Positions 1 to 64,000 of a DNA stretch of 64,000 bases are shown here, piece after piece. The position numbers and the translations under genes are program-made. Every line of letters begins with the position of its first letter. Position 1 is the stretch's first letter. The stretch lies in contig NZ_JAQNDL010000001.1 of assembly GCF_028368995.1 (NCBI RefSeq), positions 1,536,001 to 1,600,000 on the forward strand, written 5' to 3'. This DNA comes from Nannocystis bainbridge. Lineage in GTDB: Bacteria > Myxococcota_A > Polyangia > Nannocystales > Nannocystaceae. Below the pieces are notes generated by a model that had not been told where the DNA came from, did not search any database, and worked only from the letters and a program-made list of their open reading frames with translations.

Positions 1-19
1 CGGCGACGAACCACCGCGG

Positions 20-1414
20 GTGGACGCGATCGCCGACCTGAGCCAGGGCGTCCGCGACCTCGTCCACAAGGCTCTGGGCGCCGATCCAGGGCAGCGCTAC
101 GCCGATCTGGCGGCGCTGCGCGTGGCGATGTGCGCCCTGCTCGAGATCGAGTTCGTCGCGGTCCAGCCCGCGCCGCCGCCGGCTTCGCGCGAGCCGAAAC
201 CAGCCCCGCGCGCCGAGCCGTCGCCCGCCGGCGCGGAGCCCCCGTTGCACGGCGGCGCGACGGCGTCTTCGCAGCGCGACGTACGGCGCGACACGGCGCC
301 TCCGCAGTCGCGCCGCACGGCCCCGCAGTCCGTGGTCCCCTCGGCGCTCCCGCCTCCGCAATCGCGCCGCACGGCCCCGCAGTCCGTGGTCCCCTCGGCG
401 CTCCCGCCTCGCTCGGCGAAGCCTTCGCCCGCCGCGCCGCCGCCCCTGCTGCCGCCGCTGGAGGACGGGACCCAGGTGCTCGCGCTCGATTCGATCGCGC
501 AGGCACCGGCCGCGCGCACGAGCCGGACGGGCGCGCAGGTCCCCGTCCCCGCGAGCGACGGGACTCAGGTGCTCGCGCTCGATTCGCTCGCGCCTGCGTC
601 ACCGACTGCGCGCACGCAAAGGACAGGCGCGCAGGTCCCCGTCTCCGCGGCGAGCGATGGGACTCAGGTGCTCGCGCTCGATTCGCTCACGCCCGCGTCA
701 CCGGCTGCGCGCACGCACGAGACGGGCGCGCAGGTCCCCATCCCGGTGAGCGACAGGACCGAAGTGGTGTCGCTCGAAGCGATCGCGCAGGCAGCTCAGG
801 CTGCGCGCGCGCGCAAGACGGGCGCGCAGGCGTCTGTTCCGCCGGCGAGCGCGAGGTCGGGGGCGACTTCGCGGCGCGCGGTCAACGGCTCGCCTGCAGC
901 CTCCACCCGCCCCGGCACCGGGTCCCAGCGGGCCATCGCGCGTCCGGAGCCGCCGGTCGACGCGACGGTCGTCGCGCGCTCGCCCTTGAATCCTTCGCTC
1001 TCGCGGCTGCCGGCGCCGGCCTCGGCCGCCGCGAATGGCGTCACTCGACAGCCCGCGAATCGATCGACCCCGTCGCCCGCGATGGCGACATTCGTCGGGG
1101 CGCGGCCCGCCTCCGACTCGACGATGATCCTGCCGGCGCCCGAGCTCCCGGTGCGAGCGAGCGAGCCGGATCGCACGGTGATCTGGCGACCGCCAGGCGC
1201 GTCTGAAGACGACGCCGCAACGTCGCGCGGATCCTCGGAGGTCGCGCCGGAGCTGCCGTCGCACGAGCAGACCAGGATCCTCGCGCCGGGGCCCGTCCCG
1301 CCGAAGTCACCGCGGCTGGCCGCGGCCGCAGGATGGTCGCTGCAGAAGAAGCTGCTCGTCGTCAATGTCGCGCTCGCCGTGGTCATCCTGGTCGGGGTGA
1401 TCGTCGCGACCTGA
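20..1414 (+). CDS. C-terminal part of a membrane-anchored Ser/Thr kinase-like protein with a long Pro/Ala/Ser-rich linker (probably starts upstream of the window)
   Basis: Begins with a kinase subdomain XI-like segment (LVHKALGADPGQRYADLAALR). Contains repeated DGTQVLALDS units. The C-terminal TM segment WSLQKKLLVVNVALAVVILVG closely resembles the tail of 26479..29319. Confidence 0.75.
   Translation: MDAIADLSQGVRDLVHKALGADPGQRYADLAALRVAMCALLEIEFVAVQPAPPPASREPKPAPRAEPSPAGAEPPLHGGATASSQRDVRRDTAPPQSRRTAPQSVVPSALPPPQSRRTAPQSVVPSALPPRSAKPSPAAPPPLLPPLEDGTQVLALDSIAQAPAARTSRTGAQVPVPASDGTQVLALDSLAPASPTARTQRTGAQVPVSAASDGTQVLALDSLTPASPAARTHETGAQVPIPVSDRTEVVSLEAIAQAAQAARARKTGAQASVPPASARSGATSRRAVNGSPAASTRPGTGSQRAIARPEPPVDATVVARSPLNPSLSRLPAPASAAANGVTRQPANRSTPSPAMATFVGARPASDSTMILPAPELPVRASEPDRTVIWRPPGASEDDAATSRGSSEVAPELPSHEQTRILAPGPVPPKSPRLAAAAGWSLQKKLLVVNVALAVVILVGVIVAT
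298..405 (+). repeat. 54-bp tandem duplication inside the CDS
   Basis: gcctccgcaRtcgcgccgcacggccccgcagtccgtggtcccctcggcgctccc occurs twice, encoding PPQSRRTAPQSVVPSALP x2. Confidence 0.9.
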
Positions 1415-1829
1415 GGCGAGCGCCCGCGCGTGAGTCGCACGAGTGGCTTCGCGCGTCGCTGCGCGGACCTCTGCGCATGCTCGCCAGCGCTCGTCGCCGT
1501 CGTGACAGCCGCGCAAGAAGGCCGGCCCATGGACCGGCTATGTCCAGTGCGTATCCGGTGCGTCGTCGCCCGCGCCTCCGGGTGGACCGGGCGTCACGCG
1601 TCGGGAATCGTAGGAGTCCTCGAACCGCGCCCGGGCGAGGGCCTCACGGGCGATCCGAGGGGGTCCACGCGGCATCCGCATGCGCACGCCAGTTCGGTGA
1701 TTCACGCCGATCGTCCGGGGCGCGCGGGCTCGTCGCGCCGTCCGTGCCGGAGGCGACCGTGTTACAGTCCGCCGCGATGGACTCGGTGATGTCTCCGCGC
1801 TCGCGCAGCCACCGGGGCGAGGGACCACT

Positions 1830-4022
1830 TTGAGCACCCCAAAGGTCATCGGGTTGAACATCCGCAAGGAGGCGAGCGGACGCAGCGCCAAGCTCGGCCT
1901 GCTCCCACGCGGCGCACGGATCGAGCTCGGCGAGCGCTCGTCGGACGGCAAGTGGGCGCGGATCGGCCGCGTGGTGTCCGGCCAGATCGCCCCGGTGCAG
2001 CAGAACGGCGCCCTCGATCCCACGGCCGCCACCGGCTGGGTGTTCATCGGCGAGCTCGATCAAGGCGCCGCCCAGCCCGAGGTGTTCGACGAGGTCGTCG
2101 CCCCGGCCAAGCCGGTCGCGATGGCGGCCGGCGAGTTCGTCGGATACATCGGCGAATATCAACAGCACGTCGACGCGCTGCAGACCCCGGTCCGCGGGCG
2201 CCGTCCGCTGCTCCACCTCGAGGTGTTCAGCGGCGACGACGTCCCGGGCTTCATCGAGAAGTGCCGGCAATACGCCAAGACGCTGCCGGCCGGCAGCGGG
2301 ACCCTGTTCGTGGTCGAGAAGGGCGCGAAGCTGGTCCAGCCCGCGTCGTCGAACGGCGAGATCGGGGCCGACGACCCGGTGGCGCCCGTCGCCAGCAAGG
2401 CCGCCGGCGCGTGGGTGCAGGTCAAGCGCGCGACGCTGCAAGTGCTGGAGCGCCGCCCGCTCGGCGAATACGACACCGCGACCAAGACCTACGCCAGCGG
2501 CGCCGTCTTCACCGGCTGGTTCGTGGGCGCGCAGGACGGTCAGCGCACGCAGGACGAGGCCGCCTCGGGACGCCTCGGCTATACGCGACGCGAGGTGCTG
2601 GTGCCGACGGGCCAGCCGGTGTGGGTGGAGCGCTCGGCGCTCGACGCCCGGGCGACGGCGTGCGTGCCGTTGAAGACGTGGAGCGAGTATCCGCTGCGGG
2701 TGGCCAACGCCGCCGATCCGCCGGTCACCCTCACCCGCGTGATCTCGAAGACGGAGCTCGAGCGCACGCCGGCGAGCGGGCGGGCCACCGACCCCGATGG
2801 CAACCTCTGGTGGCGCGTGTCGGCGCGGCGCGACCCCGACTCGAGCGGCAACACCACGGCCGTCGGCTGGGCCTGTGAAAAGGGCCACGACAAGGTGTCG
2901 TGGCAATCGCCGTGGGCCTGGCCGGGCTTCGAGTTCGTCGAGGAGGGGGAGATCGAGCCGGTCGATCAGTGGTCGACGATGCTCTACCGCATGGGCATGG
3001 CCAACGACGAGGAGCTGAGCGACTTCAAGATGCGCGCCGACAAGGTCGACAAGAGCGCGCTGCTGCAGAAGCTCTACGAGCTGATCGACACCAACAAGAA
3101 CTGGATCTTCGAGCCCCACGAGCTGCGCGCGGCGATGCGGCAGCCGCTGCTGGCGCAGGCGTTGAGCCGGATCCTCAGCCGCTACGAGAGCGAGTGGGGC
3201 GGCGAGGACGCCAAGTGGGACGCCCTCGACCCGCTGGTCCTCGACGGCAAGCCGGAGTGGCAGGCCGAGAAGCTGCGGATCAAGGGGCTGCGGTGGTGGC
3301 CGCAGGTGGCCGCCAAGGTGCAGGGGTTCCCGAGCAGCCCGGTGGCCTACCACATCCATCCGACGGGCCTCATCGAGAACTTCTACTCCCAGCCCAGCGC
3401 CACCGCCGCCAGCGCCGACACCGGCGGCGCGCGGGAGAAGAGCGGCGCGGTGTGGGTCAGCCGCTTCATGCCCAGCCAGGCCATCTCGGACCTCAAGGAC
3501 CCGTTCCGCACGAGCGTCACGAACTTCTTCAACGCCCTCGCCACCGCGGGCGTGGCGAGGAACATCAACACCACGCTGCGCCCGCCGCAGCGCTCCTATT
3601 TGATGTACTACGCCCGCGAGATCACCGCGGGCCGGCTCGCGCCCGACAAGGTGCCCGCATTCGTCCCGCAGGACGGCGACGCGCCGGTCAACATCGACTG
3701 GGCGCACCTCGACAGCGCGGGCAAGCCGAACCTCACCGCCGCCCGGCAGGGGGCGCGAGAGATGGACACGAGGTACGGAGCCGCCGGCGCGATCGGCATG
3801 GCCTACCGGTCGAATCACAACAAGGGCCAGGCGATCGACGTCAGCTTCACGCCGGCGTGGGGCGTCGGCAAGAGCGTCGTCGACGCCACCGGCAAGACCG
3901 TGGCGATCGGCTCGAAGCGAGACCTGCTCGAGGTGGGCGCGACCTACGGCGTCTACCACTGGACCTACCACGGCGCGAAGACCAAATCCGACGAGCCGCA
4001 CTGGTCGCTGACCGGGAATTGA
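1830..4022 (+). CDS. T6SS effector-like protein: SH3-like + C-terminal WHIX-type segment + EF-hand/ESEW region + M15-type zinc peptidoglycan peptidase
   Basis: GLNIR..LGLLPRG (SH3b-like); FDEVV..AGEFVGYIG..LHLEVFS; WPGF; DTNKN; ESEW..KW..RI..LRWW..YHIHP; C-terminal SNHNKGQAID...DEPH fits the SxHxxxxAxD...[D/E]xxH M15 signature. TTG start. Confidence 0.75.
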   Translation: MSTPKVIGLNIRKEASGRSAKLGLLPRGARIELGERSSDGKWARIGRVVSGQIAPVQQNGALDPTAATGWVFIGELDQGAAQPEVFDEVVAPAKPVAMAAGEFVGYIGEYQQHVDALQTPVRGRRPLLHLEVFSGDDVPGFIEKCRQYAKTLPAGSGTLFVVEKGAKLVQPASSNGEIGADDPVAPVASKAAGAWVQVKRATLQVLERRPLGEYDTATKTYASGAVFTGWFVGAQDGQRTQDEAASGRLGYTRREVLVPTGQPVWVERSALDARATACVPLKTWSEYPLRVANAADPPVTLTRVISKTELERTPASGRATDPDGNLWWRVSARRDPDSSGNTTAVGWACEKGHDKVSWQSPWAWPGFEFVEEGEIEPVDQWSTMLYRMGMANDEELSDFKMRADKVDKSALLQKLYELIDTNKNWIFEPHELRAAMRQPLLAQALSRILSRYESEWGGEDAKWDALDPLVLDGKPEWQAEKLRIKGLRWWPQVAAKVQGFPSSPVAYHIHPTGLIENFYSQPSATAASADTGGAREKSGAVWVSRFMPSQAISDLKDPFRTSVTNFFNALATAGVARNINTTLRPPQRSYLMYYAREITAGRLAPDKVPAFVPQDGDAPVNIDWAHLDSAGKPNLTAARQGAREMDTRYGAAGAIGMAYRSNHNKGQAIDVSFTPAWGVGKSVVDATGKTVAIGSKRDLLEVGATYGVYHWTYHGAKTKSDEPHWSLTGN

Positions 4023-4034
4023 TTCGCGCGAACA

Positions 4035-4106
4035 GACATGTCGCAAAGGACATGTCCGACGCACCGGCGTCGCGCGCTTCTGAGAACATGTCTCGAAGGA
4101 CATGTC
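4035..4106. repeat. Two TGTC-N6-GACA palindrome units
   Basis: gacatgtc-gcaaag-gacatgtc (4035-4056) and aacatgtc-tcgaag-gacatgtc (4085-4106), between convergent genes. Confidence 0.9.
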
Positions 4107-4154
4107 TGACGAGTCGCGGGGTCGCTGACAAGAACCGGCGGCCCGGCGCCGCGC

Positions 4155-4643
4155 TCACGACGAGAACATGTAGAGCCGACGCGCGATCGCCCGCGGGCAC
4201 CGGCCGATCGGGTCGCCGACCTTTGCCCGGTTGCTGAACTCCTCGTCGGCCGCGGGGGTGGGCTTCGGCTGCGCCGGCGACTTCTCGCCGTCCCCGGTGT
4301 CCTGCGCCGCGGCCTCCTCGCAGAGCCGATCCATCACCTCGGTGGCGGACTTGGGGTTCGCCTTGGCGAGCAGCTCGGCGGCCCACGTGAGCTTCGGGTC
4401 GACGTCGAACTGCTCGCCGAGCACGGCGGCCAGCGCGAGGAAGCGGCTGACGTCTTTCTCGGAGGTGATGTGATGCGCGGCCGCCCGCTCGATGCCCGCC
4501 TTGACCTTGCCGAGGAGCTCCGCGCCGCTCATCCCCGCGACGGAGGGGAGCTGCTCGCCGAGGCGCTTCACCATCTGCGCCTCGAAGTCACGAGCGCCGG
4601 CCTCCGCGAGCTGGGTCATCTGTTGCTTGACGAACTTGAGCAT
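4155..4643 (-). CDS. Small helical T6SS-effector-associated (co-chaperone-like) protein
   Basis: ATG at 4643 (MLKFVKQQ). The motif A..HHITSEKDVSRFLAL..GEQFD..TWAAELL resembles 22573..22932. Ends with KVGDPIGRCP. Confidence 0.65.
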   Translation of the reverse strand: MLKFVKQQMTQLAEAGARDFEAQMVKRLGEQLPSVAGMSGAELLGKVKAGIERAAAHHITSEKDVSRFLALAAVLGEQFDVDPKLTWAAELLAKANPKSATEVMDRLCEEAAAQDTGDGEKSPAQPKPTPAADEEFSNRAKVGDPIGRCPRAIARRLYMFSS

Positions 4644-5039
4644 GGCGGCCGAACTACAGCTTCCATTTTTATCACTTCCGCTGCGCCCGCGCGACCGGGG
4701 CGGCGCACGCCGGACGCACGAGAGTTCGCCCTGGCTCGCCCCGCGGGCGCGCGATGCGTCCCAGGCGCAGCCCGTGCCGTGCAGGCTCATGTGCCTGTGC
4801 GTGCTGGCGCTCGCTTCGAGGACCGAGAGCGACGAGACGCGGCTGGCGCAGGCCGAGGTCTTCCGCTCTCGTGTCATCGTCGGGGCGTGAGCGCACTCGA
4901 GCGTCGGGCGTCTGTCCGCCGGGCCGAGCCAGGCCCGCGCGGACGCAGCGGCCGCCTTGCGCCGCCCTGGGCCCGTCGATATCCTCGCTCATGAGAACGC
5001 GCGTCGGAGCGACGCGACCGATCGGCGGCGGGTGGCGGG

Positions 5040-6407
5040 ATGGCGACCAAAGAGTTCCCTGATTATTGCGAGTTGACATTCCGGACCGAGGGCGGCCACC
5101 TGCCGAGCGTCCTCAAGGCGCACTGGCCGGGAGGCGTGTCAGGTGTGACCATCGGCCCCGGATACGACATGGGCCAGCGCAGCGCCGCGTCGATCCGCAC
5201 CGACCTCGCCAACGCGGGTGTGCCCCAGACCAGCATCGACAAGTTCGTGGGTGGCGCCGGCCTGACCAGCACCTCCGCTCGCGACTGGGTGAACACGAAC
5301 GCCGACTCGATCCCCCTGCTGACCCGCGACCAGTCGATGGCCCTCTTCACCCACGTGTACCCGGTGTACGTCGGGTACACGAAGAGCATCATCCGGTCGT
5401 GGGGCGGCAACTGGGACGCTTACCCGCAAAAGATGAAAGAGGTGCTGGTCGACCTGCGATTCCGCGGCGACCTCTCCGAACGGCACAAGCCCCGCCTGTT
5501 GCCGTCGATCACGGCCGCCGACTACCCCGCATTCCGGGCGGTGATCCACGACCACAAGTACTGGGTGGACAACACCAACCTCCGGAACGCGCGGGACGGC
5601 AGCATCAATCAGCGCATCACCGCGCGCAGCGCCTGGTTGCCGGCGGAGCCGGGGACCCAGGCCGCGGCCTGGGTGTTCCCGTTCCCGGACAACGCAGGCA
5701 AGGACGTCCAGGACGGCGGCTATTACATCGGCTCGCCGTCGCTGAGCGCAGCGGCCCTGCCGAAGGCGGACGACGGCTTTTACCCGATCGGCGCGAGCGG
5801 CATCTGGCACGGCGGGATCCACTTCGACGCCGGGACCGGGACTCAGCTCAAGCAGGTCGACGGCGTCCGCTGCATCAAGGACGGCGAGGTCGTCGCATAC
5901 CTCGTCAATCAGAAGTACAAGGAGATCGCGTTCCCGGCGGAGGACAAGAAGGCGCTGTATTCGTCCGGGTTCACGTTGATCCGGCACAAGCTCGAGTGCC
6001 CGGGGGCGCCGCCCGCCCAGCCGGCCGCGCCTGCCACGACGACCCCCGCGCAGACTCCTGCGTCCGGCACGCCCACCAACCCCGCGCCCGCAACGCCAGC
6101 CCCCGCCACGCAGGCGCCCGCCAAGACCCCTCCGCCCGCTCAAAACGCGACGCCCGCCAAGCCGCCTCCGCCCGCCCAGCCGGCCGCGCCCGCCAAGCCG
6201 ACCCTGACCTTTTACAGCCTCTACATGCATCAACTCGACTACGAGGGCTATCAAAGCGACGCCCAGCGCAAGCGCCCCAAATATTGGGGGCCGGCGAAAG
6301 AATACGTGGTCGGAGAGAAGGCCAAGGATCAGCAGGAAGACGGGCCGGAGCCGGCCGAGCCGGAGCTGCTCGGGGAGTGCGACGAGATGGCCTGCTGGTC
6401 GGAGTAG
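5040..6407 (+). CDS. Pesticin/phage-lysozyme-like muramidase fused to an N-terminal WHIX-type segment
   Basis: TFRTEGG..HWPGGVSGVTIGPGYDMG (pesticin C-domain-like), then FYPIGASGIWHGGIHFD, VRCIKDGEVVAY, SSGFTLIRH, FYSLYMH, PKYW. Confidence 0.8.
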   Translation: MATKEFPDYCELTFRTEGGHLPSVLKAHWPGGVSGVTIGPGYDMGQRSAASIRTDLANAGVPQTSIDKFVGGAGLTSTSARDWVNTNADSIPLLTRDQSMALFTHVYPVYVGYTKSIIRSWGGNWDAYPQKMKEVLVDLRFRGDLSERHKPRLLPSITAADYPAFRAVIHDHKYWVDNTNLRNARDGSINQRITARSAWLPAEPGTQAAAWVFPFPDNAGKDVQDGGYYIGSPSLSAAALPKADDGFYPIGASGIWHGGIHFDAGTGTQLKQVDGVRCIKDGEVVAYLVNQKYKEIAFPAEDKKALYSSGFTLIRHKLECPGAPPAQPAAPATTTPAQTPASGTPTNPAPATPAPATQAPAKTPPPAQNATPAKPPPPAQPAAPAKPTLTFYSLYMHQLDYEGYQSDAQRKRPKYWGPAKEYVVGEKAKDQQEDGPEPAEPELLGECDEMACWSE

Positions 6408-6614
6408 CGGCGATACGAGCGTCGCTCTCCGGCCGAGGGTCCGAGGCCCTCCCCGAAGCACCGCCTCCCGCATGACGGAGCCGAGGCCGCCGACCCGGCC
6501 GAGCGAAATCTCGGCCGATCTCGCATGAATCTTCGCCCTGTCGCCCGCCCGTGCCGGGGCGCATCCTCGGGTCATCGACGTTCCGCCTCGCGCGGACGCT
6601 CTGGAGGACACCTC

Positions 6615-7343
6615 ATGGCCCACGAACACTCCGCTCCCTCTGCTCATCCACCCGTGTCGGGCTTCGGTGCCGACCGAGCCGCGCATTACGACACCCAGGC
6701 CGCCGTCGCGCTCGCGGGCACGCAAGCGATGTACGAGCTCGGCGTCAGCGCGCTCACCAGCCAGTTGGACGGCCAGGACACCGCGTCCCTGCTATTCGTC
6801 GGGCTGGGCACGGGCGCGGAGCTGGTGCCTTATAATCGGTTCGAGGTCCCGGGCTGGCGCTTCACGGGCGTCGACCCTTCCGACGCGATGCTGGCGGTCG
6901 CCCGCGAGCGCCTGGCCGCCGAGGGGCTGCTCTCGCGCACGCACCTGCACGTCGGCGAGCTGCAAAGCCTGCCTCCCGGTCCTCCTTTCGACGGCGCGCA
7001 AATGCTGGGAGTGCTGCATCACGTGCCGGAAGCGGAGCGCCTCGCGCTGCTGCGCGAGGTGACCCGGCGGCTCAAGCCCGGCGCGCCGCTCGTCGTCGGC
7101 TGCCGCGTCGGCATGGACCCATCCCTGTGGGACGTGGAGCTGCGGCGCTGGCGTGCCCACGGGATCCCCCAGGAGGATCTGGAACGCCGGCGTCAGAGCG
7201 CGAACATGATGCACTTCATCGAGTCCGACGCCGCGCTGTTCGAGTTGTTCGCGCAGACAGACCTGGTGGCGCCGCGACCGATCTTCGTCTCGCTGCAGTT
7301 CAAGGTGTTCCTCGTGCGCTGCGAGCCGGGCGCTGCCGGCTGA
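6615..7343 (+). CDS. Class I SAM-dependent methyltransferase
   Basis: LFVGLGTGAE motif I, FTGVDPSDAML, LKPGAPLV; RBS GGAGGA before ATG 6615. Confidence 0.9.
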   Translation: MAHEHSAPSAHPPVSGFGADRAAHYDTQAAVALAGTQAMYELGVSALTSQLDGQDTASLLFVGLGTGAELVPYNRFEVPGWRFTGVDPSDAMLAVARERLAAEGLLSRTHLHVGELQSLPPGPPFDGAQMLGVLHHVPEAERLALLREVTRRLKPGAPLVVGCRVGMDPSLWDVELRRWRAHGIPQEDLERRRQSANMMHFIESDAALFELFAQTDLVAPRPIFVSLQFKVFLVRCEPGAAG

Positions 7344-7403
7344 GTCCCGGCCGCGATCGTCGCGGGCGCGCTCGCTGCCCGCCGCGACAGCGAGGCCGCG
7401 CGC

Positions 7404-7862
7404 TCATTCGACGGCCAGGTTCGAGCGCGCGTAGGAGAACACCAGCGAGGTCTCGATCCGGCTGACCTCGGGGCGGCTGGTGAACGAGCGGATGGTGAGC
7501 ACGCGCAGGTGCTCGGTGTTGCGGCACGCGACGTGGACCAGGAAATCGGTCGAGCCGCCGAGGCAATACACCGCGACCGTCTCGGGCAGCGAGCGCAGGT
7601 GGTCGCCGATGCTGTTGAAAGCCTCGCCGACGTGGAGGCGGAGCTGGACGGCGATCATGGCCTGGAGGTCGAGGCCCAGCGAGCGCGGCGCGAGCTCGGT
7701 GCGGTAGCCGGTGATCACGCCCTCGGCCTCGAGCCGGCGCACGCGCGCGAGGCACGACGACGGCGCGAGGCCGACGCTCGCGGCCAGCTCCTTGTTGGAG
7801 ATCCGTGCATCCTTCTGCAGCAGCCCGAGCAGGGCGCGATCAATTCGGTCGAGGGTCGACAT
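7404..7862 (-). CDS. Lrp/AsnC family transcriptional regulator
   Basis: LDRIDRALLGLLQKDARISNKELAASVGLAPSSCLARVRRLEAEGVITGY is the Lrp-family HTH. Confidence 0.95.
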   Translation of the reverse strand: MSTLDRIDRALLGLLQKDARISNKELAASVGLAPSSCLARVRRLEAEGVITGYRTELAPRSLGLDLQAMIAVQLRLHVGEAFNSIGDHLRSLPETVAVYCLGGSTDFLVHVACRNTEHLRVLTIRSFTSRPEVSRIETSLVFSYARSNLAVE

Positions 7863-7878
7863 CTCCGGCTCCGTTCGA

Positions 7879-7918
7879 ATTCTATTCGATAGAATACCGG
7901 GTAGTTCGAGAATATTCT
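7879..7918. promoter_or_regulatory. AT-rich palindromes in the divergent Lrp/hydrolase promoter; candidate Lrp operators
   Basis: ATTCTAT-TCG-ATAGAAT (7879-7895) and AGAATATTCT (7909-7918); the AGAAT...ATTCT arms resemble Lrp sites. Confidence 0.55.
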
Positions 7919-7927
7919 TCGGTTTCG

Positions 7928-9412
7928 ATGCTCATATCCCGACTTTTCGCCGGTCTGCTCGCCCTCGCCTCGCCTGCGGCCCCCCGGGCCGGGACGGTCT
8001 CGCTCGAACCCGCGTCGGTGACCTCCGCCGCGGGGGAGAAGATCCAGTTCGAGCTCGGCACCCTGCACGTGCTCGAGAATCGCGCTGCCGCGGACAGCCG
8101 CGTGATCGACGTCGGGTTCGCGCGGCTGCGAGCGGCGCGACCGACCCGCGCGGCGCCGATCGTGTTCTTGCCCGGCGGGCCGGGCAACAGCTACCTCGAC
8201 GCCTTCACCGACAGCGGCGAGAACTCGCGCCGCCGGCTCGAGAACTTCCGCCGCTACAGCGCCGTCGCCGACGTCATCGTGCTCGATCAGCGCGGGTTCT
8301 CGCGCCGCGGCACCACCCTGCGCCTGCCCGATGCCGTGCCCGCGCCGCTCGATCGCCCGAGCTCCATGGAGGCCGAGAGCGCGACCTATCGCGCCTTTGC
8401 GGCCGCGGCGATCGCCGCCAACCCGGATCACGATCTGTCCGGCTATCACGTGCGCGAGTGCGTCGAGGACGTCGCCGAGCTGCGCCGCGCGCTCGGCTAC
8501 GCCAAGCTCAACCTGCTCGGCGGCAGCTTCGGCTCGCAGTGGAGCTTCGCGGTCCTGCGGCTGCACCCGGAGATCGTCGAGCGCGCCGTGCTTTACGGCG
8601 TCGAGCCGCTCGACGACGGCGTCGACATGCCATCCTATTTGTTCGCCGCCTTGCAGCGCATCGCCTTCGATGGCGACCGCGCGCCGAACTTGCGGCCGTA
8701 TCTGCCGCCCGGCGGATTGATGGCCGCGGTCCGCGAGCTCCGCGACCGGTTCGCCCGTGGTCCGGTCACCGTGAAGGTCCGCGTGCCCGAGACCGGCAAG
8801 ACCGAAGCGGTGGTGCTCGGCCTCGCCGACCTGCAAAATGCGCTGCTGCCCGACGACGCCGAAACGTGGCCGGCGTTCATCCTGTCGCTGTATCACGGCC
8901 GCTACGAGGAGTGGGCGCGGGAGGAGCTGGCGCGCCGCCGCAGGTCGAAGTTCTCCTCGGTGATCTTGCCGCTGATCGATTCGGGGCTGGGCTTCAGCGC
9001 GACCCGAGCGCACCGGCTGCACAGCGATCCAGCGACCCACTACCTCGGCACGTGGAGCTTCGAGCCTCACGAGAGCTCGCGCCCGGCCTGGCCGACCCCC
9101 GATTTCGGCGACGCGCTGCGCGCCCCGGCGACGAGCGAGGTGCCGGTGCTGTTCGTCAACGGCGACTGGGACACCTCGACGCCGATCGAGAACATGCTGC
9201 AGATCGCGCCCTACTTCCCGCGCGGCCGCGTGATGATCGTGCACCGCGCCGTGCACGAGCAGCTGACCCGGATGACCCGCCACCAGCCCGAAGTCTTCGC
9301 TGCGATCCTCGAGTTCTATCGCTCGGGCGCGACCGCGAAGCTGCCGGCCGAGATTTCGCTGCCGACCCCGAACTTCGTGACGCCGTCCTTTCCTCCGCCC
9401 GCTCGCCGCTGA
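7928..9412 (+). CDS. Secreted alpha/beta hydrolase (TAP/tripeptidyl-peptidase-like)
   Basis: Signal peptide; FLPGGPG, DQRG, nucleophile elbow GGSFG, NGDWDTSTP, catalytic His near the C-terminus. Confidence 0.88.
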   Translation: MLISRLFAGLLALASPAAPRAGTVSLEPASVTSAAGEKIQFELGTLHVLENRAAADSRVIDVGFARLRAARPTRAAPIVFLPGGPGNSYLDAFTDSGENSRRRLENFRRYSAVADVIVLDQRGFSRRGTTLRLPDAVPAPLDRPSSMEAESATYRAFAAAAIAANPDHDLSGYHVRECVEDVAELRRALGYAKLNLLGGSFGSQWSFAVLRLHPEIVERAVLYGVEPLDDGVDMPSYLFAALQRIAFDGDRAPNLRPYLPPGGLMAAVRELRDRFARGPVTVKVRVPETGKTEAVVLGLADLQNALLPDDAETWPAFILSLYHGRYEEWAREELARRRRSKFSSVILPLIDSGLGFSATRAHRLHSDPATHYLGTWSFEPHESSRPAWPTPDFGDALRAPATSEVPVLFVNGDWDTSTPIENMLQIAPYFPRGRVMIVHRAVHEQLTRMTRHQPEVFAAILEFYRSGATAKLPAEISLPTPNFVTPSFPPPARR

Positions 9413-9581
9413 GCAGCGACTGAATGGAGGGCCGCTCCGGGCCCCTCGTCGAGACACGCGCGACGCGGACATCGACGCCAGGACCCTGACACTCGCACCA
9501 TGGGCCCGCGGAGAAACGGCCCCTACGGGCCGCCACGGGCCAGGAAACGATCTGGCATCCCCCGTGCATTCGCTGCCGGAC

Positions 9582-10709
9582 ATGACGCGCAGCCCGTCGA
9601 CTCCTCGCCTCCTCCTCGCCCTCGCGCCGCTCCTCGGCCTCGCTCCTGCCTGTGAAAAGGTCGATACCGCGCCGGGCGACACGACGAACATCGCCGGCTC
9701 CGAGGGCGACTCCGAGGCTGACACCGACCCGGCGAGCCCGCCGTCGACCACGACCACGACCAGCGCCACCGAGGGCGACGACTCCGAGGGCGCCGACTCC
9801 GAGGGCGACTCGGAGACCAGCACCACGACCGACCCCCTGCCCCCGGACGACGAGTGCCAGTTCCTCGTCGCCGACATGAGCCCCGACGAGATCCTCGCCG
9901 CCTGGACCACCTCGCAGTCGTGGGGCGGCGAGGATCGGCTCGAGTGGTGCGAGGGCGAACACTCGATGCCCTGCACCACCGCGGGGGGCGAGGAAGGCAC
10001 GTCGCTCTGCGTGGTCTCGTGGGGCGCGGAGGAGTGGACGACCTGCGCGGTCGAACACGCCTGCACCCCCGACGACGTGTTCGAAGAGGGCGAGTGCCAG
10101 GGCACCCACTGCGCCATTCTCGAGGGCGCGCTCTCGGTCGAACAGTGGTACAGCGAAGACCCGTGCTGCGGCACCGACGACCCGTGCTGCTGGACGCCGC
10201 TGGTCGTCAGCTTCGACGGCGAGCCGATCCGCTTCGAGGCCGCCGGGGCCGCGGCGTTCGACATCAGCGGCCAGGGCTCGTGCCTCAGCACCGACTGGCC
10301 GGCCCAGCCGTGGCTGGCCCTCGACCGCGACGGCGACGGGCTCATCGGCAGCGGCCGCGAGCTGTTCGGCAGCGGCACGCTCTTGACCACCGGCGTGCGC
10401 GCCAGCCATGGCTTCGAGGCGCTCGGCGAGTTCGATGTCGACCGCGACGGCAAGATCACCGCGGCCGACCCGATCTTCCACGAGCTGGTGCTCTGGTCGG
10501 ATCATAACAGCGACCGCCGCGGCGCCCTGGGCGAGCTGATGCCGGTCGCCGAGGCGGAGCTCATCGCCATCGACCTCGGGTTCGGCCGGCGTTACGACTG
10601 CGACGAGCGCGGCAACTGCGGGGTCGAGCGCTCGGCCTTCGAGTTCCGCGACGCCCTGGGTGCGGTCCGTAGCGGCCAGATCGTCGACGTCCACCTGCCG
10701 TGCCAGTGA
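9582..10709 (+). CDS. Cys-rich lipoprotein with a Ca-binding (RTX/EF-hand-like) C-terminal domain
   Basis: Lipobox LAPAC; Asp/Thr-rich linker; TPLVVSFDG, WLALDRDGDGLIGSGRELFG, DVDRDGKI, LWSDHNSD. Confidence 0.8.
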   Translation: MTRSPSTPRLLLALAPLLGLAPACEKVDTAPGDTTNIAGSEGDSEADTDPASPPSTTTTTSATEGDDSEGADSEGDSETSTTTDPLPPDDECQFLVADMSPDEILAAWTTSQSWGGEDRLEWCEGEHSMPCTTAGGEEGTSLCVVSWGAEEWTTCAVEHACTPDDVFEEGECQGTHCAILEGALSVEQWYSEDPCCGTDDPCCWTPLVVSFDGEPIRFEAAGAAAFDISGQGSCLSTDWPAQPWLALDRDGDGLIGSGRELFGSGTLLTTGVRASHGFEALGEFDVDRDGKITAADPIFHELVLWSDHNSDRRGALGELMPVAEAELIAIDLGFGRRYDCDERGNCGVERSAFEFRDALGAVRSGQIVDVHLPCQ

Positions 10710-10893
10710 GTCGTTCGGCGCCGCGCCCTGCGCGGCGCCGCCGGCACGCGGCTGGAGGTGACGGCGAGCTGCAGTCCCTCGTCGCCCCCGAGAGTGACAC
10801 CGAGAGCGAGGGCGGCAGCGCGACGGAGGGCGAAGGAGCTCCGGAAGCCCATGCAGCGGGGGAGCGACTCTCCCCCGGCTCGATCGCCTTCGC

Positions 10894-11634
10894 TCAGCCG
10901 CGGTCCGTCCGCTCGCGGCCACGCTCGCCGTGCGGGCCGAAGCCGCGCTCGCCACGGGGCGCGGGCTTGAAGGCGGAAAGCTCGGCCATGCTCAAGGCGC
11001 CGTCGCTGTTGGTGTCGATCGCCGCGAACTCGCCGGCGAGCCGCGGGTGGTCGGCGACCTCGGCCAGCGACAGCGAGCCGCTGGTGTCGACATCGGCGCG
11101 GGCCATGAAGTGGGCCGCGCGCTCGGCCGGGTCACGCTTGCCGCCGCGGCCCTTCATCGCCTGCAGCTCGGTGAGCCCGAGCTTGCCGTCCTTGTCCGCG
11201 TCGAGCCCGGCGAACTTGCCCGCGAGGCGCGGATGGTCCACGAGCTCGGCGGCGCTGAGGCTGCCGTCCTTGTCGGCGTCGAACTTCTGCACGAGGTGAT
11301 TGGCGCGCTCGGCCGGGTCGCCGTGGCGCTTGCCGCCGCCGTGCTTGCCGCCGCGGCCCTTCATGGCCCGCAGCTCGTCGCGGCTGAGCTTGCCGTCCTT
11401 GTCCGCGTCGAGCTCGGCGAACTTCGCGGCGATGCGATGCCCCGCGGCCTCGGCCTGCGAGATGGCGCCGTCCTTGTCGGTGTCGAGCCGCATCGGACCG
11501 CCACGACCGCGGCGGCCCTCGCCCTCGTGGTTCGACTCGGCGGCGAGCTCGGTGGACTCGATGTCTTCGCCGTCCTCGGTGTCACAAGCGAAGAGGAGCG
11601 CGACGGGGAGCAGGATCTTGGTGATGGCGTTCAT
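10894..11634 (-). CDS. EF-hand repeat lipoprotein
   Basis: Lipobox LLFAC; six DxDxDG-type loops (DTDKDG, DADKDG x3, DVDTSG, DTNSDG). Confidence 0.88.
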   Translation of the reverse strand: MNAITKILLPVALLFACDTEDGEDIESTELAAESNHEGEGRRGRGGPMRLDTDKDGAISQAEAAGHRIAAKFAELDADKDGKLSRDELRAMKGRGGKHGGGKRHGDPAERANHLVQKFDADKDGSLSAAELVDHPRLAGKFAGLDADKDGKLGLTELQAMKGRGGKRDPAERAAHFMARADVDTSGSLSLAEVADHPRLAGEFAAIDTNSDGALSMAELSAFKPAPRGERGFGPHGERGRERTDRG

Positions 11635-11993
11635 GGCGGGTCTTTCCTTGCGGGGCTTTCGACCCCGGCGATGCTGGTACTATTCGTCGCCCGACCCGCC
11701 CGCGCTCGCCCGCTTACGACCCCTTTACCCGCGGTTACGCGGGCGCAAACCGGGCCCGGACGGGCAGCGCCGGATCCGCAGCCCCCTCCTTTGCGCACCC
11801 GCTCCTCACGCCTCCCCCGCAGGGTCGAACCCCTCGGCCGCGACGACGATCGCGCACCGCACTTAGATCGGCGAGGTCGTACCAGCCCGTCGCGAAGCGT
11901 CCGGTACTTCGGCGATCGACGAATCACCGCACTCGCGCGTCGCCGACGCTGTCGCCGGCGCACGCCGGGACGGCTGGACGATCGCGCGGGCAC

Positions 11994-13259
11994 GTGGTGA
12001 AGTTCGTGCGAGAGAACGATCGCTTGCTTCCGTCTCCCTTCGCGGTTTGGAGCCTGGCTTGTGGCGTCGGCCTGATCGCCGCGACCGCGCGAGCCGCCAC
12101 GGAGCCGCCGCCAGAGGGCGCGCCGGCGGCTCGCTCCTGGTGCGCGAGCACTTCGCCGCAAGCGGGCGTGGCAGCGCTCGGCCACGCCCGCAGCCGGGTG
12201 TTCTTCCTCAACTACGACGGCGTGAGCCTCGCGCAGGGCGAGCAGGACGACGCGACCACCGACACGACGATGTTCGCGGAGTTCGTCGCCGACTACGCGC
12301 CGTACGGCCTCGGCAGCAAGCGCGACGCGTCGCTGCAGGCGGTCCTGGCCGACTGGGCCGCCTACGACGTGACGATCACCGATGTCCGGCCGCAGGCCGG
12401 CGCCTACGCGATGAGCGTCAACTCGCCGACCAACCCGTTCGGCGACGGCGTGACGGGTGCGTCCGCGCTCGACTGCGACGACGGGGTCGCCAGCAGCGTC
12501 GTGCTCGCGTTCCACGGCGCAGACGACGAATTCTCGGCGGCAGCCCAGGCGACGACGATCAGCCACGAGCTCGCGCACTCCTACGGGCTCGAGCATGTGG
12601 CCGAGCCCGAGGAGATCATGAACCCGACCCTCGTCGGCGTGGACGCGAGCTTCCGCGACGAATGTCTGGCCCTGACCGGCGGCGGCCCCCTCCACTGCGA
12701 GCAGCACCGGCGCTTCTGCGACGACGGCCGGCAGAACGCGCACCAGGAGCTGCTGTGGCTGTTCGGGCCCGCCGTCGCCGACACCACGCCGCCGGTGGTG
12801 ACGATCACCAGCCCGGCGGACGGGGACGCATTCGAGGCGCCGGCGCTGGTGACGATCGTCGCCGAGGCGAGCGACGAGATCGGGCTCTCCGCGGTCACGC
12901 TGCGCATCGACGGGCTGGCGCAGGCCGGCCCCGATTCGCTGGCGCCGTATCGCTGGCTGGACCGGCCGTTCGCCGCGGGCAGCCACTGTCTCACCGTGGA
13001 GGCGCGCGATCACGGCGCCAACGTGACGGTGTCGCAGGAAGTCTGCTTCTTCGTGGACCCGGGCGAGGACGAGGGCCTTTCCACGAGCTCCGGCGCGAGC
13101 GCGACCGCAGCCGAGGACTCGGACTCGAGCGGCGACGCCCAGGAGCGCGGAGACGAAGGCTGCGGCTGCGCGGTACGCAGCAGCGCAGGGACCGCGGCAT
13201 GGCTGGTGATGCTGGCCCTGGGCGGCGTCAGGCGCCGCCGCCGAGCGCCGAGCCCCTGA
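11994..13259 (+). CDS. Metzincin zinc metalloprotease with Ig-like domain and MYXO-CTERM
   Basis: HELAHSYGLEH + IMNP Met-turn; DTTPPVVTITSPADG Ig-like domain; GCGCA...TM...RRRRR tail. Start uncertain. Confidence 0.85.
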   Translation: MVKFVRENDRLLPSPFAVWSLACGVGLIAATARAATEPPPEGAPAARSWCASTSPQAGVAALGHARSRVFFLNYDGVSLAQGEQDDATTDTTMFAEFVADYAPYGLGSKRDASLQAVLADWAAYDVTITDVRPQAGAYAMSVNSPTNPFGDGVTGASALDCDDGVASSVVLAFHGADDEFSAAAQATTISHELAHSYGLEHVAEPEEIMNPTLVGVDASFRDECLALTGGGPLHCEQHRRFCDDGRQNAHQELLWLFGPAVADTTPPVVTITSPADGDAFEAPALVTIVAEASDEIGLSAVTLRIDGLAQAGPDSLAPYRWLDRPFAAGSHCLTVEARDHGANVTVSQEVCFFVDPGEDEGLSTSSGASATAAEDSDSSGDAQERGDEGCGCAVRSSAGTAAWLVMLALGGVRRRRRAPSP

Positions 13260-13438
13260 CCGCACGCGGGTGCATGCGAGACGTCCGGGTCATCAAGGCG
13301 CCCTCCAGCCGCATGAGTTCGCTGCGACAATGAGTCGCTGTGCGACCTCTCGTTGCGCCACGCCGCCACGGGTCGGATGATGGCTCATGGGGGCTCGCAC
13401 CGACGCAGCTCCCTCGGGCGCGTATGCCCGAAAGATAT

Positions 13439-13460
13439 GACATGTCCCTTCGGACATGTC
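13439..13460. repeat. TGTC-N6-GACA palindrome unit
   Basis: gacatgtc-ccttcg-gacatgtc. Confidence 0.9.
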
Positions 13461-13537
13461 TTCGATGCGTGCCGGCTGCACGCGGCCGTCGACGGAAGCC
13501 TCGCTGTGATACTGTGCCACGGCCAGGACCACCCGAG

Positions 13538-14998
13538 ATGAACGCACGCCGAACCCTCCTCGCGCTCGCCCCACTCCTTCTGGCCATCGTCGCACCGGGC
13601 TCGGCGACGGCGTCTCCCGCGGGGCCGCGCACGCTGTTCGACCGGCCCGTCACCGAGGTCGCGGAGCCGTCCGAGCAGGAGCTCGAGGCCCGGAGGCTCG
13701 ACTTCCAGAACATGCTGGAGGCTGGCGGGCTCGAGGTTCACGGCGACGTCGTCGGTCCGGCCGAGCTGTTCGCCGAATCGCCGGCGCCGACGACGGCTCT
13801 CGGTGAATGGCAGTACCCGCCGCACCGGGCCACGATCTTCCTCAACTTCTTCGGCGGCCAGATGACGAACGGCAGCAACGCCGCGTTGATGGAGTCGACC
13901 TGCATCGTCGGCAACTTCAAGTACCCCGGGTTCCTCGGCACCGAGGCCCAGGCGCTGGCGATCATCGAGACCTTCAAGAACCTGCTCGGGCCGTACGGGA
14001 TCCGGGTCGCGTACGAAAAGGCGCCCCCGCCCGAGCTGCCGTACGCCATGGTCATGATGGGCGGCAAGCCCGGCGATATCGGCATGTCCTCCGGCATCCT
14101 CGGGGTGTCGTGCAGCAGCGACTGCGGCGATCGATGGTGGCGCGACACGACCCTCGCGTTCACCGCCGCCGCCTCGCCGAGCCAGACCAACACCCTTTCG
14201 ACGACGGCGCTGCACGAGGCCGCGCACGCGTTCGGGCTCGGCCACATCGACACCGGCTTCAACTCACCGTTCGTCATGCACCCGTACGTCGACGGCGGCG
14301 ACAAGGTCTGGGGCGACAACTGCGAGGAGTACAACGACGCCACCGGCAGCATCAATTGCCAGTCGACCCACGACGTGTGGTGCGGCGGCGGGGCGCAGAA
14401 CACCCACGCCGAGCTGCTCGCGTACTTCGGGACCAACACCCCCGACACCGAGCCGCCGACCGTCACGATCGTCTCGCCCGCCGAGGATCTGAACCTCCCG
14501 CCGGGCTCCAACGTGGACATCGAGGCCGAGATCAGCGACGACCACGACGGCGCCGGCTGGAAGATCATGATCTACAAGGACGGCGAGCTCGTCGACGATC
14601 GCCCGAGCTTCAACTTCCAGAAGACGTGGTCGCTGTCGGGCCTGCCGCAGGGCGTCTACACGGTGCGCGTGCAGGCGATCGACCACGACCGCAACATCGG
14701 CTTCGACGAGGTCGTGGTGCACGTCGGCACCCAGGCACCTGGCACGGACACGGAGTCGGACACGGCGAACGGATCGGAGACCACCTCGGAGCCGACCACT
14801 TCGAGCTCCGACGGCAGCGCAGGCGTCGATACGTCGGAGACCCAGGACTCGGACAGCGGGGCCTCGGACAGCGGGGCCGGCCAGGCCGGCGTCGATGACG
14901 ACGGATGCGCGTGCGGGGTCGACGGCTCCCGGGGCTCGACCGCGCCGCTGGTCGTGCTCGGCGCCCTGGCGCTCCGTCGCCGTCGACGGACCCGGTGA
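13538..14998 (+). CDS. Metzincin zinc metalloprotease with Ig-like domain and MYXO-CTERM (paralog of the previous gene)
   Basis: Signal peptide MNARRTLLAL; HEAAHAFGLGH + VMHP; DTEPPTVTIVSP; GCACG...LRRRRR. Confidence 0.87.
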   Translation: MNARRTLLALAPLLLAIVAPGSATASPAGPRTLFDRPVTEVAEPSEQELEARRLDFQNMLEAGGLEVHGDVVGPAELFAESPAPTTALGEWQYPPHRATIFLNFFGGQMTNGSNAALMESTCIVGNFKYPGFLGTEAQALAIIETFKNLLGPYGIRVAYEKAPPPELPYAMVMMGGKPGDIGMSSGILGVSCSSDCGDRWWRDTTLAFTAAASPSQTNTLSTTALHEAAHAFGLGHIDTGFNSPFVMHPYVDGGDKVWGDNCEEYNDATGSINCQSTHDVWCGGGAQNTHAELLAYFGTNTPDTEPPTVTIVSPAEDLNLPPGSNVDIEAEISDDHDGAGWKIMIYKDGELVDDRPSFNFQKTWSLSGLPQGVYTVRVQAIDHDRNIGFDEVVVHVGTQAPGTDTESDTANGSETTSEPTTSSSDGSAGVDTSETQDSDSGASDSGAGQAGVDDDGCACGVDGSRGSTAPLVVLGALALRRRRRTR

Positions 14999-15101
14999 TA
15001 CGGACCTGACCGCGCATCGTGATGCGTGGTCGGGTCGCCCCACCTCGCGCTTGGCAGCGAACACTTCCATGCCATCCGGCCAGATCGGATAGGATGGCGG
15101 C

Positions 15102-16640
15102 ATGCGTCCCGTCGCCGTCCTCACCCTCCTCTCGCTGGCGTCGGCCTGCGCGAACACTCCTTCGGCGGCGACCGAGCAGGGCAGCGCGTCGGACACGAGC
15201 ACGGGCAGCAGCGGCAGCCTCACCGAGAGCAGCAGCGGCAGCCCCACCGAGGCCACGAGCACGGGTGATGACGGCGAGCCGCTCTGCCACGGCGGCCCGT
15301 GGGAGCGCGGGCAGCCGATCGCGGCGCCCGAGCTGCCCTCCGGAGACCCAGCAGCGGGCTACACGGCGCTGCTGACCCGCGATTACGTGAGTTGCGGGAT
15401 CCCCTGGGACCTGTTCGGCTTCGCCGAGGGCGTGCTCGGCGTCGAGGAGCCGCTGCCCGGTCGCGCCGGCAAGAACGCCGAGGTCGGCCACGCCTGGAAC
15501 GTCGTCACCCTCGCGGACGACAGCGAGCTGGTCGTCTCCAACTGTCTGCAGTGCCACGCGGGCTACTTCAACGGCGAGCTGATCGTCGGCCTCGGCAAGG
15601 CCTCGGCCGACTTCACGACCTCGCTCAGCGAGTTCGCCGAGCCGCTGCCCGACCTGCCCGAGACCAGCCTTGCCAACGCCGCCTTCAACAAGTTCAAGGC
15701 CCGCGCCGCGGCGCTCGGGCCTTATTCGACGATGATGACGGTCGGCGCCAACCCGGCGGTCATGTTCGCCATCATCCTGCTGTCGCACCGCGATCCGGTC
15801 ACGCTCGCGTGGAGCGACGAGCCGCTGTACGAGCTCTCCGCGGAATTGGTGCTCCCCGCCGATCCGCCGCCGTGGTGGCGCGTCGGCAAGAAGACCAGCA
15901 ACTTCGCCAACGGCATGTCGCGCGGCGACCACCGCGGGACCATGGTCCTGGCCTCGTCGCTGTGTACCGACAGCGTCGAGGAGGCCGGCCCCGTGGTCGA
16001 CTATTTCGCCGACATCCAGGCCTATCTCGCCTCGCTCGAAGCGCCCACGTATCCGTTTGCGATCGACGAGGCGCTCGCCGCTGACGGCGCGCAGGTCTTC
16101 GAGTGCAACTGCGCCGGCTGCCACGGCACCTACGCCAAGGACCCGGCGGCGGAGAGCTTCCCCAACCTGCTGATCCCGCTCGACCTGATCGGCACCGATC
16201 CGTCGTTCGCCACCCAGGCGGCCGCGGGCGGCTTTTATCACCACCTGCGCGAATGGTTCAACGCGTCGTTCTACGGCATGTTCAGCGAGGTCGTGACCGA
16301 CGACCCGACGCCCGGCTACACCGCGCCGCCGCTCGACGGCATCTGGGCGACCGCGCCGTACTTCCACAACGGCTCGGTGCCCACCATCGCGCTGGTGCTC
16401 GACAGCGCGGCCCGGCCGGGCGCCTGGCGGCGGCTCGACTACGACAGCACGAACTTCGACCAGGCCGCGCTCGGCTGGCCGTGGCAGCCCGCGCCGGCCC
16501 ACGCCGAAGCGCCCGCGAGCGAGCGCAAGTTCATCTACGACACGACCCTGTTCGGCTACGGCAATCGCGGCCACACCTTCGGCGACCACCTCGACGACGC
16601 CGAGCGCCAGGCCCTGCTCGAGTACCTCAAGACGCTCTGA
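15102..16640 (+). CDS. Di-heme c-type cytochrome lipoprotein, RoxA (rubber oxygenase)-like family
   Basis: Lipobox ASAC; CLQCH and CAGCH; PPPWW; YTAPPLDGIWATAPYFHNGSVPT; YDTT..GNRGHTFG. Confidence 0.8.
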   Translation: MRPVAVLTLLSLASACANTPSAATEQGSASDTSTGSSGSLTESSSGSPTEATSTGDDGEPLCHGGPWERGQPIAAPELPSGDPAAGYTALLTRDYVSCGIPWDLFGFAEGVLGVEEPLPGRAGKNAEVGHAWNVVTLADDSELVVSNCLQCHAGYFNGELIVGLGKASADFTTSLSEFAEPLPDLPETSLANAAFNKFKARAAALGPYSTMMTVGANPAVMFAIILLSHRDPVTLAWSDEPLYELSAELVLPADPPPWWRVGKKTSNFANGMSRGDHRGTMVLASSLCTDSVEEAGPVVDYFADIQAYLASLEAPTYPFAIDEALAADGAQVFECNCAGCHGTYAKDPAAESFPNLLIPLDLIGTDPSFATQAAAGGFYHHLREWFNASFYGMFSEVVTDDPTPGYTAPPLDGIWATAPYFHNGSVPTIALVLDSAARPGAWRRLDYDSTNFDQAALGWPWQPAPAHAEAPASERKFIYDTTLFGYGNRGHTFGDHLDDAERQALLEYLKTL

Positions 16641-16765
16641 CCGGCGGGTCCTCACCGGCGCCTGCGACGCTCGAAACGGGGCGGCGGCCGCAGCGGCGGC
16701 GATCTTGAGGATGTTCTCAGGAAACTCTCAAGCTCGGCCGCCCGGCTCGCGCTACACCGAGCGGC

Positions 16766-17851
16766 ATGCTCCGCCCGGCGCTCGCGACCTGCTGCGTGGC
16801 CCTCCTCGCCGTCTCCTGCATGTCCGAAGAGACATGCCCGGATCGGGCCCCCGACAGCCGACCCGCGAGCACCCCGACCGCGTGGGTCGAGGCCAGCGCG
16901 CCGCAGGACGTCTCGCTGCTGCAGGCCGCCGCCCGCGTCGTGCTCGCCGGCGATCGCCAGGCCGTGATCCGCCCGCTGTTCCGCGCCCGGATCACCCGCT
17001 TCCACGTCCAGGCCGGCGATCGCGTGCGCGCCGGTCAGCCGATCGTCGACGTCGTCATGCCCGAGGTCGTCATCGCCGCCGCCGGCTACCGCGGCGCCCT
17101 GCTCCGCGGCGCCGCCCACAACGCGCGCCGCGACAAGCTCACGGGCCTGCGCAACGAGGGCCTGGTCGCCGAGCGCGACGTCTTCGACGTCGCCACCCGC
17201 GCCGCGGAGGTCGAGCAGCAGGCGCTGACCGCCGCCGCCACCTTGCGGGCCGCCGGCCTCGATCCCTCGCAGGCGCGCGAGCTGCTGCAGAAGCCCGAGG
17301 TCACGCTCACCAGCGCCGTCGACGGCGTGGTCCGCGAGCTCAACGGTCGCCTCGGCGAGGTCATCGAGGGCCAGGGTCCGCCGATCGCCAGCGTCGTCGG
17401 CGAGGGCGTGCCGCGCGTCGAGGCTCGCTTCCTGCAGGCCCCGCCGGCGCGCGCCACCCTGCGGTTTCACGCCGTCGACGGCAGCGTGTGGCCGCTGCGG
17501 CCCGAGCCGCTCGCCCGCACCGTCGAGGCCGATGACGGCGCGATCGTCATGTGGTTCCAGGTCGAGGGCGATCGGCTGGCCGCGCCCGGTCTGCGCGGCA
17601 CCGTCGAGGCCTTCAGCGACGAGCCCGGCGTGGTCCAGGTCCCCGCCGGCGCGCTGCGGCGGCGTGACGACGCTCTGATCGTCTACCGCCGGCGCGACGG
17701 CCAGGTCGCCGCGGTCGCCGTCGAATTGCTCATGGCCTCCGGCGCCTCCGCGCTGGTGCGAGCCGTCGATCCGACGCAGCTCAGCGCCGGCGAGCGGATC
17801 GCCGAGGACGCCCTGGCCTACGAGCGGGCCCAGGCGGGGGCCGGCGCGTGA
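16766..17851 (+). CDS. RND efflux periplasmic adaptor (MFP) subunit
   Basis: FHVQAGDRVRAGQPIV lipoyl half-motif, helical hairpin, LTSAVDGVV, VPAGAL; overlaps the RND gene by 4 bp. Confidence 0.85.
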   Translation: MLRPALATCCVALLAVSCMSEETCPDRAPDSRPASTPTAWVEASAPQDVSLLQAAARVVLAGDRQAVIRPLFRARITRFHVQAGDRVRAGQPIVDVVMPEVVIAAAGYRGALLRGAAHNARRDKLTGLRNEGLVAERDVFDVATRAAEVEQQALTAAATLRAAGLDPSQARELLQKPEVTLTSAVDGVVRELNGRLGEVIEGQGPPIASVVGEGVPRVEARFLQAPPARATLRFHAVDGSVWPLRPEPLARTVEADDGAIVMWFQVEGDRLAAPGLRGTVEAFSDEPGVVQVPAGALRRRDDALIVYRRRDGQVAAVAVELLMASGASALVRAVDPTQLSAGERIAEDALAYERAQAGAGA

Positions 17852-20800
17852 TCGAGGCGCTCGTCCAGGCGTCGGTGGTCCATCGCCGCGCGGTCATCCT
17901 CATCACCCTGGTGGCGACGCTGTTCGCCGCGATCGTCGCCACCGGCCTGCGCTTCGACGCCCTCCCGGACGTCACCACCAATCAGGTCCTCGTCCTCACG
18001 CGCGCGCACGGCCTCACCCCCGAAGAGGTCGAGCGCCTGGTGACGCGGCCGATCGAGATCAGCCTCGGCGGCATCCCGGGCATGGTCAAGCAGCGCAGCG
18101 TCTCGCGCTACGGCATCTCCTCGATCACCGCCGTGTTCGGCGACGACGTGAGCCCGTTCCTCGCCCGCCAGATGGTGCAGGAGCGCCTCGCGCTGGTCGG
18201 CGACCGCCTGCCCGAAGACGTCGAGTCGCCCGAGCTCGGCCCGCTGTCCGGCGGCCTCGGCGAGATCTTCCACTTCACCGTGCGCTCGCCCGACCGCACG
18301 CCGGCGGAGCTGCTCGAGCTCGTCGAGCTGCGCCTGGTCCCGCTGCTGCGCGCCATCGAGGGCGTGGTCGAGGTCAACACCTGGGGCGGCGAGAAGCGCA
18401 CCCTCGACGTCGTCGGCCGCCCGGAGGCCATGGCGCGCTGGCGCGTCACGCTCGGTCAGCTCGAGGCCGCCGTGGTCGACGCCACCGGCACGGCCGCGGG
18501 CGCCAGCCTGGCCGACGGCACGCATCAAGTGCTGCTGCGCGGGGTCGCCCGGCCGACCACGCCGCAGGAGCTCGGCAGCGCTCTGGTGCGCCCGGCGGCC
18601 AGCGGCGAGCCCGGCCTGCGGCTCGCCGACGTCGCCGACGTGCGCTGGGGCAGCACCCCGCGGATCGGCGCCGCGACCTCGAACGGCGGCGGCGAGACCG
18701 TGTACGTGATGGTGCAGATGCTGCGCGGCGCCAACGCCCTGCAGGTCATGGAGCGCCTGCACGCACGCATGGCCGATGTCACCGCGACGCTGCCCGAGGA
18801 TGTCGCCGTCGACGTCGTCTACGATCGCTCGAAGCTGGTCTCGGCCACGCTCGCCACCGTCGCCAAGAACCTGCTCGAGGGCGGCCTGCTGGTCATCGTC
18901 GTCCTGTTCGCCATGCTGGGCAGCTTCCGCGCGGGGCTGTTGGTCGCGCTCGTGATCCCGCTGTCGATGGTGTTCGCGCTCGCCGGCATGGCGCTGCTCG
19001 ACATCCCGGGCAACCTCATGAGCCTCGGCGCGATCGACTTCGGCCTGCTCGTGGACGGCGCGGTGGTGATGGTCGAGGCCGTGTTCTGCGGGGCCGTCGG
19101 CGCGTCCCTGTCACCCGCGCGGATCGCCGACCTGACGCGCGGCGTGGCCCGCCCGGTGTTCTTCTCGGTGCTGGTGATCCTGCTGGTCTACGTCCCGATC
19201 GTCACGCTCACCGGCGTCGACGGCAAGATGTTCCGGCCGATGGCGGCGACGGTGATCATGGCCCTGCTCGCGGCCCTGATCCTCGCGCTCACCTTCATCC
19301 CGGCGGCCGCCGCGACGGTCCTGCGATCGCGCGACATCCCCGCCCGCGAGCCCCTGCTGGTCCGCCTCGCCGAGCACGCCTACGCCCCCGTGCTGCGCCT
19401 CGCCGCCCGCTTCCCGATGCTCGTCGCCGCGTCCGGCCTCGCCGCGCTGGCGGTGGGCGTGTGGCTGTTCGGGCGCACCGGCGCCGCCTTCGTCCCGCAG
19501 CTCGACGAGGGCGACCTGGTGATCCAGACCGAGCGCGCGCCCGACATCTCGATCGAGTCGGCGGTGCGCGAAGCGACCGCGCTCGAGCAGGTCCTGCTCG
19601 AGGCCGTGCCCGAGGTCCGGGCCGTGGTCGGGCGCATCGGCTCGCCCGCGGTCGCCACCGACCTCATGGGCATCGAGCAGGCCGACATGTTCGTCGAGCT
19701 GGCCCCGAAGTCACAGTGGCGACCGGGCCTCGACAAGGACGCGCTCGTCGAAGAGATCGACGCGCTGCTGGCGGCGCGAGCCCCGGCCGACGTCGTCGTC
19801 TTCACCCAGCCGATCCAGATGCGCTTCAACGAGCTGCTCGGCGGCACCGTCACCGACGTCTCGCTCAGCATCTTCGGCGACGACCTCGCGCAGCTGCGAG
19901 AGCTGGCAGAGCAGGCCGCCGAGGTCATCGAGGCCCAGCCCGGCGCCGTCGACGTCCGCATCATGGCGCCGCCGGACGTCGCGGTGGCCGAGGTCCGCCC
20001 GCGCATGCTCGCCGCCGGCAGCCACGGCATGTCGGCCGCCGACGTGCTGCGCGTCGTCCAGGCCATCCGCACCGGCATCACCGCCAGCCACACCTACGTG
20101 GGCCCGCTGCGCCTGCCGGTGCGGGTTCGCCTCGGCGAGCCGCCCCAGGCCGCCCTGCTCGCGCAGGTGCCGGTGCCCACCCCCGACGGGGCCCTGATCG
20201 CGCTCCACCACCTCGCCACCGTCGAGCAACGAGCGGCCGCGAGCCTCGTCAATCACGACGACGCCCAGCGCCGGATCGTCGTCGGCTTCAACGTCCGCGG
20301 CGCGGCCCTCGGCGACGTCGTCGAGGCGCTCAAGACCGAGCTCGCCGCGCGCGCCCCGTTGCCTCGCGGGACCCGCTCGGTGTGGGGCGGCCAGTACGAG
20401 TCGCTGGCCGAGGCGCGCGCGCGCCTGGCATGGGTCATCCCCGTGGTGATCGCGGGCATCTTCGCGGTCCTGCTGCTCGCCTTCCGCCGCCTGCGGCCCG
20501 CCGTCCTGATCTTCACCCACGTGCCCTTCGCCTGCGTCGGCGGCATCGTCGCCCTGACCCTGCGCGGCCTCCCGCTGTCGCTGTCCGCCGCGATCGGCTT
20601 CATCGCCCTCAGCGGGATCGCGGTGCTCAACGGCGTGGTGCTGCTGGCGCAGATCGATCTGCTCACGGCCCAGGGTCACGGTCCGCGGCGCGCGGCGCTG
20701 GACGCCGCCGCGTCGCGCATGCGCCCGGTGCTGATGACCGCGCTGGTGGCCGCGCTCGGGTTCGTGCCGATGATGCTGGCCACCGGCACCGGCGCCGAGG

Positions 20801-20922
20801 TCCAGCGCCCGCTCGCGACCGTCGTCGTCGGCGGCCTCCTCACCTCGACGCTGCTCACCCTCGTCATCCTCCCCGCGCTCTACCCGTTCTTCGCCGGACG
20901 CGCCGCGGGCGGCGAGCGCTGA
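17848..20922 (+). CDS. czcA: CusA/CzcA-family heavy-metal efflux RND transporter
   Basis: 1024 aa; DALPDVT, EEVERLVT.PIE, NLMSLGAIDFGLLVDGAVVMVE, GFIALSGIAVLNG, RPVLMTA, GAEVQRPLATVV. Confidence 0.93.
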   Translation: MIEALVQASVVHRRAVILITLVATLFAAIVATGLRFDALPDVTTNQVLVLTRAHGLTPEEVERLVTRPIEISLGGIPGMVKQRSVSRYGISSITAVFGDDVSPFLARQMVQERLALVGDRLPEDVESPELGPLSGGLGEIFHFTVRSPDRTPAELLELVELRLVPLLRAIEGVVEVNTWGGEKRTLDVVGRPEAMARWRVTLGQLEAAVVDATGTAAGASLADGTHQVLLRGVARPTTPQELGSALVRPAASGEPGLRLADVADVRWGSTPRIGAATSNGGGETVYVMVQMLRGANALQVMERLHARMADVTATLPEDVAVDVVYDRSKLVSATLATVAKNLLEGGLLVIVVLFAMLGSFRAGLLVALVIPLSMVFALAGMALLDIPGNLMSLGAIDFGLLVDGAVVMVEAVFCGAVGASLSPARIADLTRGVARPVFFSVLVILLVYVPIVTLTGVDGKMFRPMAATVIMALLAALILALTFIPAAAATVLRSRDIPAREPLLVRLAEHAYAPVLRLAARFPMLVAASGLAALAVGVWLFGRTGAAFVPQLDEGDLVIQTERAPDISIESAVREATALEQVLLEAVPEVRAVVGRIGSPAVATDLMGIEQADMFVELAPKSQWRPGLDKDALVEEIDALLAARAPADVVVFTQPIQMRFNELLGGTVTDVSLSIFGDDLAQLRELAEQAAEVIEAQPGAVDVRIMAPPDVAVAEVRPRMLAAGSHGMSAADVLRVVQAIRTGITASHTYVGPLRLPVRVRLGEPPQAALLAQVPVPTPDGALIALHHLATVEQRAAASLVNHDDAQRRIVVGFNVRGAALGDVVEALKTELAARAPLPRGTRSVWGGQYESLAEARARLAWVIPVVIAGIFAVLLLAFRRLRPAVLIFTHVPFACVGGIVALTLRGLPLSLSAAIGFIALSGIAVLNGVVLLAQIDLLTAQGHGPRRAALDAAASRMRPVLMTALVAALGFVPMMLATGTGAEVQRPLATVVVGGLLTSTLLTLVILPALYPFFAGRAAGGER

Positions 20923-21111
20923 ACTGCAGCGCCGCGAGCGGCCGTTCGACGCCCGCCCCCGCCCTGCATCGGCCGCGAACGGGCCTCGCATCGCTGCAAT
21001 CGTGCCTCGCACGGCTGCGACGACGTCGCGACCCGAGCCGCGTACACTGGCCGCACGCACGAACCGGCGCGGCCGTGGGCGTGGCTCACGACGCGCCGCG
21101 AGGAGTTACCC

Positions 21112-21327
21112 ATGAAGAAGCTTGCATTCATCCTGTCCTTCGCCGTCGGCGCCATCATCGCCAACACCGCCTACGCCGCCCAGCCCACCAAGGCCTGCAC
21201 CGCCAGCAACACCGGCGAGCAGGTGACCACGTGGAACAAGGCGCACACCCGCTCGGAGACCTACCTGTGCAGCTCGGGCTGGCAGTTGATCCGCGTGTGC
21301 GCCAACGGCGTGTGCGAAGACTATTGA
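21112..21327 (+). CDS. Small secreted 4-Cys peptide
   Basis: RBS AGGAG; signal peptide MKKLAFILSFAVGAIIANTAYA; GC3-rich codons. Confidence 0.8.
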   Translation: MKKLAFILSFAVGAIIANTAYAAQPTKACTASNTGEQVTTWNKAHTRSETYLCSSGWQLIRVCANGVCEDY

Positions 21328-21513
21328 TGGCAGTACGAGGCTATCGTCAGCCTCGCGGCTGCGGAGTCGCTCGCGGCCGCAGCGGGTGCATGCACCGTAC
21401 GTGAGAGGTCGCCCGCCGCGAGCGGGCCTGACCCTCGTCCCGCATGGCGGGACGTCTCCACTCATTTCGGCGTGTTCGCGTCGACGGCCTCGCGGCGCCC
21501 CGGCGCGTCATGG

Positions 21514-22464
21514 TTACCGCGGCCGACCGAGATCCTTGAGCACGGCCCCGGTCGTCCGATCGACGATGCGCAGCGCGTGCGATGTCTTGGGCCCGTCGCA
21601 TTCGAAATACACGCGGGTGGCGGTCCCGACCATCGCGTAGCCGCCGGTCCCGCCGCACGACGAGGTCCACAGCACGGTCCCGGTGCGCGCGTCGATCGCA
21701 GAAGTCTCACCTTGCCGGATCAGCACGGTGCCGCCGACGAGATCGAGGGCCTCGATCCTGCGGCCCTTCGGGTCGAACGGCAGCCGGTAGGTCGGCTGCC
21801 CCGCCGTGTCGTAGCCGACGATCGTGACCTCCGGTGTGCCCGGGCTCTTGACCTCGATCCCGACCGATTCACCGGTGACCGGGTCCGTCAGCCGCGCCTT
21901 GCTGGTCACGAAGTCGCCCTCGCAGCGCGCGTGCTTCACCGTGGTGCACAGCAGCGGGAGCGAACTCGAGTCGCAGGCCGGCGGCGTCGCGGCGTCGTCG
22001 CGCTGGCCGGTCGCCACGTCGAGCACGAAGCGCACATGATCGATCTGGTGGACCCCGACCTTGTCGCCCTCGACACACAGCCGCTCGACCTCGTCGGTCA
22101 GCGCGAGCGTGGTGCGGGTGGCCCCGTTCGTCGACTCGAGGATCTCCAGCCCTCGCGCCCGCGCTATCACGACCGCCCCGCCGGCGACGACTGCCTCGTC
22201 TCTCGGTTCGATCCGCAGATCGGGCCGGCGCCACAGCGGCTTGAAGGTGGCCCCGTCGAGCGCGAGCACGCCGTCGTCCACGAACCACGCCACGACATCC
22301 TCGAGCCCGTCGCCGTTGAAGTCGCCGAGGACCGGCGGCCCGCCCATCCAGAACCGGTACTCCGTGGGGTCGCGCTCCTTGGCGCCGAGACAACCGACGA
22401 GCGCCGTCAGGGCGAGCCCAGCCGCGCTCGCGGCGCTCCTCCGACCTCTGCGTGCATGAAGCAT
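21514..22464 (-). CDS. PQQ-like beta-propeller lipoprotein; candidate periplasmic immunity protein
   Basis: Lipobox LVGC; DFNGDG; repeated ALDGATFKPLW / AIDARTGTVLW / VDRTTGAVL blades. Start uncertain. Confidence 0.7.
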   Translation of the reverse strand: MLHARRGRRSAASAAGLALTALVGCLGAKERDPTEYRFWMGGPPVLGDFNGDGLEDVVAWFVDDGVLALDGATFKPLWRRPDLRIEPRDEAVVAGGAVVIARARGLEILESTNGATRTTLALTDEVERLCVEGDKVGVHQIDHVRFVLDVATGQRDDAATPPACDSSSLPLLCTTVKHARCEGDFVTSKARLTDPVTGESVGIEVKSPGTPEVTIVGYDTAGQPTYRLPFDPKGRRIEALDLVGGTVLIRQGETSAIDARTGTVLWTSSCGGTGGYAMVGTATRVYFECDGPKTSHALRIVDRTTGAVLKDLGRPR

Positions 22465-22572
22465 CGAAAGCACTCTACCCGATCTCGCAGCCCGACGACG
22501 GCTGCGTCCACGCGCGCGATCGCGGCGGCGCGCGATCATGAGACACCGGCGCCGACGCGCGTCCTGCTACGA

Positions 22573-22932
22573 TTACCGCCGGGCGTCCTCGTATCGCCGC
22601 ACCTCGGCGATGCCCGCCTGGTACCACAGCTCGGCGATCGGCGCGTCGCCCTCGCGCGCCGCCACGATCTCGCGGGCCCACGGCTCGCGGGTATCAAAAT
22701 CGTCGCTGAAGCTCAGCATCAGCGCCGCGATTTTGAACACGTCGCGCTCCGCGTTCATCGCGTAGTCGGCGGCCTTGACCGTCGCCGCGCGCACGACCTC
22801 GAGCGCCTGCGGGTCGCCTGGCCACACCTGCGTCGGCCCGTAGTGTTGGCGCAGCAGCGCGAAGATCCGCCGCTCCGACGCGTCGCGGGCGGCGGCCGTG
22901 ACCTCGCCGCGTTGATGGGCATCGAGCTTCAT
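22573..22932 (-). CDS. Small T6SS-effector-associated (co-chaperone-like) protein
   Basis: ATG lies 1 bp past the upstream stop; AADYAMNAERDVFKIAAL..DDFD..PWAREIV is similar to 4155..4643. Confidence 0.7.
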   Translation of the reverse strand: MKLDAHQRGEVTAAARDASERRIFALLRQHYGPTQVWPGDPQALEVVRAATVKAADYAMNAERDVFKIAALMLSFSDDFDTREPWAREIVAAREGDAPIAELWYQAGIAEVRRYEDARR

Positions 22933-22933
22933 G

Positions 22934-24118
22934 TCAGTCGTCGTCCGCCTCGTCGGGGGCTGCGCGGTCGATGTGCACGTGGCTGGCGATGTCGAACAGC
23001 GACTCGACCTTCGAGCCGCCGGACGTCGCGGCGTCGGGGATCCCGTCCTCGTTGGTGTCCGGCATCTTGTCGGTCGGCGACGGCACCGCCGCGCTCGACG
23101 GATAGACCGCGCTGGGCCCCTTCTCGAGCAGGACCACGCGCGAGCGGACCGACCGCGCCGCGTTGTAGAGCCGCAGGTAGGCCGCCCGCCGGGTCGCACC
23201 TCGCATGTCCCGCTGGCCGATCGGCTGCATGTCGAGCGCGCCGCCGTGCTGGTGGTTGCTGTTGGGGACCTTGCTGCCGGCGGCCAGGTTGCGCCGCGGG
23301 TTGCGCCACCCGCTCGACACGTGGACCCGCCCGCCGTACGCCGCCTCGGTCGCGGTCAGCAGCTCGGTCATCGCCGAGTCGAGGATGAGCTGATAGTTGC
23401 CGCGCAGGTCGGCGCGGTCGGTCGCCTTGATGTGATTGCGGTAGGGCACGTGCAGCGTGAACTTGTCCCGCCACATGCGCTGGTCGACGTACTCCTGGCG
23501 GATGATGTCGCGCTCGTCCTGCGTCACCACCTCGACGATCTCGTGCGACTTGCCCCCGTGGGTGATGGTCGCCTTGATGCTGTACTGCACCGGCGGGTTC
23601 GGCTTCTTCGAGGCCGTGATCGGCCGCTGCGCATTGGTGACCTCCGGCGTGTAGTCGAAGCGGTTGCCGGTGCCGGTGCGCTTGGGGATCGTGCCGCTGT
23701 GGGTGCCGACGGGCGTGACCTCCCACGTCGCCGACGCGCCCTCCGGCGAGGCGACGCGGACGCTCAGGGTGCGGAACGACCTGCTCACGTCCTTGCCGAC
23801 CAGGAAGATGAACTTCGAGGCGACGACCCACTCTTTCTCGGAATAGCGGGTCTTCGCGGTGTACTGGCTGCGGTGCTCGAGGATGATCTGCGGCGGGCAG
23901 GTCGCACAGTCGCCGCCCGCCGGCTTGTCGCCGAGCTGCTGATCGGCGGCGGTGCCGGCGTTCTCCATCGTTTTGGAGAAGCGATTCGTCTGGCCCTGGA
24001 CCGGCTCCGGCGACACGGCCCGACCGGTGAAGCTGCCGGGCTGGCCCGAGGTGTTCGGGTTCAGCAGGTCCCACGTGAACCGCGGCGCGGTCAGTCCATT
24101 GTTCCCGGTTCCGCTCAT
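22934..24118 (-). CDS. Putative T6SS cargo effector with a C-terminal Peptidase M15A (D-Ala-D-Ala carboxypeptidase-type) domain
   Basis: VSSGWRNPRRN..GS..NSNHQHGGALD...SHVHID; no signal peptide; directly downstream of the DUF4123 gene. Confidence 0.8.
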   Translation of the reverse strand: MSGTGNNGLTAPRFTWDLLNPNTSGQPGSFTGRAVSPEPVQGQTNRFSKTMENAGTAADQQLGDKPAGGDCATCPPQIILEHRSQYTAKTRYSEKEWVVASKFIFLVGKDVSRSFRTLSVRVASPEGASATWEVTPVGTHSGTIPKRTGTGNRFDYTPEVTNAQRPITASKKPNPPVQYSIKATITHGGKSHEIVEVVTQDERDIIRQEYVDQRMWRDKFTLHVPYRNHIKATDRADLRGNYQLILDSAMTELLTATEAAYGGRVHVSSGWRNPRRNLAAGSKVPNSNHQHGGALDMQPIGQRDMRGATRRAAYLRLYNAARSVRSRVVLLEKGPSAVYPSSAAVPSPTDKMPDTNEDGIPDAATSGGSKVESLFDIASHVHIDRAAPDEADDD

Positions 24119-24145
24119 CGCCCCACCACCCGTCCCGGCGCGCGC

Positions 24146-25252
24146 CTATGCATGATCGAGCCTCGCCAGCGCGCGCGGCGTCTCGTAGAGCACCGCCTCG
24201 AGGTGACGCAAAAAATCGCCTCGCTGATCGGCGGTGAGCACCGGCGCGACGGTCTGAAGCACCCGCGGGTCGTAGAAGCGAAAGAACACCCGGTGCGCCT
24301 CGCCCTCGAGGTCGATCATCAAGAAGCGCCGCAGTTGCCTGCGCACGACCTCGAACTCGGCCCCGCTGACGACGAACACGCCCCACGCCTCGCCCCAGCC
24401 CTCGCCGACGAGCCGCTCGAGCAGACCGGAGCCGCGCCCGAGGCGGACCAGGTACGGCGCGACGTCGTCGTGCGCGCGGCCCTGCTCGCCGTCGTAGAGC
24501 GAGGCGTATGGATCGACGCTCTCCTCGACGAGCTCGAGCGGGCGGTCGGCGCGAGCGGCGTCGACGATCGCGTACAGCGTGCCGGCGTCGCGCAGGCCCT
24601 GGAGCTGCGCGAGGGCGCGCAGCGCCGCCTCGCCGGGGTTCGGCGGCGCGGGCGGCTGCGTGAAGTCCTCGACGAGGAAGCGATACGTGGTGCGCCCGGC
24701 CTGCATCCACCCGCGGTTGGCCAGCTCGCCGGTCCAGCACGGCTCGCCGCCGACGCTGATGCGGTGCGGATCGATCGCCTGCACGTGAGCACAGACGCCG
24801 TCCCAGACGACGCTGAATTGCGGCGAGCCTGCCCGGTCGCCGTGGACCACGAAGTCGGCCTCGGCGGTGCCGACGGTGCGCGCGACCCCGGGCACGAGCA
24901 CCAGCTTGCGGAAGCCCTCGCGCCCCGACCACACCTGCAAGATCCCGCGACGCCGCCGCGCCGGACCGGGCGCGAGCACGTCGTAGCGCGCGAACGTGTA
25001 GTCGAGCTCCCCGAGCCAGTCGGCGTATTCGGGGTCGGTGTCGGCGAACTCGCGCACGCCGAGCGGGCCGAGGCCCGTGCGCCCGCGATCGTCGGGGTGC
25101 GGCACGCGACCGCGGGCGGTCGCGCCGGCCATGAACTCGAGCTGATCCTCGATCTGCCGCAGCAACGGCCAGCGCGCCGGCTCGTAGGCCCGCGTGCGCG
25201 CGCGGGCCTCCGCCAGCACCTCGGCGAAGGCGTCGCGCGACGTGATGCGCAT
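24146..25252 (-). CDS. Tsi6-like immunity domain + FHA-like domain + DUF4123 (Tec/Tap-1) adaptor fusion
   Basis: N-term QLEFM...LGPLGVREFADTDPEY (Tsi6-like). Middle TVGT.EADFVV..D...SPQF..IAG-type FHA-like fold. C-term LYAIVDAAR..SLYDG..VAPYLVRL..WGV..LRRFL..FFRFYDPRVL (DUF4123). Alternative GTG start at 25264. Confidence 0.85.
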   Translation of the reverse strand: MRITSRDAFAEVLAEARARTRAYEPARWPLLRQIEDQLEFMAGATARGRVPHPDDRGRTGLGPLGVREFADTDPEYADWLGELDYTFARYDVLAPGPARRRRGILQVWSGREGFRKLVLVPGVARTVGTAEADFVVHGDRAGSPQFSVVWDGVCAHVQAIDPHRISVGGEPCWTGELANRGWMQAGRTTYRFLVEDFTQPPAPPNPGEAALRALAQLQGLRDAGTLYAIVDAARADRPLELVEESVDPYASLYDGEQGRAHDDVAPYLVRLGRGSGLLERLVGEGWGEAWGVFVVSGAEFEVVRRQLRRFLMIDLEGEAHRVFFRFYDPRVLQTVAPVLTADQRGDFLRHLEAVLYETPRALARLDHA

Positions 25253-25267
25253 CAGCCCGGGCACGCC

Positions 25268-26287
25268 TCAGCCCTCCGCCGACGGGTGGAACTTGCGCGG
25301 GATCATCACCTGCGTCGCCCCGCCCGGGCAATACACCGCCACCAGCGTGCCCGCGCGCGCATCCTTGAGCGACCAGTCGTCGACGATCGGCGCCGCCGTG
25401 CTCTGCAGGCCGAGCGCGGGCTCGTCGAACGCGACCTCGCGCGGCTCGCGGAGCAGCGGCGGCGGGCCCGGCTTGCCGTCGACGTAGCCGTAGCTCATCG
25501 GCGACACGCCGACCTGCTCCGGCGTGATCGAGGGGTCGAGCGTGAAGTACTGGCCGACGCCGGCGCCGGGGATCGATCTCTGGTGCATCGTCTTGCCGGC
25601 GAACGAGCGCACGATCACCGGCTGCTCGAGGTCGATGCCCTTGATGTGCGAGAGGATCTCGCTCGGCTTGACGGTGTCGGGGGTGTGGGCGGCGTAGAAC
25701 TGATAGGCGACCGCGTAGCGGGCCTGCATCCGCGCCTCCGACAGCCCGTCGTCGCTGTCGAGCATGCCGGCGAGCTCGTGCTTGGTGAAGTCGAGGTCGG
25801 CGAACGCGTCGCGCCCCGATCGCGCGCCCACCGGCGCCTCGTCGTCGAGGGTGACCGTCTCGGGGTCGGGCGCGTCGGGCGTGGCCGAGTCGTCGCGGCT
25901 GTCGTACTCCCGGCGCTTGCGCTCGCACTCCTCACAAAAGGGCGTGCCGAGCTTGGCCGCCTCGCGGAACACGAAGCTCTGCGTCGAGTCGCCGATCACC
26001 ACAGTCGGGCAGCCGTCGACGATCCGATCGCCGCCGATGTGGACCGCCGGATCGGTGCGGCGCGCCGCCTGGCGGTGATTGATCAGCACCGTCGCCGAGC
26101 CCTGCTGGATGCGGTCGCTCGGCCCGACCGGGAAGCACACCACGCTGTCGTCCTTGCGCGCGGCCGGCAGGAAGCCGACGATCACGTCGGCGCTGCCGCT
26201 GAAGATCGGGCCGCCGACGTGCGGTACGGGGCCGGGCTCGACCTTCGGGCAGACGTGCGAGTCGCTGATACGGGCGGCGTCGGGCAT
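25268..26287 (-). CDS. PAAR protein with a C-terminal Tse6/Ntox46-like NAD(P)+ glycohydrolase toxin
   Basis: DAAR..HVCP..PHVGGPI, LPAAR, QAAR (PAAR); PFCEEC; C-term HIKGIDLEQPV, GQYF, QSTAAPIVDDWS, PGGATQ. Confidence 0.85.
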   Translation of the reverse strand: MPDAARISDSHVCPKVEPGPVPHVGGPIFSGSADVIVGFLPAARKDDSVVCFPVGPSDRIQQGSATVLINHRQAARRTDPAVHIGGDRIVDGCPTVVIGDSTQSFVFREAAKLGTPFCEECERKRREYDSRDDSATPDAPDPETVTLDDEAPVGARSGRDAFADLDFTKHELAGMLDSDDGLSEARMQARYAVAYQFYAAHTPDTVKPSEILSHIKGIDLEQPVIVRSFAGKTMHQRSIPGAGVGQYFTLDPSITPEQVGVSPMSYGYVDGKPGPPPLLREPREVAFDEPALGLQSTAAPIVDDWSLKDARAGTLVAVYCPGGATQVMIPRKFHPSAEG

Positions 26288-26478
26288 GCGTGCGAGCGCC
26301 GACCAGCGTAACAAAATCCTGCCACGCGCGGCGCGCGGCGCTCCGTGGCGGATCGACTGTCACTGCCATCATGCGATCCACGGGTCGGCGAATGCGTGAA
26401 TGACGATATCGCGCGGCGCGAATTCGCCGGAAACAATGGACAGAGGCCGCCTGTCGCGGGCAAGATGCGAGGTCCTCC

Positions 26479-29319
26479 GTGCCCGATCCCTTCTCGCCGC
26501 GTGTGGGCGACCGTGTCCGCGATCGCTATGAGCTGATGACTCCGTTGCGCGCCGGCGGCCCGGCGCAGGTGTTCATGGCCGTCGATCACCAGGCCGGACG
26601 CGAGGTCGAGCTCACCTTGTTCGATCCCGCGTGCGCCGGCGCCGACGCGTGGGCCGGCTTCGCCCGGGTCATCATCGCCGCCACCGCGGCCAAGATCCCG
26701 GGCCTCGTGCTGCCGCGCGGCGTCACCCGCACAGCGCCGACCCCGCCCTCGTGCCTCGCCGACCCGCAGATGGCGCGCGGCCTCGATCGCCGCGCCGAGC
26801 AGGGCCCCACGCCGTGGCGGCGCGCCCTGCAGCTGTGCGAGCGCGTGGCGGAGATCGTCGAGCGCGCGCACGCGGCCACCGGCGCGGCCCACCGCGCGCT
26901 GACCTCGGCGCGCTGCGTCGTCACGGCGCGCGAGGAGGTCAAGGTCCTCGATTTCGGGATCGCCGAGCTCGCGCCGGGCCACGCCGACGATTCACCGTAC
27001 CGCGCGCCCGAGCAGCAACAGGCCGCCGGCGGCCCGCCCAGCGACGTCTATGCAATCGGCGTGATGCTCCACGAATTGCTCACCGGCCAGCGCGCGCCCG
27101 CGGGTCCGCTGCCGCCGTGGAGCCCGCCCGCCGACGCGCCCCCCGAGCTCGCGGAGCTGCTGACGCGCGCCACCGCCATCGCTCCCGAGCACCGCCACCC
27201 CGATCCGGCCGCGCTGCGGACCGCCATGCGCGCGGTGCTCGACGCCGACGCCAAGGCCGCCGCCGCCAGGGCCGTCGCCGAGGCCGAGGCCGCCGAGGCC
27301 AGGGCCGTCGCCGAGGCCAAGGCCGCCGAGGCCAGGGCCGCCGAGGCCAAAGCTGCCGAGGAGAGGGCCGCGGCTGCGCCGGTGCGCGAGGCGACCGTCG
27401 AGCTGCCGCTGCCCGGAGGCAGCAACCTGTCCGCAAAGCCATCCGATCTGCCGCGCCTCGCGGGCGGCGCCGACCTGTCCGCCCGGCCCGCCGATCCGCC
27501 GCTGCTCGCGAGCGGCGCCGACCTGCCCGCGCGGCCATCCGCCGCCCCGGCCGAGCCGCTGCTGGGCGGGACCAACCTGTCCGCGAGGACACCCCCGGCC
27601 CCGCCGCCGCCGCCCCCGCTGCGAGATGTCAGTCTGTCCGAACGGACAGTCGAACTCCCGCTCCCGCCCGACTCCTCGCCGGCCCGCGCCGACCTGTCCT
27701 CCGGGACATCCGCAGCGCCTCCCGAGCCGCGGCCCTCGCAGTCGAGCGCGTCACTCGCCTCCTCGTCCGGCTCGCGCCTCGCCGGCGACCCATCGGCCTC
27801 CGCCTCGTCCTCGTCGCTGTCCGGCTCACGCTCGCGCGGATCAACCTCGCCGTCGCGCGCCCACCCGACGATCGCCCCGGATGATTCGTCATCTTCGTCG
27901 CTGTCCGGCTCGCGCTCGCGCGGATCGACCTCGCCGTCGCGCGCGCACCCGACGATCGCCCCGGATGATTCATCGTCCTCACGCTCGCGGGCTTCGATCG
28001 CGCCAGACGACGCGTCATCCGCGTCGCAGAGCCTCCGGGCCTCGCGCTCTCACTCGACGATCGCCCCGAGTGATTCGGCGTCCGCGTCGCAGAGTCAGCG
28101 AGCCTCGCGCTCTCACTCCACCCTCGCCCCGGCGGATGCATCCTCGTCGCAGAGCCTCCGGGTCTCGCGCTCACACCCGACGATCGCCCCGGGTGATTCC
28201 TCCTCCTCGCTCGGCCGCGCGTCCGTCCCTGGCTCCGCCTCGCCGTCGCGCTCGCACCCCACGCTCTCCTCCGCGTCCTCCTCGTCGCTCCAGCGCCCGC
28301 GCGGCTCGGCCTCGCCGTCCCGCTCGCACCCGACGCTCGCCGCCGAGTCCTCCGCCTCGTCCCTCCAGCGCCCCCGCGGCTCGGCCTCGCCGTCGCGCTC
28401 GCACCCCACGCTGTCCGCCGAATCCTCCGCCTCCACGCGTCCGCGCCCGCCCGGCGCCCCGCCCACGCGGGCCTACCCGACCCTCGCGTCCGCGCAGGCC
28501 CAGGCCGCCGCGTCCTCGTCCTCGCTGTCGCGGCCGCGACCCCCGGGCGCCCCCCCGTCGCGCTCCTACCCGACCCTCGCCCCGTCCGCCTCGCCGCCGC
28601 CGGTCCCCGCGGACCGCACCGAGGTGCTCGCCCACAGCGCCATCGTCGCGGCCGAGCGCGCCCGCACCGGCGCCCACCCGCCGGTGCCCGCCGCCGACAA
28701 GACCGAGGTCACCCCGCGACGCTCCGTGCGCGGCCTGCCCGACGGCTCGCGCGGCGCCGCGGCCTCGGGCGCGGCGTGGCGACGCGACGCCGTCGCCCAA
28801 TCCTCGGTCCTCGCGCCCGGCGATTCGACCGTCATCGCCCCGGCGCCCGATGCAGCCTCGACCGAGGAAATGCCGGTACCCGCATTCGCCCGCGCGCCGC
28901 GAGGCCACGTCGATCCGCCGACCACGTCCTTGCCGGTACCCCCATTCTCGACGCAGGGCCGCCACGTCGATCCGCCGACCGATCAGATCGCGGTGCCCGC
29001 CTTCGCCGACGCGACGCAGATGCTGCACGCCGACGATCTGCTGCTGCCGCCGGCCCCGGTGAGCGATCCGGACGCCACACGGATCTGGCGCCGACCGCCG
29101 GACCCGAGCGAGGTCGAGCCGGCCGCCCGCGCGCCCGAGTCGACGATGATGCTGCCCACCACCGGGGAGACCGTCGTGCACCGGCCAGAACCTGTCCCTC
29201 GGGCCAGGTCATTGCTGGCCGAGTTCGCCAGCTGGTCCCTGCGCAAGAAGCTGCTCGCCGTCAACGTCGCGTTCGCGCTGCTCATCTTGATCGGCGCGCT
29301 GGCAGCGGTCGCCTGCTGA
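26479..29319 (+). CDS. Membrane-anchored Ser/Thr pseudokinase with a long repeat-rich linker
   Basis: Kinase fold (DFG, YRAPEQ, SDVYAIG), but VAIK is replaced by VELT and HRDLKPxN by HRALTSAR; single C-terminal TM. Confidence 0.85.
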   Translation: MPDPFSPRVGDRVRDRYELMTPLRAGGPAQVFMAVDHQAGREVELTLFDPACAGADAWAGFARVIIAATAAKIPGLVLPRGVTRTAPTPPSCLADPQMARGLDRRAEQGPTPWRRALQLCERVAEIVERAHAATGAAHRALTSARCVVTAREEVKVLDFGIAELAPGHADDSPYRAPEQQQAAGGPPSDVYAIGVMLHELLTGQRAPAGPLPPWSPPADAPPELAELLTRATAIAPEHRHPDPAALRTAMRAVLDADAKAAAARAVAEAEAAEARAVAEAKAAEARAAEAKAAEERAAAAPVREATVELPLPGGSNLSAKPSDLPRLAGGADLSARPADPPLLASGADLPARPSAAPAEPLLGGTNLSARTPPAPPPPPPLRDVSLSERTVELPLPPDSSPARADLSSGTSAAPPEPRPSQSSASLASSSGSRLAGDPSASASSSSLSGSRSRGSTSPSRAHPTIAPDDSSSSSLSGSRSRGSTSPSRAHPTIAPDDSSSSRSRASIAPDDASSASQSLRASRSHSTIAPSDSASASQSQRASRSHSTLAPADASSSQSLRVSRSHPTIAPGDSSSSLGRASVPGSASPSRSHPTLSSASSSSLQRPRGSASPSRSHPTLAAESSASSLQRPRGSASPSRSHPTLSAESSASTRPRPPGAPPTRAYPTLASAQAQAAASSSSLSRPRPPGAPPSRSYPTLAPSASPPPVPADRTEVLAHSAIVAAERARTGAHPPVPAADKTEVTPRRSVRGLPDGSRGAAASGAAWRRDAVAQSSVLAPGDSTVIAPAPDAASTEEMPVPAFARAPRGHVDPPTTSLPVPPFSTQGRHVDPPTDQIAVPAFADATQMLHADDLLLPPAPVSDPDATRIWRRPPDPSEVEPAARAPESTMMLPTTGETVVHRPEPVPRARSLLAEFASWSLRKKLLAVNVAFALLILIGALAAVAC
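27790..28590 (+). repeat. Degenerate coding tandem repeats (SR[SA]H[PS]T[IL]-containing units, about 10)
   Basis: Recurrent tcgcgctcgcacccgacg-like units, including a near-exact duplication of SSSSLSGSRSRGSTSPSRAHPTIAPDD. Boundaries approximate. Confidence 0.8.
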
Positions 29320-29334
29320 GACCCGCGCCCCGCG

Positions 29335-31653
29335 TCAGCCCTTGTTCGCCGGGGTGCGCGACGCCAGCGAGGCGACCACCGCCAGCAGCTCGAGCGGCTC
29401 GACCGGCTTGGCGACGTGGTTGTTGAACCCCGCCAGCAGCGCGCGGGTGCGGTCCTCCGAGCGCGCGTAGGCCGTCAGCGCCACCGCCGGCAGGGCCCCG
29501 CCGGCCTCGCGCGGCAGCTTGCGCAGCTTCTCGAGCAGCATGTAGCCGTCCTCTCCCGGCATGCCGATGTCGGAGATGAGCACATCGGGTCGCTCCGACG
29601 CGATCTGTCGCAGCGCCTCCGCGGCCGAGCCGGCCAGCAGGACGTCGACCCCGCAGCGCTTCAGCAACATGCCGAGCATCTCGCGGGTGTCTCGCTCGTC
29701 GTCGACCACCAGCACGCGCAGCCCCGCGAGCTCGGGCGGGCAGTTCAACTCCTTCGTCGCGGGCCGGTCGGGCGGCGCCACCTCGGGCGCCTCGATCTCG
29801 CGCCGCAGCGTGACCGCCAGCGGGACCCGGACCGTGAAGCTCGCCCCGCGATCTTCGCCCTCGCTGAACACGCTGACCGTCCCGCCGTGCATCTCGACCA
29901 ACTGGCGGACGATCGACAGCCCGAGCCCGAGCCCGCCGTGGCGCCGCGTCGTCGCCCCGTCGGCCTGGCGGAACCGCTCGAACACGTGCGGCTGAAACTC
30001 GGGGGCGATGCCCTTGCCGGTGTCGGCGACCACGATCTCGACCGACGAGTCGCGCCGCTCCACCAGCACCCCCACCCGGCCGCCGCGGGGCGTGAACTTG
30101 ACCGCGTTGCTCAGCAGGTTCCACACCACCTGCTGCAGCCGCTGCGGGTCGCCCATCACCGTCGCGCCCGACGCCAGCGTGGCCTGCAGCCGGACCCCGC
30201 GGGCCTCGGCCGCCGGGCGCACCGTCTCGAGCGCCGCCTCGACGATCTCGCGGATGTTGACGGTCTGGACCTCGAGGCGCAGCTTGCCCGCGAGGATGCT
30301 GCTCACGTCGAGCAGGTCCTCGATCAGCTGGGCCTGGGCCCGCGCGTTGCGCTCGATGGTGTCGATCGCGTGGCGGCGCTGCTCGTTCGGCAAGCCGTCG
30401 AGTTGCAGCATCTGCGCCCACCCAAGGATCGAAGTCAGCGGCGTGCGCAGCTCGTGGCTGACCGTGGCCAGGAATTCGTCGCGCAGCCGGGTCGCCGTCT
30501 CGGCCTCGCGCCGGGCCGCGCTCTCGAGCGCGAACAGCTCGGCGCGGTGCGCCTCCATGCGCTTGCGCTCGCTGATGTCCTTGAACACGAGCGCCACCTG
30601 CCGCTGCTCGGCCGGGCCGGCGCGCGTGGCGTAGACCTCGAACCACCGGTTCATCGCCGGCGCGTGGTTCTCGAATCGGGCCGTCTCGCCGGTCTCGGCG
30701 ACGCGGCCGTACATGCGGAACCACGACGCGTCGAGGCCGGGCACCATCTCGCGCGCGGTCTTGCCGACGGCGCCGACCAGGCCCGTATGGGTCTCGAACG
30801 CCGAGTTGGTCTCGAGGAACCGATAATCGACGGACTCGCCGTGCTCGTCGACGATCATCTGCAGCAGGCAATAGCCGTCGTCGATCGAGGCGAACAGCCG
30901 GCGATAGCGCTCCTCGGACGCCTGCAGCGCGGCCTCGGCCTGCTCGCCGCGCTGGCTCAGCAGCCGCATCTGCGTCACCTCTTGCCCCTGCACGAGGATC
31001 CCGGTCACCTGGCCGTCGGCGTCGCGGATCGGCTGGTAGATGAAGTCGAGGTAGGCGTCGATCGAGGCCTCGCCCGGCACCGGCTGCAGCACCACTTTAC
31101 GCTGGGTGCCGAGGTACGGCTCGCCCGTGGTGTAGACGTGCTCGAGCAGCTCGTAGTAGCCCTGCCCCGCGAGCTCGGGCAGCGCCTCGCGCACGCTCTT
31201 GCCGACGACCTTGCGGTGGCCGACGAGCTGGTGATAGGCGGCGTTGGCCACCTCGAACACCATCTCGGGCCCGCGCAGGAACGCGACGAACCCTGGCGCC
31301 TGCTCGAACAGCTCGAGCGGCCGCCGCGAATCGGCGGAGGACCGCTCGGCGGCCGCGGCCGCGTCGGCGCTGCGAGCCGCGGCCCAGCGAGCCAGGGCCG
31401 CGAGGTCCCGCGGGTCGTGCGTCGCCCCGTCCGCGCCCGGCAGCGCCAGCACTGCGTCGACCAGCGCGACGACCTCGGACGCCTCGACGGAGCCGCGCGA
31501 CGGCTGCGAATCGTCGGCGCCGCGCAACGCCTGGCACAACGAGTCGAGCAAACGCGACAGTCGCTGGCCCGCGCCGCCTCGCGCGAGCCGCTGCTCGCAC
31601 GTCGTCCGTAAAAGGTCCTTCTGTCCCTCGATGAGCTCGGCCAGAGCACTCAT
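29335..31653 (-). CDS. PAS-PAS hybrid sensor histidine kinase/response regulator
   Basis: FLATVSHELRTPL H-box, NLLSNAVKFT, DTGKGI, GLGLGL; receiver VLVVDD..SDIGMP..KP. Confidence 0.95.
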   Translation of the reverse strand: MSALAELIEGQKDLLRTTCEQRLARGGAGQRLSRLLDSLCQALRGADDSQPSRGSVEASEVVALVDAVLALPGADGATHDPRDLAALARWAAARSADAAAAAERSSADSRRPLELFEQAPGFVAFLRGPEMVFEVANAAYHQLVGHRKVVGKSVREALPELAGQGYYELLEHVYTTGEPYLGTQRKVVLQPVPGEASIDAYLDFIYQPIRDADGQVTGILVQGQEVTQMRLLSQRGEQAEAALQASEERYRRLFASIDDGYCLLQMIVDEHGESVDYRFLETNSAFETHTGLVGAVGKTAREMVPGLDASWFRMYGRVAETGETARFENHAPAMNRWFEVYATRAGPAEQRQVALVFKDISERKRMEAHRAELFALESAARREAETATRLRDEFLATVSHELRTPLTSILGWAQMLQLDGLPNEQRRHAIDTIERNARAQAQLIEDLLDVSSILAGKLRLEVQTVNIREIVEAALETVRPAAEARGVRLQATLASGATVMGDPQRLQQVVWNLLSNAVKFTPRGGRVGVLVERRDSSVEIVVADTGKGIAPEFQPHVFERFRQADGATTRRHGGLGLGLSIVRQLVEMHGGTVSVFSEGEDRGASFTVRVPLAVTLRREIEAPEVAPPDRPATKELNCPPELAGLRVLVVDDERDTREMLGMLLKRCGVDVLLAGSAAEALRQIASERPDVLISDIGMPGEDGYMLLEKLRKLPREAGGALPAVALTAYARSEDRTRALLAGFNNHVAKPVEPLELLAVVASLASRTPANKG

Positions 31654-32087
31654 GCTGCCCTCTCCCTGTCGTTTGCTGGGGTTTTGGCCAGGGGGCCGCT
31701 CGCTCGTAGCAAAAAACAGCGAAGAAAACATCTTCTGGCAGGGCCTGCACCGCCCGGGGCGCAGGTTACGCGGCGAGCGCGACGGATTGCAGGCACGAAG
31801 ACCCCGTGACCCGCGACGGCGAGCGCGCCGCCCCCTGAATCACTGGACGACGCGAAGGTCCCGGCTCGACGCCTGTCGTGCTCAGCAGTGAAGCGGCAGC
31901 GCCGAAGCGCCCGTGGCGGGCCATTGTCGCAAGCCTCGGGCCGCTCCCCATCTCGACGACCAGCGCGATCGAGCTGCGCGCGAACAGACCGGCCGCGCCC
32001 GCTGCACGTCGTCGCCGCCGTCGTCGCGCGCGACCGGGCGGACACCTGTCAACCTGCACGTAATGGCCGCTGCGCCCGGGATCGCAG

Positions 32088-32158
32088 CACCTGTCGGGCG
32101 CGACAGGTAGCATGCACCTCGGGACATGCACCTTCAAACATGTTCCAAAGGACATCCT
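32088..32158. repeat. TGTC-N6-GACA array
   Basis: cacctgtc-gggcgc-gacaggta, then CATG/CATC cores at 32111, 32125, 32139, 32153 (14-bp period), abutting the SDR stop codon. Confidence 0.85.
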
Positions 32159-32930
32159 ATTCGACGTAGATCATCGCCCGCGTCATGCCGCCGTCGACCA
32201 CGAAGTCCTGGCCGGTGACGAAGCCGGCGCGGTCCGAGACGAGGAAGGCGACCATCGCCGCGACGTCGTCGGGGCGGCCGACCCGCCCGACCGGGTGCTG
32301 CGCGTGGTCGACCGGGCGCAGCGGCGCCGGCTCCGGGCGGCCGGGGCCGCGCTCGTCACGGGTGTCGATCCAGCCCGGGCTGACGCAGTTGACGCGGACC
32401 GCCGGCCCGAGGCTGCGCGCGAGCGCGTGGGTCAGCGCGACCAGCCCGCCCTTGCTGGCCGCGTAGGCCTCGCTGTCGGGCTCCGACTGGTGGGCGCGCG
32501 TCGAGGCGATGTTGACGATCGCCCCGCGGGTCGCCTCGAGGTGCGGCGCCGCGTGCTTGCAGCACAGCATCGGCCCGGTGAGGTTGACCGCCAGCACCCG
32601 CTCCCACCGCTCGAGCGCCAGCTTCGCCACCGGCCCGCCGTGTGGGTCGGCGACCGCCGCGTTGTTGACGAGGGCGTCGACCCGGCCGAGCCGCTCCGCC
32701 GCCGCCGCCGCCGCCGCTGCGACCTCGGGCTCGCGTGCGAGGTCCGCCTGCACGAACCACGCGGCCTCCGGGCGGGCGAGAGCGGCGAGCGCGTCCTCGC
32801 CGGCCTCGCGGTCGACATCGACGAGCACCACGCCGAAGCCGTCGGCCAGCAGCGCGCGGGCGATCGCTCGCCCGATCCCTCGGCCCGCTCCGGTGACGAT
32901 CGCGCCGCGCCGGGGACTGGAAGAGCTCAT
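32157..32930 (-). CDS. SDR family oxidoreductase
   Basis: [29 protein letters not shown]. Confidence 0.95.
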
Positions 32931-32982
32931 CGGCCTTTTTTAGCACCGCCGGCGCCGCACCGCGAGGCCCGCGAAACTCGAT

Positions 32983-33018
32983 CACATGCCCCGAAGGACA
33001 TGCCCCTTCCGACATGTC
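32983..33018. repeat. TGTC-N6-GACA-type array (3 cores)
   Basis: cacatgcc-ccgaag-gacatgcc-ccttcc-gacatgtc. Confidence 0.85.
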
Positions 33019-33031
33019 CTCGCCGCCAGGC

Positions 33032-34210
33032 TCACGGCGCGACGCGCACGATCTCGTTGGCGCCGGCGTCCGCGTACCAGAGATCGCCTTCCGGCCCGAT
33101 CGTGATGCCCATGATGCGCTTGGCCGGCGTCGCCATGCGATCGATCTCCGTGCCTTCGAGGTCGAACGCGACGATGTCCCCGGTCCCGTGCTCGGACACC
33201 AGCAGCCGGCCCTCGTGCAGCGCCAGGCCTGACGGCTCGTCGAGGCCCTCGGCCAGCACCTGCACGTCGGCGCCCTCGACCCCGGTGTACTCGGCCCCGT
33301 CCCAGTCGCCGATCAGCTTGCCGGTGTTGGTGCCGGACGCGGTGTCGAGGCGCAGCAGCCGACCGGCGCCGGTGTCGGCGATGTAGAGCATCCCGGTCGC
33401 GTGGTCGAGCTCCATGTGGCCCGGGATGTTGCCGAGCCGGGTCACCGTCACGTCCTTGTAGCGGGTGATGACGCCGTCGGTGTGGTCGCTGCCGCCGGGC
33501 CCGTGGTCCGACTGGAAATCGTAGCGGACGATGTTGCCGTTCATCCCGTCGAAGGCCCAGAACGCGTTGCCGGCCTCGTGGGCGATGCCCATGCACAGCG
33601 GGCTCTGGTGCAGCATGTCGAGGTGGCTGCCCTCTTGCCCGTTGGGCGGGAACTCCTGGCCGACCTTGGCGAAGATGTCCAGGTCGGCCGGCCACAGCGC
33701 CGGGCCCATGAAATCGTCGGGGTCCTGCGGCCCGACGTTCCACTCGTTGCGCGACTCCTGACAGGTCGCAAACGTGTCGAGGTCGCCGAACGCCGCCGAC
33801 GACACGTACGCCATGAAGTGCTGCCCGTACGCGTCGATGCGCTCCTCCGAGGTCTGCTGCGGCGTGCCGGGGTCGAAGTAGATCACCACCCCGTGGCTCA
33901 GCATGTTGAACGTCCACAGCTGCTCCGGCGCGGCCGGGTTGAACTCGAGGTCGCGGACCGCGTGCAGGCCGTCGGCGGCGGTGCCGATGACGACGAAGGT
34001 CGCGCCGAACTCGGGCACCACGGGCGCCTCGCCGGTCGTGCCGCTGGTCGGCGCGTCGGTGGTGCCCACGGTCGGATCGACGGTCCCGGTGGTCGTGCCG
34101 GGCTCGCCCGTGCTGCTGCTCGTCGCCCCGGTCTCCGCGCCCGGGTCACCTCCGCAGGACGCGAGGGCGAGCGACGACAGGAGCAGCGACAGCGAGCGAA
34201 GCGAAGGCAT
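33032..34210 (-). CDS. Beta-propeller (NHL-like) lipoprotein
   Basis: Lipobox LASC; Thr-rich linker; LYIADTG, PSGLAL, GITIGPEGDLWYAD. Confidence 0.8.
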   Translation of the reverse strand: MPSLRSLSLLLSSLALASCGGDPGAETGATSSSTGEPGTTTGTVDPTVGTTDAPTSGTTGEAPVVPEFGATFVVIGTAADGLHAVRDLEFNPAAPEQLWTFNMLSHGVVIYFDPGTPQQTSEERIDAYGQHFMAYVSSAAFGDLDTFATCQESRNEWNVGPQDPDDFMGPALWPADLDIFAKVGQEFPPNGQEGSHLDMLHQSPLCMGIAHEAGNAFWAFDGMNGNIVRYDFQSDHGPGGSDHTDGVITRYKDVTVTRLGNIPGHMELDHATGMLYIADTGAGRLLRLDTASGTNTGKLIGDWDGAEYTGVEGADVQVLAEGLDEPSGLALHEGRLLVSEHGTGDIVAFDLEGTEIDRMATPAKRIMGITIGPEGDLWYADAGANEIVRVAP

Positions 34211-34334
34211 GACGGGGAGGATACACGACCCCCGCGGACCCGTCGCGCGGTGCAGCCGAATACGACGCCAGCGTGCAAACGCGAGGCACGGTCGAGCTCG
34301 CCGCCGGCCGCGTGTTCGCGCCGCGCCGCCCGCC

Positions 34335-35033
34335 TCAGCGCAAGCGGGCCAGCGTCGCCGCGATCGCGGCCCGCGTGCGCTTGGAGGTCACGTCGCGGAC
34401 CAGCGGATCCACCGGCGGAGCGAACCTCACTAGCGCGATCACCCCGGCGTAGAGCATCACCGTGCCGAGCAGCTGGCGTCGACTGCCGAGCTTCAGCGCC
34501 GTGCCGAACGATCGCTTCATGCGGGCGCCCAGCAGATCGACGCTGAACAGCTCGTCGAGCGCGAGGTGGACCAGAAAGCCGCCGGTGAGGAACAGCCCCG
34601 CGAGCCAGGCCTGGGTCGGCCCGAGGTGGAACGCCTGGGCCGCGACGCACACCACGATCGCGCCGACCAGCGCCGCGAACGGCAGCGAGTGGACCAGCCC
34701 GCGATGGACGCACAGCCAGGCGGTGAAGCCCCGCAGGCCGACGCGGATCGCCACGAAGGCCGCCACCGCCGCGAGCGCCACCAGCCCCGGCGCGGTGTCG
34801 ACATGAAGCGCCGAGGCGACCACGACCGCGGCGACCACGGCGAGGGCGCCGAAGATGATGCGCGTCGGCACCGAGTTGTCGGCGTCGATGTCGGGCAGCA
34901 TGCCCCCGAGCACCCCGAGGCCGAAGCAGACCCCACCGACCTGCGGCGTCACCAATCCGCCCGCGATCGCCAGCCCGGCCGCCAGCGCCGAGGGGATCGC
35001 CGCACCGAGCACGTGGACGCGAAAATTGGCCAT
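34335..35033 (-). CDS. Inner-membrane metal-dependent hydrolase (YdjM-like)
   Basis: FRVH, LPDID, HRGLVHSL, HLALD; multiple TM segments. Confidence 0.88.
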   Translation of the reverse strand: MANFRVHVLGAAIPSALAAGLAIAGGLVTPQVGGVCFGLGVLGGMLPDIDADNSVPTRIIFGALAVVAAVVVASALHVDTAPGLVALAAVAAFVAIRVGLRGFTAWLCVHRGLVHSLPFAALVGAIVVCVAAQAFHLGPTQAWLAGLFLTGGFLVHLALDELFSVDLLGARMKRSFGTALKLGSRRQLLGTVMLYAGVIALVRFAPPVDPLVRDVTSKRTRAAIAATLARLR

Positions 35034-35326
35034 GGGGCGGCGGAGCTTAGGCCGGACCGCCCGCCGCGGACAACATCGGGCGCTCCGTCGACTCGCCCGC
35101 GCGCGTCAGCGCCTCGCGAGCGCCCGATCGCGCCTCAAGAGCGCGCGGGACCGCGACCCTCGACGAACCCGGCGGTCTCGATCGGCCACGAACGACGATC
35201 CGCTCGGGGCGACGCGACTCCAACCTCGATCACCCGGGCGGAGCGACGCCGGAGTCTCGCCCCGCGGGCAACAGCCCGCAGGCCCACGACATCCCGCGCT
35301 CGTGCCATTGTCGGTATCATCCGCCG

Positions 35327-36433
35327 ATGCGCTCTCGACCTCCTGCTCAGGCGCTGCTGTGGCTCATGGCGCTGACGTCGTGCTTGACCACCGCGCGCGC
35401 CGACAGCATGCCCGAGGAGGAGCTCTACGGCTTCGAGCTCACCGCCGTCACCGAGCTGTCCGGGCTGTCGCGCTTCCCCGAGCATGTCTTTTACGTGTAT
35501 CCCGCCGCCTGCACCGAGACGATGGCGAGGTTCACGGGATGGCTGGAGACGGGCGACGAGAACCCGGCGCTCGAATATCAGTACTCGTACTCCAGCCGGA
35601 AGGACGACCTGCCCCATTACTTCGTGGTCGGCGACGGCGAGGTGCCGGAGTGGATCGGCGACGGCGCTCCTTGCATCCCCTCGGTCCTCTACGCGCTCGC
35701 CCGCGACGTCGCCGCCACCGTCGATCTCGCGCCCATGACGCTCGCGCAGCTCCACAAGTTCTTCACCGAGGACCCACGACTGTTTCGCAGCAGCTTCGAG
35801 TTCCAGCGCTCCCCGCTGTACGCCAACAACGGCTCACCGCTGCGCGCCGTCCGCGAGCTCGTGCGGGTCCTTCACATCGGTCCTGACGAGATCGTCGCGG
35901 TCCTCGACAGCACCACCTATCGCTTCGAGGACGGCACCGAGCAGACGCTGAAGCTGGCCCACACCAAGCGCCCGCCGTCGCTCCCGTTCAAGCCGCTCAA
36001 GCCCGACAAGCTCACCAAATACGCCGACAAGTACGCCAAGTGGGAGGCCCGCCAACCCCTCGAGCCCCCGCCGGCGCCGCGGCTCCCCGTGATCGACGGC
36101 GCCGATACCGGCTGCAGCGAGGGCACCATCGGGACCGAGCCTGCGCCCGCGCTGCCCGTCGAAGCGCCCGCGCTGCCCGTCGAAGCGCCCGCACCCGACC
36201 CTGTCGCTGCCCCGCCGATCGCCGCCGCGCCCGCCCCGGTCGCCGCGCCATCGGTGATTCCGCCGCCGCCCGAGCCCGAGCCCGCGGAGCCGCTCGAGGA
36301 TGTCTCCGAGGACATGGTCGAAGAGACAGCGCCCGCCACCGATCCGCTGTGGCCGATGGGCGCCGCGATCGCCGGCGGCCTGGCGCTGGTCGCCGTGATC
36401 GCCCTGGCCCGGCGGCCGCGCGCCACGACCTGA
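35327..36433 (+). CDS. Hypothetical exported protein with Pro-rich linker and C-terminal TM anchor
   Basis: Signal-like N-terminus (TTARA-D), GC3-biased frame, terminal hydrophobic helix + RRPR. Confidence 0.7.
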   Translation: MRSRPPAQALLWLMALTSCLTTARADSMPEEELYGFELTAVTELSGLSRFPEHVFYVYPAACTETMARFTGWLETGDENPALEYQYSYSSRKDDLPHYFVVGDGEVPEWIGDGAPCIPSVLYALARDVAATVDLAPMTLAQLHKFFTEDPRLFRSSFEFQRSPLYANNGSPLRAVRELVRVLHIGPDEIVAVLDSTTYRFEDGTEQTLKLAHTKRPPSLPFKPLKPDKLTKYADKYAKWEARQPLEPPPAPRLPVIDGADTGCSEGTIGTEPAPALPVEAPALPVEAPAPDPVAAPPIAAAPAPVAAPSVIPPPPEPEPAEPLEDVSEDMVEETAPATDPLWPMGAAIAGGLALVAVIALARRPRATT

Positions 36434-36448
36434 CCGTCGGGACATGTC
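36431..36448. repeat. Degenerate TGTC-N6-GACA unit at the gene end
   Basis: tgac-cgtcgg-gacatgtc overlapping the stop codon. Confidence 0.6.
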
Positions 36449-36585
36449 CTCGCTGCGCCCCTGCCGCGACGCTCCATGGCCTTCGGGCCATTCCTCACGT
36501 CACCTCGCGGACCTCCGGTCGCCACCGAGCGACCTCGACCGTCACGCTCACCCGCGCCGCCACCTGTCCCGAGAGGCAGCCTCGC

Positions 36586-36852
36586 TCAGTCTCGCTCCGC
36601 CGGCCGGACCACCGCCGCGCCGTCGGGCCGCTGCCAGTCCGGCAGCTCCGTCCCCAGCGCCAGGCCCATCGCCCTCATGGCCTCGCGCAGCTCGGCCACC
36701 AGCGTCTTGCTCGACTCCTCGTGCTGCAGGAGGTCGTGCTCGCGCCACTGCACCAGCTCGCCGACGTAGGCGATGCCGAGCTTGTGGAGGACGTTCCAGG
36801 CGCGGACCGAGATCTCGAGCTCGTCGACCGGGTCGTTGAGGCGCTCATCCAT
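36586..36852 (-). CDS. Stand-alone RNA polymerase alpha-subunit C-terminal domain protein
   Basis: LNDPVDELEISVRAWNVLHKLGIAYVGELVQWREHDLL...ELREAMRAMGLALGTELPDW aligns by eye with RpoA CTD. Confidence 0.8.
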   Translation of the reverse strand: MDERLNDPVDELEISVRAWNVLHKLGIAYVGELVQWREHDLLQHEESSKTLVAELREAMRAMGLALGTELPDWQRPDGAAVVRPAERD

Positions 36853-36959
36853 CGCGCGAGTGTTCCGAGGCGCGGCCCGGCCTGTCAAGCGACGGCGGTC
36901 GCACGCCCCGCGGCGGCGCCGTGTGCATCCCCCGCGGACCGATCTACACTCTCCGCACC

Positions 36960-37976
36960 ATGACGACGACCATGCGAGCCTACGTGATGACGCGCTACGG
37001 CGGGCCGAGCTCGGCCGAGCTGCGGGAGATGCCGGTGCCCGCGCCCGGCCCGGGCGAGCTGCAGATCCGCGTCCACGCCGCGGGCCTCAACCCGGTCGAC
37101 TTCAAGATCCGCCAGGGCCAGCTCCGGGTCATTCGCCGCTACCCGCTGCCGATCGTGATGGGCAACGAGCTGGCCGGGGTCGTCAGCGCGTGCGGGGCCG
37201 GCGTGACCCGCTTCGCGCCCGGCGACCGCGTGTTCGCCCGCGTCGAAAAGGACACCATGGGCGCGTTCGCCGAGTACGCCTGCGTGCCCGAGGCGCTGGT
37301 CGCCGCGATGCCGGCGGGGCTCGACTTCGCGACCGCCGCGGCGGTGCCGCTGGCCGGGTTGACGGCGCTGCAGGGCCTGCGCGACGAGCTGCACGCGGGC
37401 CCCGGGCAGCGGCTGTTCATCCCCGGCGGCGCCGGCGGCGTCGGCACGTTCGCCCTGCAGCTCGCCAAGCAATTCGGCGCCCAGGTCGCGACCACGGCCT
37501 CGCCTCGCGGCGACGCGCTGGTCCGCCGGCTCGGCGCCGACGTGGTCGTCGATTACACCACCCAGCGCTTCGAGCAGGTGCTGGCCGACTACGACGGCGT
37601 CTACGACCTCGTCGGCGGCGACACGCTGGCGCGCTCGTTCGCCGTGGTCAAGCCCGGCAGCCTGGTGCTTTCGATCGCCGGCCCCCCGGAGCCGCAGACC
37701 GCCAGCAAGGACCTCGAACGCGCCGGCCTGGTGCCGCTGTTCTGGCTGACCAGCGTCGCCGCGCGCCTGCGGGCCCGCCTCCGCGGGGCCCGCTACCGCT
37801 ACCTCTTCATGCACCCGAGCGGCAGCGACCTCGCCGATCTGGCGCGCCGCATCGACGCCGGCACGCTCGAGGTGGTGATCGATCGGGTCGTCCCGTTCGC
37901 GCAGATCGCCGAGGCGTTCGCGCACCTCGAGTCCGGCCACGCCAAGGGCAAGATCGTCGTCCGCACCGTCGAGTGA
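36960..37976 (+). CDS. NADP-dependent oxidoreductase (MDR/quinone reductase family)
   Basis: VHAAGLNPVDFKIR, GAFAEY, GGAGGVG, GKIVV. Confidence 0.93.
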   Translation: MTTTMRAYVMTRYGGPSSAELREMPVPAPGPGELQIRVHAAGLNPVDFKIRQGQLRVIRRYPLPIVMGNELAGVVSACGAGVTRFAPGDRVFARVEKDTMGAFAEYACVPEALVAAMPAGLDFATAAAVPLAGLTALQGLRDELHAGPGQRLFIPGGAGGVGTFALQLAKQFGAQVATTASPRGDALVRRLGADVVVDYTTQRFEQVLADYDGVYDLVGGDTLARSFAVVKPGSLVLSIAGPPEPQTASKDLERAGLVPLFWLTSVAARLRARLRGARYRYLFMHPSGSDLADLARRIDAGTLEVVIDRVVPFAQIAEAFAHLESGHAKGKIVVRTVE

Positions 37977-37985
37977 GCGCGAGAC

Positions 37986-38024
37986 GACATGGCCTCTCGG
38001 ACAGGATGTCCGAAAGGCCATGTC
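37986..38024. repeat. TGTC-N6-GACA-type array between convergent genes
   Basis: gacatggc-ctctcg-gaca and ggatgtc-cgaaag-gccatgtc. Confidence 0.75.
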
Positions 38025-38057
38025 CTTCGCGGGCGCCCGGTCACCCGGACGCGGCGC

Positions 38058-39605
38058 TCACAGGTCGACCGTCAGCCCGCTCGGCACCGTCAGCGGGACC
38101 AGGTGCGAGAAGTCGGGCCCGGCGGGGTCGCTGAGCGCATTCATGAAGTGCACCAGGTAGTCGAGCGTCCCCGAGCCGGAGACGCTGACGGTGGCCATCA
38201 GCGGGTCGACGCCCTCGGCGATGATCGCCGTCCGGTTCTCGAGGAACTGCGAGTGCATCGCCACCTCGTCGACGCTGTCGGTGATGTCGTAGTCGAGCAG
38301 CGCGTCGTCGGGGTCGCGGTAGTGGCGGATGAATTCCTTGATGTCGTTGTAGTGGCTCTGCCGGCCCCAGGGCCCGGTATGCATCACGTTGCGCAAGGGC
38401 GCGGTGCGCCACGCGTACTTGTCGTCCGGGTCGCCGGAGATCCGCATGCGCCCGAAGTCGTCGAGCCCGCCCGGGCCGTCGCCGCCGGGGACCGTGCCGC
38501 CCGGGCCGAACTGCGGCGCCAGGGTCTTGTGAAATTCCTCGTCCGTGAACGCGTTGCCCGAGTGGCACGAGGTGCAGTTGCCGCGGTCGCTGTCGAGGAA
38601 ATGGCGGGCGCCGACCAGCTGGTTGTACGTGAGCGCGCTGTCGTCGCCCGGGACGAGCAGCCCGGTGGCAGGGTCGTAGCGGCCGACGAAGCGGTCCCAC
38701 GGGGTGTCGTTGGCGAAGAAGGTGCGGAACTCGTAGGCCGCGATCGCGTTGCCGGCGTAGGCGAAATGCATGTCCTCGAAGTCGACGCCGGGGTAGGCCG
38801 CCTCGAACATGTCGACGTAGTCCGGGATCGCACCCAGGCGATCCATCATCATGCCCCAGGCGCAGACGACGAAATTGAGCGGCGGATTGTCGAGCGCACA
38901 ATTGGTGGTGATGTCGTTCTCGTTGGGGTACCCGAGCATCTCCTGGTCCGTCACCTGCGGCATCATCGCCTGGCCGGCGGCGACCATCATGTCGGGGTCG
39001 AACGCGTCGTCCTGCCAGCTGAACGGAATGAACGGTCCGCCCAGCGGAATGACGTGGCCGGTGTTGTCGAGCGGGACCTTGTGGTCGACGGCCAGGCCGG
39101 TGGTCAGCTCGTGGAGGTTCCACAGCGGCTGGGTCGTGCGCCCGCCGACCACCGAGCCGACGCGGGACGGGCCGATGCCGACCCCACGGATGCCCCGATT
39201 CATCGTCAGGCTGTCGGTCGTGCCGAGCCGCGGGTGGTGGCAGGTCGAACACGACACGTCCATGTTGCCGCTCAAGATCTTGTCGTAGAACAGCGCCTCG
39301 CCGAGCTCCACCAGCTCGTCCGACGACGCCGGCGGCAGCGCGAGCGGCGTGATGCCGTTCTCCGCGATCAGCGTGCGGACCTGGTAGACGAGGTACCAGC
39401 GCGAGCCGAACGAGTTCAGCTCCCCGAGCTCCTCGGCCTCGCTCTCGGACTCCGACGCGGCGTCGCCGTCGTCGTCGTCGCGCAGGCCGAGCGGCTCGGC
39501 CAAGGGAGAATCGTCGCACGCGACCATGGGCATCATCGACAACCACAGAACCGCCCCGACACGATGCGCCCCGACACGATGCGCCACACTACGATGCTTC
39601 GACAT
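38058..39605 (-). CDS. Di-heme cytochrome c peroxidase / MauG family lipoprotein
   Basis: LGEALFYDKILSGNMDVSCSTCH, CTSCH, WRTAPLRNVMHTGPW; lipobox MVAC; GGAGG RBS. Confidence 0.9.
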   Translation of the reverse strand: MSKHRSVAHRVGAHRVGAVLWLSMMPMVACDDSPLAEPLGLRDDDDGDAASESESEAEELGELNSFGSRWYLVYQVRTLIAENGITPLALPPASSDELVELGEALFYDKILSGNMDVSCSTCHHPRLGTTDSLTMNRGIRGVGIGPSRVGSVVGGRTTQPLWNLHELTTGLAVDHKVPLDNTGHVIPLGGPFIPFSWQDDAFDPDMMVAAGQAMMPQVTDQEMLGYPNENDITTNCALDNPPLNFVVCAWGMMMDRLGAIPDYVDMFEAAYPGVDFEDMHFAYAGNAIAAYEFRTFFANDTPWDRFVGRYDPATGLLVPGDDSALTYNQLVGARHFLDSDRGNCTSCHSGNAFTDEEFHKTLAPQFGPGGTVPGGDGPGGLDDFGRMRISGDPDDKYAWRTAPLRNVMHTGPWGRQSHYNDIKEFIRHYRDPDDALLDYDITDSVDEVAMHSQFLENRTAIIAEGVDPLMATVSVSGSGTLDYLVHFMNALSDPAGPDFSHLVPLTVPSGLTVDL

Positions 39606-40024
39606 GATACCCTCCAGGCAGGAGAAATGACCCGGGAACGGCTCCGCAGAGCCCCCGTACGTCGAGGTTCTTGTTTGTCCGGCACTCTGCCGTTTCCCTA
39701 CGTCACATGCGTGTACCCCAGCTCTCGTCGCCGCGCGGGCACGTCGATCTCCCGCCCGTGCCACGAACCGTCGCACGAATGCCCCGCGGCCACTCCAAAA
39801 GCTGGATGATCATTTTGCACGAACGGTTGAGCTCGTCAAGGCGAGCGCCACGAATCATCATTTCTTTTTTGCCGAGTGTCCACAATGTACCCCTGTGGCC
39901 TTCACCCTCGCCCCACAGGCCTCGGGACGACCCGTAGCGCGAAGGCCCGCCGCCACGCGCCAGCGCTCACCGCCTCGCACCCGGTCGCCGCCGCGGCCAC
40001 CCGGGAATCGCCGATCCGCCGCAG

Positions 40025-40060
40025 TTTCACCGTTATTCTCACCGTTAGTTTCCCCGCAAT
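40025..40060. promoter_or_regulatory. Three 12-bp direct repeats in a long intergenic region (candidate operator)
   Basis: tttcaccgttat tctcaccgttag tttccccgcaat. Confidence 0.35.
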
Positions 40061-40393
40061 TCGGCCACACACCGCGGGCTTGGCGGCCTCCCCCCGCCCC
40101 TTTCGCTCGCAGATGCCTCCCGCGGCCCCCGGGTGAAGCCTCTGCGGTATCAGCCGTGATGCATGTCGCGTCCACTCGCCTTGACGCATGGTGGCAGGAT
40201 CCGCGGTCTGCGCAGCAGATATCGCGGACGAGACTGGATTTTCGCTGCACCCGCAGCTGGGGTCATTCACGCGCCCCCCGGGCGCGAGATCGATGAATCG
40301 CCGCGGCGATTCCATTGCAGCGTCAACGACCCCGGCCGGGGCGAGGTGCCGCGATTTCCATTGCAGGGCCAACGAATCGCGCGACCGGCCCGC

Positions 40394-41620
40394 TCACCGC
40401 GGGTCTGCCAGCCCCTCGGTGACGTAGAAGAAGCCGATGCACATCTCGTCGGCGGTGCCGTAGCCCCAGGAGGTCGTCATGGTCCGGCCGGTGGTGTCGT
40501 AGGTGCAGTCGATCTGCAGGGTGTCGCCGGCGCGCACGTGCAGCGGCCGCTCGTAGAACGCGAACTGCTGCCAGTGGAATCGATAGTCGTTCACCTGCGC
40601 CAGGCAGGTGTCGCCGCCGGGGCCGCGGGCGGTGACGCGCAATTGTCGGCCGAGGTCGTGCATGTGCGGCCACACGCCCCACAGCGTGAAGTCCTCGTGA
40701 AGCTCGCGCGTGTCCGACTCGACCACCGCCGGCCGGCCCGGCGGCAGCTCGAGGTAGGCGTCCTCGACCCGCTTGACGGACGCCTCGTGGGCCACGCTGG
40801 CCGCCAACTGCAGGTCGATCGCGGTCTGGTCGGAGCCGGCGCCGTGGACCTGGTTGTAGTGCATCTGCAGCACCGCCTGGCGCCCGGCCGCCATGCGCAG
40901 CCCCGTGCCCTCCGGCAGCCGCCCGCCGGGGTCGCCCGGGCCGGTGCCCACCAGCCAGCGCGACGGCACCAGCGGGTCGCCGAAGCAGGTGTACCCGGGG
41001 CCGGCGTCGGCGGCGTCGAGCGCGGCGGCCTCGGCCTCGTCCTCGGCCGCGTCGAGCGCGTAGAGCGTCAGGTGATGCACCATCGACCGCCGGCCGAGGC
41101 GCACCGCGAAGGCGACCACGAACGCGTCGTGGTCGAGCTGTGGGTCGAGGATGAAGCAGCGGTAGACATCGTCCTCGCCGGGGTCGGGCGTGTACGGCTC
41201 CGGCATCGCCAGGGTCAGGTCGACGCGGTCCAGCTGCCACGCGGGCGCGGGCGCGGGCTCCGGGGCCACGGCTGGGCCCGCGGGCGCCCCCGCCTGGGCC
41301 CACGCGTCCAGGGTGGCGAGGTCGTCGTCGGCCAGCCAGCGCGCGCCGGCGAAGGTGTTGCACGCGCCGCTGTTGTCGAGGTTGAACGGCGGCATGCTGC
41401 GCCCGGCCGTGACCTCCGCGATCGCCCCGGCGTGCGGCGCGACCTCCTCGTAGGTGGTGAGCGGAAACGGCCCGATCCCGCCCTGCTGGTGGCACTCCAC
41501 GCAATGGGCGGCGACGATCGGCGCGACGTCGCGGTGATACGTCGGCCCGCCGGCCGACAACCCGGTCGAGCATTGCACGAGCGCGGCGGACCCGACCGTG
41601 AGCGCCTGGAACAGCTGCAT
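40394..41620 (-). CDS. Copper type II (PHM/DBH-like) monooxygenase with an N-terminal c-type heme motif
   Basis: CVECH; YRCF; VHHLTLY; LQMHY; WPHMH; DEMC (CuH HH..H and CuM HxH..M ligands). Confidence 0.88.
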   Translation of the reverse strand: MQLFQALTVGSAALVQCSTGLSAGGPTYHRDVAPIVAAHCVECHQQGGIGPFPLTTYEEVAPHAGAIAEVTAGRSMPPFNLDNSGACNTFAGARWLADDDLATLDAWAQAGAPAGPAVAPEPAPAPAWQLDRVDLTLAMPEPYTPDPGEDDVYRCFILDPQLDHDAFVVAFAVRLGRRSMVHHLTLYALDAAEDEAEAAALDAADAGPGYTCFGDPLVPSRWLVGTGPGDPGGRLPEGTGLRMAAGRQAVLQMHYNQVHGAGSDQTAIDLQLAASVAHEASVKRVEDAYLELPPGRPAVVESDTRELHEDFTLWGVWPHMHDLGRQLRVTARGPGGDTCLAQVNDYRFHWQQFAFYERPLHVRAGDTLQIDCTYDTTGRTMTTSWGYGTADEMCIGFFYVTEGLADPR

Positions 41621-41898
41621 GCCCGCAAGCAAGCACGGACCGCCCGCGCCGCCCGATGCGACGCGCCAGGACGGGCCCACGTCGCCCACGAGCTCGCCGC
41701 GCCGATCGCCGCCGCGGCTGCGGGGCCGTCGCCGCGCCCGAATCATCGCACTCACGGCTGGCCGCCCGGCGCCGCGACTGCGGCCCGGCCGTCCGTGGCC
41801 GCCTGCCACGATTCCCCGCACCGCACGGCCTCCACCGGATCGACCGCCCGCCCGCTCCCACGATTCACGCCCGCGCCGCGTCGCGGGGCTTCATCGTG

Positions 41899-42246
41899 CT
41901 AGCCGCATCCCCACGCGATCTCGGCGCAGGTCAGCACGCGTCCGTCGCCCTCGGCCTCGCACACCCCGGCGTCCTCGCAGGCGGATGCGCCGTAGCTCGG
42001 ATCGGTCCCGGGCGGCACGCAGCCGCACGTCGCGTCCTCGTCGCACGCAGCAGGCAGCGGCACGCACGTCGAGCAGCGGTCCGAACCGCCGACGATGCAC
42101 AGCTGGGTGGCCGCATCGCAGTGACCGCCGTTGTCGCCGCAGGGGAACGAGCCGTCTTCCCCCGCGGTCACCGAATCCCCGCGGCCCTCCGGGCAGCCGA
42201 CCAGCAACAAACACACCAGCCCTCGCAAGCGAAGCTCGAACATCAT
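41899..42246 (-). CDS. Small Cys-rich lipoprotein
   Basis: Lipobox LLVGC followed by about 12 further Cys. Confidence 0.7.
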   Translation of the reverse strand: MMFELRLRGLVCLLLVGCPEGRGDSVTAGEDGSFPCGDNGGHCDAATQLCIVGGSDRCSTCVPLPAACDEDATCGCVPPGTDPSYGASACEDAGVCEAEGDGRVLTCAEIAWGCG

Positions 42247-42410
42247 GACAGCGACGATACCCACGAGCCCCCGCCGCGGCAATGCGCCGCCCCCGCGCCC
42301 CTGCCCGGGAGCCGAACCGGACCGGCGTTCGGTGCGGCCCGCCGACCCCGGAGACGCGGTCATGCCCTTTGTGCCACGCGGTAAAGACCCCTCACGCTCC
42401 CACGGCGCCG

Positions 42411-42446
42411 GACATGTCCCTGAGTACAGGACCCAAAGGACAGCCG
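42411..42446. repeat. TGTC-N6-GACA-type array (3 cores)
   Basis: gacatgtc-cctgag-tacaggac-ccaaag-gacagccg. Confidence 0.7.
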
Positions 42447-42474
42447 GTAACTCGCCAATTTAAAACAAGGGGAT

Positions 42475-43563
42475 TCACTGCCGGAGCGTGCGCAGGCAGT
42501 GCTGCAGCGCGTCGCGCAGCTTGGCGCGGACCACGACGCGGGACAGATCGACGCCGAGGTCGACGATCGTCTGGGCGATCGTCGGGTGGATGCCGGTGAG
42601 GATGCCCTGCGCGCCGAGCAGCGCGATCGCCTCGATCATCTTGATGAGGTGGCTGGCGGTGCCCGTGTCGACCACCTCGACGCCGGTGAGGTCGAGGATG
42701 GCGAAGCGGGCCCGCGTGCGCGTCACCGCCTGCAGCAGCCCGTCCATGATGTCGGCGGTGCGGGCCGTGTCGATGAGGCCGACGATCGGCATCGTCAGGA
42801 TCCCGTCCCACACCTCGATGATCGGCGTCGCCAGCTCGCGGATGACCGCCTGCTGGCGCTCGATGAGCTCGACCCGGCTGCGCGCGTCGAGCTCCGCCCG
42901 CTTCGTCTCGGTGATGTTGAGCGACACCCCGACCAGCCGCGCCCCGCTCGGGTTGTCCGCCACCGGGATGTAATGAGTGTCCCAGTAGAGCCCGTGCAGC
43001 TCGGCCGAGCGGGTGTGCGCCGGCTCGCCCGCGATCGCCCGCGCGATCAGCTCGCCGTTGCCCTGGGCCTTGTAGAGCTCGAAGATGTTCTTGCCGACCA
43101 GGAAATTGCGCGGCACCCCGGCCAGCTCGCTCGCCTTGCCGTCCTGGAACAGGAACTTACCGCGCTCGTCGACCGCCCACAGCGCGACCTCGAGGTTCTC
43201 CTTGATCGCCATCAGCATCGTCGAATCGAGCGCGGTCCGGGCCTGGGCCGCCTCGCGCGCGCTGACGTCGTGGCCGAACAGCCGCAGCCCGCCGCCGCGC
43301 AGCGCCTGCACCCACGCCTCGAGCGACCAGGCGGCGTCCGGCCGGCGGACCTGCCACACCTGGGGGCCCTCGCCGTCGCTCGCCAGCGTCGACCATTGCC
43401 CCTGGTCCAGCGGCAACACCTCGGCCAGCGGCCGGCCCACGGCGTCGTCCGCGGCTGTCCCGAAGACCAGCTCGGCCCGTCGGTTCCAGCCGGTCACCAC
43501 CAGCCCCGCGTCGACCTCGATCACCACCAGCGGCGCCCCATGCAGCTCGTTCCCTGCTTCCAC
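42475..43563 (-). CDS. PAS-PAS-STAS protein (RsbR-like anti-anti-sigma family)
   Basis: WNRRAELVFG (PAS); IRELATPIIEVWDGILTMPIVGLIDTAR, ILDLTGVEVVDT, LTGIHPTIAQTIV (RsbR STAS). Start uncertain (GTG 43563 or ATG 43731). Confidence 0.88.
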   Translation of the reverse strand: MEAGNELHGAPLVVIEVDAGLVVTGWNRRAELVFGTAADDAVGRPLAEVLPLDQGQWSTLASDGEGPQVWQVRRPDAAWSLEAWVQALRGGGLRLFGHDVSAREAAQARTALDSTMLMAIKENLEVALWAVDERGKFLFQDGKASELAGVPRNFLVGKNIFELYKAQGNGELIARAIAGEPAHTRSAELHGLYWDTHYIPVADNPSGARLVGVSLNITETKRAELDARSRVELIERQQAVIRELATPIIEVWDGILTMPIVGLIDTARTADIMDGLLQAVTRTRARFAILDLTGVEVVDTGTASHLIKMIEAIALLGAQGILTGIHPTIAQTIVDLGVDLSRVVVRAKLRDALQHCLRTLRQ

Positions 43564-43707
43564 CCGCGGTGGTGTATCCGAGACCGGCGCCGCCGTCTTC
43601 CTTCCCCATTCGCCAGCCTCGCGCCGCCACGCGGCCCAGGGCGCGCCCAGGGGCCACGCAGCCCCTGAAAAGCCGCCCTGCGCGTCTCGCAGGGCGCCGA
43701 TACGTCC

Positions 43708-44010
43708 TGTCTCCAGGGACACCTCGCGCATCGGCCCACGACGGGGAACACCCCACAGCTGCGACCCAGACACCCGGCGGCCCCGCTTGTGTCTCCAGGG
43801 ACAGGCCCGATGTCGCGTCCTGGCCCCGATCTGCGACCTCGGGGCCGAAACAATCGGCCTGTCTCGCAGGACATGTCGCAACAGACAGCTGGTTCCGCCG
43901 CCGCCCGGCTCTCGACCTGCCTCGAAGGACATCATGACATGTCCCGAAGACCATGTAACGAGGCAGCCCGCGACCCGCACGCGATCACCGCCTGTCCCGA
44001 AGGCCATGTC
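43708..44010. repeat. Dense cluster of about 7 TGTC-N6-GACA-type units
   Basis: Exact units start at 43708, 43790, 43860, 43874; near-matches at 43918, 43940, 43993. Confidence 0.88.
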
Positions 44011-44100
44011 CCTCGCCTCGCTTGACCGCCTCCGCTCACGCCGCCCGCCCCGGCCCGCCTGTGACCGGCGCCCGCCGGTCTGCTAGCCTGCGCCCGCCGC

Positions 44101-46179
44101 ATGGACTGGACCGCCGAACAGACCGCGATCCTCGCCCACCCGCTCGACGCCCACGCGCTCGTGCACGCCGCGCCCGGCGCCGGCAAGACCACCACGCTCG
44201 TCGGGCGCGTCGCCCGCGTCGCCGCCCAGGTCGAGCCCGAGCGCATGCGCGTCGTCATGTTCAACAAAGCCATCCAGGAGACCTTCACGGCCCGCCTCGA
44301 AGCGGCCGGCGTCGTCGGCGTCAAGGTCACCACCTTCGACGCGCTCGGCCTCGAGGTGCTCGGCCGCGCCGACCGTCGCGGCCTGCTCACGCGCCCGCTC
44401 GAGGTCGCGGCCTTCGGCACGATCGAGTGGGCCCGCGCGGTCCACCGCCGGTTCGCCCGCAAGATCGAGTCGGCCGACGACATCGCCGCCGCCGTCGGCT
44501 TCTGGAAGGCCCACCTCGTCACCCCCAACCGCGCCGCCTGCGAGGCCGCGCCAGAGCTCGTCGAGGCTTACCAGGCGCTCGAGGACCTGCGCACCCGCGG
44601 CGGCCAGGCGCTGCAGGTCGATTTCCCCGACATGGTCTACACCGCGGTCGCGGTGCTGCGCCGCTACCCGCGGCTGCTCGGGCCGATCGATCACCTGCTG
44701 GTCGACGAGTTCCAGGACGTGAACCCGGCCCGCGTCGAGCTGCTGCGCCTGCTCATGCACGAGCGCACCACCCTCATGGCCGTGGGCGACGCCGATCAAG
44801 CCATTTATGAGTTCTCGGGCGCGCACCCGCGGTTCTTCCGCGAGTTCGCCAGCACCTTCCCGCACCGCCCGACTCGCACCTATCCGCTGGCACACAGCTT
44901 CCGCTTCGGCGAGACCATCGCCGCCGCCGCGCGGGCCCTCATCGGCCACAACGACGGCCGCTACCCGATCGAGGTCGTCGGCCGCGGCGCCCACCCGGGC
45001 CGGCTCGAGCGCACCGACGACATCCCCGGCACGATCGAGCGCCAGCTCGCCGCGGGCCACCCGGCGCCCGAGCTCGCGGTCCTCTACCGCGGCCGCGTCC
45101 AGGCCACCAGCGTGCTCGCCGAGCTGGCCGCGCGCCGGATCGGCATGGTCACCGACGACCTCGATTACGTCCGCAAGGGCCGCGGCCCCGAGCTCGCGCT
45201 GGCCTACCTCCGCTTCGCCACCAGCGACGCGCCGGTCGGCTTCGACGACGCCTGGCTGGTCGCCTTCGCCCCCGACCGCTACATCCGCAAGGAGGCGTTC
45301 GCCAGCCAGATCCTGCGGCTCGGCAGCAAGGGCCTGCGCGTGGTGCTCGGCAACAAGAAGGCCGCCCGCGAGGTCGACCAGCCGCACGGCGCGATCGAGA
45401 CCATGAGCGCGCTGTCGGACCTGCTCGCGCGCATGGGAAAGTGCCGGACCGCCGGCGCCGCGCTCGACCTGCTGGTCGCCGAGACCGACATCGCCGGCCA
45501 GCTCGCCGGTCGCAAGCGCACCGAGGCCGAGCTCGAGCACGCCGTCGCCGGCTTCGAGGCCGTGCGCACCCTGCTCAAGGGCCTGAAGGTCGCCCCGGCC
45601 GAGGCCACGCGGGCGCTCGCCGAGCTCGACCCGCGCGCCGGCAAGCCGCGCGAGCAGTGCGTGTGGGTGTCGACGATCCACAAGGCCAAGGGCAAGGAGT
45701 GGCGCACCGTCCTGCTGCCGCGCCTGACCGAGGGCCTGTGCCCGGCCGACCGGCAGGACCAGGCCCTCGGCACCGTCGAATCGCCCGCCGGCGTCGACCA
45801 GAGCGACCCGCTCGAGCAGGAGCGGCGGATCTTCTACGTCGGCCTGACGCGCGCCAGCGAATGCGTGTACCTCGAGGTCACGCCGCAGGCCCCGAGCCGG
45901 TTCGTCGCCGAGCTCGGGCTCGCCAAGCCCGCGCTCGTCGCCCCGGCGAGCCGGCCCCGCGTGCGCAAGCCGGCCGCCGCCGCCACCAACACCCGCGCGT
46001 GGAAGCCGATCGAGGACGCCAAGCTGACGGCCACGCGTGACGCCGGCGAGGACCTCGACGAGCTCGCCGAGCAGCTCGGGCGCGGCCGCGAGGCCCTCGA
46101 CGCCCGGCTCGAGATCCTCGACGCCATCCGCCAGCGGACCGAGGCGAGGCGGCGCCGCTTCGAGGAGGAGGAGGAGTGA
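44101..46179 (+). CDS. UvrD/Rep/PcrA-family SF1 helicase
   Basis: APGAGKTT, VDEFQD, VGDADQAIYEF, SFRF, VLYR, STIHKAKGKEW, ERRIFYVGLTRA. Confidence 0.93.
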   Translation: MDWTAEQTAILAHPLDAHALVHAAPGAGKTTTLVGRVARVAAQVEPERMRVVMFNKAIQETFTARLEAAGVVGVKVTTFDALGLEVLGRADRRGLLTRPLEVAAFGTIEWARAVHRRFARKIESADDIAAAVGFWKAHLVTPNRAACEAAPELVEAYQALEDLRTRGGQALQVDFPDMVYTAVAVLRRYPRLLGPIDHLLVDEFQDVNPARVELLRLLMHERTTLMAVGDADQAIYEFSGAHPRFFREFASTFPHRPTRTYPLAHSFRFGETIAAAARALIGHNDGRYPIEVVGRGAHPGRLERTDDIPGTIERQLAAGHPAPELAVLYRGRVQATSVLAELAARRIGMVTDDLDYVRKGRGPELALAYLRFATSDAPVGFDDAWLVAFAPDRYIRKEAFASQILRLGSKGLRVVLGNKKAAREVDQPHGAIETMSALSDLLARMGKCRTAGAALDLLVAETDIAGQLAGRKRTEAELEHAVAGFEAVRTLLKGLKVAPAEATRALAELDPRAGKPREQCVWVSTIHKAKGKEWRTVLLPRLTEGLCPADRQDQALGTVESPAGVDQSDPLEQERRIFYVGLTRASECVYLEVTPQAPSRFVAELGLAKPALVAPASRPRVRKPAAAATNTRAWKPIEDAKLTATRDAGEDLDELAEQLGRGREALDARLEILDAIRQRTEARRRRFEEEEE

Positions 46180-46567
46180 TCCTCGCGCCCCGGGCCGAGC
46201 GCCTCGCCCGCTCGCAGCGACCCACGACCGCGAGTGACACCTGCTGCCACGCGCCGCCCTTCGCCACGCGCACCCGGACGCGGGTCGCCGGCGCGGCCGC
46301 GATCGTCGCTTTCGAGTCGCTGCATTTCGCAGTCACGCCGCCCAGCGTGTAGCTGCCCGGCGCCGCCCTCGGCGACCCGCGGATCACCGCACAAAGGCGC
46401 AGGACCGACCGCCACACCCGCCGCAGGACGGGCTGGCCGGCCGGGGGCGCTGTCGGCCGTTGCCAGGGTGATGGCCGGATGTCACAATACTGCGATCGTC
46501 GTTCGGCGCGGCCCTTCGCGGCGCGCGGCGGTCATCGAATGGCTATTGTCTTGAAGGAGGTGGTGCG

Positions 46568-46903
46568 ATGGCGAAGAAGAAAGATTGTGAATGTCCCGCT
46601 CCGTCGGAGCTGCGCGTCTTCCGGCTCGGCGCCGAGATGGGAGATCACCTGAACTACGTGGTGCCGGCGGGAAAGGTGCTGATCATCAATGCGTGGATGA
46701 CCGGTATCATGAATTCGACCCTCGGCTACAAGATCCTGCGCAACAGCGAGGTCGTGGCGGAGCGTTCGCAGTACACGTCGTCGCAGGAGTCGGTCGCGCA
46801 GGTGTTCCCCACCGGGATCGCGTTCTTCGCGGGGGATACGTTCACCCTCGAGTCGTACTCCAGCAAGCCGACGTTCGCGTACGGGTACGAGCGCGACGCA
46901 TGA
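46568..46903 (+). CDS. Hypothetical protein
   Basis: Strong RBS AAGGAGG, complex sequence, somewhat lower GC; YVVPAGKVLII. Confidence 0.7.
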   Translation: MAKKKDCECPAPSELRVFRLGAEMGDHLNYVVPAGKVLIINAWMTGIMNSTLGYKILRNSEVVAERSQYTSSQESVAQVFPTGIAFFAGDTFTLESYSSKPTFAYGYERDA

Positions 46904-47750
46904 GGCGGCGATTCATCACAGTACGTGGCGGATGAACGCGAACGCGTCGAGCCGGGCCCGTGCTTGCGGGCCCGCGCTGCTCCGGCCGTCGTGGCTGGTC
47001 GAGGAGCCGTCGCCACGAGCGTCTCCTCGCCACGGCGGAGCTTCGGCGGCGGTGAACGGAGAGTCGCTCGCGCCGAGCCCCGGCTGCGACCCAGGCTCCC
47101 CGCCGAGTGTCCGGGCTCCGCTGGCAGGACAGCGGTCGGGCTACGAACCGGCTGTCGTCGCCGGCCGCCCACGCCCGAGGGCGCTCCCGGCGACTCCGCA
47201 CTGCCACGAACATCCCGCTCGCCCCGGCCGCGACGACCCGCGGCGCGCGGATGAATCGTCTCCGCCCGGGAAATACCCCGAGCGCCGGCATTGGTGAGTC
47301 CCTCGCGTCGCCGTCGGAGAGGGCCGGCGGCCTCGACCATACGCGCAGGAGCGCCGACGTCCGCGCCCAGGCCGACCCTCGCGTAAACCCTCGCGCGACC
47401 CGGCGCTCTCGCGTGAAGGATGCCGGGTCGCGGGATTGTCAAGGGTGAAAAAATATCGAGACCGAAGTTCACGAATCACACAACTACGGTCGCGGCCGCA
47501 CACCGCCGGGTCTGCAGACGAGCGGGATTTTGCGGGCCACACCGCAGCATTGGCGGGACCCCGCCGGGGCCCGCTGCTGGCCCGCCACGCCACGTTCGAG
47601 CGCAAACGACCCGAGGGGGCTACGAACCCCGATATCTTCAATGGAAGGACCGCGACGTTTTTGTCGCGGTGATCGGTGTCACCGGTGCGTGCGATTGTTG
47701 CGGACCGTGCAGCGCCGGCCATCGTAACATCCCCGCGGACGCATTCCCTC

Positions 47751-49946
47751 ATGCAAAAATACCATCTTGACCGTAACATCTCATTGCTCCTCGCCAACGT
47801 GCTCGTGATGACGCTGTCGGGATGCAACAATCCCTCGCAGAACGGCACCGACACCGACACCTCGACGGGGACCGAGACGGACGGCACGGACACCGACGCC
47901 ACCGACACCAATTCGACGCCGTCGACCCAGACCGACACGCTGCCGACGAGCACCGAGCCGACGACCACCGAGACGGTCACGACCACCCCGACGAGCACCG
48001 AGCCGACGACCGGGCCGTCGACCGACACCGACACCACCGACACCGACACCACCGACACCGACACCACCGGTGAGCCGGCGATCGAGGTCGTGCGGGTGTG
48101 GGCCACCGCCAACCCGCCGCTGCTCGAGCAGGACCGCATCGTCGCCCTGACGCCGGCGCTCGACGCCGCCACCGCGACCCTCACCGTCGCCGGCGACGTC
48201 GTCAGCATCCAGAGCGTCGCGGTCACCCAGCAGGGCCACGCGATCATCAGCTACGACGCCCCGGGCGCGACCGGCGGCGTCATCATCAAGACCGACCTCG
48301 CCGACAGCCCCGTCGACGGCCCGCTCGGCCTCGGCGACCGCGTCATCCGCGGCCCGGCGACCGGGCTGCAGACCCCGAAGGGCGTCGAGGTCGGTCCCAA
48401 CGCCACCTTCCTGGTCGCCGACACCACCGCCGCCTCGATCAAGATCTTCGAGTTCGCCGCTGACGGCGACATCGCCCCGATCGTCGAGATCACCGACCTC
48501 GGCAGCTCCGAGGCCATCTGGGACGTGCACTACATCGGCGGCAACACCGACACGCTGTACGCCGCCGGCACCAACGGCGAGGTCCAGGTCTACGAGGACT
48601 TCACCAACGCGATGGGCCAGGCCGGACCGGACCGCACGATCGTGCCGGTCGAGGGCGGCAACAAGGTCTCCGTCAACCTGCACGGCATCACCGTCGTCGG
48701 CAACAACCTGTTCCTCAGCGACGTCGGCGACCCGATGGAGGCGACCGACGGCCAGCTGTTCCGCATCGAGGACCCGGCCAACGCCGAGGGCGACGTCGAG
48801 GTGACGCAGCGCATCCAGGGCGGCGACCTCGGCAACCCGGTCGACCTCGAGGTCGGCGGCAATCCGAGCACCCTGTGGGTGGTCGAGAAGTCCAACGACA
48901 AGCTGCTGCGCTACCGGCCGCCGCTCCTCGGTCAGGACTTCGAGCTCGTCGACAGCATCGAGGTCATCAAGCCCGAGTCGGTCGCGCTGGCCACCAACAA
49001 CCGCCTGATCCTCACCCGCAACCCGACCGGCCTCGACGGCGACGGCGTGCTCGAGGTCGAGGTCCCGCTCATCGGCGCCCCGGCGATCACCGCCACCATC
49101 GACCGCCTCGGCTCGATCACCTCGATCCAGAGCCTGGCCCTCCACAGCGGCGGCGACGGCTTCGTCGGCTTCGACGGCACCCCGGCCTCCGACGGCGCCG
49201 GCGTGTTCTCGGCCCCGGCCCTCGCGCAGGCTGAGGACGGCGCCACGGTCGACGCCATCGCCACGCGGATCTGGGGCTCTGCCACCGGCCTCGTCGCGCC
49301 CAAGGGCATGACGCTGAACGCCGCGGGCGACCGCCTGTTCGTCGCCGACCTCGGTGACTCGACCATCAAGGTGTTCGACGCCGCCACCTTCGGCGACGCC
49401 GAGCCGCTGTTCCAGTTCGCCGAGCTCGGCGGCGGCGCGGTGTGGGACATCGACTACGACGACGAGAACGACCGCCTGTTCGCCGCCGGCGTCGACGGCA
49501 CCGTGCGGGTGTTCGACGCCGCCCTGACCGACGAGGGCACCAACGGCCCCGCGCGCACCTTCACGCCGGCCGACGACCAGGAGCAGGTCATCGGCGTCAA
49601 CCTCCACGGCATCCAGTACGACCCGATCAGCAAGACCTTGATCCTCACCGATGTCGGTGACGCGATGTCCGACACCGACGGCGCCATCTTCCTGATCGCC
49701 GACGCCGACACCGCCGAGGGCAACGTCGTCGTCGCCGCCAGCATCTCGGGCGACCAGACCCACCTCGGCAACCCGGTCGACCTCGCCTTCGACGGCACGC
49801 ACCTCTACGTGGCCGAGAAGGCCCAGTCGCGGGTGCTCCGCTACAGCGACATCCTCGGCTTCACCGGCGCCAACAACGTCGAAGAGGACGCGTTCATCGA
49901 GGTGACCAACGCCGAGTCGGTCCGCCTCGAGTTCGGCACGCCCTGA
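47751..49946 (+). CDS. Large lipoprotein with duplicated NHL-type beta-propeller modules
   Basis: Lipobox LSGC; Thr/Asp linker; two copies of TGL..PKG / WD..Y / VNLHGI / DVGD.M..TDG / LGNPVDL. Confidence 0.85.
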   Translation: MQKYHLDRNISLLLANVLVMTLSGCNNPSQNGTDTDTSTGTETDGTDTDATDTNSTPSTQTDTLPTSTEPTTTETVTTTPTSTEPTTGPSTDTDTTDTDTTDTDTTGEPAIEVVRVWATANPPLLEQDRIVALTPALDAATATLTVAGDVVSIQSVAVTQQGHAIISYDAPGATGGVIIKTDLADSPVDGPLGLGDRVIRGPATGLQTPKGVEVGPNATFLVADTTAASIKIFEFAADGDIAPIVEITDLGSSEAIWDVHYIGGNTDTLYAAGTNGEVQVYEDFTNAMGQAGPDRTIVPVEGGNKVSVNLHGITVVGNNLFLSDVGDPMEATDGQLFRIEDPANAEGDVEVTQRIQGGDLGNPVDLEVGGNPSTLWVVEKSNDKLLRYRPPLLGQDFELVDSIEVIKPESVALATNNRLILTRNPTGLDGDGVLEVEVPLIGAPAITATIDRLGSITSIQSLALHSGGDGFVGFDGTPASDGAGVFSAPALAQAEDGATVDAIATRIWGSATGLVAPKGMTLNAAGDRLFVADLGDSTIKVFDAATFGDAEPLFQFAELGGGAVWDIDYDDENDRLFAAGVDGTVRVFDAALTDEGTNGPARTFTPADDQEQVIGVNLHGIQYDPISKTLILTDVGDAMSDTDGAIFLIADADTAEGNVVVAASISGDQTHLGNPVDLAFDGTHLYVAEKAQSRVLRYSDILGFTGANNVEEDAFIEVTNAESVRLEFGTP

Positions 49947-50042
49947 ACCATCCCCGCTGACCCGCGGCGCCAGCCCGCCGCGGGCCGAAGCGCCGACCCG
50001 CGGCTGTCCGCGCGTCGGCGCTTTTCATGTGCGCCAATCACC

Positions 50043-51113
50043 TCACTGCGGCCGCTTGCGCCACACCTGCGGTGAATGGCCGGTCCAGCGCTTGAATGCG
50101 CGGTGGAACGCGCTCGGCTCGGAGAACCCCAGCAGATAGGCGACCTCGGAGATCGCCAGGCGGCGGTCGCCGAGGTAGCCGAGGGCCAGCTCGCAGCGCA
50201 GCTCGGCCAGCTGATCGCGGAAGCTGGTGCCCTCGGCCTGCAGCTGGCGGTTCAGCGTGCGCACCCCGATCGCCAGGCGGCGGGCGACCTGCTCGCAGGT
50301 CGGCACCCCGCCGCGCAGCTCCTGGCTCAGCGCCTGGCGCACCTGCGCCGTCAGGCCGGTGGCCGCGCGCTGGCGGGCCAGCACCTCGCTGGCGGCCCGC
50401 TCGAGCACGACCCGCAGGCGGGCGTCGGCGCCCGGCTGGCGCAGCTCGAGCGTCGCCCGCGTGAATCGCAGCACCGTCGCGTCGGCGCCGAAGCGCAGCG
50501 GGCAGGCGAACACGCGCCGGTACTCGCTCACGTGGGCCGGCTCGGGGTAGCCCAGGCGCATCTCGCTCGGGGCGAACCGCACCTGCGTGGTGACGCGAAA
50601 GCGCGTGAGCATGCAGGCGAGCGTGAACTCGATGGAGTACGGCGCGGCCGGCCCGAAGCTCGGCGGCAATTCGAGGCGCAGGCGGCCCTCGTCGGCGTCA
50701 GCCTCGAATTGCAGGCGAAAGTCGGCGCGCACGATGCGGAAGTAGCGGGCCAGCGCCGCGAGCCCCTCGCCGAGGGTCGGCGCCGCCCCGGCCACGTAGT
50801 CGACGACGTCGAAGTGCCCGAACGGGATGGCCTCGGCGGCGTGCAGCGCCAGCGCCGGGTCGCCGCTGCGCTGCAGCGCCTCGCGCCACAGCGTCGCGCG
50901 CACGGCCGGCCCCAGCCGCAGGTCGGCGTCGTCGGCCGCGCGCCGGTCGATGCCCACGTCGGCCAGCAATGCCTCGACGTCGACCCCGGCCAGCGCCGCG
51001 CCGACCAGCGGCGGACACACGGCGATGTTGAGCGGCACCTCGAAGGTCGGCGCCAGGGCGCGCAGGGCCGCCGGTTTGTCGGGAAGGGTCAATTCTTTGA
51101 CGCCGACGGTCAT
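50043..51113 (-). CDS. AraC family transcriptional regulator (OruR-like)
   Basis: RTLNRQLQAEGTSF..., ISEVAYLLGFSEPSAFHRAFKRWTG. Confidence 0.93.
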   Translation of the reverse strand: MTVGVKELTLPDKPAALRALAPTFEVPLNIAVCPPLVGAALAGVDVEALLADVGIDRRAADDADLRLGPAVRATLWREALQRSGDPALALHAAEAIPFGHFDVVDYVAGAAPTLGEGLAALARYFRIVRADFRLQFEADADEGRLRLELPPSFGPAAPYSIEFTLACMLTRFRVTTQVRFAPSEMRLGYPEPAHVSEYRRVFACPLRFGADATVLRFTRATLELRQPGADARLRVVLERAASEVLARQRAATGLTAQVRQALSQELRGGVPTCEQVARRLAIGVRTLNRQLQAEGTSFRDQLAELRCELALGYLGDRRLAISEVAYLLGFSEPSAFHRAFKRWTGHSPQVWRKRPQ

Positions 51114-51147
51114 CGAACGCTGGGCCGCGCCCGCCTACCGTAACAGC

Positions 51148-51579
51148 ATGTCCAGGACCCATCCAGCCGAGCACCGGCCGCCCCGAGGCGCGCGCGCGTT
51201 CACCCTGGCGTTATCGCTCGCGGCCGCGGCTTGCAGCGTCGCCGACGCCCGCCCGCAGCCCGAGCCGGCCCCCGTGGCCCCGCAGCCCGTCGCGCCCCGC
51301 GAAAACCCGCTCGTCGGCCCCGAGTTCGTCAAGGGCCAGCAGACGCTCGCCGGTCGGATCGAGGAGCGGCTGGTCGCCGGCTCCTACGTCTATCTGGCGA
51401 TCCGCGGCCAGGACGGCGCCACGCAGTGGGCCGCCGTCCTCGGCGCCGCGCCGGCCGTCGGCAGCGACGTCGCGCTCGTCAGCGTCGGCCGCCGCAGCGA
51501 TTTCCATTCACCCCGGCTGCAGCGCGATTTCCCCGTCCTCCACTTCGCGGTCGTCCCCGAACCTCCCGCCTCGCATTGA
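51148..51579 (+). CDS. Small lipoprotein (OB-fold-like beta domain)
   Basis: Lipobox AAAC; GRIEERLVAGSYVYL..WAAV..FHSPRLQRDF. Confidence 0.7.
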   Translation: MSRTHPAEHRPPRGARAFTLALSLAAAACSVADARPQPEPAPVAPQPVAPRENPLVGPEFVKGQQTLAGRIEERLVAGSYVYLAIRGQDGATQWAAVLGAAPAVGSDVALVSVGRRSDFHSPRLQRDFPVLHFAVVPEPPASH

Positions 51580-51595
51580 AATCAGGAGCCTCCTC

Positions 51596-52174
51596 ATGTC
51601 GATCTTTACCCATACTCCCTGCATCGCCCTCGCCCTCACCCTCGCCGCCTGCGCCAGCGAGCCCGCCGGGGACAGCACCACCGATTCCCCTGACACCGGC
51701 ACCGACACCGATGATTCGACCGGCACCGGCGAACCGGCGTGCGTCGAGGACGACCTCATGCCCAGCCCGTTCGCCGGCCCCGGCTTCGACCCCGACAAGG
51801 GCGGCCTGCAGGAGCCGCTGCAGGACAGCTACGTGGCCAGCACCACCGTGCTGGTGCTCCGCCCGGAGAAGGCCCAGGAATTCGTCGAGACCGTGACCGC
51901 GATGATCCCGGTGCTGCTGGCCAACCCTGGCCTCGTCGGCTTCTCGACCGCGCAATCGATGAAGTGCGGCACGGCGCGGACCCTGGCGGTGTGGCGCGAC
52001 GACGCGGCGATGATGAACTTCGTCGTCTCGGACGAGCACGTGGCCGGCATGACGCGCACGAGCGAGTTCAGCACCACCGGCACTGTCACCTCGTGGAAGG
52101 TCACACGCGCCGAGCTGCCGATCGCCTGGGACGTCGCCATGACCCGGGCCAGCGAAGCGACGCCCTCGTATTGA
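51596..52174 (+). CDS. Lipoprotein with a dimeric alpha/beta-barrel (ABM/DUF3291-like) domain
   Basis: RBS AGGAG; lipobox LAAC; PGLVGFS, TLAVWRDDAAMMNFVVSDEH..M. Confidence 0.7.
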   Translation: MSIFTHTPCIALALTLAACASEPAGDSTTDSPDTGTDTDDSTGTGEPACVEDDLMPSPFAGPGFDPDKGGLQEPLQDSYVASTTVLVLRPEKAQEFVETVTAMIPVLLANPGLVGFSTAQSMKCGTARTLAVWRDDAAMMNFVVSDEHVAGMTRTSEFSTTGTVTSWKVTRAELPIAWDVAMTRASEATPSY

Positions 52175-52426
52175 TGGCAGACGCGCGCGCCCGAGGTCGT
52201 CGATTCACGCCCCATCGTGCCGCGGCATCGAGGTCGAGCCATCATGCGCGCCGCCTCGTCCCCGTGATCGAGGCGGCCTTCGACTCCACGACGTCGCTCG
52301 CCTCGCGTCCGCGCGCCCGCCGCGAGCGCGCATGCCGGCTCTCTCGCGGGCGCCATGGACCGCTGGATCGCCGACCGCCTCGCCGCGCGGGTCTCCGCGC
52401 CCGCGCGTGATACGTTCCCGCCCATC

Positions 52427-53512
52427 ATGCGCGCGCTCGCCCTCGCCTCCGCGCTGCTGCTGCCCGCGTGCGCCGGCCGCTACCCGGACGCGCACGACCG
52501 CGTGCGCGAGCTGACCGGGGCCGCCGAGCCGCCCGCCTGGCCGCGCGACTGCCTGGTCGCCAACCACGTCCACACCCTCGTCTCCGACCGCTACAGCCAC
52601 GACCCGACCGCCGCCAACGAGCCCCGGGCCTACGACCCCGCCGGTCTGCGCGCCGCCATCGCCCTGTTCGCGCGCGACGGCGTCGGCGCCATCGTCGTCA
52701 CCGATCACAACAGCCCCCACGCCGGCTTCGACCCGGCCGTGGCCACCGCGCCGCTGACCGTGATCCCCGGCATGGAGTGGACCACCCGCCGCGGCCACGC
52801 CCTGCAGATCGGCCTGCGCCTGGACCGGCCGGCCGACGCGATCCTGCCGCCGCGCTGGCGCGACCGCGTCGTCGCCGAAGATTTCCGCCGCATGGTCGAG
52901 GCCACCCATTCGCACGGCGGCCTCGTGATCATCGCCCACCCGCGGGTCCCGTTCCGCACCTGGCCCGACGACACCTTCGGGGCCGACGGCGTCGAGATCT
53001 GGGGCCTCGACAGTGTGGTGATTCGCAACCGCCAGGCGGTGCGCTGGTGGCACGATCGGCTGATCCGCGGCGAGCGGCTCATCGCCGTCGCCGGCACCGA
53101 CCTGCATCCCGGCGCCTGGTTGCGAGATCACCGGAGGCCGCTCAATCGGGTCACCGCGGCCACCTGCGGCGCCGACGACGTGCTCGCCGGCCTGCGCTCC
53201 GGGCACGTCCTGCTGGTCGACGATGGCGCGGCGCCGCGCGTAGTGCTCGCGGTCGACGGCGAGGCGCGGCCGGGCGACACTCTCCCCCTCGAGGGCCGCG
53301 GCGAGATCGATCTGCAGCTACGCGTGCTCGCCGGCAAAGGGGCCCGGGTCCGCCTGCTGGGCCCGGCGGGCGAGCTGTTCGCCCGCACCGTCGCGGGGCC
53401 CGACGAGACGGTGCGACTGCGGCTGCGCGTGCGCCCGGGCGAGTTCGTGCGGGCCGAGCTGCACCGCCGGCGCAAGCCGCTCGCGCTGACCAACCCGGTG
53501 TATTTCCGCTGA
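52427..53512 (+). CDS. PHP-domain (CehA/McbA-like) metallohydrolase lipoprotein
   Basis: HVHT..SD, VTDHN, PGMEW..GH, IAHP, GTDLH, LTNPVY. Confidence 0.88.
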   Translation: MRALALASALLLPACAGRYPDAHDRVRELTGAAEPPAWPRDCLVANHVHTLVSDRYSHDPTAANEPRAYDPAGLRAAIALFARDGVGAIVVTDHNSPHAGFDPAVATAPLTVIPGMEWTTRRGHALQIGLRLDRPADAILPPRWRDRVVAEDFRRMVEATHSHGGLVIIAHPRVPFRTWPDDTFGADGVEIWGLDSVVIRNRQAVRWWHDRLIRGERLIAVAGTDLHPGAWLRDHRRPLNRVTAATCGADDVLAGLRSGHVLLVDDGAAPRVVLAVDGEARPGDTLPLEGRGEIDLQLRVLAGKGARVRLLGPAGELFARTVAGPDETVRLRLRVRPGEFVRAELHRRRKPLALTNPVYFR

Positions 53513-53647
53513 CCGGACGACCCTCGCCGCATCGGCGACCGGCGTGGCGAGCTGCACGCCCCGCCGCGTCGGGGTGGTCGAGAAGGCCGACGGCCTGTTC
53601 GCGCTCGCGCGCCTCGGCGACGGCGCGGGCCAGCAGGTCCACGAGAG

Positions 53648-53711
53648 GACATGTCCTGGAGGGCATGCTCTTTCGGTCATGCCCTTTAGGACATGCCCCC
53701 GAGGACATGCC
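53648..53711. repeat. TGTC-N6-GACA-type array (5 cores)
   Basis: CATG at 53650, 53664, 53678, 53692, 53706 (exact 14-bp period), ending at the ligase stop codon. Confidence 0.92.
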
Positions 53712-55268
<1,557 letters not shown>

Positions 55269-55569
55269 CGCCCGCATCGTACCAGGCGCGGCCGCCCGCT
55301 GCTGGCCGCCCGCCGCGGCCCCGACGGCCCGATCCACCCATCGCCGCCGACGCTGCGTCACCCGCGACCAGCGGCGCCTCGCGCGGCGATCCCACCTCGG
55401 CCGGACGGGCGCCGCGGCTCCTACGATTCGCCGCGCTCTCGCCAATGCCCGGCGGCCGCGAATGCGCATAGCGGCCCGATTGGCGGCCCGCGGGGCCTCC
55501 CTGCCCCCTTCCCTCCCGCGTGAACTCGCTCACCCGGGCCGGGCGCGCGCGTGTGCGAGACTGCGGCGA

Positions 55570-56511
55570 ATGACCGCGAGGGCCCCCTTCGCCACCTTCG
55601 ACCGCGACGCGTGGGCCCGGCTGCGCGAGCAGACCCCGCTGACGCTCGGCGAGGCCGACCTCGACGCGCTGCGAGGCATCAACGAGCGGCTGTCGCTGGT
55701 CGAGGTGCAGGAGATCTGGCTGCCGGTCACGCGCCTCCTCAACCTCCGCTTCGCCGCCTTACGCGAGCTCGGGCGCGTCACCCAGACCTTCCTCGGCCGC
55801 ACCGGCCCGGGCCTCGCCTCGCCGTTCATCCTCGGCCTCGCGGGCAGCGTCGCCGTCGGCAAGAGCACCGCCGGGCGCGTGCTGCAGACCATCCTCTCGC
55901 GCTGGCCCGAGCACCCGCGCGTCGACCTCGTCACCACCGACGGCTTCCTGTTCCCCAACGCCCAGCTCGAGGCGCGCGGGATCCTCGGGCGGAAGGGCTT
56001 CCCCGAGAGCTACGACCTGCGCCAGCTGATGCGCTTCGTCGCCGACGTGCGCGAGGGCGCCGAAGACGTCTCGGCCCCCGTCTACTCGCACCTCATCTAC
56101 GACATCGTCCCCGACGAGCGGCAGCACGTGCGCCGGCCCGACATCCTCATCCTCGAGGGCCTCAACGTGCTGCAGCGCGGCGCGCACGCGACCGGCCGCA
56201 AGGGCGTCTACATCTCCGACTACTTCGACTTCTCGATCTACGTCGACGCCGACGAGGCCGCGATCCGCGAGTGGTTCTTCCAGCGGTTCCGTCGCCTGCG
56301 CGAGACCGCCTTCCGCGACCCGCACTCGTACTTCCACAAGTACGCCAGCATGCCCGAGGCCACCGCCATGCAGCTCGCGCACACGGTGTGGGACACCATC
56401 AACGGCGTCAACCTGCGGCAGAACATCGCCCCGACCCGCGAGCGCGCCGACCTCATCCTCGAGAAGGCCGCCGACCACTCGGTCCAGCGCGTCCGCCTGC
56501 GCGCCGGCTGA
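55570..56511 (+). CDS. coaA: Type I pantothenate kinase
   Basis: [50 protein letters not shown]. Confidence 0.96.
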
Positions 56512-56683
56512 AGGCCGCGAGGGCGAGCATCGGCGCTCGCGCGACGACCTCCGCGGCGATCACCCGCGCGACGGAGTGCGCGGGCGAACTCGAGCCATCG
56601 CCGATCTCGCCGCGCTATCGGGACGGGCGACGCCCGGATCCTGGACAGCACATCGCCTCCCGAGGTACGGCTGGCGCTCCGTC

Positions 56684-57373
56684 ATGACCGGCCTCCTCAT
56701 CAGCCCGGGCGCCGTCAGCGTGCATTTCTCGGGCGCCTCGGACCACGATCTCGAGCGCGGCTTCGCCGGGCTGAAGGCGCTGGCGCGGCGGCTGCATCTG
56801 CGGCGCCTCGTCTGCTGGGATACCGACGGCCGCACCGACACCACCGAGTGCCACCAGGGCTCCGCGCTGTTCGACGGCCCGCTCGAGCTCGAATTTCCCC
56901 GCCTCGTCGGCGTCTCCGCCGACTACGCGCTGCCCGACAGCGACGCTCTCGCCCGCCTGCTCGTCACCCGCGCCGACGCGGGCCTGGCCGTCAGCGGCGG
57001 GTTCCCGCCGTTCGAGGCCGACCTGGAGTTCGCCGATCCGCAGCGGACGCGCGGCCATGCCTGCCTCGAATTCGTGCTCGCCGCCGCCGACGCGCTCGAC
57101 GCCCGGATCGCCGTGTTCGTCAGCGGCACCGGCGACGCCATGCCCTCGGCGACCGAGTCCGACGCGCGGGTCCGCCTCGTCGCCCTGCCGGCGGCGCAGA
57201 TCGACGAGGCCACGCGCGAGCGCCTGCGCAGCGCCGGTGCCATCGTCGACGCACCTGACGAGCGCGCCGTCGCCGTGTGGCTGCTCGGCGAGCGCTCGTT
57301 CGCCCCGGGCCGGGCCCCGACCGAGGAATTGCTGCGACATGTCGAGCGGCTGCTCCGCGGCCCTGCGCGCTGA
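56684..57373 (+). CDS. Hypothetical protein
   Basis: GC3-biased open frame filling the gap; no family recognised. Confidence 0.55.
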   Translation: MTGLLISPGAVSVHFSGASDHDLERGFAGLKALARRLHLRRLVCWDTDGRTDTTECHQGSALFDGPLELEFPRLVGVSADYALPDSDALARLLVTRADAGLAVSGGFPPFEADLEFADPQRTRGHACLEFVLAAADALDARIAVFVSGTGDAMPSATESDARVRLVALPAAQIDEATRERLRSAGAIVDAPDERAVAVWLLGERSFAPGRAPTEELLRHVERLLRGPAR

Positions 57374-57764
57374 TCCCCGCCAATCACCACAGTCCGTCAC
57401 TACGGTCGCTCGCCAGGCGACCGGCGGTCGCCACGAACACTCACCGTCACGCGATCATCCTCCGATCGCGCGCCATCGACCCGAACTCCTCGCGCCGGAT
57501 CGCCTCGCTACGCCTCCGGTCACGCAGCGCCCTCACTACGCAGCTCGAGCGCGCCGTCGCAAAAGCGCGCACAAAGGCTCGCCGGACCGAGAAATTCGCG
57601 TGGGCCGGCGTGCTCAGCAGGACGGCCCACGCTCGCGGCACCGCCATTCTCGCGGCGCGATGCCGGATCGCCGCTACCTCGACGCCACGCGTGCAGGCAG
57701 CCCTCATGGGGCCCTCCGAGGCTCGCCGATCGCGGGGCTCGGCGGCCCGGTGATACGGTTCGCC

Positions 57765-58412
57765 ATGCTCCGCCGATCGTCGCTCTTGCTGGTCCTCACC
57801 GCCGCGGCCTGCTTCTCCGACAATGGGCTGTCGACCAACAGCGGCGTCAGCGTGAGCACTGCCGGCACGACCGCGACCGGCACCGACGCGACAGGCACCG
57901 ACGCGACCTCGAGCTCGACCTCGGACGCGCCGGTGACGACCTCGGCGGCGACGACGACCACCACCACCTCCGCCACCACTGCGCCGGCGACCACCGACGA
58001 GCTGACCTCGGACGCGCTGACCACCGGCGCCACGACTTCGAGCACGAGCGAGCCCGGCACCACCACCGGACCGGACACCGGCGAGGCCACCACCGACGCC
58101 GGCCCCTACGCCGCCTGCGCCGCCGCGGCGACCAACTACGAGTGCTTCGCCTGCTGTCAGGTCAACCACGGCGACTGGGAGGTGTTCCGCGGGACCGTCG
58201 CCGGGTGCGTCTGCGAGGACATCAATCACCAGTGCTACCCCGGCTGCGCCGGCCCGCTGTGCAACAGCGACGAGCTCGAGCAGTCGTGCTTCGGCTGCTT
58301 CCCCGCCGACGACGCCTGCATCGCGGCGGGGCTCACCGAGTGCGTGACGATCGCCGAGTGCGCCGCCTTCGCCAGCTGCCTCGAGGGCGCGGCCTGCAGC
58401 GCCAAGGGTTGA
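57765..58412 (+). CDS. Thr-rich/Cys-rich lipoprotein
   Basis: Lipobox TAAAC; Thr linker; C-terminal domain with about 16 Cys. Confidence 0.8.
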   Translation: MLRRSSLLLVLTAAACFSDNGLSTNSGVSVSTAGTTATGTDATGTDATSSSTSDAPVTTSAATTTTTTSATTAPATTDELTSDALTTGATTSSTSEPGTTTGPDTGEATTDAGPYAACAAAATNYECFACCQVNHGDWEVFRGTVAGCVCEDINHQCYPGCAGPLCNSDELEQSCFGCFPADDACIAAGLTECVTIAECAAFASCLEGAACSAKG

Positions 58413-58529
58413 GCGGAGTCGCCGCGCCCGCGCTCACCGATCCCCTCGTCGCTGCCGGTTCAGGACCCTCCCCGGCGCGCCGTCGCCTTGCATCGCTCCC
58501 GGCCGCCGGCGGGAGTATCCTCGACCTCC

Positions 58530-59678
58530 ATGGCCGAGTTCACCGCGGGTCAGCGCATCGTCGGCCTCAAGTCCGGGTACCTCGTCGGCGAGCGGCTCGG
58601 CGAGGGCGGCTTCGGGCTCGCCTTCGTGGCGACCGCCGACGACGGGCGGCGGGTCGTGCTCAAGCAGCTTCGGCTCGCGCGCATGGGCGACTGGAAGGCC
58701 ATGGAGCTGTTCGAGCGCGAGGCGCGGGTGCTCGCCGCGCTCGCCCACCCCAACATCCCGCGCTGCCACGAGTTCTTCGCCACCGACGGCGCCCGCGCCG
58801 TCGACCCGGGCGAGCTGTCCGGCCTCACCGGCGACGCCTCGCTCGTGCTCGTGCAGGACCACGTCGACGGCGCCTCGCTGGCCGCGTGGGTCGCCGCCAG
58901 CACCCGCACCACCGCCGCCCAGGCCGAGGCCTTGCTGCGCAAGCTGCTCGGCGTCCTCGACTACCTGCACGGCCTTCATCCGCCGGTGGTGCACCGCGAC
59001 ATCAAGCCCGGCAACATCGTCGTCACCGCCGCCGGCGAGCCGATGCTGATCGATTTCGGCGCGATCCAGGACCGGGCCCGGCGCGACTCCGAGGTCGGCT
59101 CGACCAGCGTCGGCACCTTTGGGTTCTTCCCCATCGAGCAGGTCCTCGGCAAGGCCCGGCCGGCCTCCGATCTCTACGCCCTGGCGATGACCATGGTCGT
59201 CGTCCTCAGCCATCGCCAGCCCGACGAGCTGCCGCTCGACCCGTCGACCAGCAAGGTCGACGTGCGCGAGGCCTGCCCCGGCCTGCCCGAGCGACTGACG
59301 CGGGCGCTCGACGGCATGCTCGAGCCGGCCGTCGGCCAGCGCCTCGCCAGCGCGCGCGACGTGCTGGCGGTGCTCGACGGCGAGGTGCTGCAGCCGCAGG
59401 CCGCGGACATACCTGTCCCCAAGGCCAGGTCGCTGCCGGCGATCGTCTCGCGGGTCCCGCTGTACACCGGCGGCGCCGCGGCGCTGCTGCTCTACGGCTT
59501 CTTCTTCGACGCGTTCTCGGAGTCCGAGCTGGTCTCGCTCAGCTTCCTGTGGCTGATCCCGCTCGCGTTCGGCCTCGGCGCTCGCCTCAACGACTCGATC
59601 GGCGGCGGCCTGCGCTGGGCCGTCGGCGCCACCCTGCTGCTCGGGGCGTTCCTGCTGCTCGTGTTCCCGGCGCTGTGA
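58530..59678 (+). CDS. Ser/Thr protein kinase with C-terminal TM helices
   Basis: LGEGGFG, VVLK, HRDIKPGN, DFG, SDLY all intact. Confidence 0.93.
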   Translation: MAEFTAGQRIVGLKSGYLVGERLGEGGFGLAFVATADDGRRVVLKQLRLARMGDWKAMELFEREARVLAALAHPNIPRCHEFFATDGARAVDPGELSGLTGDASLVLVQDHVDGASLAAWVAASTRTTAAQAEALLRKLLGVLDYLHGLHPPVVHRDIKPGNIVVTAAGEPMLIDFGAIQDRARRDSEVGSTSVGTFGFFPIEQVLGKARPASDLYALAMTMVVVLSHRQPDELPLDPSTSKVDVREACPGLPERLTRALDGMLEPAVGQRLASARDVLAVLDGEVLQPQAADIPVPKARSLPAIVSRVPLYTGGAAALLLYGFFFDAFSESELVSLSFLWLIPLAFGLGARLNDSIGGGLRWAVGATLLLGAFLLLVFPAL

Positions 59679-59854
59679 CGCCGCGGCCGGTGCGTGCGAC
59701 CAGCTCGATCCGCCGCCGCGCCGAGTCACCGGCGAAGTGCGAGGGCGCTCGCTGCCACGTCCGCGCGGCGTGCGTGCGTGCGTGCAGACGGATCTCGCAA
59801 CCACGCGCGCCGCGCCCCGCGAGGTTGCGGATATCATGGCCGCCGGAGACCGGC

Positions 59855-60655
59855 GTGCATCCTGCGACCATCGACATCGGCGTCAACCTCACCCACCGCT
59901 CGTTCGCCTCCGACCTGCCGGCGGTGCTCAGCCGCGCTCGTGAGGCCGGGGTCGCCCACATGGTCGTCACGGGCACGAGCCTGGCCGGCAGCAGCCGCGC
60001 CGTGGAGCTGGCGGTGGCGCACCCGGGGCTGCTGTCGGCCACGGCGGGCGTGCATCCGCACGACGCCAGCCACTGGGAGGCCGATGCACCCGCGCGGCTG
60101 GCAAAGCTCGCGGAGCGGCCGCAGGTGCTGGCGATCGGCGAGTGCGGCCTCGATTTCGACCGCGACTTCTCGCCGCGTCCCGTGCAAGAGCGGTGCTTCG
60201 CGGCGCAGCTCGAGATCGCAGCCGCGACCGGCCTGCCGGTGTTCCTGCACGAGCGCTCGGCGCACGCGCGCTTCGCGGAGATCCTCGCCGAGCACCGCTC
60301 GCGGCTGTGCGACGCGGTGGTGCACTGCTTCACGGGTACCAAAGCCGAGCTGCACCGCTACCTCGACATGGACTGCCACATCGGCATCACCGGGTGGATC
60401 TGCGACGAGCGCCGCGGCCTGCACCTGCGCGAGCTCGTGCGATCGATCCCCGCTGGCCGCCTCATGATCGAGACCGACGCGCCGTTCCTCGCCCCGCGCG
60501 ACCTCAAGCCCACCCCCAAGCGCAACGAGCCGGCCTTGCTGGCGCACGTGGCCGTCGCTGTGGCCAGGGCCCGCGGCGAGACTGTCGAGGCGCTGGCGGC
60601 CAGCAGCACCGCCACGGCGTGCGCGTTCTTCGGGCTGAAGCTCGCGGCGGGCTAG
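59855..60655 (+). CDS. tatD: TatD family hydrolase/DNase
   Basis: IDIGVNLT, TAGVHPH, IGECGLDFDR, FLHER, VHCFTG, MIETDAPFL, RNEP. Confidence 0.95.
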   Translation: MHPATIDIGVNLTHRSFASDLPAVLSRAREAGVAHMVVTGTSLAGSSRAVELAVAHPGLLSATAGVHPHDASHWEADAPARLAKLAERPQVLAIGECGLDFDRDFSPRPVQERCFAAQLEIAAATGLPVFLHERSAHARFAEILAEHRSRLCDAVVHCFTGTKAELHRYLDMDCHIGITGWICDERRGLHLRELVRSIPAGRLMIETDAPFLAPRDLKPTPKRNEPALLAHVAVAVARARGETVEALAASSTATACAFFGLKLAAG

Positions 60656-60947
60656 GAGCCTGTCCGAGATGCGCGTCCGAAGACGCGGGGCCTGGAGAGC
60701 TGGGTGATGGCGGGCACGGAGCGGCAGAGTGGGGCCCCGCGTCTTCGGCCGCGCGATTTCCTGGACAGGCTCCTCGCGCTCAGCGCGGCAGGATCTTGCC
60801 CCCATTCACGCCGAAGGTGACGCACTCGGCGGTGAGGACCGCGTCGTCGCGGCGCCAGGCCACCCCGGGCGGCAGGCCCGCCCTGGGCCCGCGGCGCTCG
60901 CGGCCGCGCGGCGGCTGTCAACGGCGAGCCGCCCTCCCACGCCGATA

Positions 60948-60983
60948 AACATGTCCCGATGGACATGTACCTCGGGACATTCA
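60948..60983. repeat. TGTC-N6-GACA array (3 cores)
   Basis: aacatgtc-ccgatg-gacatgta-cctcgg-gacattca, just past the stop at 60990. Confidence 0.88.
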
Positions 60984-60989
60984 TCAATT

Positions 60990-61454
60990 TCAGCAGCCGG
61001 CGTCGGTCACGAACAGCACCGCGACCACGCCGTCGATCTCGACCAGATCGACGGCCTCGCAGCCGGCCGCGGGCTTCCCCGTGGCGATGCCCAGCGACGC
61101 CGCCGCGACGTCGTTGGCCAGGCGGAAGCGGCCGCTGGTCAGCGCCGCGAAGCCGATCCCCTGGGCCGAGGCGAACGCGTCGAGCCACACCTGCAGCGGC
61201 CGGCGCACGCCCTCCGGCGTGGCGATCTCGATGCGCCCGAAATCGAGGGCTCCGCGCCGACCATCGAACTCGAACACCACCGGGTATTCGCCGTCGAGCG
61301 CGACCAGCACCGACTCGCCGCGGTCCAGCGCCCGCAGGTCGCCGGCGGTGATGCTCGTGAACACGGGGGTCGCCGTGGCCACACCGCCGGCCGACAAGAC
61401 GTCTTCGCACCCCGTCACGAGCCACAATGATGCCACCAGCGTCCGTACCCACAT
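60990..61454 (-). CDS. Hypothetical lipoprotein
   Basis: MWVRTLVASLWLVTGC lipobox. Confidence 0.65.
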   Translation of the reverse strand: MWVRTLVASLWLVTGCEDVLSAGGVATATPVFTSITAGDLRALDRGESVLVALDGEYPVVFEFDGRRGALDFGRIEIATPEGVRRPLQVWLDAFASAQGIGFAALTSGRFRLANDVAAASLGIATGKPAAGCEAVDLVEIDGVVAVLFVTDAGC

Positions 61455-61582
61455 CCTAATTGCCCCCTCGCGCCAATGCTCGGCGCGCGTCGACCCTCGC
61501 GTCTTGCGGCGGCAGGCCCAGCGCGCCGCCGCCTTCTCCATCGGACGCGAGGTCGGGGCGGAGCCCGGCCTCGCGTGAATGT

Positions 61583-62518
61583 TCAGCTCTCGTCGACCAC
61601 CGTGTCTTGCGGCAGCAGATACAGCTCGACGTTGCCCTTGCCGTCGGGCCGCACCAGGTCGGGGCGGATCCCGGCCTCGCGCAATTGGGCCCGCAGCCGC
61701 CGCAGGTTGCGGTCCCAGTTCTGGCGCATGATCCCGCGGTCGGTCTCGTCGCCCCAGATCTCGCGCGCCACCGCCTCCCACGAGACGAGGCGGTTGATGG
61801 TCGCCAGCTCGCTGACGATGCGCGCCAGCAGGCCCGCGATCACGCACTCGGGCCGGCCCGGCATGCGCACGTAGACCGTGTCGTAGCGGGCCACGATCGT
61901 CAGCGGTGGGTCGTTCTGGCCGATGCTGCGGGTGCTGAGCGCCCCGTCGCCGAGCGGGCGGGCCTGGACGGCGAAGTGGTGCCCGCGCAGCTCCCACGAC
62001 GCACCGGCCGCCAGCTCGACCGGCTCGCGGTCGCCGACGCGCAGGGTGAAGCCGTCGGAAGTGCCCCAGATATACGCCTCGGCCCCCGGCAGGTACTCCG
62101 GGTGCAGCTTGTAGCTCGGCGTCTGCGACGGCCCGCTGCTCGCTGTCACGATCGAATAGACCGACTCGCTGAGGGTGCACTGCTCCTGGCCGTCGCCGTA
62201 GAGCACCATCACCCGGTCCGGCAGCTCGACCGCCTCGACGTCGAGCGTCACGTTCTGCGACAGCCGGATCCGCTGGCCCGGCGCGAGGATGATCGAAGAC
62301 TTGCGCTCGCCGTCGAGGATGATCCAGCGCCGCAGCGACAGGATCTGCAGGTGACGCCCGCGCATGCTGATGAACGCGTGCGCCTCCGACACCTCGGGGC
62401 TCTCGATCCGCAGCTCGGCCGTCGAGGCGCGGCCGATGAGCCCACCGGCTGCGACCTGGGCGGTGCGCCCGTCAGGGAGGCGAAAACGGACGAACGGGGT
62501 GTAGCGACCTTGCAACAC
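61583..62518 (-). CDS. FHA-domain protein with a C-terminal winged-helix-like region (putative regulator)
   Basis: LIGR..ELRI..PEVSEAHA (FHA GR..S..H); VSWEAVAREIWG..WDRNLRRLRAQLREAG. Confidence 0.75.
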   Translation of the reverse strand: MLQGRYTPFVRFRLPDGRTAQVAAGGLIGRASTAELRIESPEVSEAHAFISMRGRHLQILSLRRWIILDGERKSSIILAPGQRIRLSQNVTLDVEAVELPDRVMVLYGDGQEQCTLSESVYSIVTASSGPSQTPSYKLHPEYLPGAEAYIWGTSDGFTLRVGDREPVELAAGASWELRGHHFAVQARPLGDGALSTRSIGQNDPPLTIVARYDTVYVRMPGRPECVIAGLLARIVSELATINRLVSWEAVAREIWGDETDRGIMRQNWDRNLRRLRAQLREAGIRPDLVRPDGKGNVELYLLPQDTVVDES

Positions 62519-62593
62519 GGCGGGCCTCCTTCGAGCGGGGAACGACGATTGTACCAGTGAACCTGCGCGCGCAGCGGACCTGCGCCGGACTCG

Positions 62594-62809
62594 TCACAGC
62601 GACGGCGGGATGTTGATGCCCGACGGCGGCCGCGCGCGGAACTTGGCGCAAGCGCCGCAATCGCCGCCCTTGCCTTCGAGCGAGTCCGCGTCCTCCTTGA
62701 GCGTGGCCGGCCCTCCGTGGGTCGCAGCGGCGCGTTGAACCAGATCGTCGCAGCCGGACACGGCGGTGAGGGCGAGGGCGGCGAGGGCGAGAGTGACGGT
62801 GCGGGACAT
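62594..62809 (-). CDS. Small lipoprotein
   Basis: GGAGG RBS; MSRTVTLALAALALTAVSGC; CGAC motif. Confidence 0.6.
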   Translation of the reverse strand: MSRTVTLALAALALTAVSGCDDLVQRAAATHGGPATLKEDADSLEGKGGDCGACAKFRARPPSGINIPPSL

Positions 62810-62820
62810 GAGGACCTCCA

Positions 62821-62870
62821 GACAAGTTGTTTGAGACATGTGCTTAGGGACAGGAATCTTCGGACATGGA
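62821..62870. repeat. TGTC-N6-GACA-type array (4 cores)
   Basis: GACA at 62821, 62835, 62849, 62863 (14-bp period), just past the stop at 62877. Confidence 0.82.
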
Positions 62871-62876
62871 ATGGAG

Positions 62877-64000
62877 TCAGGCGGGCGGGCGCAGCCAGCC
62901 GGACAGCTCGGCGGCCCGGCGCGCCCCGGCCTCGCCGAAGCGGGCGTAGAAGCGATCGGCGGCGGCGCGGCGCTGGGCCGCCGCGGTCGTCTCGCCGAGC
63001 GCGGCCAGGGCCTCGGCGAGGCACCACTGGGTGTCGGCGACCTCGCGGAAGTCGCTGCCGGCGCTGGCCCACACGGCCGAGGCCTGGCGCAGCGCCTGGG
63101 CGGCGCCGGCGTGGTCGCCCCGGATCAACCGGGCCTGACCGAGGCCCTTGAGCACGAAGCCCTGGGCGTCGCCGTCGGGGTCAGCGATGCGGGCCAGCAG
63201 CGCCTGCGCCTCGGCGAACCGCGCCTCGGCCTCGTCGGGCTGGTGCAGGCCGAGCAGCGCCTCGCCGGCCTTGGCGTGGGCCCGCGCGACCGCCTGGTCG
63301 TCGGCCCCGCGCAGCGCCGCGGCCAGGGTCAGCTCGCGCTCGGCGGCCGCCAGCGCCGGGGCGTAACCGCCGAGCAGCAGGTGGGCCTCGCCGAGGACCG
63401 CGAACACCTCGTCGTCGGCGCTGCCGGTGTCGTCGAAGATGGCCCGCGCGGCCTCGCCGTGGGCCAGCGCCGACGAGGCCAGGCCCTCGTAGAGGTCGAC
63501 GCGGGCCAGCGCCAGGTGCAGCTCGAGCACCTTGCCGTGGCTGTCCCCGAAGACATATCGCGCCACCGCCAGCGAGCGCTCGAAGGCGGCCCGCGCGGCG
63601 TCGAGGCGGCCGCGCTGCTCCTCGAGCAGGCCGAGGTTGTACAGCGCGACCAGCACGTACGGGTGCCGCGGCCCGAGGGCGGCGACGAAGCCCTGCTCGG
63701 CCTCGATGTACAGCAGCGCCGCATCGTCGCCGCGATCCTGATCGACCAGCGCGGTGGCCAGGTTGAGCTTGAGCTTGGCGATCGCCACCGCGTCGGGGGC
63801 CGGGCTCTGGGCCCACAGCGACAGCGCCTTGCGGAACGCGGCCTCGGCGATGCGCGGCTGCTGGCGCCCGCGCGCGACCAGGCCCTCGGCCTGCTGCGCC
63901 CGCGCCCGGCTGTCGGCGGCCGGCCGCCCGAGCCGCTCGGCGCTGGCCCGCGCGCGCCGGACCCACTCGAGCACCGGCAGCCCCGGCCGCCAGTGCAGCG
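62877..64000 (-). CDS. C-terminal TPR region of a larger protein (probably a kinase-TPR protein); 5' end lies outside the window
   Basis: LGPRHPYVLVALYNLG, GRLDAARAAFERSLAV and similar TPR_12-like repeats. Confidence 0.8.
   Translation of the reverse strand, partial: LHWRPGLPVLEWVRRARASAERLGRPAADSRARAQQAEGLVARGRQQPRIAEAAFRKALSLWAQSPAPDAVAIAKLKLNLATALVDQDRGDDAALLYIEAEQGFVAALGPRHPYVLVALYNLGLLEEQRGRLDAARAAFERSLAVARYVFGDSHGKVLELHLALARVDLYEGLASSALAHGEAARAIFDDTGSADDEVFAVLGEAHLLLGGYAPALAAAERELTLAAALRGADDQAVARAHAKAGEALLGLHQPDEAEARFAEAQALLARIADPDGDAQGFVLKGLGQARLIRGDHAGAAQALRQASAVWASAGSDFREVADTQWCLAEALAALGETTAAAQRRAAADRFYARFGEAGARRAAELSGWLRPPA

Follow-up and report, generated by a model that had tools for sequence, protein, structure and literature searches.

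The genome of Nannocystis bainbridge harbours a large family of short palindromic units held in a strict 14-bp register. Among the genomes searched, only Nannocystis contains the family, and the stems keep their bases from one species to another. The lattice is assembled from a 5-bp half-site, GGACA/TGTCC, used in alternating orientation. Neighbouring half-sites either abut, forming a CA|TG junction, or are separated by exactly four unconstrained bases, so that CATG recurs every 14 bp. Across the 11-Mb genome we counted 1987 exact copies of TGTCC-N4-GGACA (0-16 for other spacers among N1-N8), and 6245 copies when up to one mismatch was allowed (101-330 for other spacers). The looser pattern TGTC-N6-GACA occurred 3663 times genome-wide as opposed to 29-175 times for other spacers, excepting N20 (984 copies), whose excess derives from the 14-bp period. 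Likewise, CATG-N10-CATG was found 3736 times (72 for N9 and 262 for N11), with strictly periodic chains reaching 12 cores, and GACA-N0-TGTC was found 2237 times (52-193 for most other gaps). Altogether this CATG lattice comprises some 10,000 units at about 5,300 loci, and no other palindrome family in the genome comes close to it.

The family came to light in a 64-kb stretch of DNA (hereafter the window, meaning the whole stretch analysed), for which a sequence-only reading had listed at least 14 exact copies of TGTC-N6-GACA. All 14 starts were exact, and two more at 22062 and 63542 bring the count to 16, compared to 0.57 expected (sd 0.76), a number reached by 0 of 100 shuffles. GACATGTC occurred 12 times (0.84 expected) and CATG-N10-CATG 14 times (0.58 expected). 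The genome-wide counts, including the comparison of N6 with other spacers that had been suggested as a check, make the observation far stronger than the window itself shows. Head-to-tail joining of units, with five cores of 14-bp period at 53648-53711, is visible in the sequence as described, and Tandem Repeats Finder independently reported 53646-53711 with period 14 and 4.7 copies. The nine stop codons near which arrays had been placed (4022, 32157, 33032, 36433, 37976, 42475, 53712, 60990, and 62877) correspond to gene ends in our own GC3-based gene calls (start codons approximate), with arrays 0-40 bp away from them. Genes flanking the arrays were rightly considered functionally unrelated, since Pfam assigned them to SDR, Zn-ADH, di-haem peroxidase, PAS-STAS, and acyl-CoA synthetase, and five had no match. 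The features of the window are listed below by position, none with an assigned strand.

4035..4106: two elements, each with a double core (units at 4039-4052 and 4089-4102), lying 13-84 bp past the stop at 4022; the facing convergent gene ends at 4155; predicted fold of two 8-bp hairpins, z -3.7
13439..13460: perfect 22-bp element GACATGTCC-N4-GGACATGTC in intergenic region 13260-13537; predicted hairpin -14.5 kcal/mol, z -3.3
22062: exact TGTC-N6-GACA, additional to the earlier list
27578..27708: three single units within gene 26545-29319, which is repetitive and Ser/Pro-rich; they are translated as LSART, LSERT, and LSSGT
32111..32154: three-unit array ending 2 bp ahead of stop 32157 of the minus-strand SDR gene
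32985..33028: three-unit array immediately 3' of stop 33032 of a minus-strand gene; predicted fold z -2.5
36301..36328: two units within the 3' portion of gene 35366-36433
36431..36448: unit TGACC-N4-GGACA followed by TGTC, its first three bases being the TGA stop of gene 35366-36433
37990..38020: two inverted units predicted to form one long hairpin (-51.5 kcal/mol, z -5.1) between convergent stops 37976 and 38058
42411..42442: two-unit array behind stop 42475 of the PAS-STAS gene, whose orthologous end also carries arrays in three congeners
43708..44006: at least six scattered units (43708, 43790, 43860, 43874, 43936-43955, 43993) in a divergent intergenic region
53638..53711: five CATG cores of strict 14-bp period reaching stop 53712 of the acyl-CoA synthetase gene; predicted fold -44.8 kcal/mol, z -5.4; array at this gene end in 6/6 genomes compared, with differing unit numbers and loops
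54267..54280: single unit with one mismatch within the acyl-CoA synthetase gene, identical in five congeners
59414..59427: coding unit TGTCC-N4-GGCCA; stems identical in three congeners, flanks 80-83% identical, loop variable
60950..60979: array of two units, 11 bp past stop 60990 of a gene on the minus strand; predicted fold z -3.1
62839..62852: lone unit 25 bp past stop 62877 of a gene on the minus strand
63542..63555: exact TGTC-N6-GACA within gene 62877-65837

The concentration at gene ends seen in the window holds genome-wide, whereas no regional concentration along the contigs was observed, density being even on all five contigs without a macrodomain. Two low-GC 100-kb bins of acquired appearance are depleted of the motif. 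Unit density per kb was highest in convergent intergenic regions (4.8), lower in tandem ones (1.7-2.0), and lowest in divergent ones (0.57); half of the convergent regions (738/1482) contain a unit, and a third of gene ends (1966/6020) have one within 120 nt. Units peak 10-30 bp downstream of stop codons, and their offsets show a genome-wide peak at -3, as in the stop overlap of 36431..36448. In long tandem regions (n = 1070) they crowd the upstream stop, decile counts dropping from 187 to 22. The divergent-region units at 43708..44006 are an exception to this placement. About 41% of units lie in coding DNA, which makes up 83% of the genome. A downstream unit was found at only 6 of 102 tRNA genes, which argues against a general terminator. 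Canonical hairpin and T-run terminators were detected at only 277 of 6020 gene ends, and no T-run follows the units, where the position weight matrix shows TGTC, i.e., the next half-site.

Conservation within the unit is position specific: G2 and C13 are fixed in ~97-99% of units, T3 and A12 in only ~68%. Over the 3663 genome copies, C occupies position 5 in 75% and G position 10 in 72%, in agreement with the C....G spacer bias noticed in the window, and the commonest spacer accounts for 107 copies. The accompanying C-UUCG-G reading needs correcting in that strand preference is absent (sense-strand TTCG 96 vs. CGAA 92, n = 1881). Loop length is invariant, perfect 8-bp arms are uncommon (142 of 1987 exact units), and arrays start or end on either half-site equally often. 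Loops of neighbouring units are unrelated (identity 0.30 vs. 0.28 for random pairs; identical in 144 of 5035 pairs), and the arrays are therefore not recent slippage products.

The family was detected in 10/10 congeneric genomes. Thirty other genera gave 0-1 matches, and none of 300 further genomes from the phylum contained it. Its abundance among congeners varies more than 10-fold. Co-occurrence with a RAYT transposase, also put forward as a check, was not observed, as no Y1/RAYT was found in the 11 genomes of the genus. Rfam and literature searches returned no described family matching the lattice, which bears out the earlier view of a chromosome-wide family without a described counterpart; a regulon operator and a CRISPR array were also rightly discounted.

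The copies inside genes are real. Exact units in high-confidence gene interiors numbered 246 (0-3 with other spacers), and the rare flanking bases T..A surround 245 of 423 genic copies (0-2 in controls). Coding loci are dominated by single units (1621/2287), and genic copies favour faster-evolving protein segments and certain reading frames. We analyzed conservation between genome G000 and its congener G005 over 887,295 aligned positions, among which the intergenic ones represent a conserved subset. At codon position 3, the stem sites of 235 coding units showed an identity of 0.930 compared to 0.710 expected (z 16.9, n = 888), while codon positions 1 and 2 matched expectation, and 62 of 71 exact units were kept (36.2 expected). 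Within 148 intergenic units, identity was 0.84 for stems, 0.91-0.95 for the TG/CA ends, 0.574 for loops, and 0.707 for flanks. Orthologous gene ends carried a unit in 96/148 cases versus 29/273 (odds ratio 15.5, p 5e-31). Stem bases are thus preserved even at synonymous positions, in contrast to the drifting 4-bp spacers, and arrays keep their places between species. This suggests that selection maintains the units because their sequence, and not merely a fold, is recognised. The invariant G2/C13, weak compensation, unrelated loops, and fixed loop length likewise point to recognition of sequence rather than structure alone.

We give slightly less than an even chance to the reading that these units form a recognition lattice maintained by selection and sequence-specific, most likely for a putative DNA-binding protein. 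The putative reader would bind double-stranded DNA as a symmetric dimer at TGnCC-N4-GGnCA, and dimers could tile side by side over the CATG junction. Sites would gather where they are cheapest, in promoter-free DNA behind genes and above all between convergent genes, where arrays probably act as two-way barriers that end transcription or mark a supercoil or domain boundary; genic copies would be the same site squeezed into tolerant codons. Since transcribed arrays are predicted to fold into strong hairpins, an effect on mRNA 3' ends is likely a second function or a by-product. Of the two alternatives in the sequence-only reading, a cooperative DNA-protein site fits better because of position-specific conservation without compensation, strict spacing, conserved genic copies, and few units at tRNA genes. 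The other, a REP-like hairpin, fits the stop-adjacent position and predicted folding but not the lack of RAYT, GTAG/CGTC tags, and covariation. Both mechanisms are proposals drawn from sequence. The synonymous-site conservation could also stem from a copying bias (uptake and recombination, or gene conversion) and not from a host function. PadR, the only concrete lead for a reader, has no detectable gene in G000 or G001, both of which carry the family. P53 and NDT80 domains were not found in G000, a search in which the control genomes could not score positive for either.

On the one hand, the peak behind stop codons and the stable predicted folds would be expected of an RNA 3'-end element. Such an element would consist of 3'-UTR hairpins, or one long hairpin with internal loops, that terminate transcription bidirectionally or block 3'-5' exonucleases, and we regard it as possible albeit unlikely. 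REP elements and U-less terminators of GC-rich bacteria act as such RNA hairpins. It would require no dedicated protein, with the shared sequence reflecting common descent via slippage, and a palindromic stem yields the identical RNA stem from both strands, which suits the convergent genes where units are richest. The scarcity of canonical terminators would call for another 3' signal. Seven of the eight arrays folded were predicted to be stable (z -2.5 to -5.4; -14.5 to -51.5 kcal/mol). Compensated changes at the hairpin partner slightly exceeded expectation (686 vs. ~625, +10%), wobble-compatible changes were slightly favoured on the sense strand (213 vs. 171, p = 0.036), and isolated pairs in intergenic DNA were more often hairpin-type (1967) than core-type (780), all of which counts against the protein reading. 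On the other hand, clear compensatory covariation was not found, the core partner showed no excess of compensated changes, and conservation is lowest at the middle stem pair, which is frequently mismatched. The rarity of perfect 8-bp arms also argues against folding as the selected property, and folding would tolerate far more variation in loop length and in the zero gap between hairpins than is seen. Nor would an RNA element account for the ~2,300 genic units conserved at synonymous sites, the few units behind tRNA genes, or canonical terminators being equally frequent with and without units (4.9% vs. 4.4%).

It is improbable, though slightly less so than the miniature-element origin considered next, that the units represent a DNA uptake or self-recognition signal, preferred by the competence machinery or by some other system that tells own from foreign DNA and spread chromosome-wide and into genes by biased uptake and recombination (molecular drive), whose palindromic copies behind genes were tolerated or co-opted as terminators, as in Neisseria DUS and Pasteurellaceae USS. 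The genus-specific, even spread without need of a transposase, the placement of genic copies in faster-evolving segments and preferred frames, the unit positions shared between species, and the scarcity in the two apparently acquired low-GC bins are consistent with it. So is the coding share of 41%, which is comparable with known uptake sequences: the available sections of PMC2346458 give 47-70% in coding DNA at coding fractions of 84-89%, and describe intergenic copies as hairpin-forming inverted repeats proposed as terminators. However, known signals are asymmetric 9-12-mers and not a phased lattice of 5-bp half-sites, and drive alone would predict neither arrays of up to 11-12 tiled units nor the 8-fold convergent-over-divergent excess. 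Competence of Nannocystis was not documented in the literature searched.

A selfish, non-autonomous REPIN- or MITE-like miniature element, copied by an unrecognised transposase or nuclease and settling in havens behind genes, seems doubtful. Many copies in one genus with strongly differing abundance between congeners would suit it, as would the differences at orthologous gene ends (units at 56509 and 40394 only in G001, at 46177 only in G003) and occasional recent tandem amplification. A few arrays are of the latter kind, e.g., eight near-identical units at C3:1085844. The partial text of Di Nocera et al. 2013 (PMC3733652) offers a precedent for REPs without a dedicated transposase, namely the CGTC REPs. 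However, no Y1/RAYT was found in the genus, master copies were not seen, and loops differ between neighbours as between random units. Arrays beginning and ending equally on either half-site imply no defined element boundary. A 14-bp insertion would shift the frame of a gene, yet coding loci mostly hold single units; purifying selection acts on the stems, and positions are kept at 96/148 orthologous ends. Finally, an artefact of chance or codon usage in a 72% GC genome has a negligible probability: codon-periodic palindromes are mildly enriched (e.g., CGTCG-N4-CGACG, 1366 vs. 189), but here every other spacer, those sharing the codon phase among them, is exceeded 100- to 1000-fold, and shuffles (0/100), spacer controls genome-wide and in gene interiors, and reversed-pattern controls (0 in 41 genomes) refute it.

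The matS/MatP, NBS/Noc, SBS/SlmA, and parS/ParB systems use 12-16-bp palindromes with dimeric readers, scattered independently of gene function. These sites number in the tens and are macrodomain-restricted. The Nannocystis family has thousands of copies, spread evenly over five contigs and tiled in arrays, so that the analogy with matS and NBS proposed earlier fails on copy number and distribution, as does one with parS. Like intrinsic (Rho-independent) terminators, units place a hairpin a few to tens of bases past the stop codon; unlike them, they lack a T-run, share one common stem sequence, and are rare behind tRNA genes. PadR-family operators have an inverted ATGT/ACAT motif with an 8-10 nt spacer (available sections of PMC3506622), and ACATGTCC-N4-GGACATGT includes ATGT-N8-ACAT, but operators are few and these sites are counted in thousands. 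GGACATGTCC is a perfect consensus of the p53 response-element half-site RRRCATGYYY, with two inverted 5-bp quarter-sites. The top papers containing it, among the matches listed, concern p53 or unrelated eukaryotic work, and kinship with p53 was rejected as a sequence coincidence.

As far as the available sections of PMC2346458 describe them, DUS and USS are likewise lineage-specific short words at ~0.2-0.6 per kb on both strands, genic and intergenic, with hairpin-forming inverted pairs behind genes, no transposase, and a comparable coding share. The Nannocystis motif differs in being palindromic, in its 5-bp half-sites, in its 14-bp lattice of up to 12 cores, and in a far stronger 3'-end bias. 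REP families without a dedicated transposase, with 5-bp stems (Thauera) and with intragenic copies, are described in the partial text of PMC3733652, which in the text searched does not mention Myxococcota. Our family shares these three traits, but its consensus ends in neither CGTC nor GTAG. The REPs described there within genes were inserted in frame as complete elements or dimers and code for 20-30 residues, whereas most Nannocystis genic copies are single 14-bp units and thus cannot be insertions. Compared to REP/BIME, and to REPIN with RAYT in Enterobacteria, Pseudomonas, and Stenotrophomonas, the Nannocystis unit is shorter (14 bp with 5-bp arms, against 20-40 bp for REP), overlaps head-to-tail at a shared CATG where BIMEs alternate with linkers, lacks the GTAG tag, RAYT, and covariation, and is ~40% genic. 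The family belongs to no described family, but resembles REP/BIME in position and abundance. In each case the palindromes are short and imperfect, number hundreds to thousands of lineage-specific copies, lie mostly behind genes and often in regular arrays, persist vertically, and can fold as RNA; several host proteins bind BIMEs, as the available part of PMC2817692 states.

The sequence-only reading had picked out 14 exact copies of TGTC-N6-GACA, and all of them were recovered. The motif occurs 16 times in the window, the two further copies starting at 22062 and 63542, against an expectation of 0.57 (sd 0.76) from 100 dinucleotide-preserving shuffles, none of which reached 16. The core GACATGTC was found 12 times (0.84 expected) and CATG-N10-CATG 14 times (0.58 expected). 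In the five-core array at 53648-53711 the CATG cores lie precisely 14 bp apart, as described, and Tandem Repeats Finder independently returned a period of 14, 4.7 copies and 75% matches for the same array. The observation is confirmed, and it extends across the Nannocystis bainbridge assembly (11.05 Mb, five contigs, 71.5% GC). The proposed comparison of N6 with other spacers gave 3663 genome-wide copies of TGTC-Nk-GACA at k=6; all remaining values of k between 0 and 24 yielded 29-175, apart from k=20 (984 copies), which is one period further on. Written as TGTCC-N4-GGACA, a 14-bp unit whose four central bases form the loop and which abuts its neighbors over CATG junctions, the family numbers 1987 exact copies against 0-16 for the alternatives within N1-N8, and 6245 copies with at most one mismatch against 101-330 for other spacers. 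The genome holds 956 copies of GGACATGTCC (nine control palindromes, 0-139) and 3736 of CATG-N10-CATG, against 72 for N9 and 262 for N11. Distances between CATG sites form a comb at 14, 28, 42, 56, and 70 bp, and chains of exact CATG at a 14-bp step reach 12 members. A census of 5-mer inverted pairs with gaps of 0-12 placed this lattice family far above every other palindrome of the genome. Loci defined by seed extension in 14-bp steps numbered 5317 with 10,352 units (3110 singles, 1016 doubles, 467 triples, and arrays of up to 11). The suggested chromosome-wide spread was evident and the density even, with 10-108 units in every 100-kb bin of all five contigs. Two bins at 1,100,000-1,300,000 of contig C1 are depleted (10 units apiece, the mean being 56); their GC content is 0.686-0.692, their GC skew is near zero and their coding score is low, and this segment is probably acquired DNA without the lattice.

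Position weight matrices gave the consensus (GGA)CA/TGTCC-NNNN-GGACA/TG(TCC), with slashes at the unit boundaries. Within the unit G2 and C13 are nearly invariant, T1/A14 and C4/G11 are conserved at about 90% and C5/G10 at about 76%; the middle pair T3/A12 is the least conserved of the stem (about 68%), and the four central bases are free save for a Y...R tendency. The most frequent 6-bp spacer accounts for 107 of the 3663 copies. Chains of half-sites open and close on either half about equally (among chains of four halves, 470 L..R and 463 R..L) and odd numbers of half-sites are common, so there is no bounded element: the building block is a half-site of 5 bp (GGACA/TGTCC) that alternates in orientation, successive copies lying 0 or 4 bp apart. 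Long perfect palindromes are a minority (142 with 8-bp arms, 63 with 9-bp arms), and sub-variants carry a CAGG junction (CTGTC-N6-GACAG, 651 copies) or GCATGC (407 copies). The CAGG/CCTG sub-family has a non-palindromic junction, with ACCTG-N10-CAGGT present 282 times, and makes up entire arrays, for example at C3:1054308 and C3:1479249. Local duplication was also observed. In N. punicea (L001, 5190-5420), three to four copies of a ~55-bp segment, including the final codons of the convergent gene and a degenerate unit, lie 3' of a 730-residue gene, and window 4023-4180 holds two copies; this repeat is a local segmental duplication bringing units along.

Genes were called by third-position GC, which yielded 8209 genes covering 83% of the genome, with exact stops and approximate starts; divergence from the congeneric genome G005 follows codon positions, which shows the frames to be right overall. 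Units with at most one mismatch were intergenic in 3685 cases and inside called genes in 2560. Their density was 4.80 per kb in convergent spacers (738 of 1482 with a unit), 1.70-1.99 in tandem spacers, 0.57 in divergent spacers, and about 0.28 in genes. A sharp peak was observed 10-30 bp downstream of stop codons and none relative to starts, and in 1070 tandem spacers 250-600 bp long, units cluster near the upstream stop, their decile counts dropping from 187 to 22. Offsets from the stop peak at -3, +2, +11, and +16, since the first unit frequently incorporates the TGA stop (as TGAcc or TGACA/TG), as in the following case.

Example of a stop codon within a unit
36431 of the window, TGA stop forming part of a unit

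A unit lies within 120 nt of 1966 of the 6020 gene ends with room for one, and a classical hairpin-plus-T-run terminator was found at 277. No preference for a stop-codon type was detected, and start codons fell on a junction ATG in 62 of the 8209. Of the 102 tRNA genes, six are followed by a unit within 80 nt, and none is preceded by one. The genes beside the window arrays are functionally unrelated, as had been noted, and the rejection of a regulon operator, which would lie upstream of genes linked in function, holds as well, since divergent promoter spacers are the poorest intergenic class. The divergent, promoter-side spacer at window 43564-44100, with at least six units, is an exception to the placement behind genes.

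The genic copies are genuine. Interiors of the better-scoring half of the genes contain 246 exact units against 0-3 for other spacers, and inner GTCC-N4-GGAC in genes carries the rare T..A flanks in 245 of 423 cases, against 0-2 of 122-145 for control spacers in the same codon phase. These units are spread along whole genes and prefer two of the three reading frames; the consensus as read from sequence has no stop codon in any frame. Single units make up 1621 of the 2287 coding loci, and because a 14-bp insertion would shift the frame, these copies must come from point changes. Repeats of other kinds were seen in two window genes. A 925-residue reading frame at 26545-29319, with a weak coding score and a Ser/Pro/Ala-rich product with a hydrophobic C-terminal tail, holds tandem repeats of 33, 48, 54, 63, 75, and 84 bp along with four lattice units; PVPRARSL near the end of its product resembles PVPKARSL, coded at a unit in the gene at 58530-59678. 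The first gene of the window contains, at 464-830, a 96-bp tandem repeat of 3.8 copies (81% matches) that was scored with a period of 195 bp as well.

The array 3' of the gene ending at 53712 was present in all six genomes compared, with differing unit numbers and loops, and at other window gene ends a unit was present in one species only. Alignment with G005 covered 887,295 positions of a single species pair, kin rather than independent samples, with the intergenic part being a conserved subset. Background identity at third codon positions was 0.86 for G or C and 0.33-0.35 for A or T. Across 235 aligned coding units, third-position stem sites were identical at 0.930, where codon position and base predict 0.710 (z 16.9, n=888), and stem sites at codon positions 1 and 2 were identical exactly as often as expected. 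The flanks of these units were less conserved than average, so coding units sit in fast-evolving protein segments. Among the 71 exact ones, 62 remain units in G005 (36.2 expected). For 148 aligned intergenic units, identity was 0.84 in stems, 0.91-0.95 at the TG/CA ends, 0.574 in loops, and 0.707 in flanks. The lower identity of loops than of flanking intergenic DNA may reflect either faster loop mutation or register shifts of arrays that blur the alignment. At orthologous gene ends, G005 has a unit in 96 of 148 cases where N. bainbridge has one and in 29 of 273 where it does not (odds ratio 15.5, p 5e-31). Purifying selection, or an equivalent copying bias that could mimic it, thus acts on the stems, genic and intergenic, and most of all on the CATG junction; the arrays are old and stable in position. 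No clean unit insertions were found between two congeners at 93% identity (138 kb, indel comparison), and four soil-metagenome contig sets, whose contigs are short, gave no indel calls at the arrays of window 42001-62000. In the congener G007, an 8-bp microsatellite (GACGCGAT, ~14 copies) lies directly behind the stop of the orthologue of the gene ending at 59678, and it is missing from the other genomes compared.

Two kinds of readout can be set against each other, an RNA hairpin at transcript 3' ends and recognition of the sequence itself. On the one hand, RNA folding predictions gave z-scores of -2.5 to -5.4 for seven of eight arrays (-0.3 for the eighth), and the longer arrays are predicted to fold as a single long hairpin with internal loops. 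Single transitions leaving a sense-strand G-U pair also slightly outnumbered pair-breaking ones (213 against 171, p=0.036), with the pairs disagreeing among themselves. On the other hand, compensated double changes with the hairpin partner numbered 686 against about 625 expected, the junction partner showed no excess, and per-pair tables revealed no enrichment past independence save C..G at the middle pair (146 against about 60), so pairs are not kept by compensatory change as in structured RNAs. Loop length and the absence of any gap between units are kept much more strictly than a fold would require. The C-UUCG-G reading pointed out for some loops shows no strand preference relative to the upstream gene (96 TTCG, 92 CGAA). 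Positions +1 to +4 after the unit favor T/G, G, T, and C, without the U-tract of an intrinsic terminator. A hairpin plus T4 accompanies 97 of the 1966 ends that carry a unit and 180 of the 4054 that do not (4.9% against 4.4%, p=0.39), which is no anti-correlation with canonical terminators, these being too rare for power. We conclude that the sequence itself is probably what is read; a pure RNA 3'-end hairpin is unlikely.

Among the genomes searched, the family is confined almost entirely to the genus. A protein of the window is 90% identical to one of Nannocystis punicea, and the pattern TGTCC-N4-GGACATGTCC (15 specified bases) was present in 10 of 10 congeneric genomes (1 to 223 matches), with the highest density in N. 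bainbridge (311). In 30 genomes drawn from 30 further genera within the family and class, it had 0 or 1 match, and the reversed-pattern control had none in any of these genomes. The survey of Myxococcota that had been proposed found a longer pattern in none of 300 other genomes of the phylum against 63 copies in N. bainbridge. The N4 form occurs 216 times in 1.48 Mb of G005, against 0-2 for other spacers. A palindrome ranking found no dominant family in 41-100 kb samples of four other genera, where codon-periodic words led and power was low; the same ranking missed the lattice family among its eight listed words even in 80-280 kb samples of five congeners. A 59-kb viral contig (L071, IMGVR_UViG_3300005675_000065) carries three units at 8231-8943, one of them a perfect 22-bp element (0.35 expected), and may derive from a phage or prophage of a Nannocystis-like host. 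Contig JAHREJ010000029.1 (L002) bears the title Bacillus subtilis, a label that looks odd because the contig codes for a homologue (54% identity) of the 730-residue window protein, which has no Pfam domain. Like DNA-uptake sequences, the lattice is a lineage-specific overrepresented word found in genes and spacers and on both strands. It might be an uptake or self-recognition signal spread by drive (cf. PMC2346458), in which case competent cells would preferentially take up DNA carrying it, and we consider this rather improbable.

The reading that we favor, at close to an even chance, is that of a recognition lattice maintained by selection for a putative sequence-specific protein. Such a protein would recognize TGnCC-N4-GGnCA in double-stranded DNA as a symmetric dimer and tile over the CATG junction; each 14-bp period rotates the helix by about 120 degrees, and four turns are thus completed in three units. 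Sites would build up where their cost is lowest, in the promoter-free DNA behind genes, where arrays would plausibly act as two-way barriers at transcript ends or as supercoil boundaries, by analogy with what REP/BIME elements are thought to do. Genic copies would be the same site fitted to tolerant codons. What the data show is the family itself with its register, placement, genus range, and conservation; the protein, how it binds, and the barrier role are inferred. More doubtfully, the lattice may be a private chromatin-like or termination system of Nannocystis, a protein-DNA lattice of a categorically new kind. A genus-specific protein would then read GGACA quarter-sites, polymerize along CATG-14 lattices, and mark a third of gene ends plus thousands of genic sites, the chromosome having been reshaped by selection for ~10,000 sites, including synonymous codon positions. 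If true, bacteria would have a new class of protein-DNA lattice, genome-wide in extent and without known counterpart. Few features of bacterial chromosomes are understood as poorly as short dispersed palindromes, and for most families the choice between parasite and host tool is undecidable. The lattice is an unusually clean case, with a tiny unit, an exact register, no transposase, and conservation measurable base by base, so that ideas on what reads the repeats can be put to a direct test. Nannocystis is mined for natural products; engineers and annotators of its 11-13-Mb genomes meet arrays at one gene end in three, so the influence of the arrays on expression and transcript ends matters in practice.

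Several known systems were compared with the lattice. CRISPR arrays consist of 24-48-bp repeats with unique spacers of similar length and cas genes, and their early dismissal was justified, the lattice having 4-bp spacers and thousands of loci. The analogy with matS or NBS does not fit, as matS, parS, NBS, and SBS occur in tens of copies in one chromosomal region and the lattice shows no such confinement. The lattice shares the form ATGT-N8-ACAT with PadR operators (PMC3506622); PadR was rejected as the reader because its domain (PF03551) had no match in N. bainbridge or in six of 10 congeners, including G001, and was detected in 14 of 14 controls. No p53-like or NDT80-like domain was found in N. 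bainbridge, a result of little weight as the control genomes could give no positive. Among the matches listed, literature with the string GGACATGTCC comprised p53 and unrelated eukaryotic papers only, and its identity with the p53 half-site consensus is, as far as can be told, a coincidence. The expectation that the family matches nothing described was supported: Rfam had no matches in the window, searches on Nannocystis palindromes, genome repeats, or intergenic regions returned nothing on the lattice family, and those on REP/RAYT in Myxococcus or myxobacterial intergenic palindromic hairpins returned nothing relevant. The main text of Di Nocera et al. 2013 (PMC3733652) names no Myxococcota.

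Neighboring loops within arrays are no more similar than randomly paired ones (0.30 and 0.28, respectively), and 144 of 5035 pairs have the same loop, so most arrays are not products of recent slippage; target-site duplication (10-bp core, 4-bp duplication), which predicts identical neighbors, was likewise rejected. REPIN doublets and long-palindrome arrays were discarded because loops are not complementary, with a weak excess of reverse-complementary partners at lag 2 alone (126 of 2828 pairs, 4.5% against 1.6% by chance) and chance levels at other lags. REP/REPIN-RAYT systems are marked by a Y1/HUH transposase (PF01797) with flanking repeats and by a GTAG/CGTC tag on a 20-40-bp imperfect palindrome. 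The suggested search for a co-occurring RAYT transposase was negative, PF01797 having no match in N. bainbridge or in any of 11 genus genomes, with six of 14 controls positive. The lattice unit is 14 bp long, its weight matrices contain neither GTAG nor CGTC, and it has no doublet structure, so this system too was rejected. High copy number and 3'-end bias are REP-like; REP elements are extragenic, and 2560 of the 6245 lattice units lie inside called genes. That the lattice is a selfish miniature element served by an unknown enzyme is improbable. It resembles known dispersed palindromes in site and abundance, and differs from them in that its units are of another size and overlap in a 14-bp register, no transposase accompanies it, and its genic copies are conserved.
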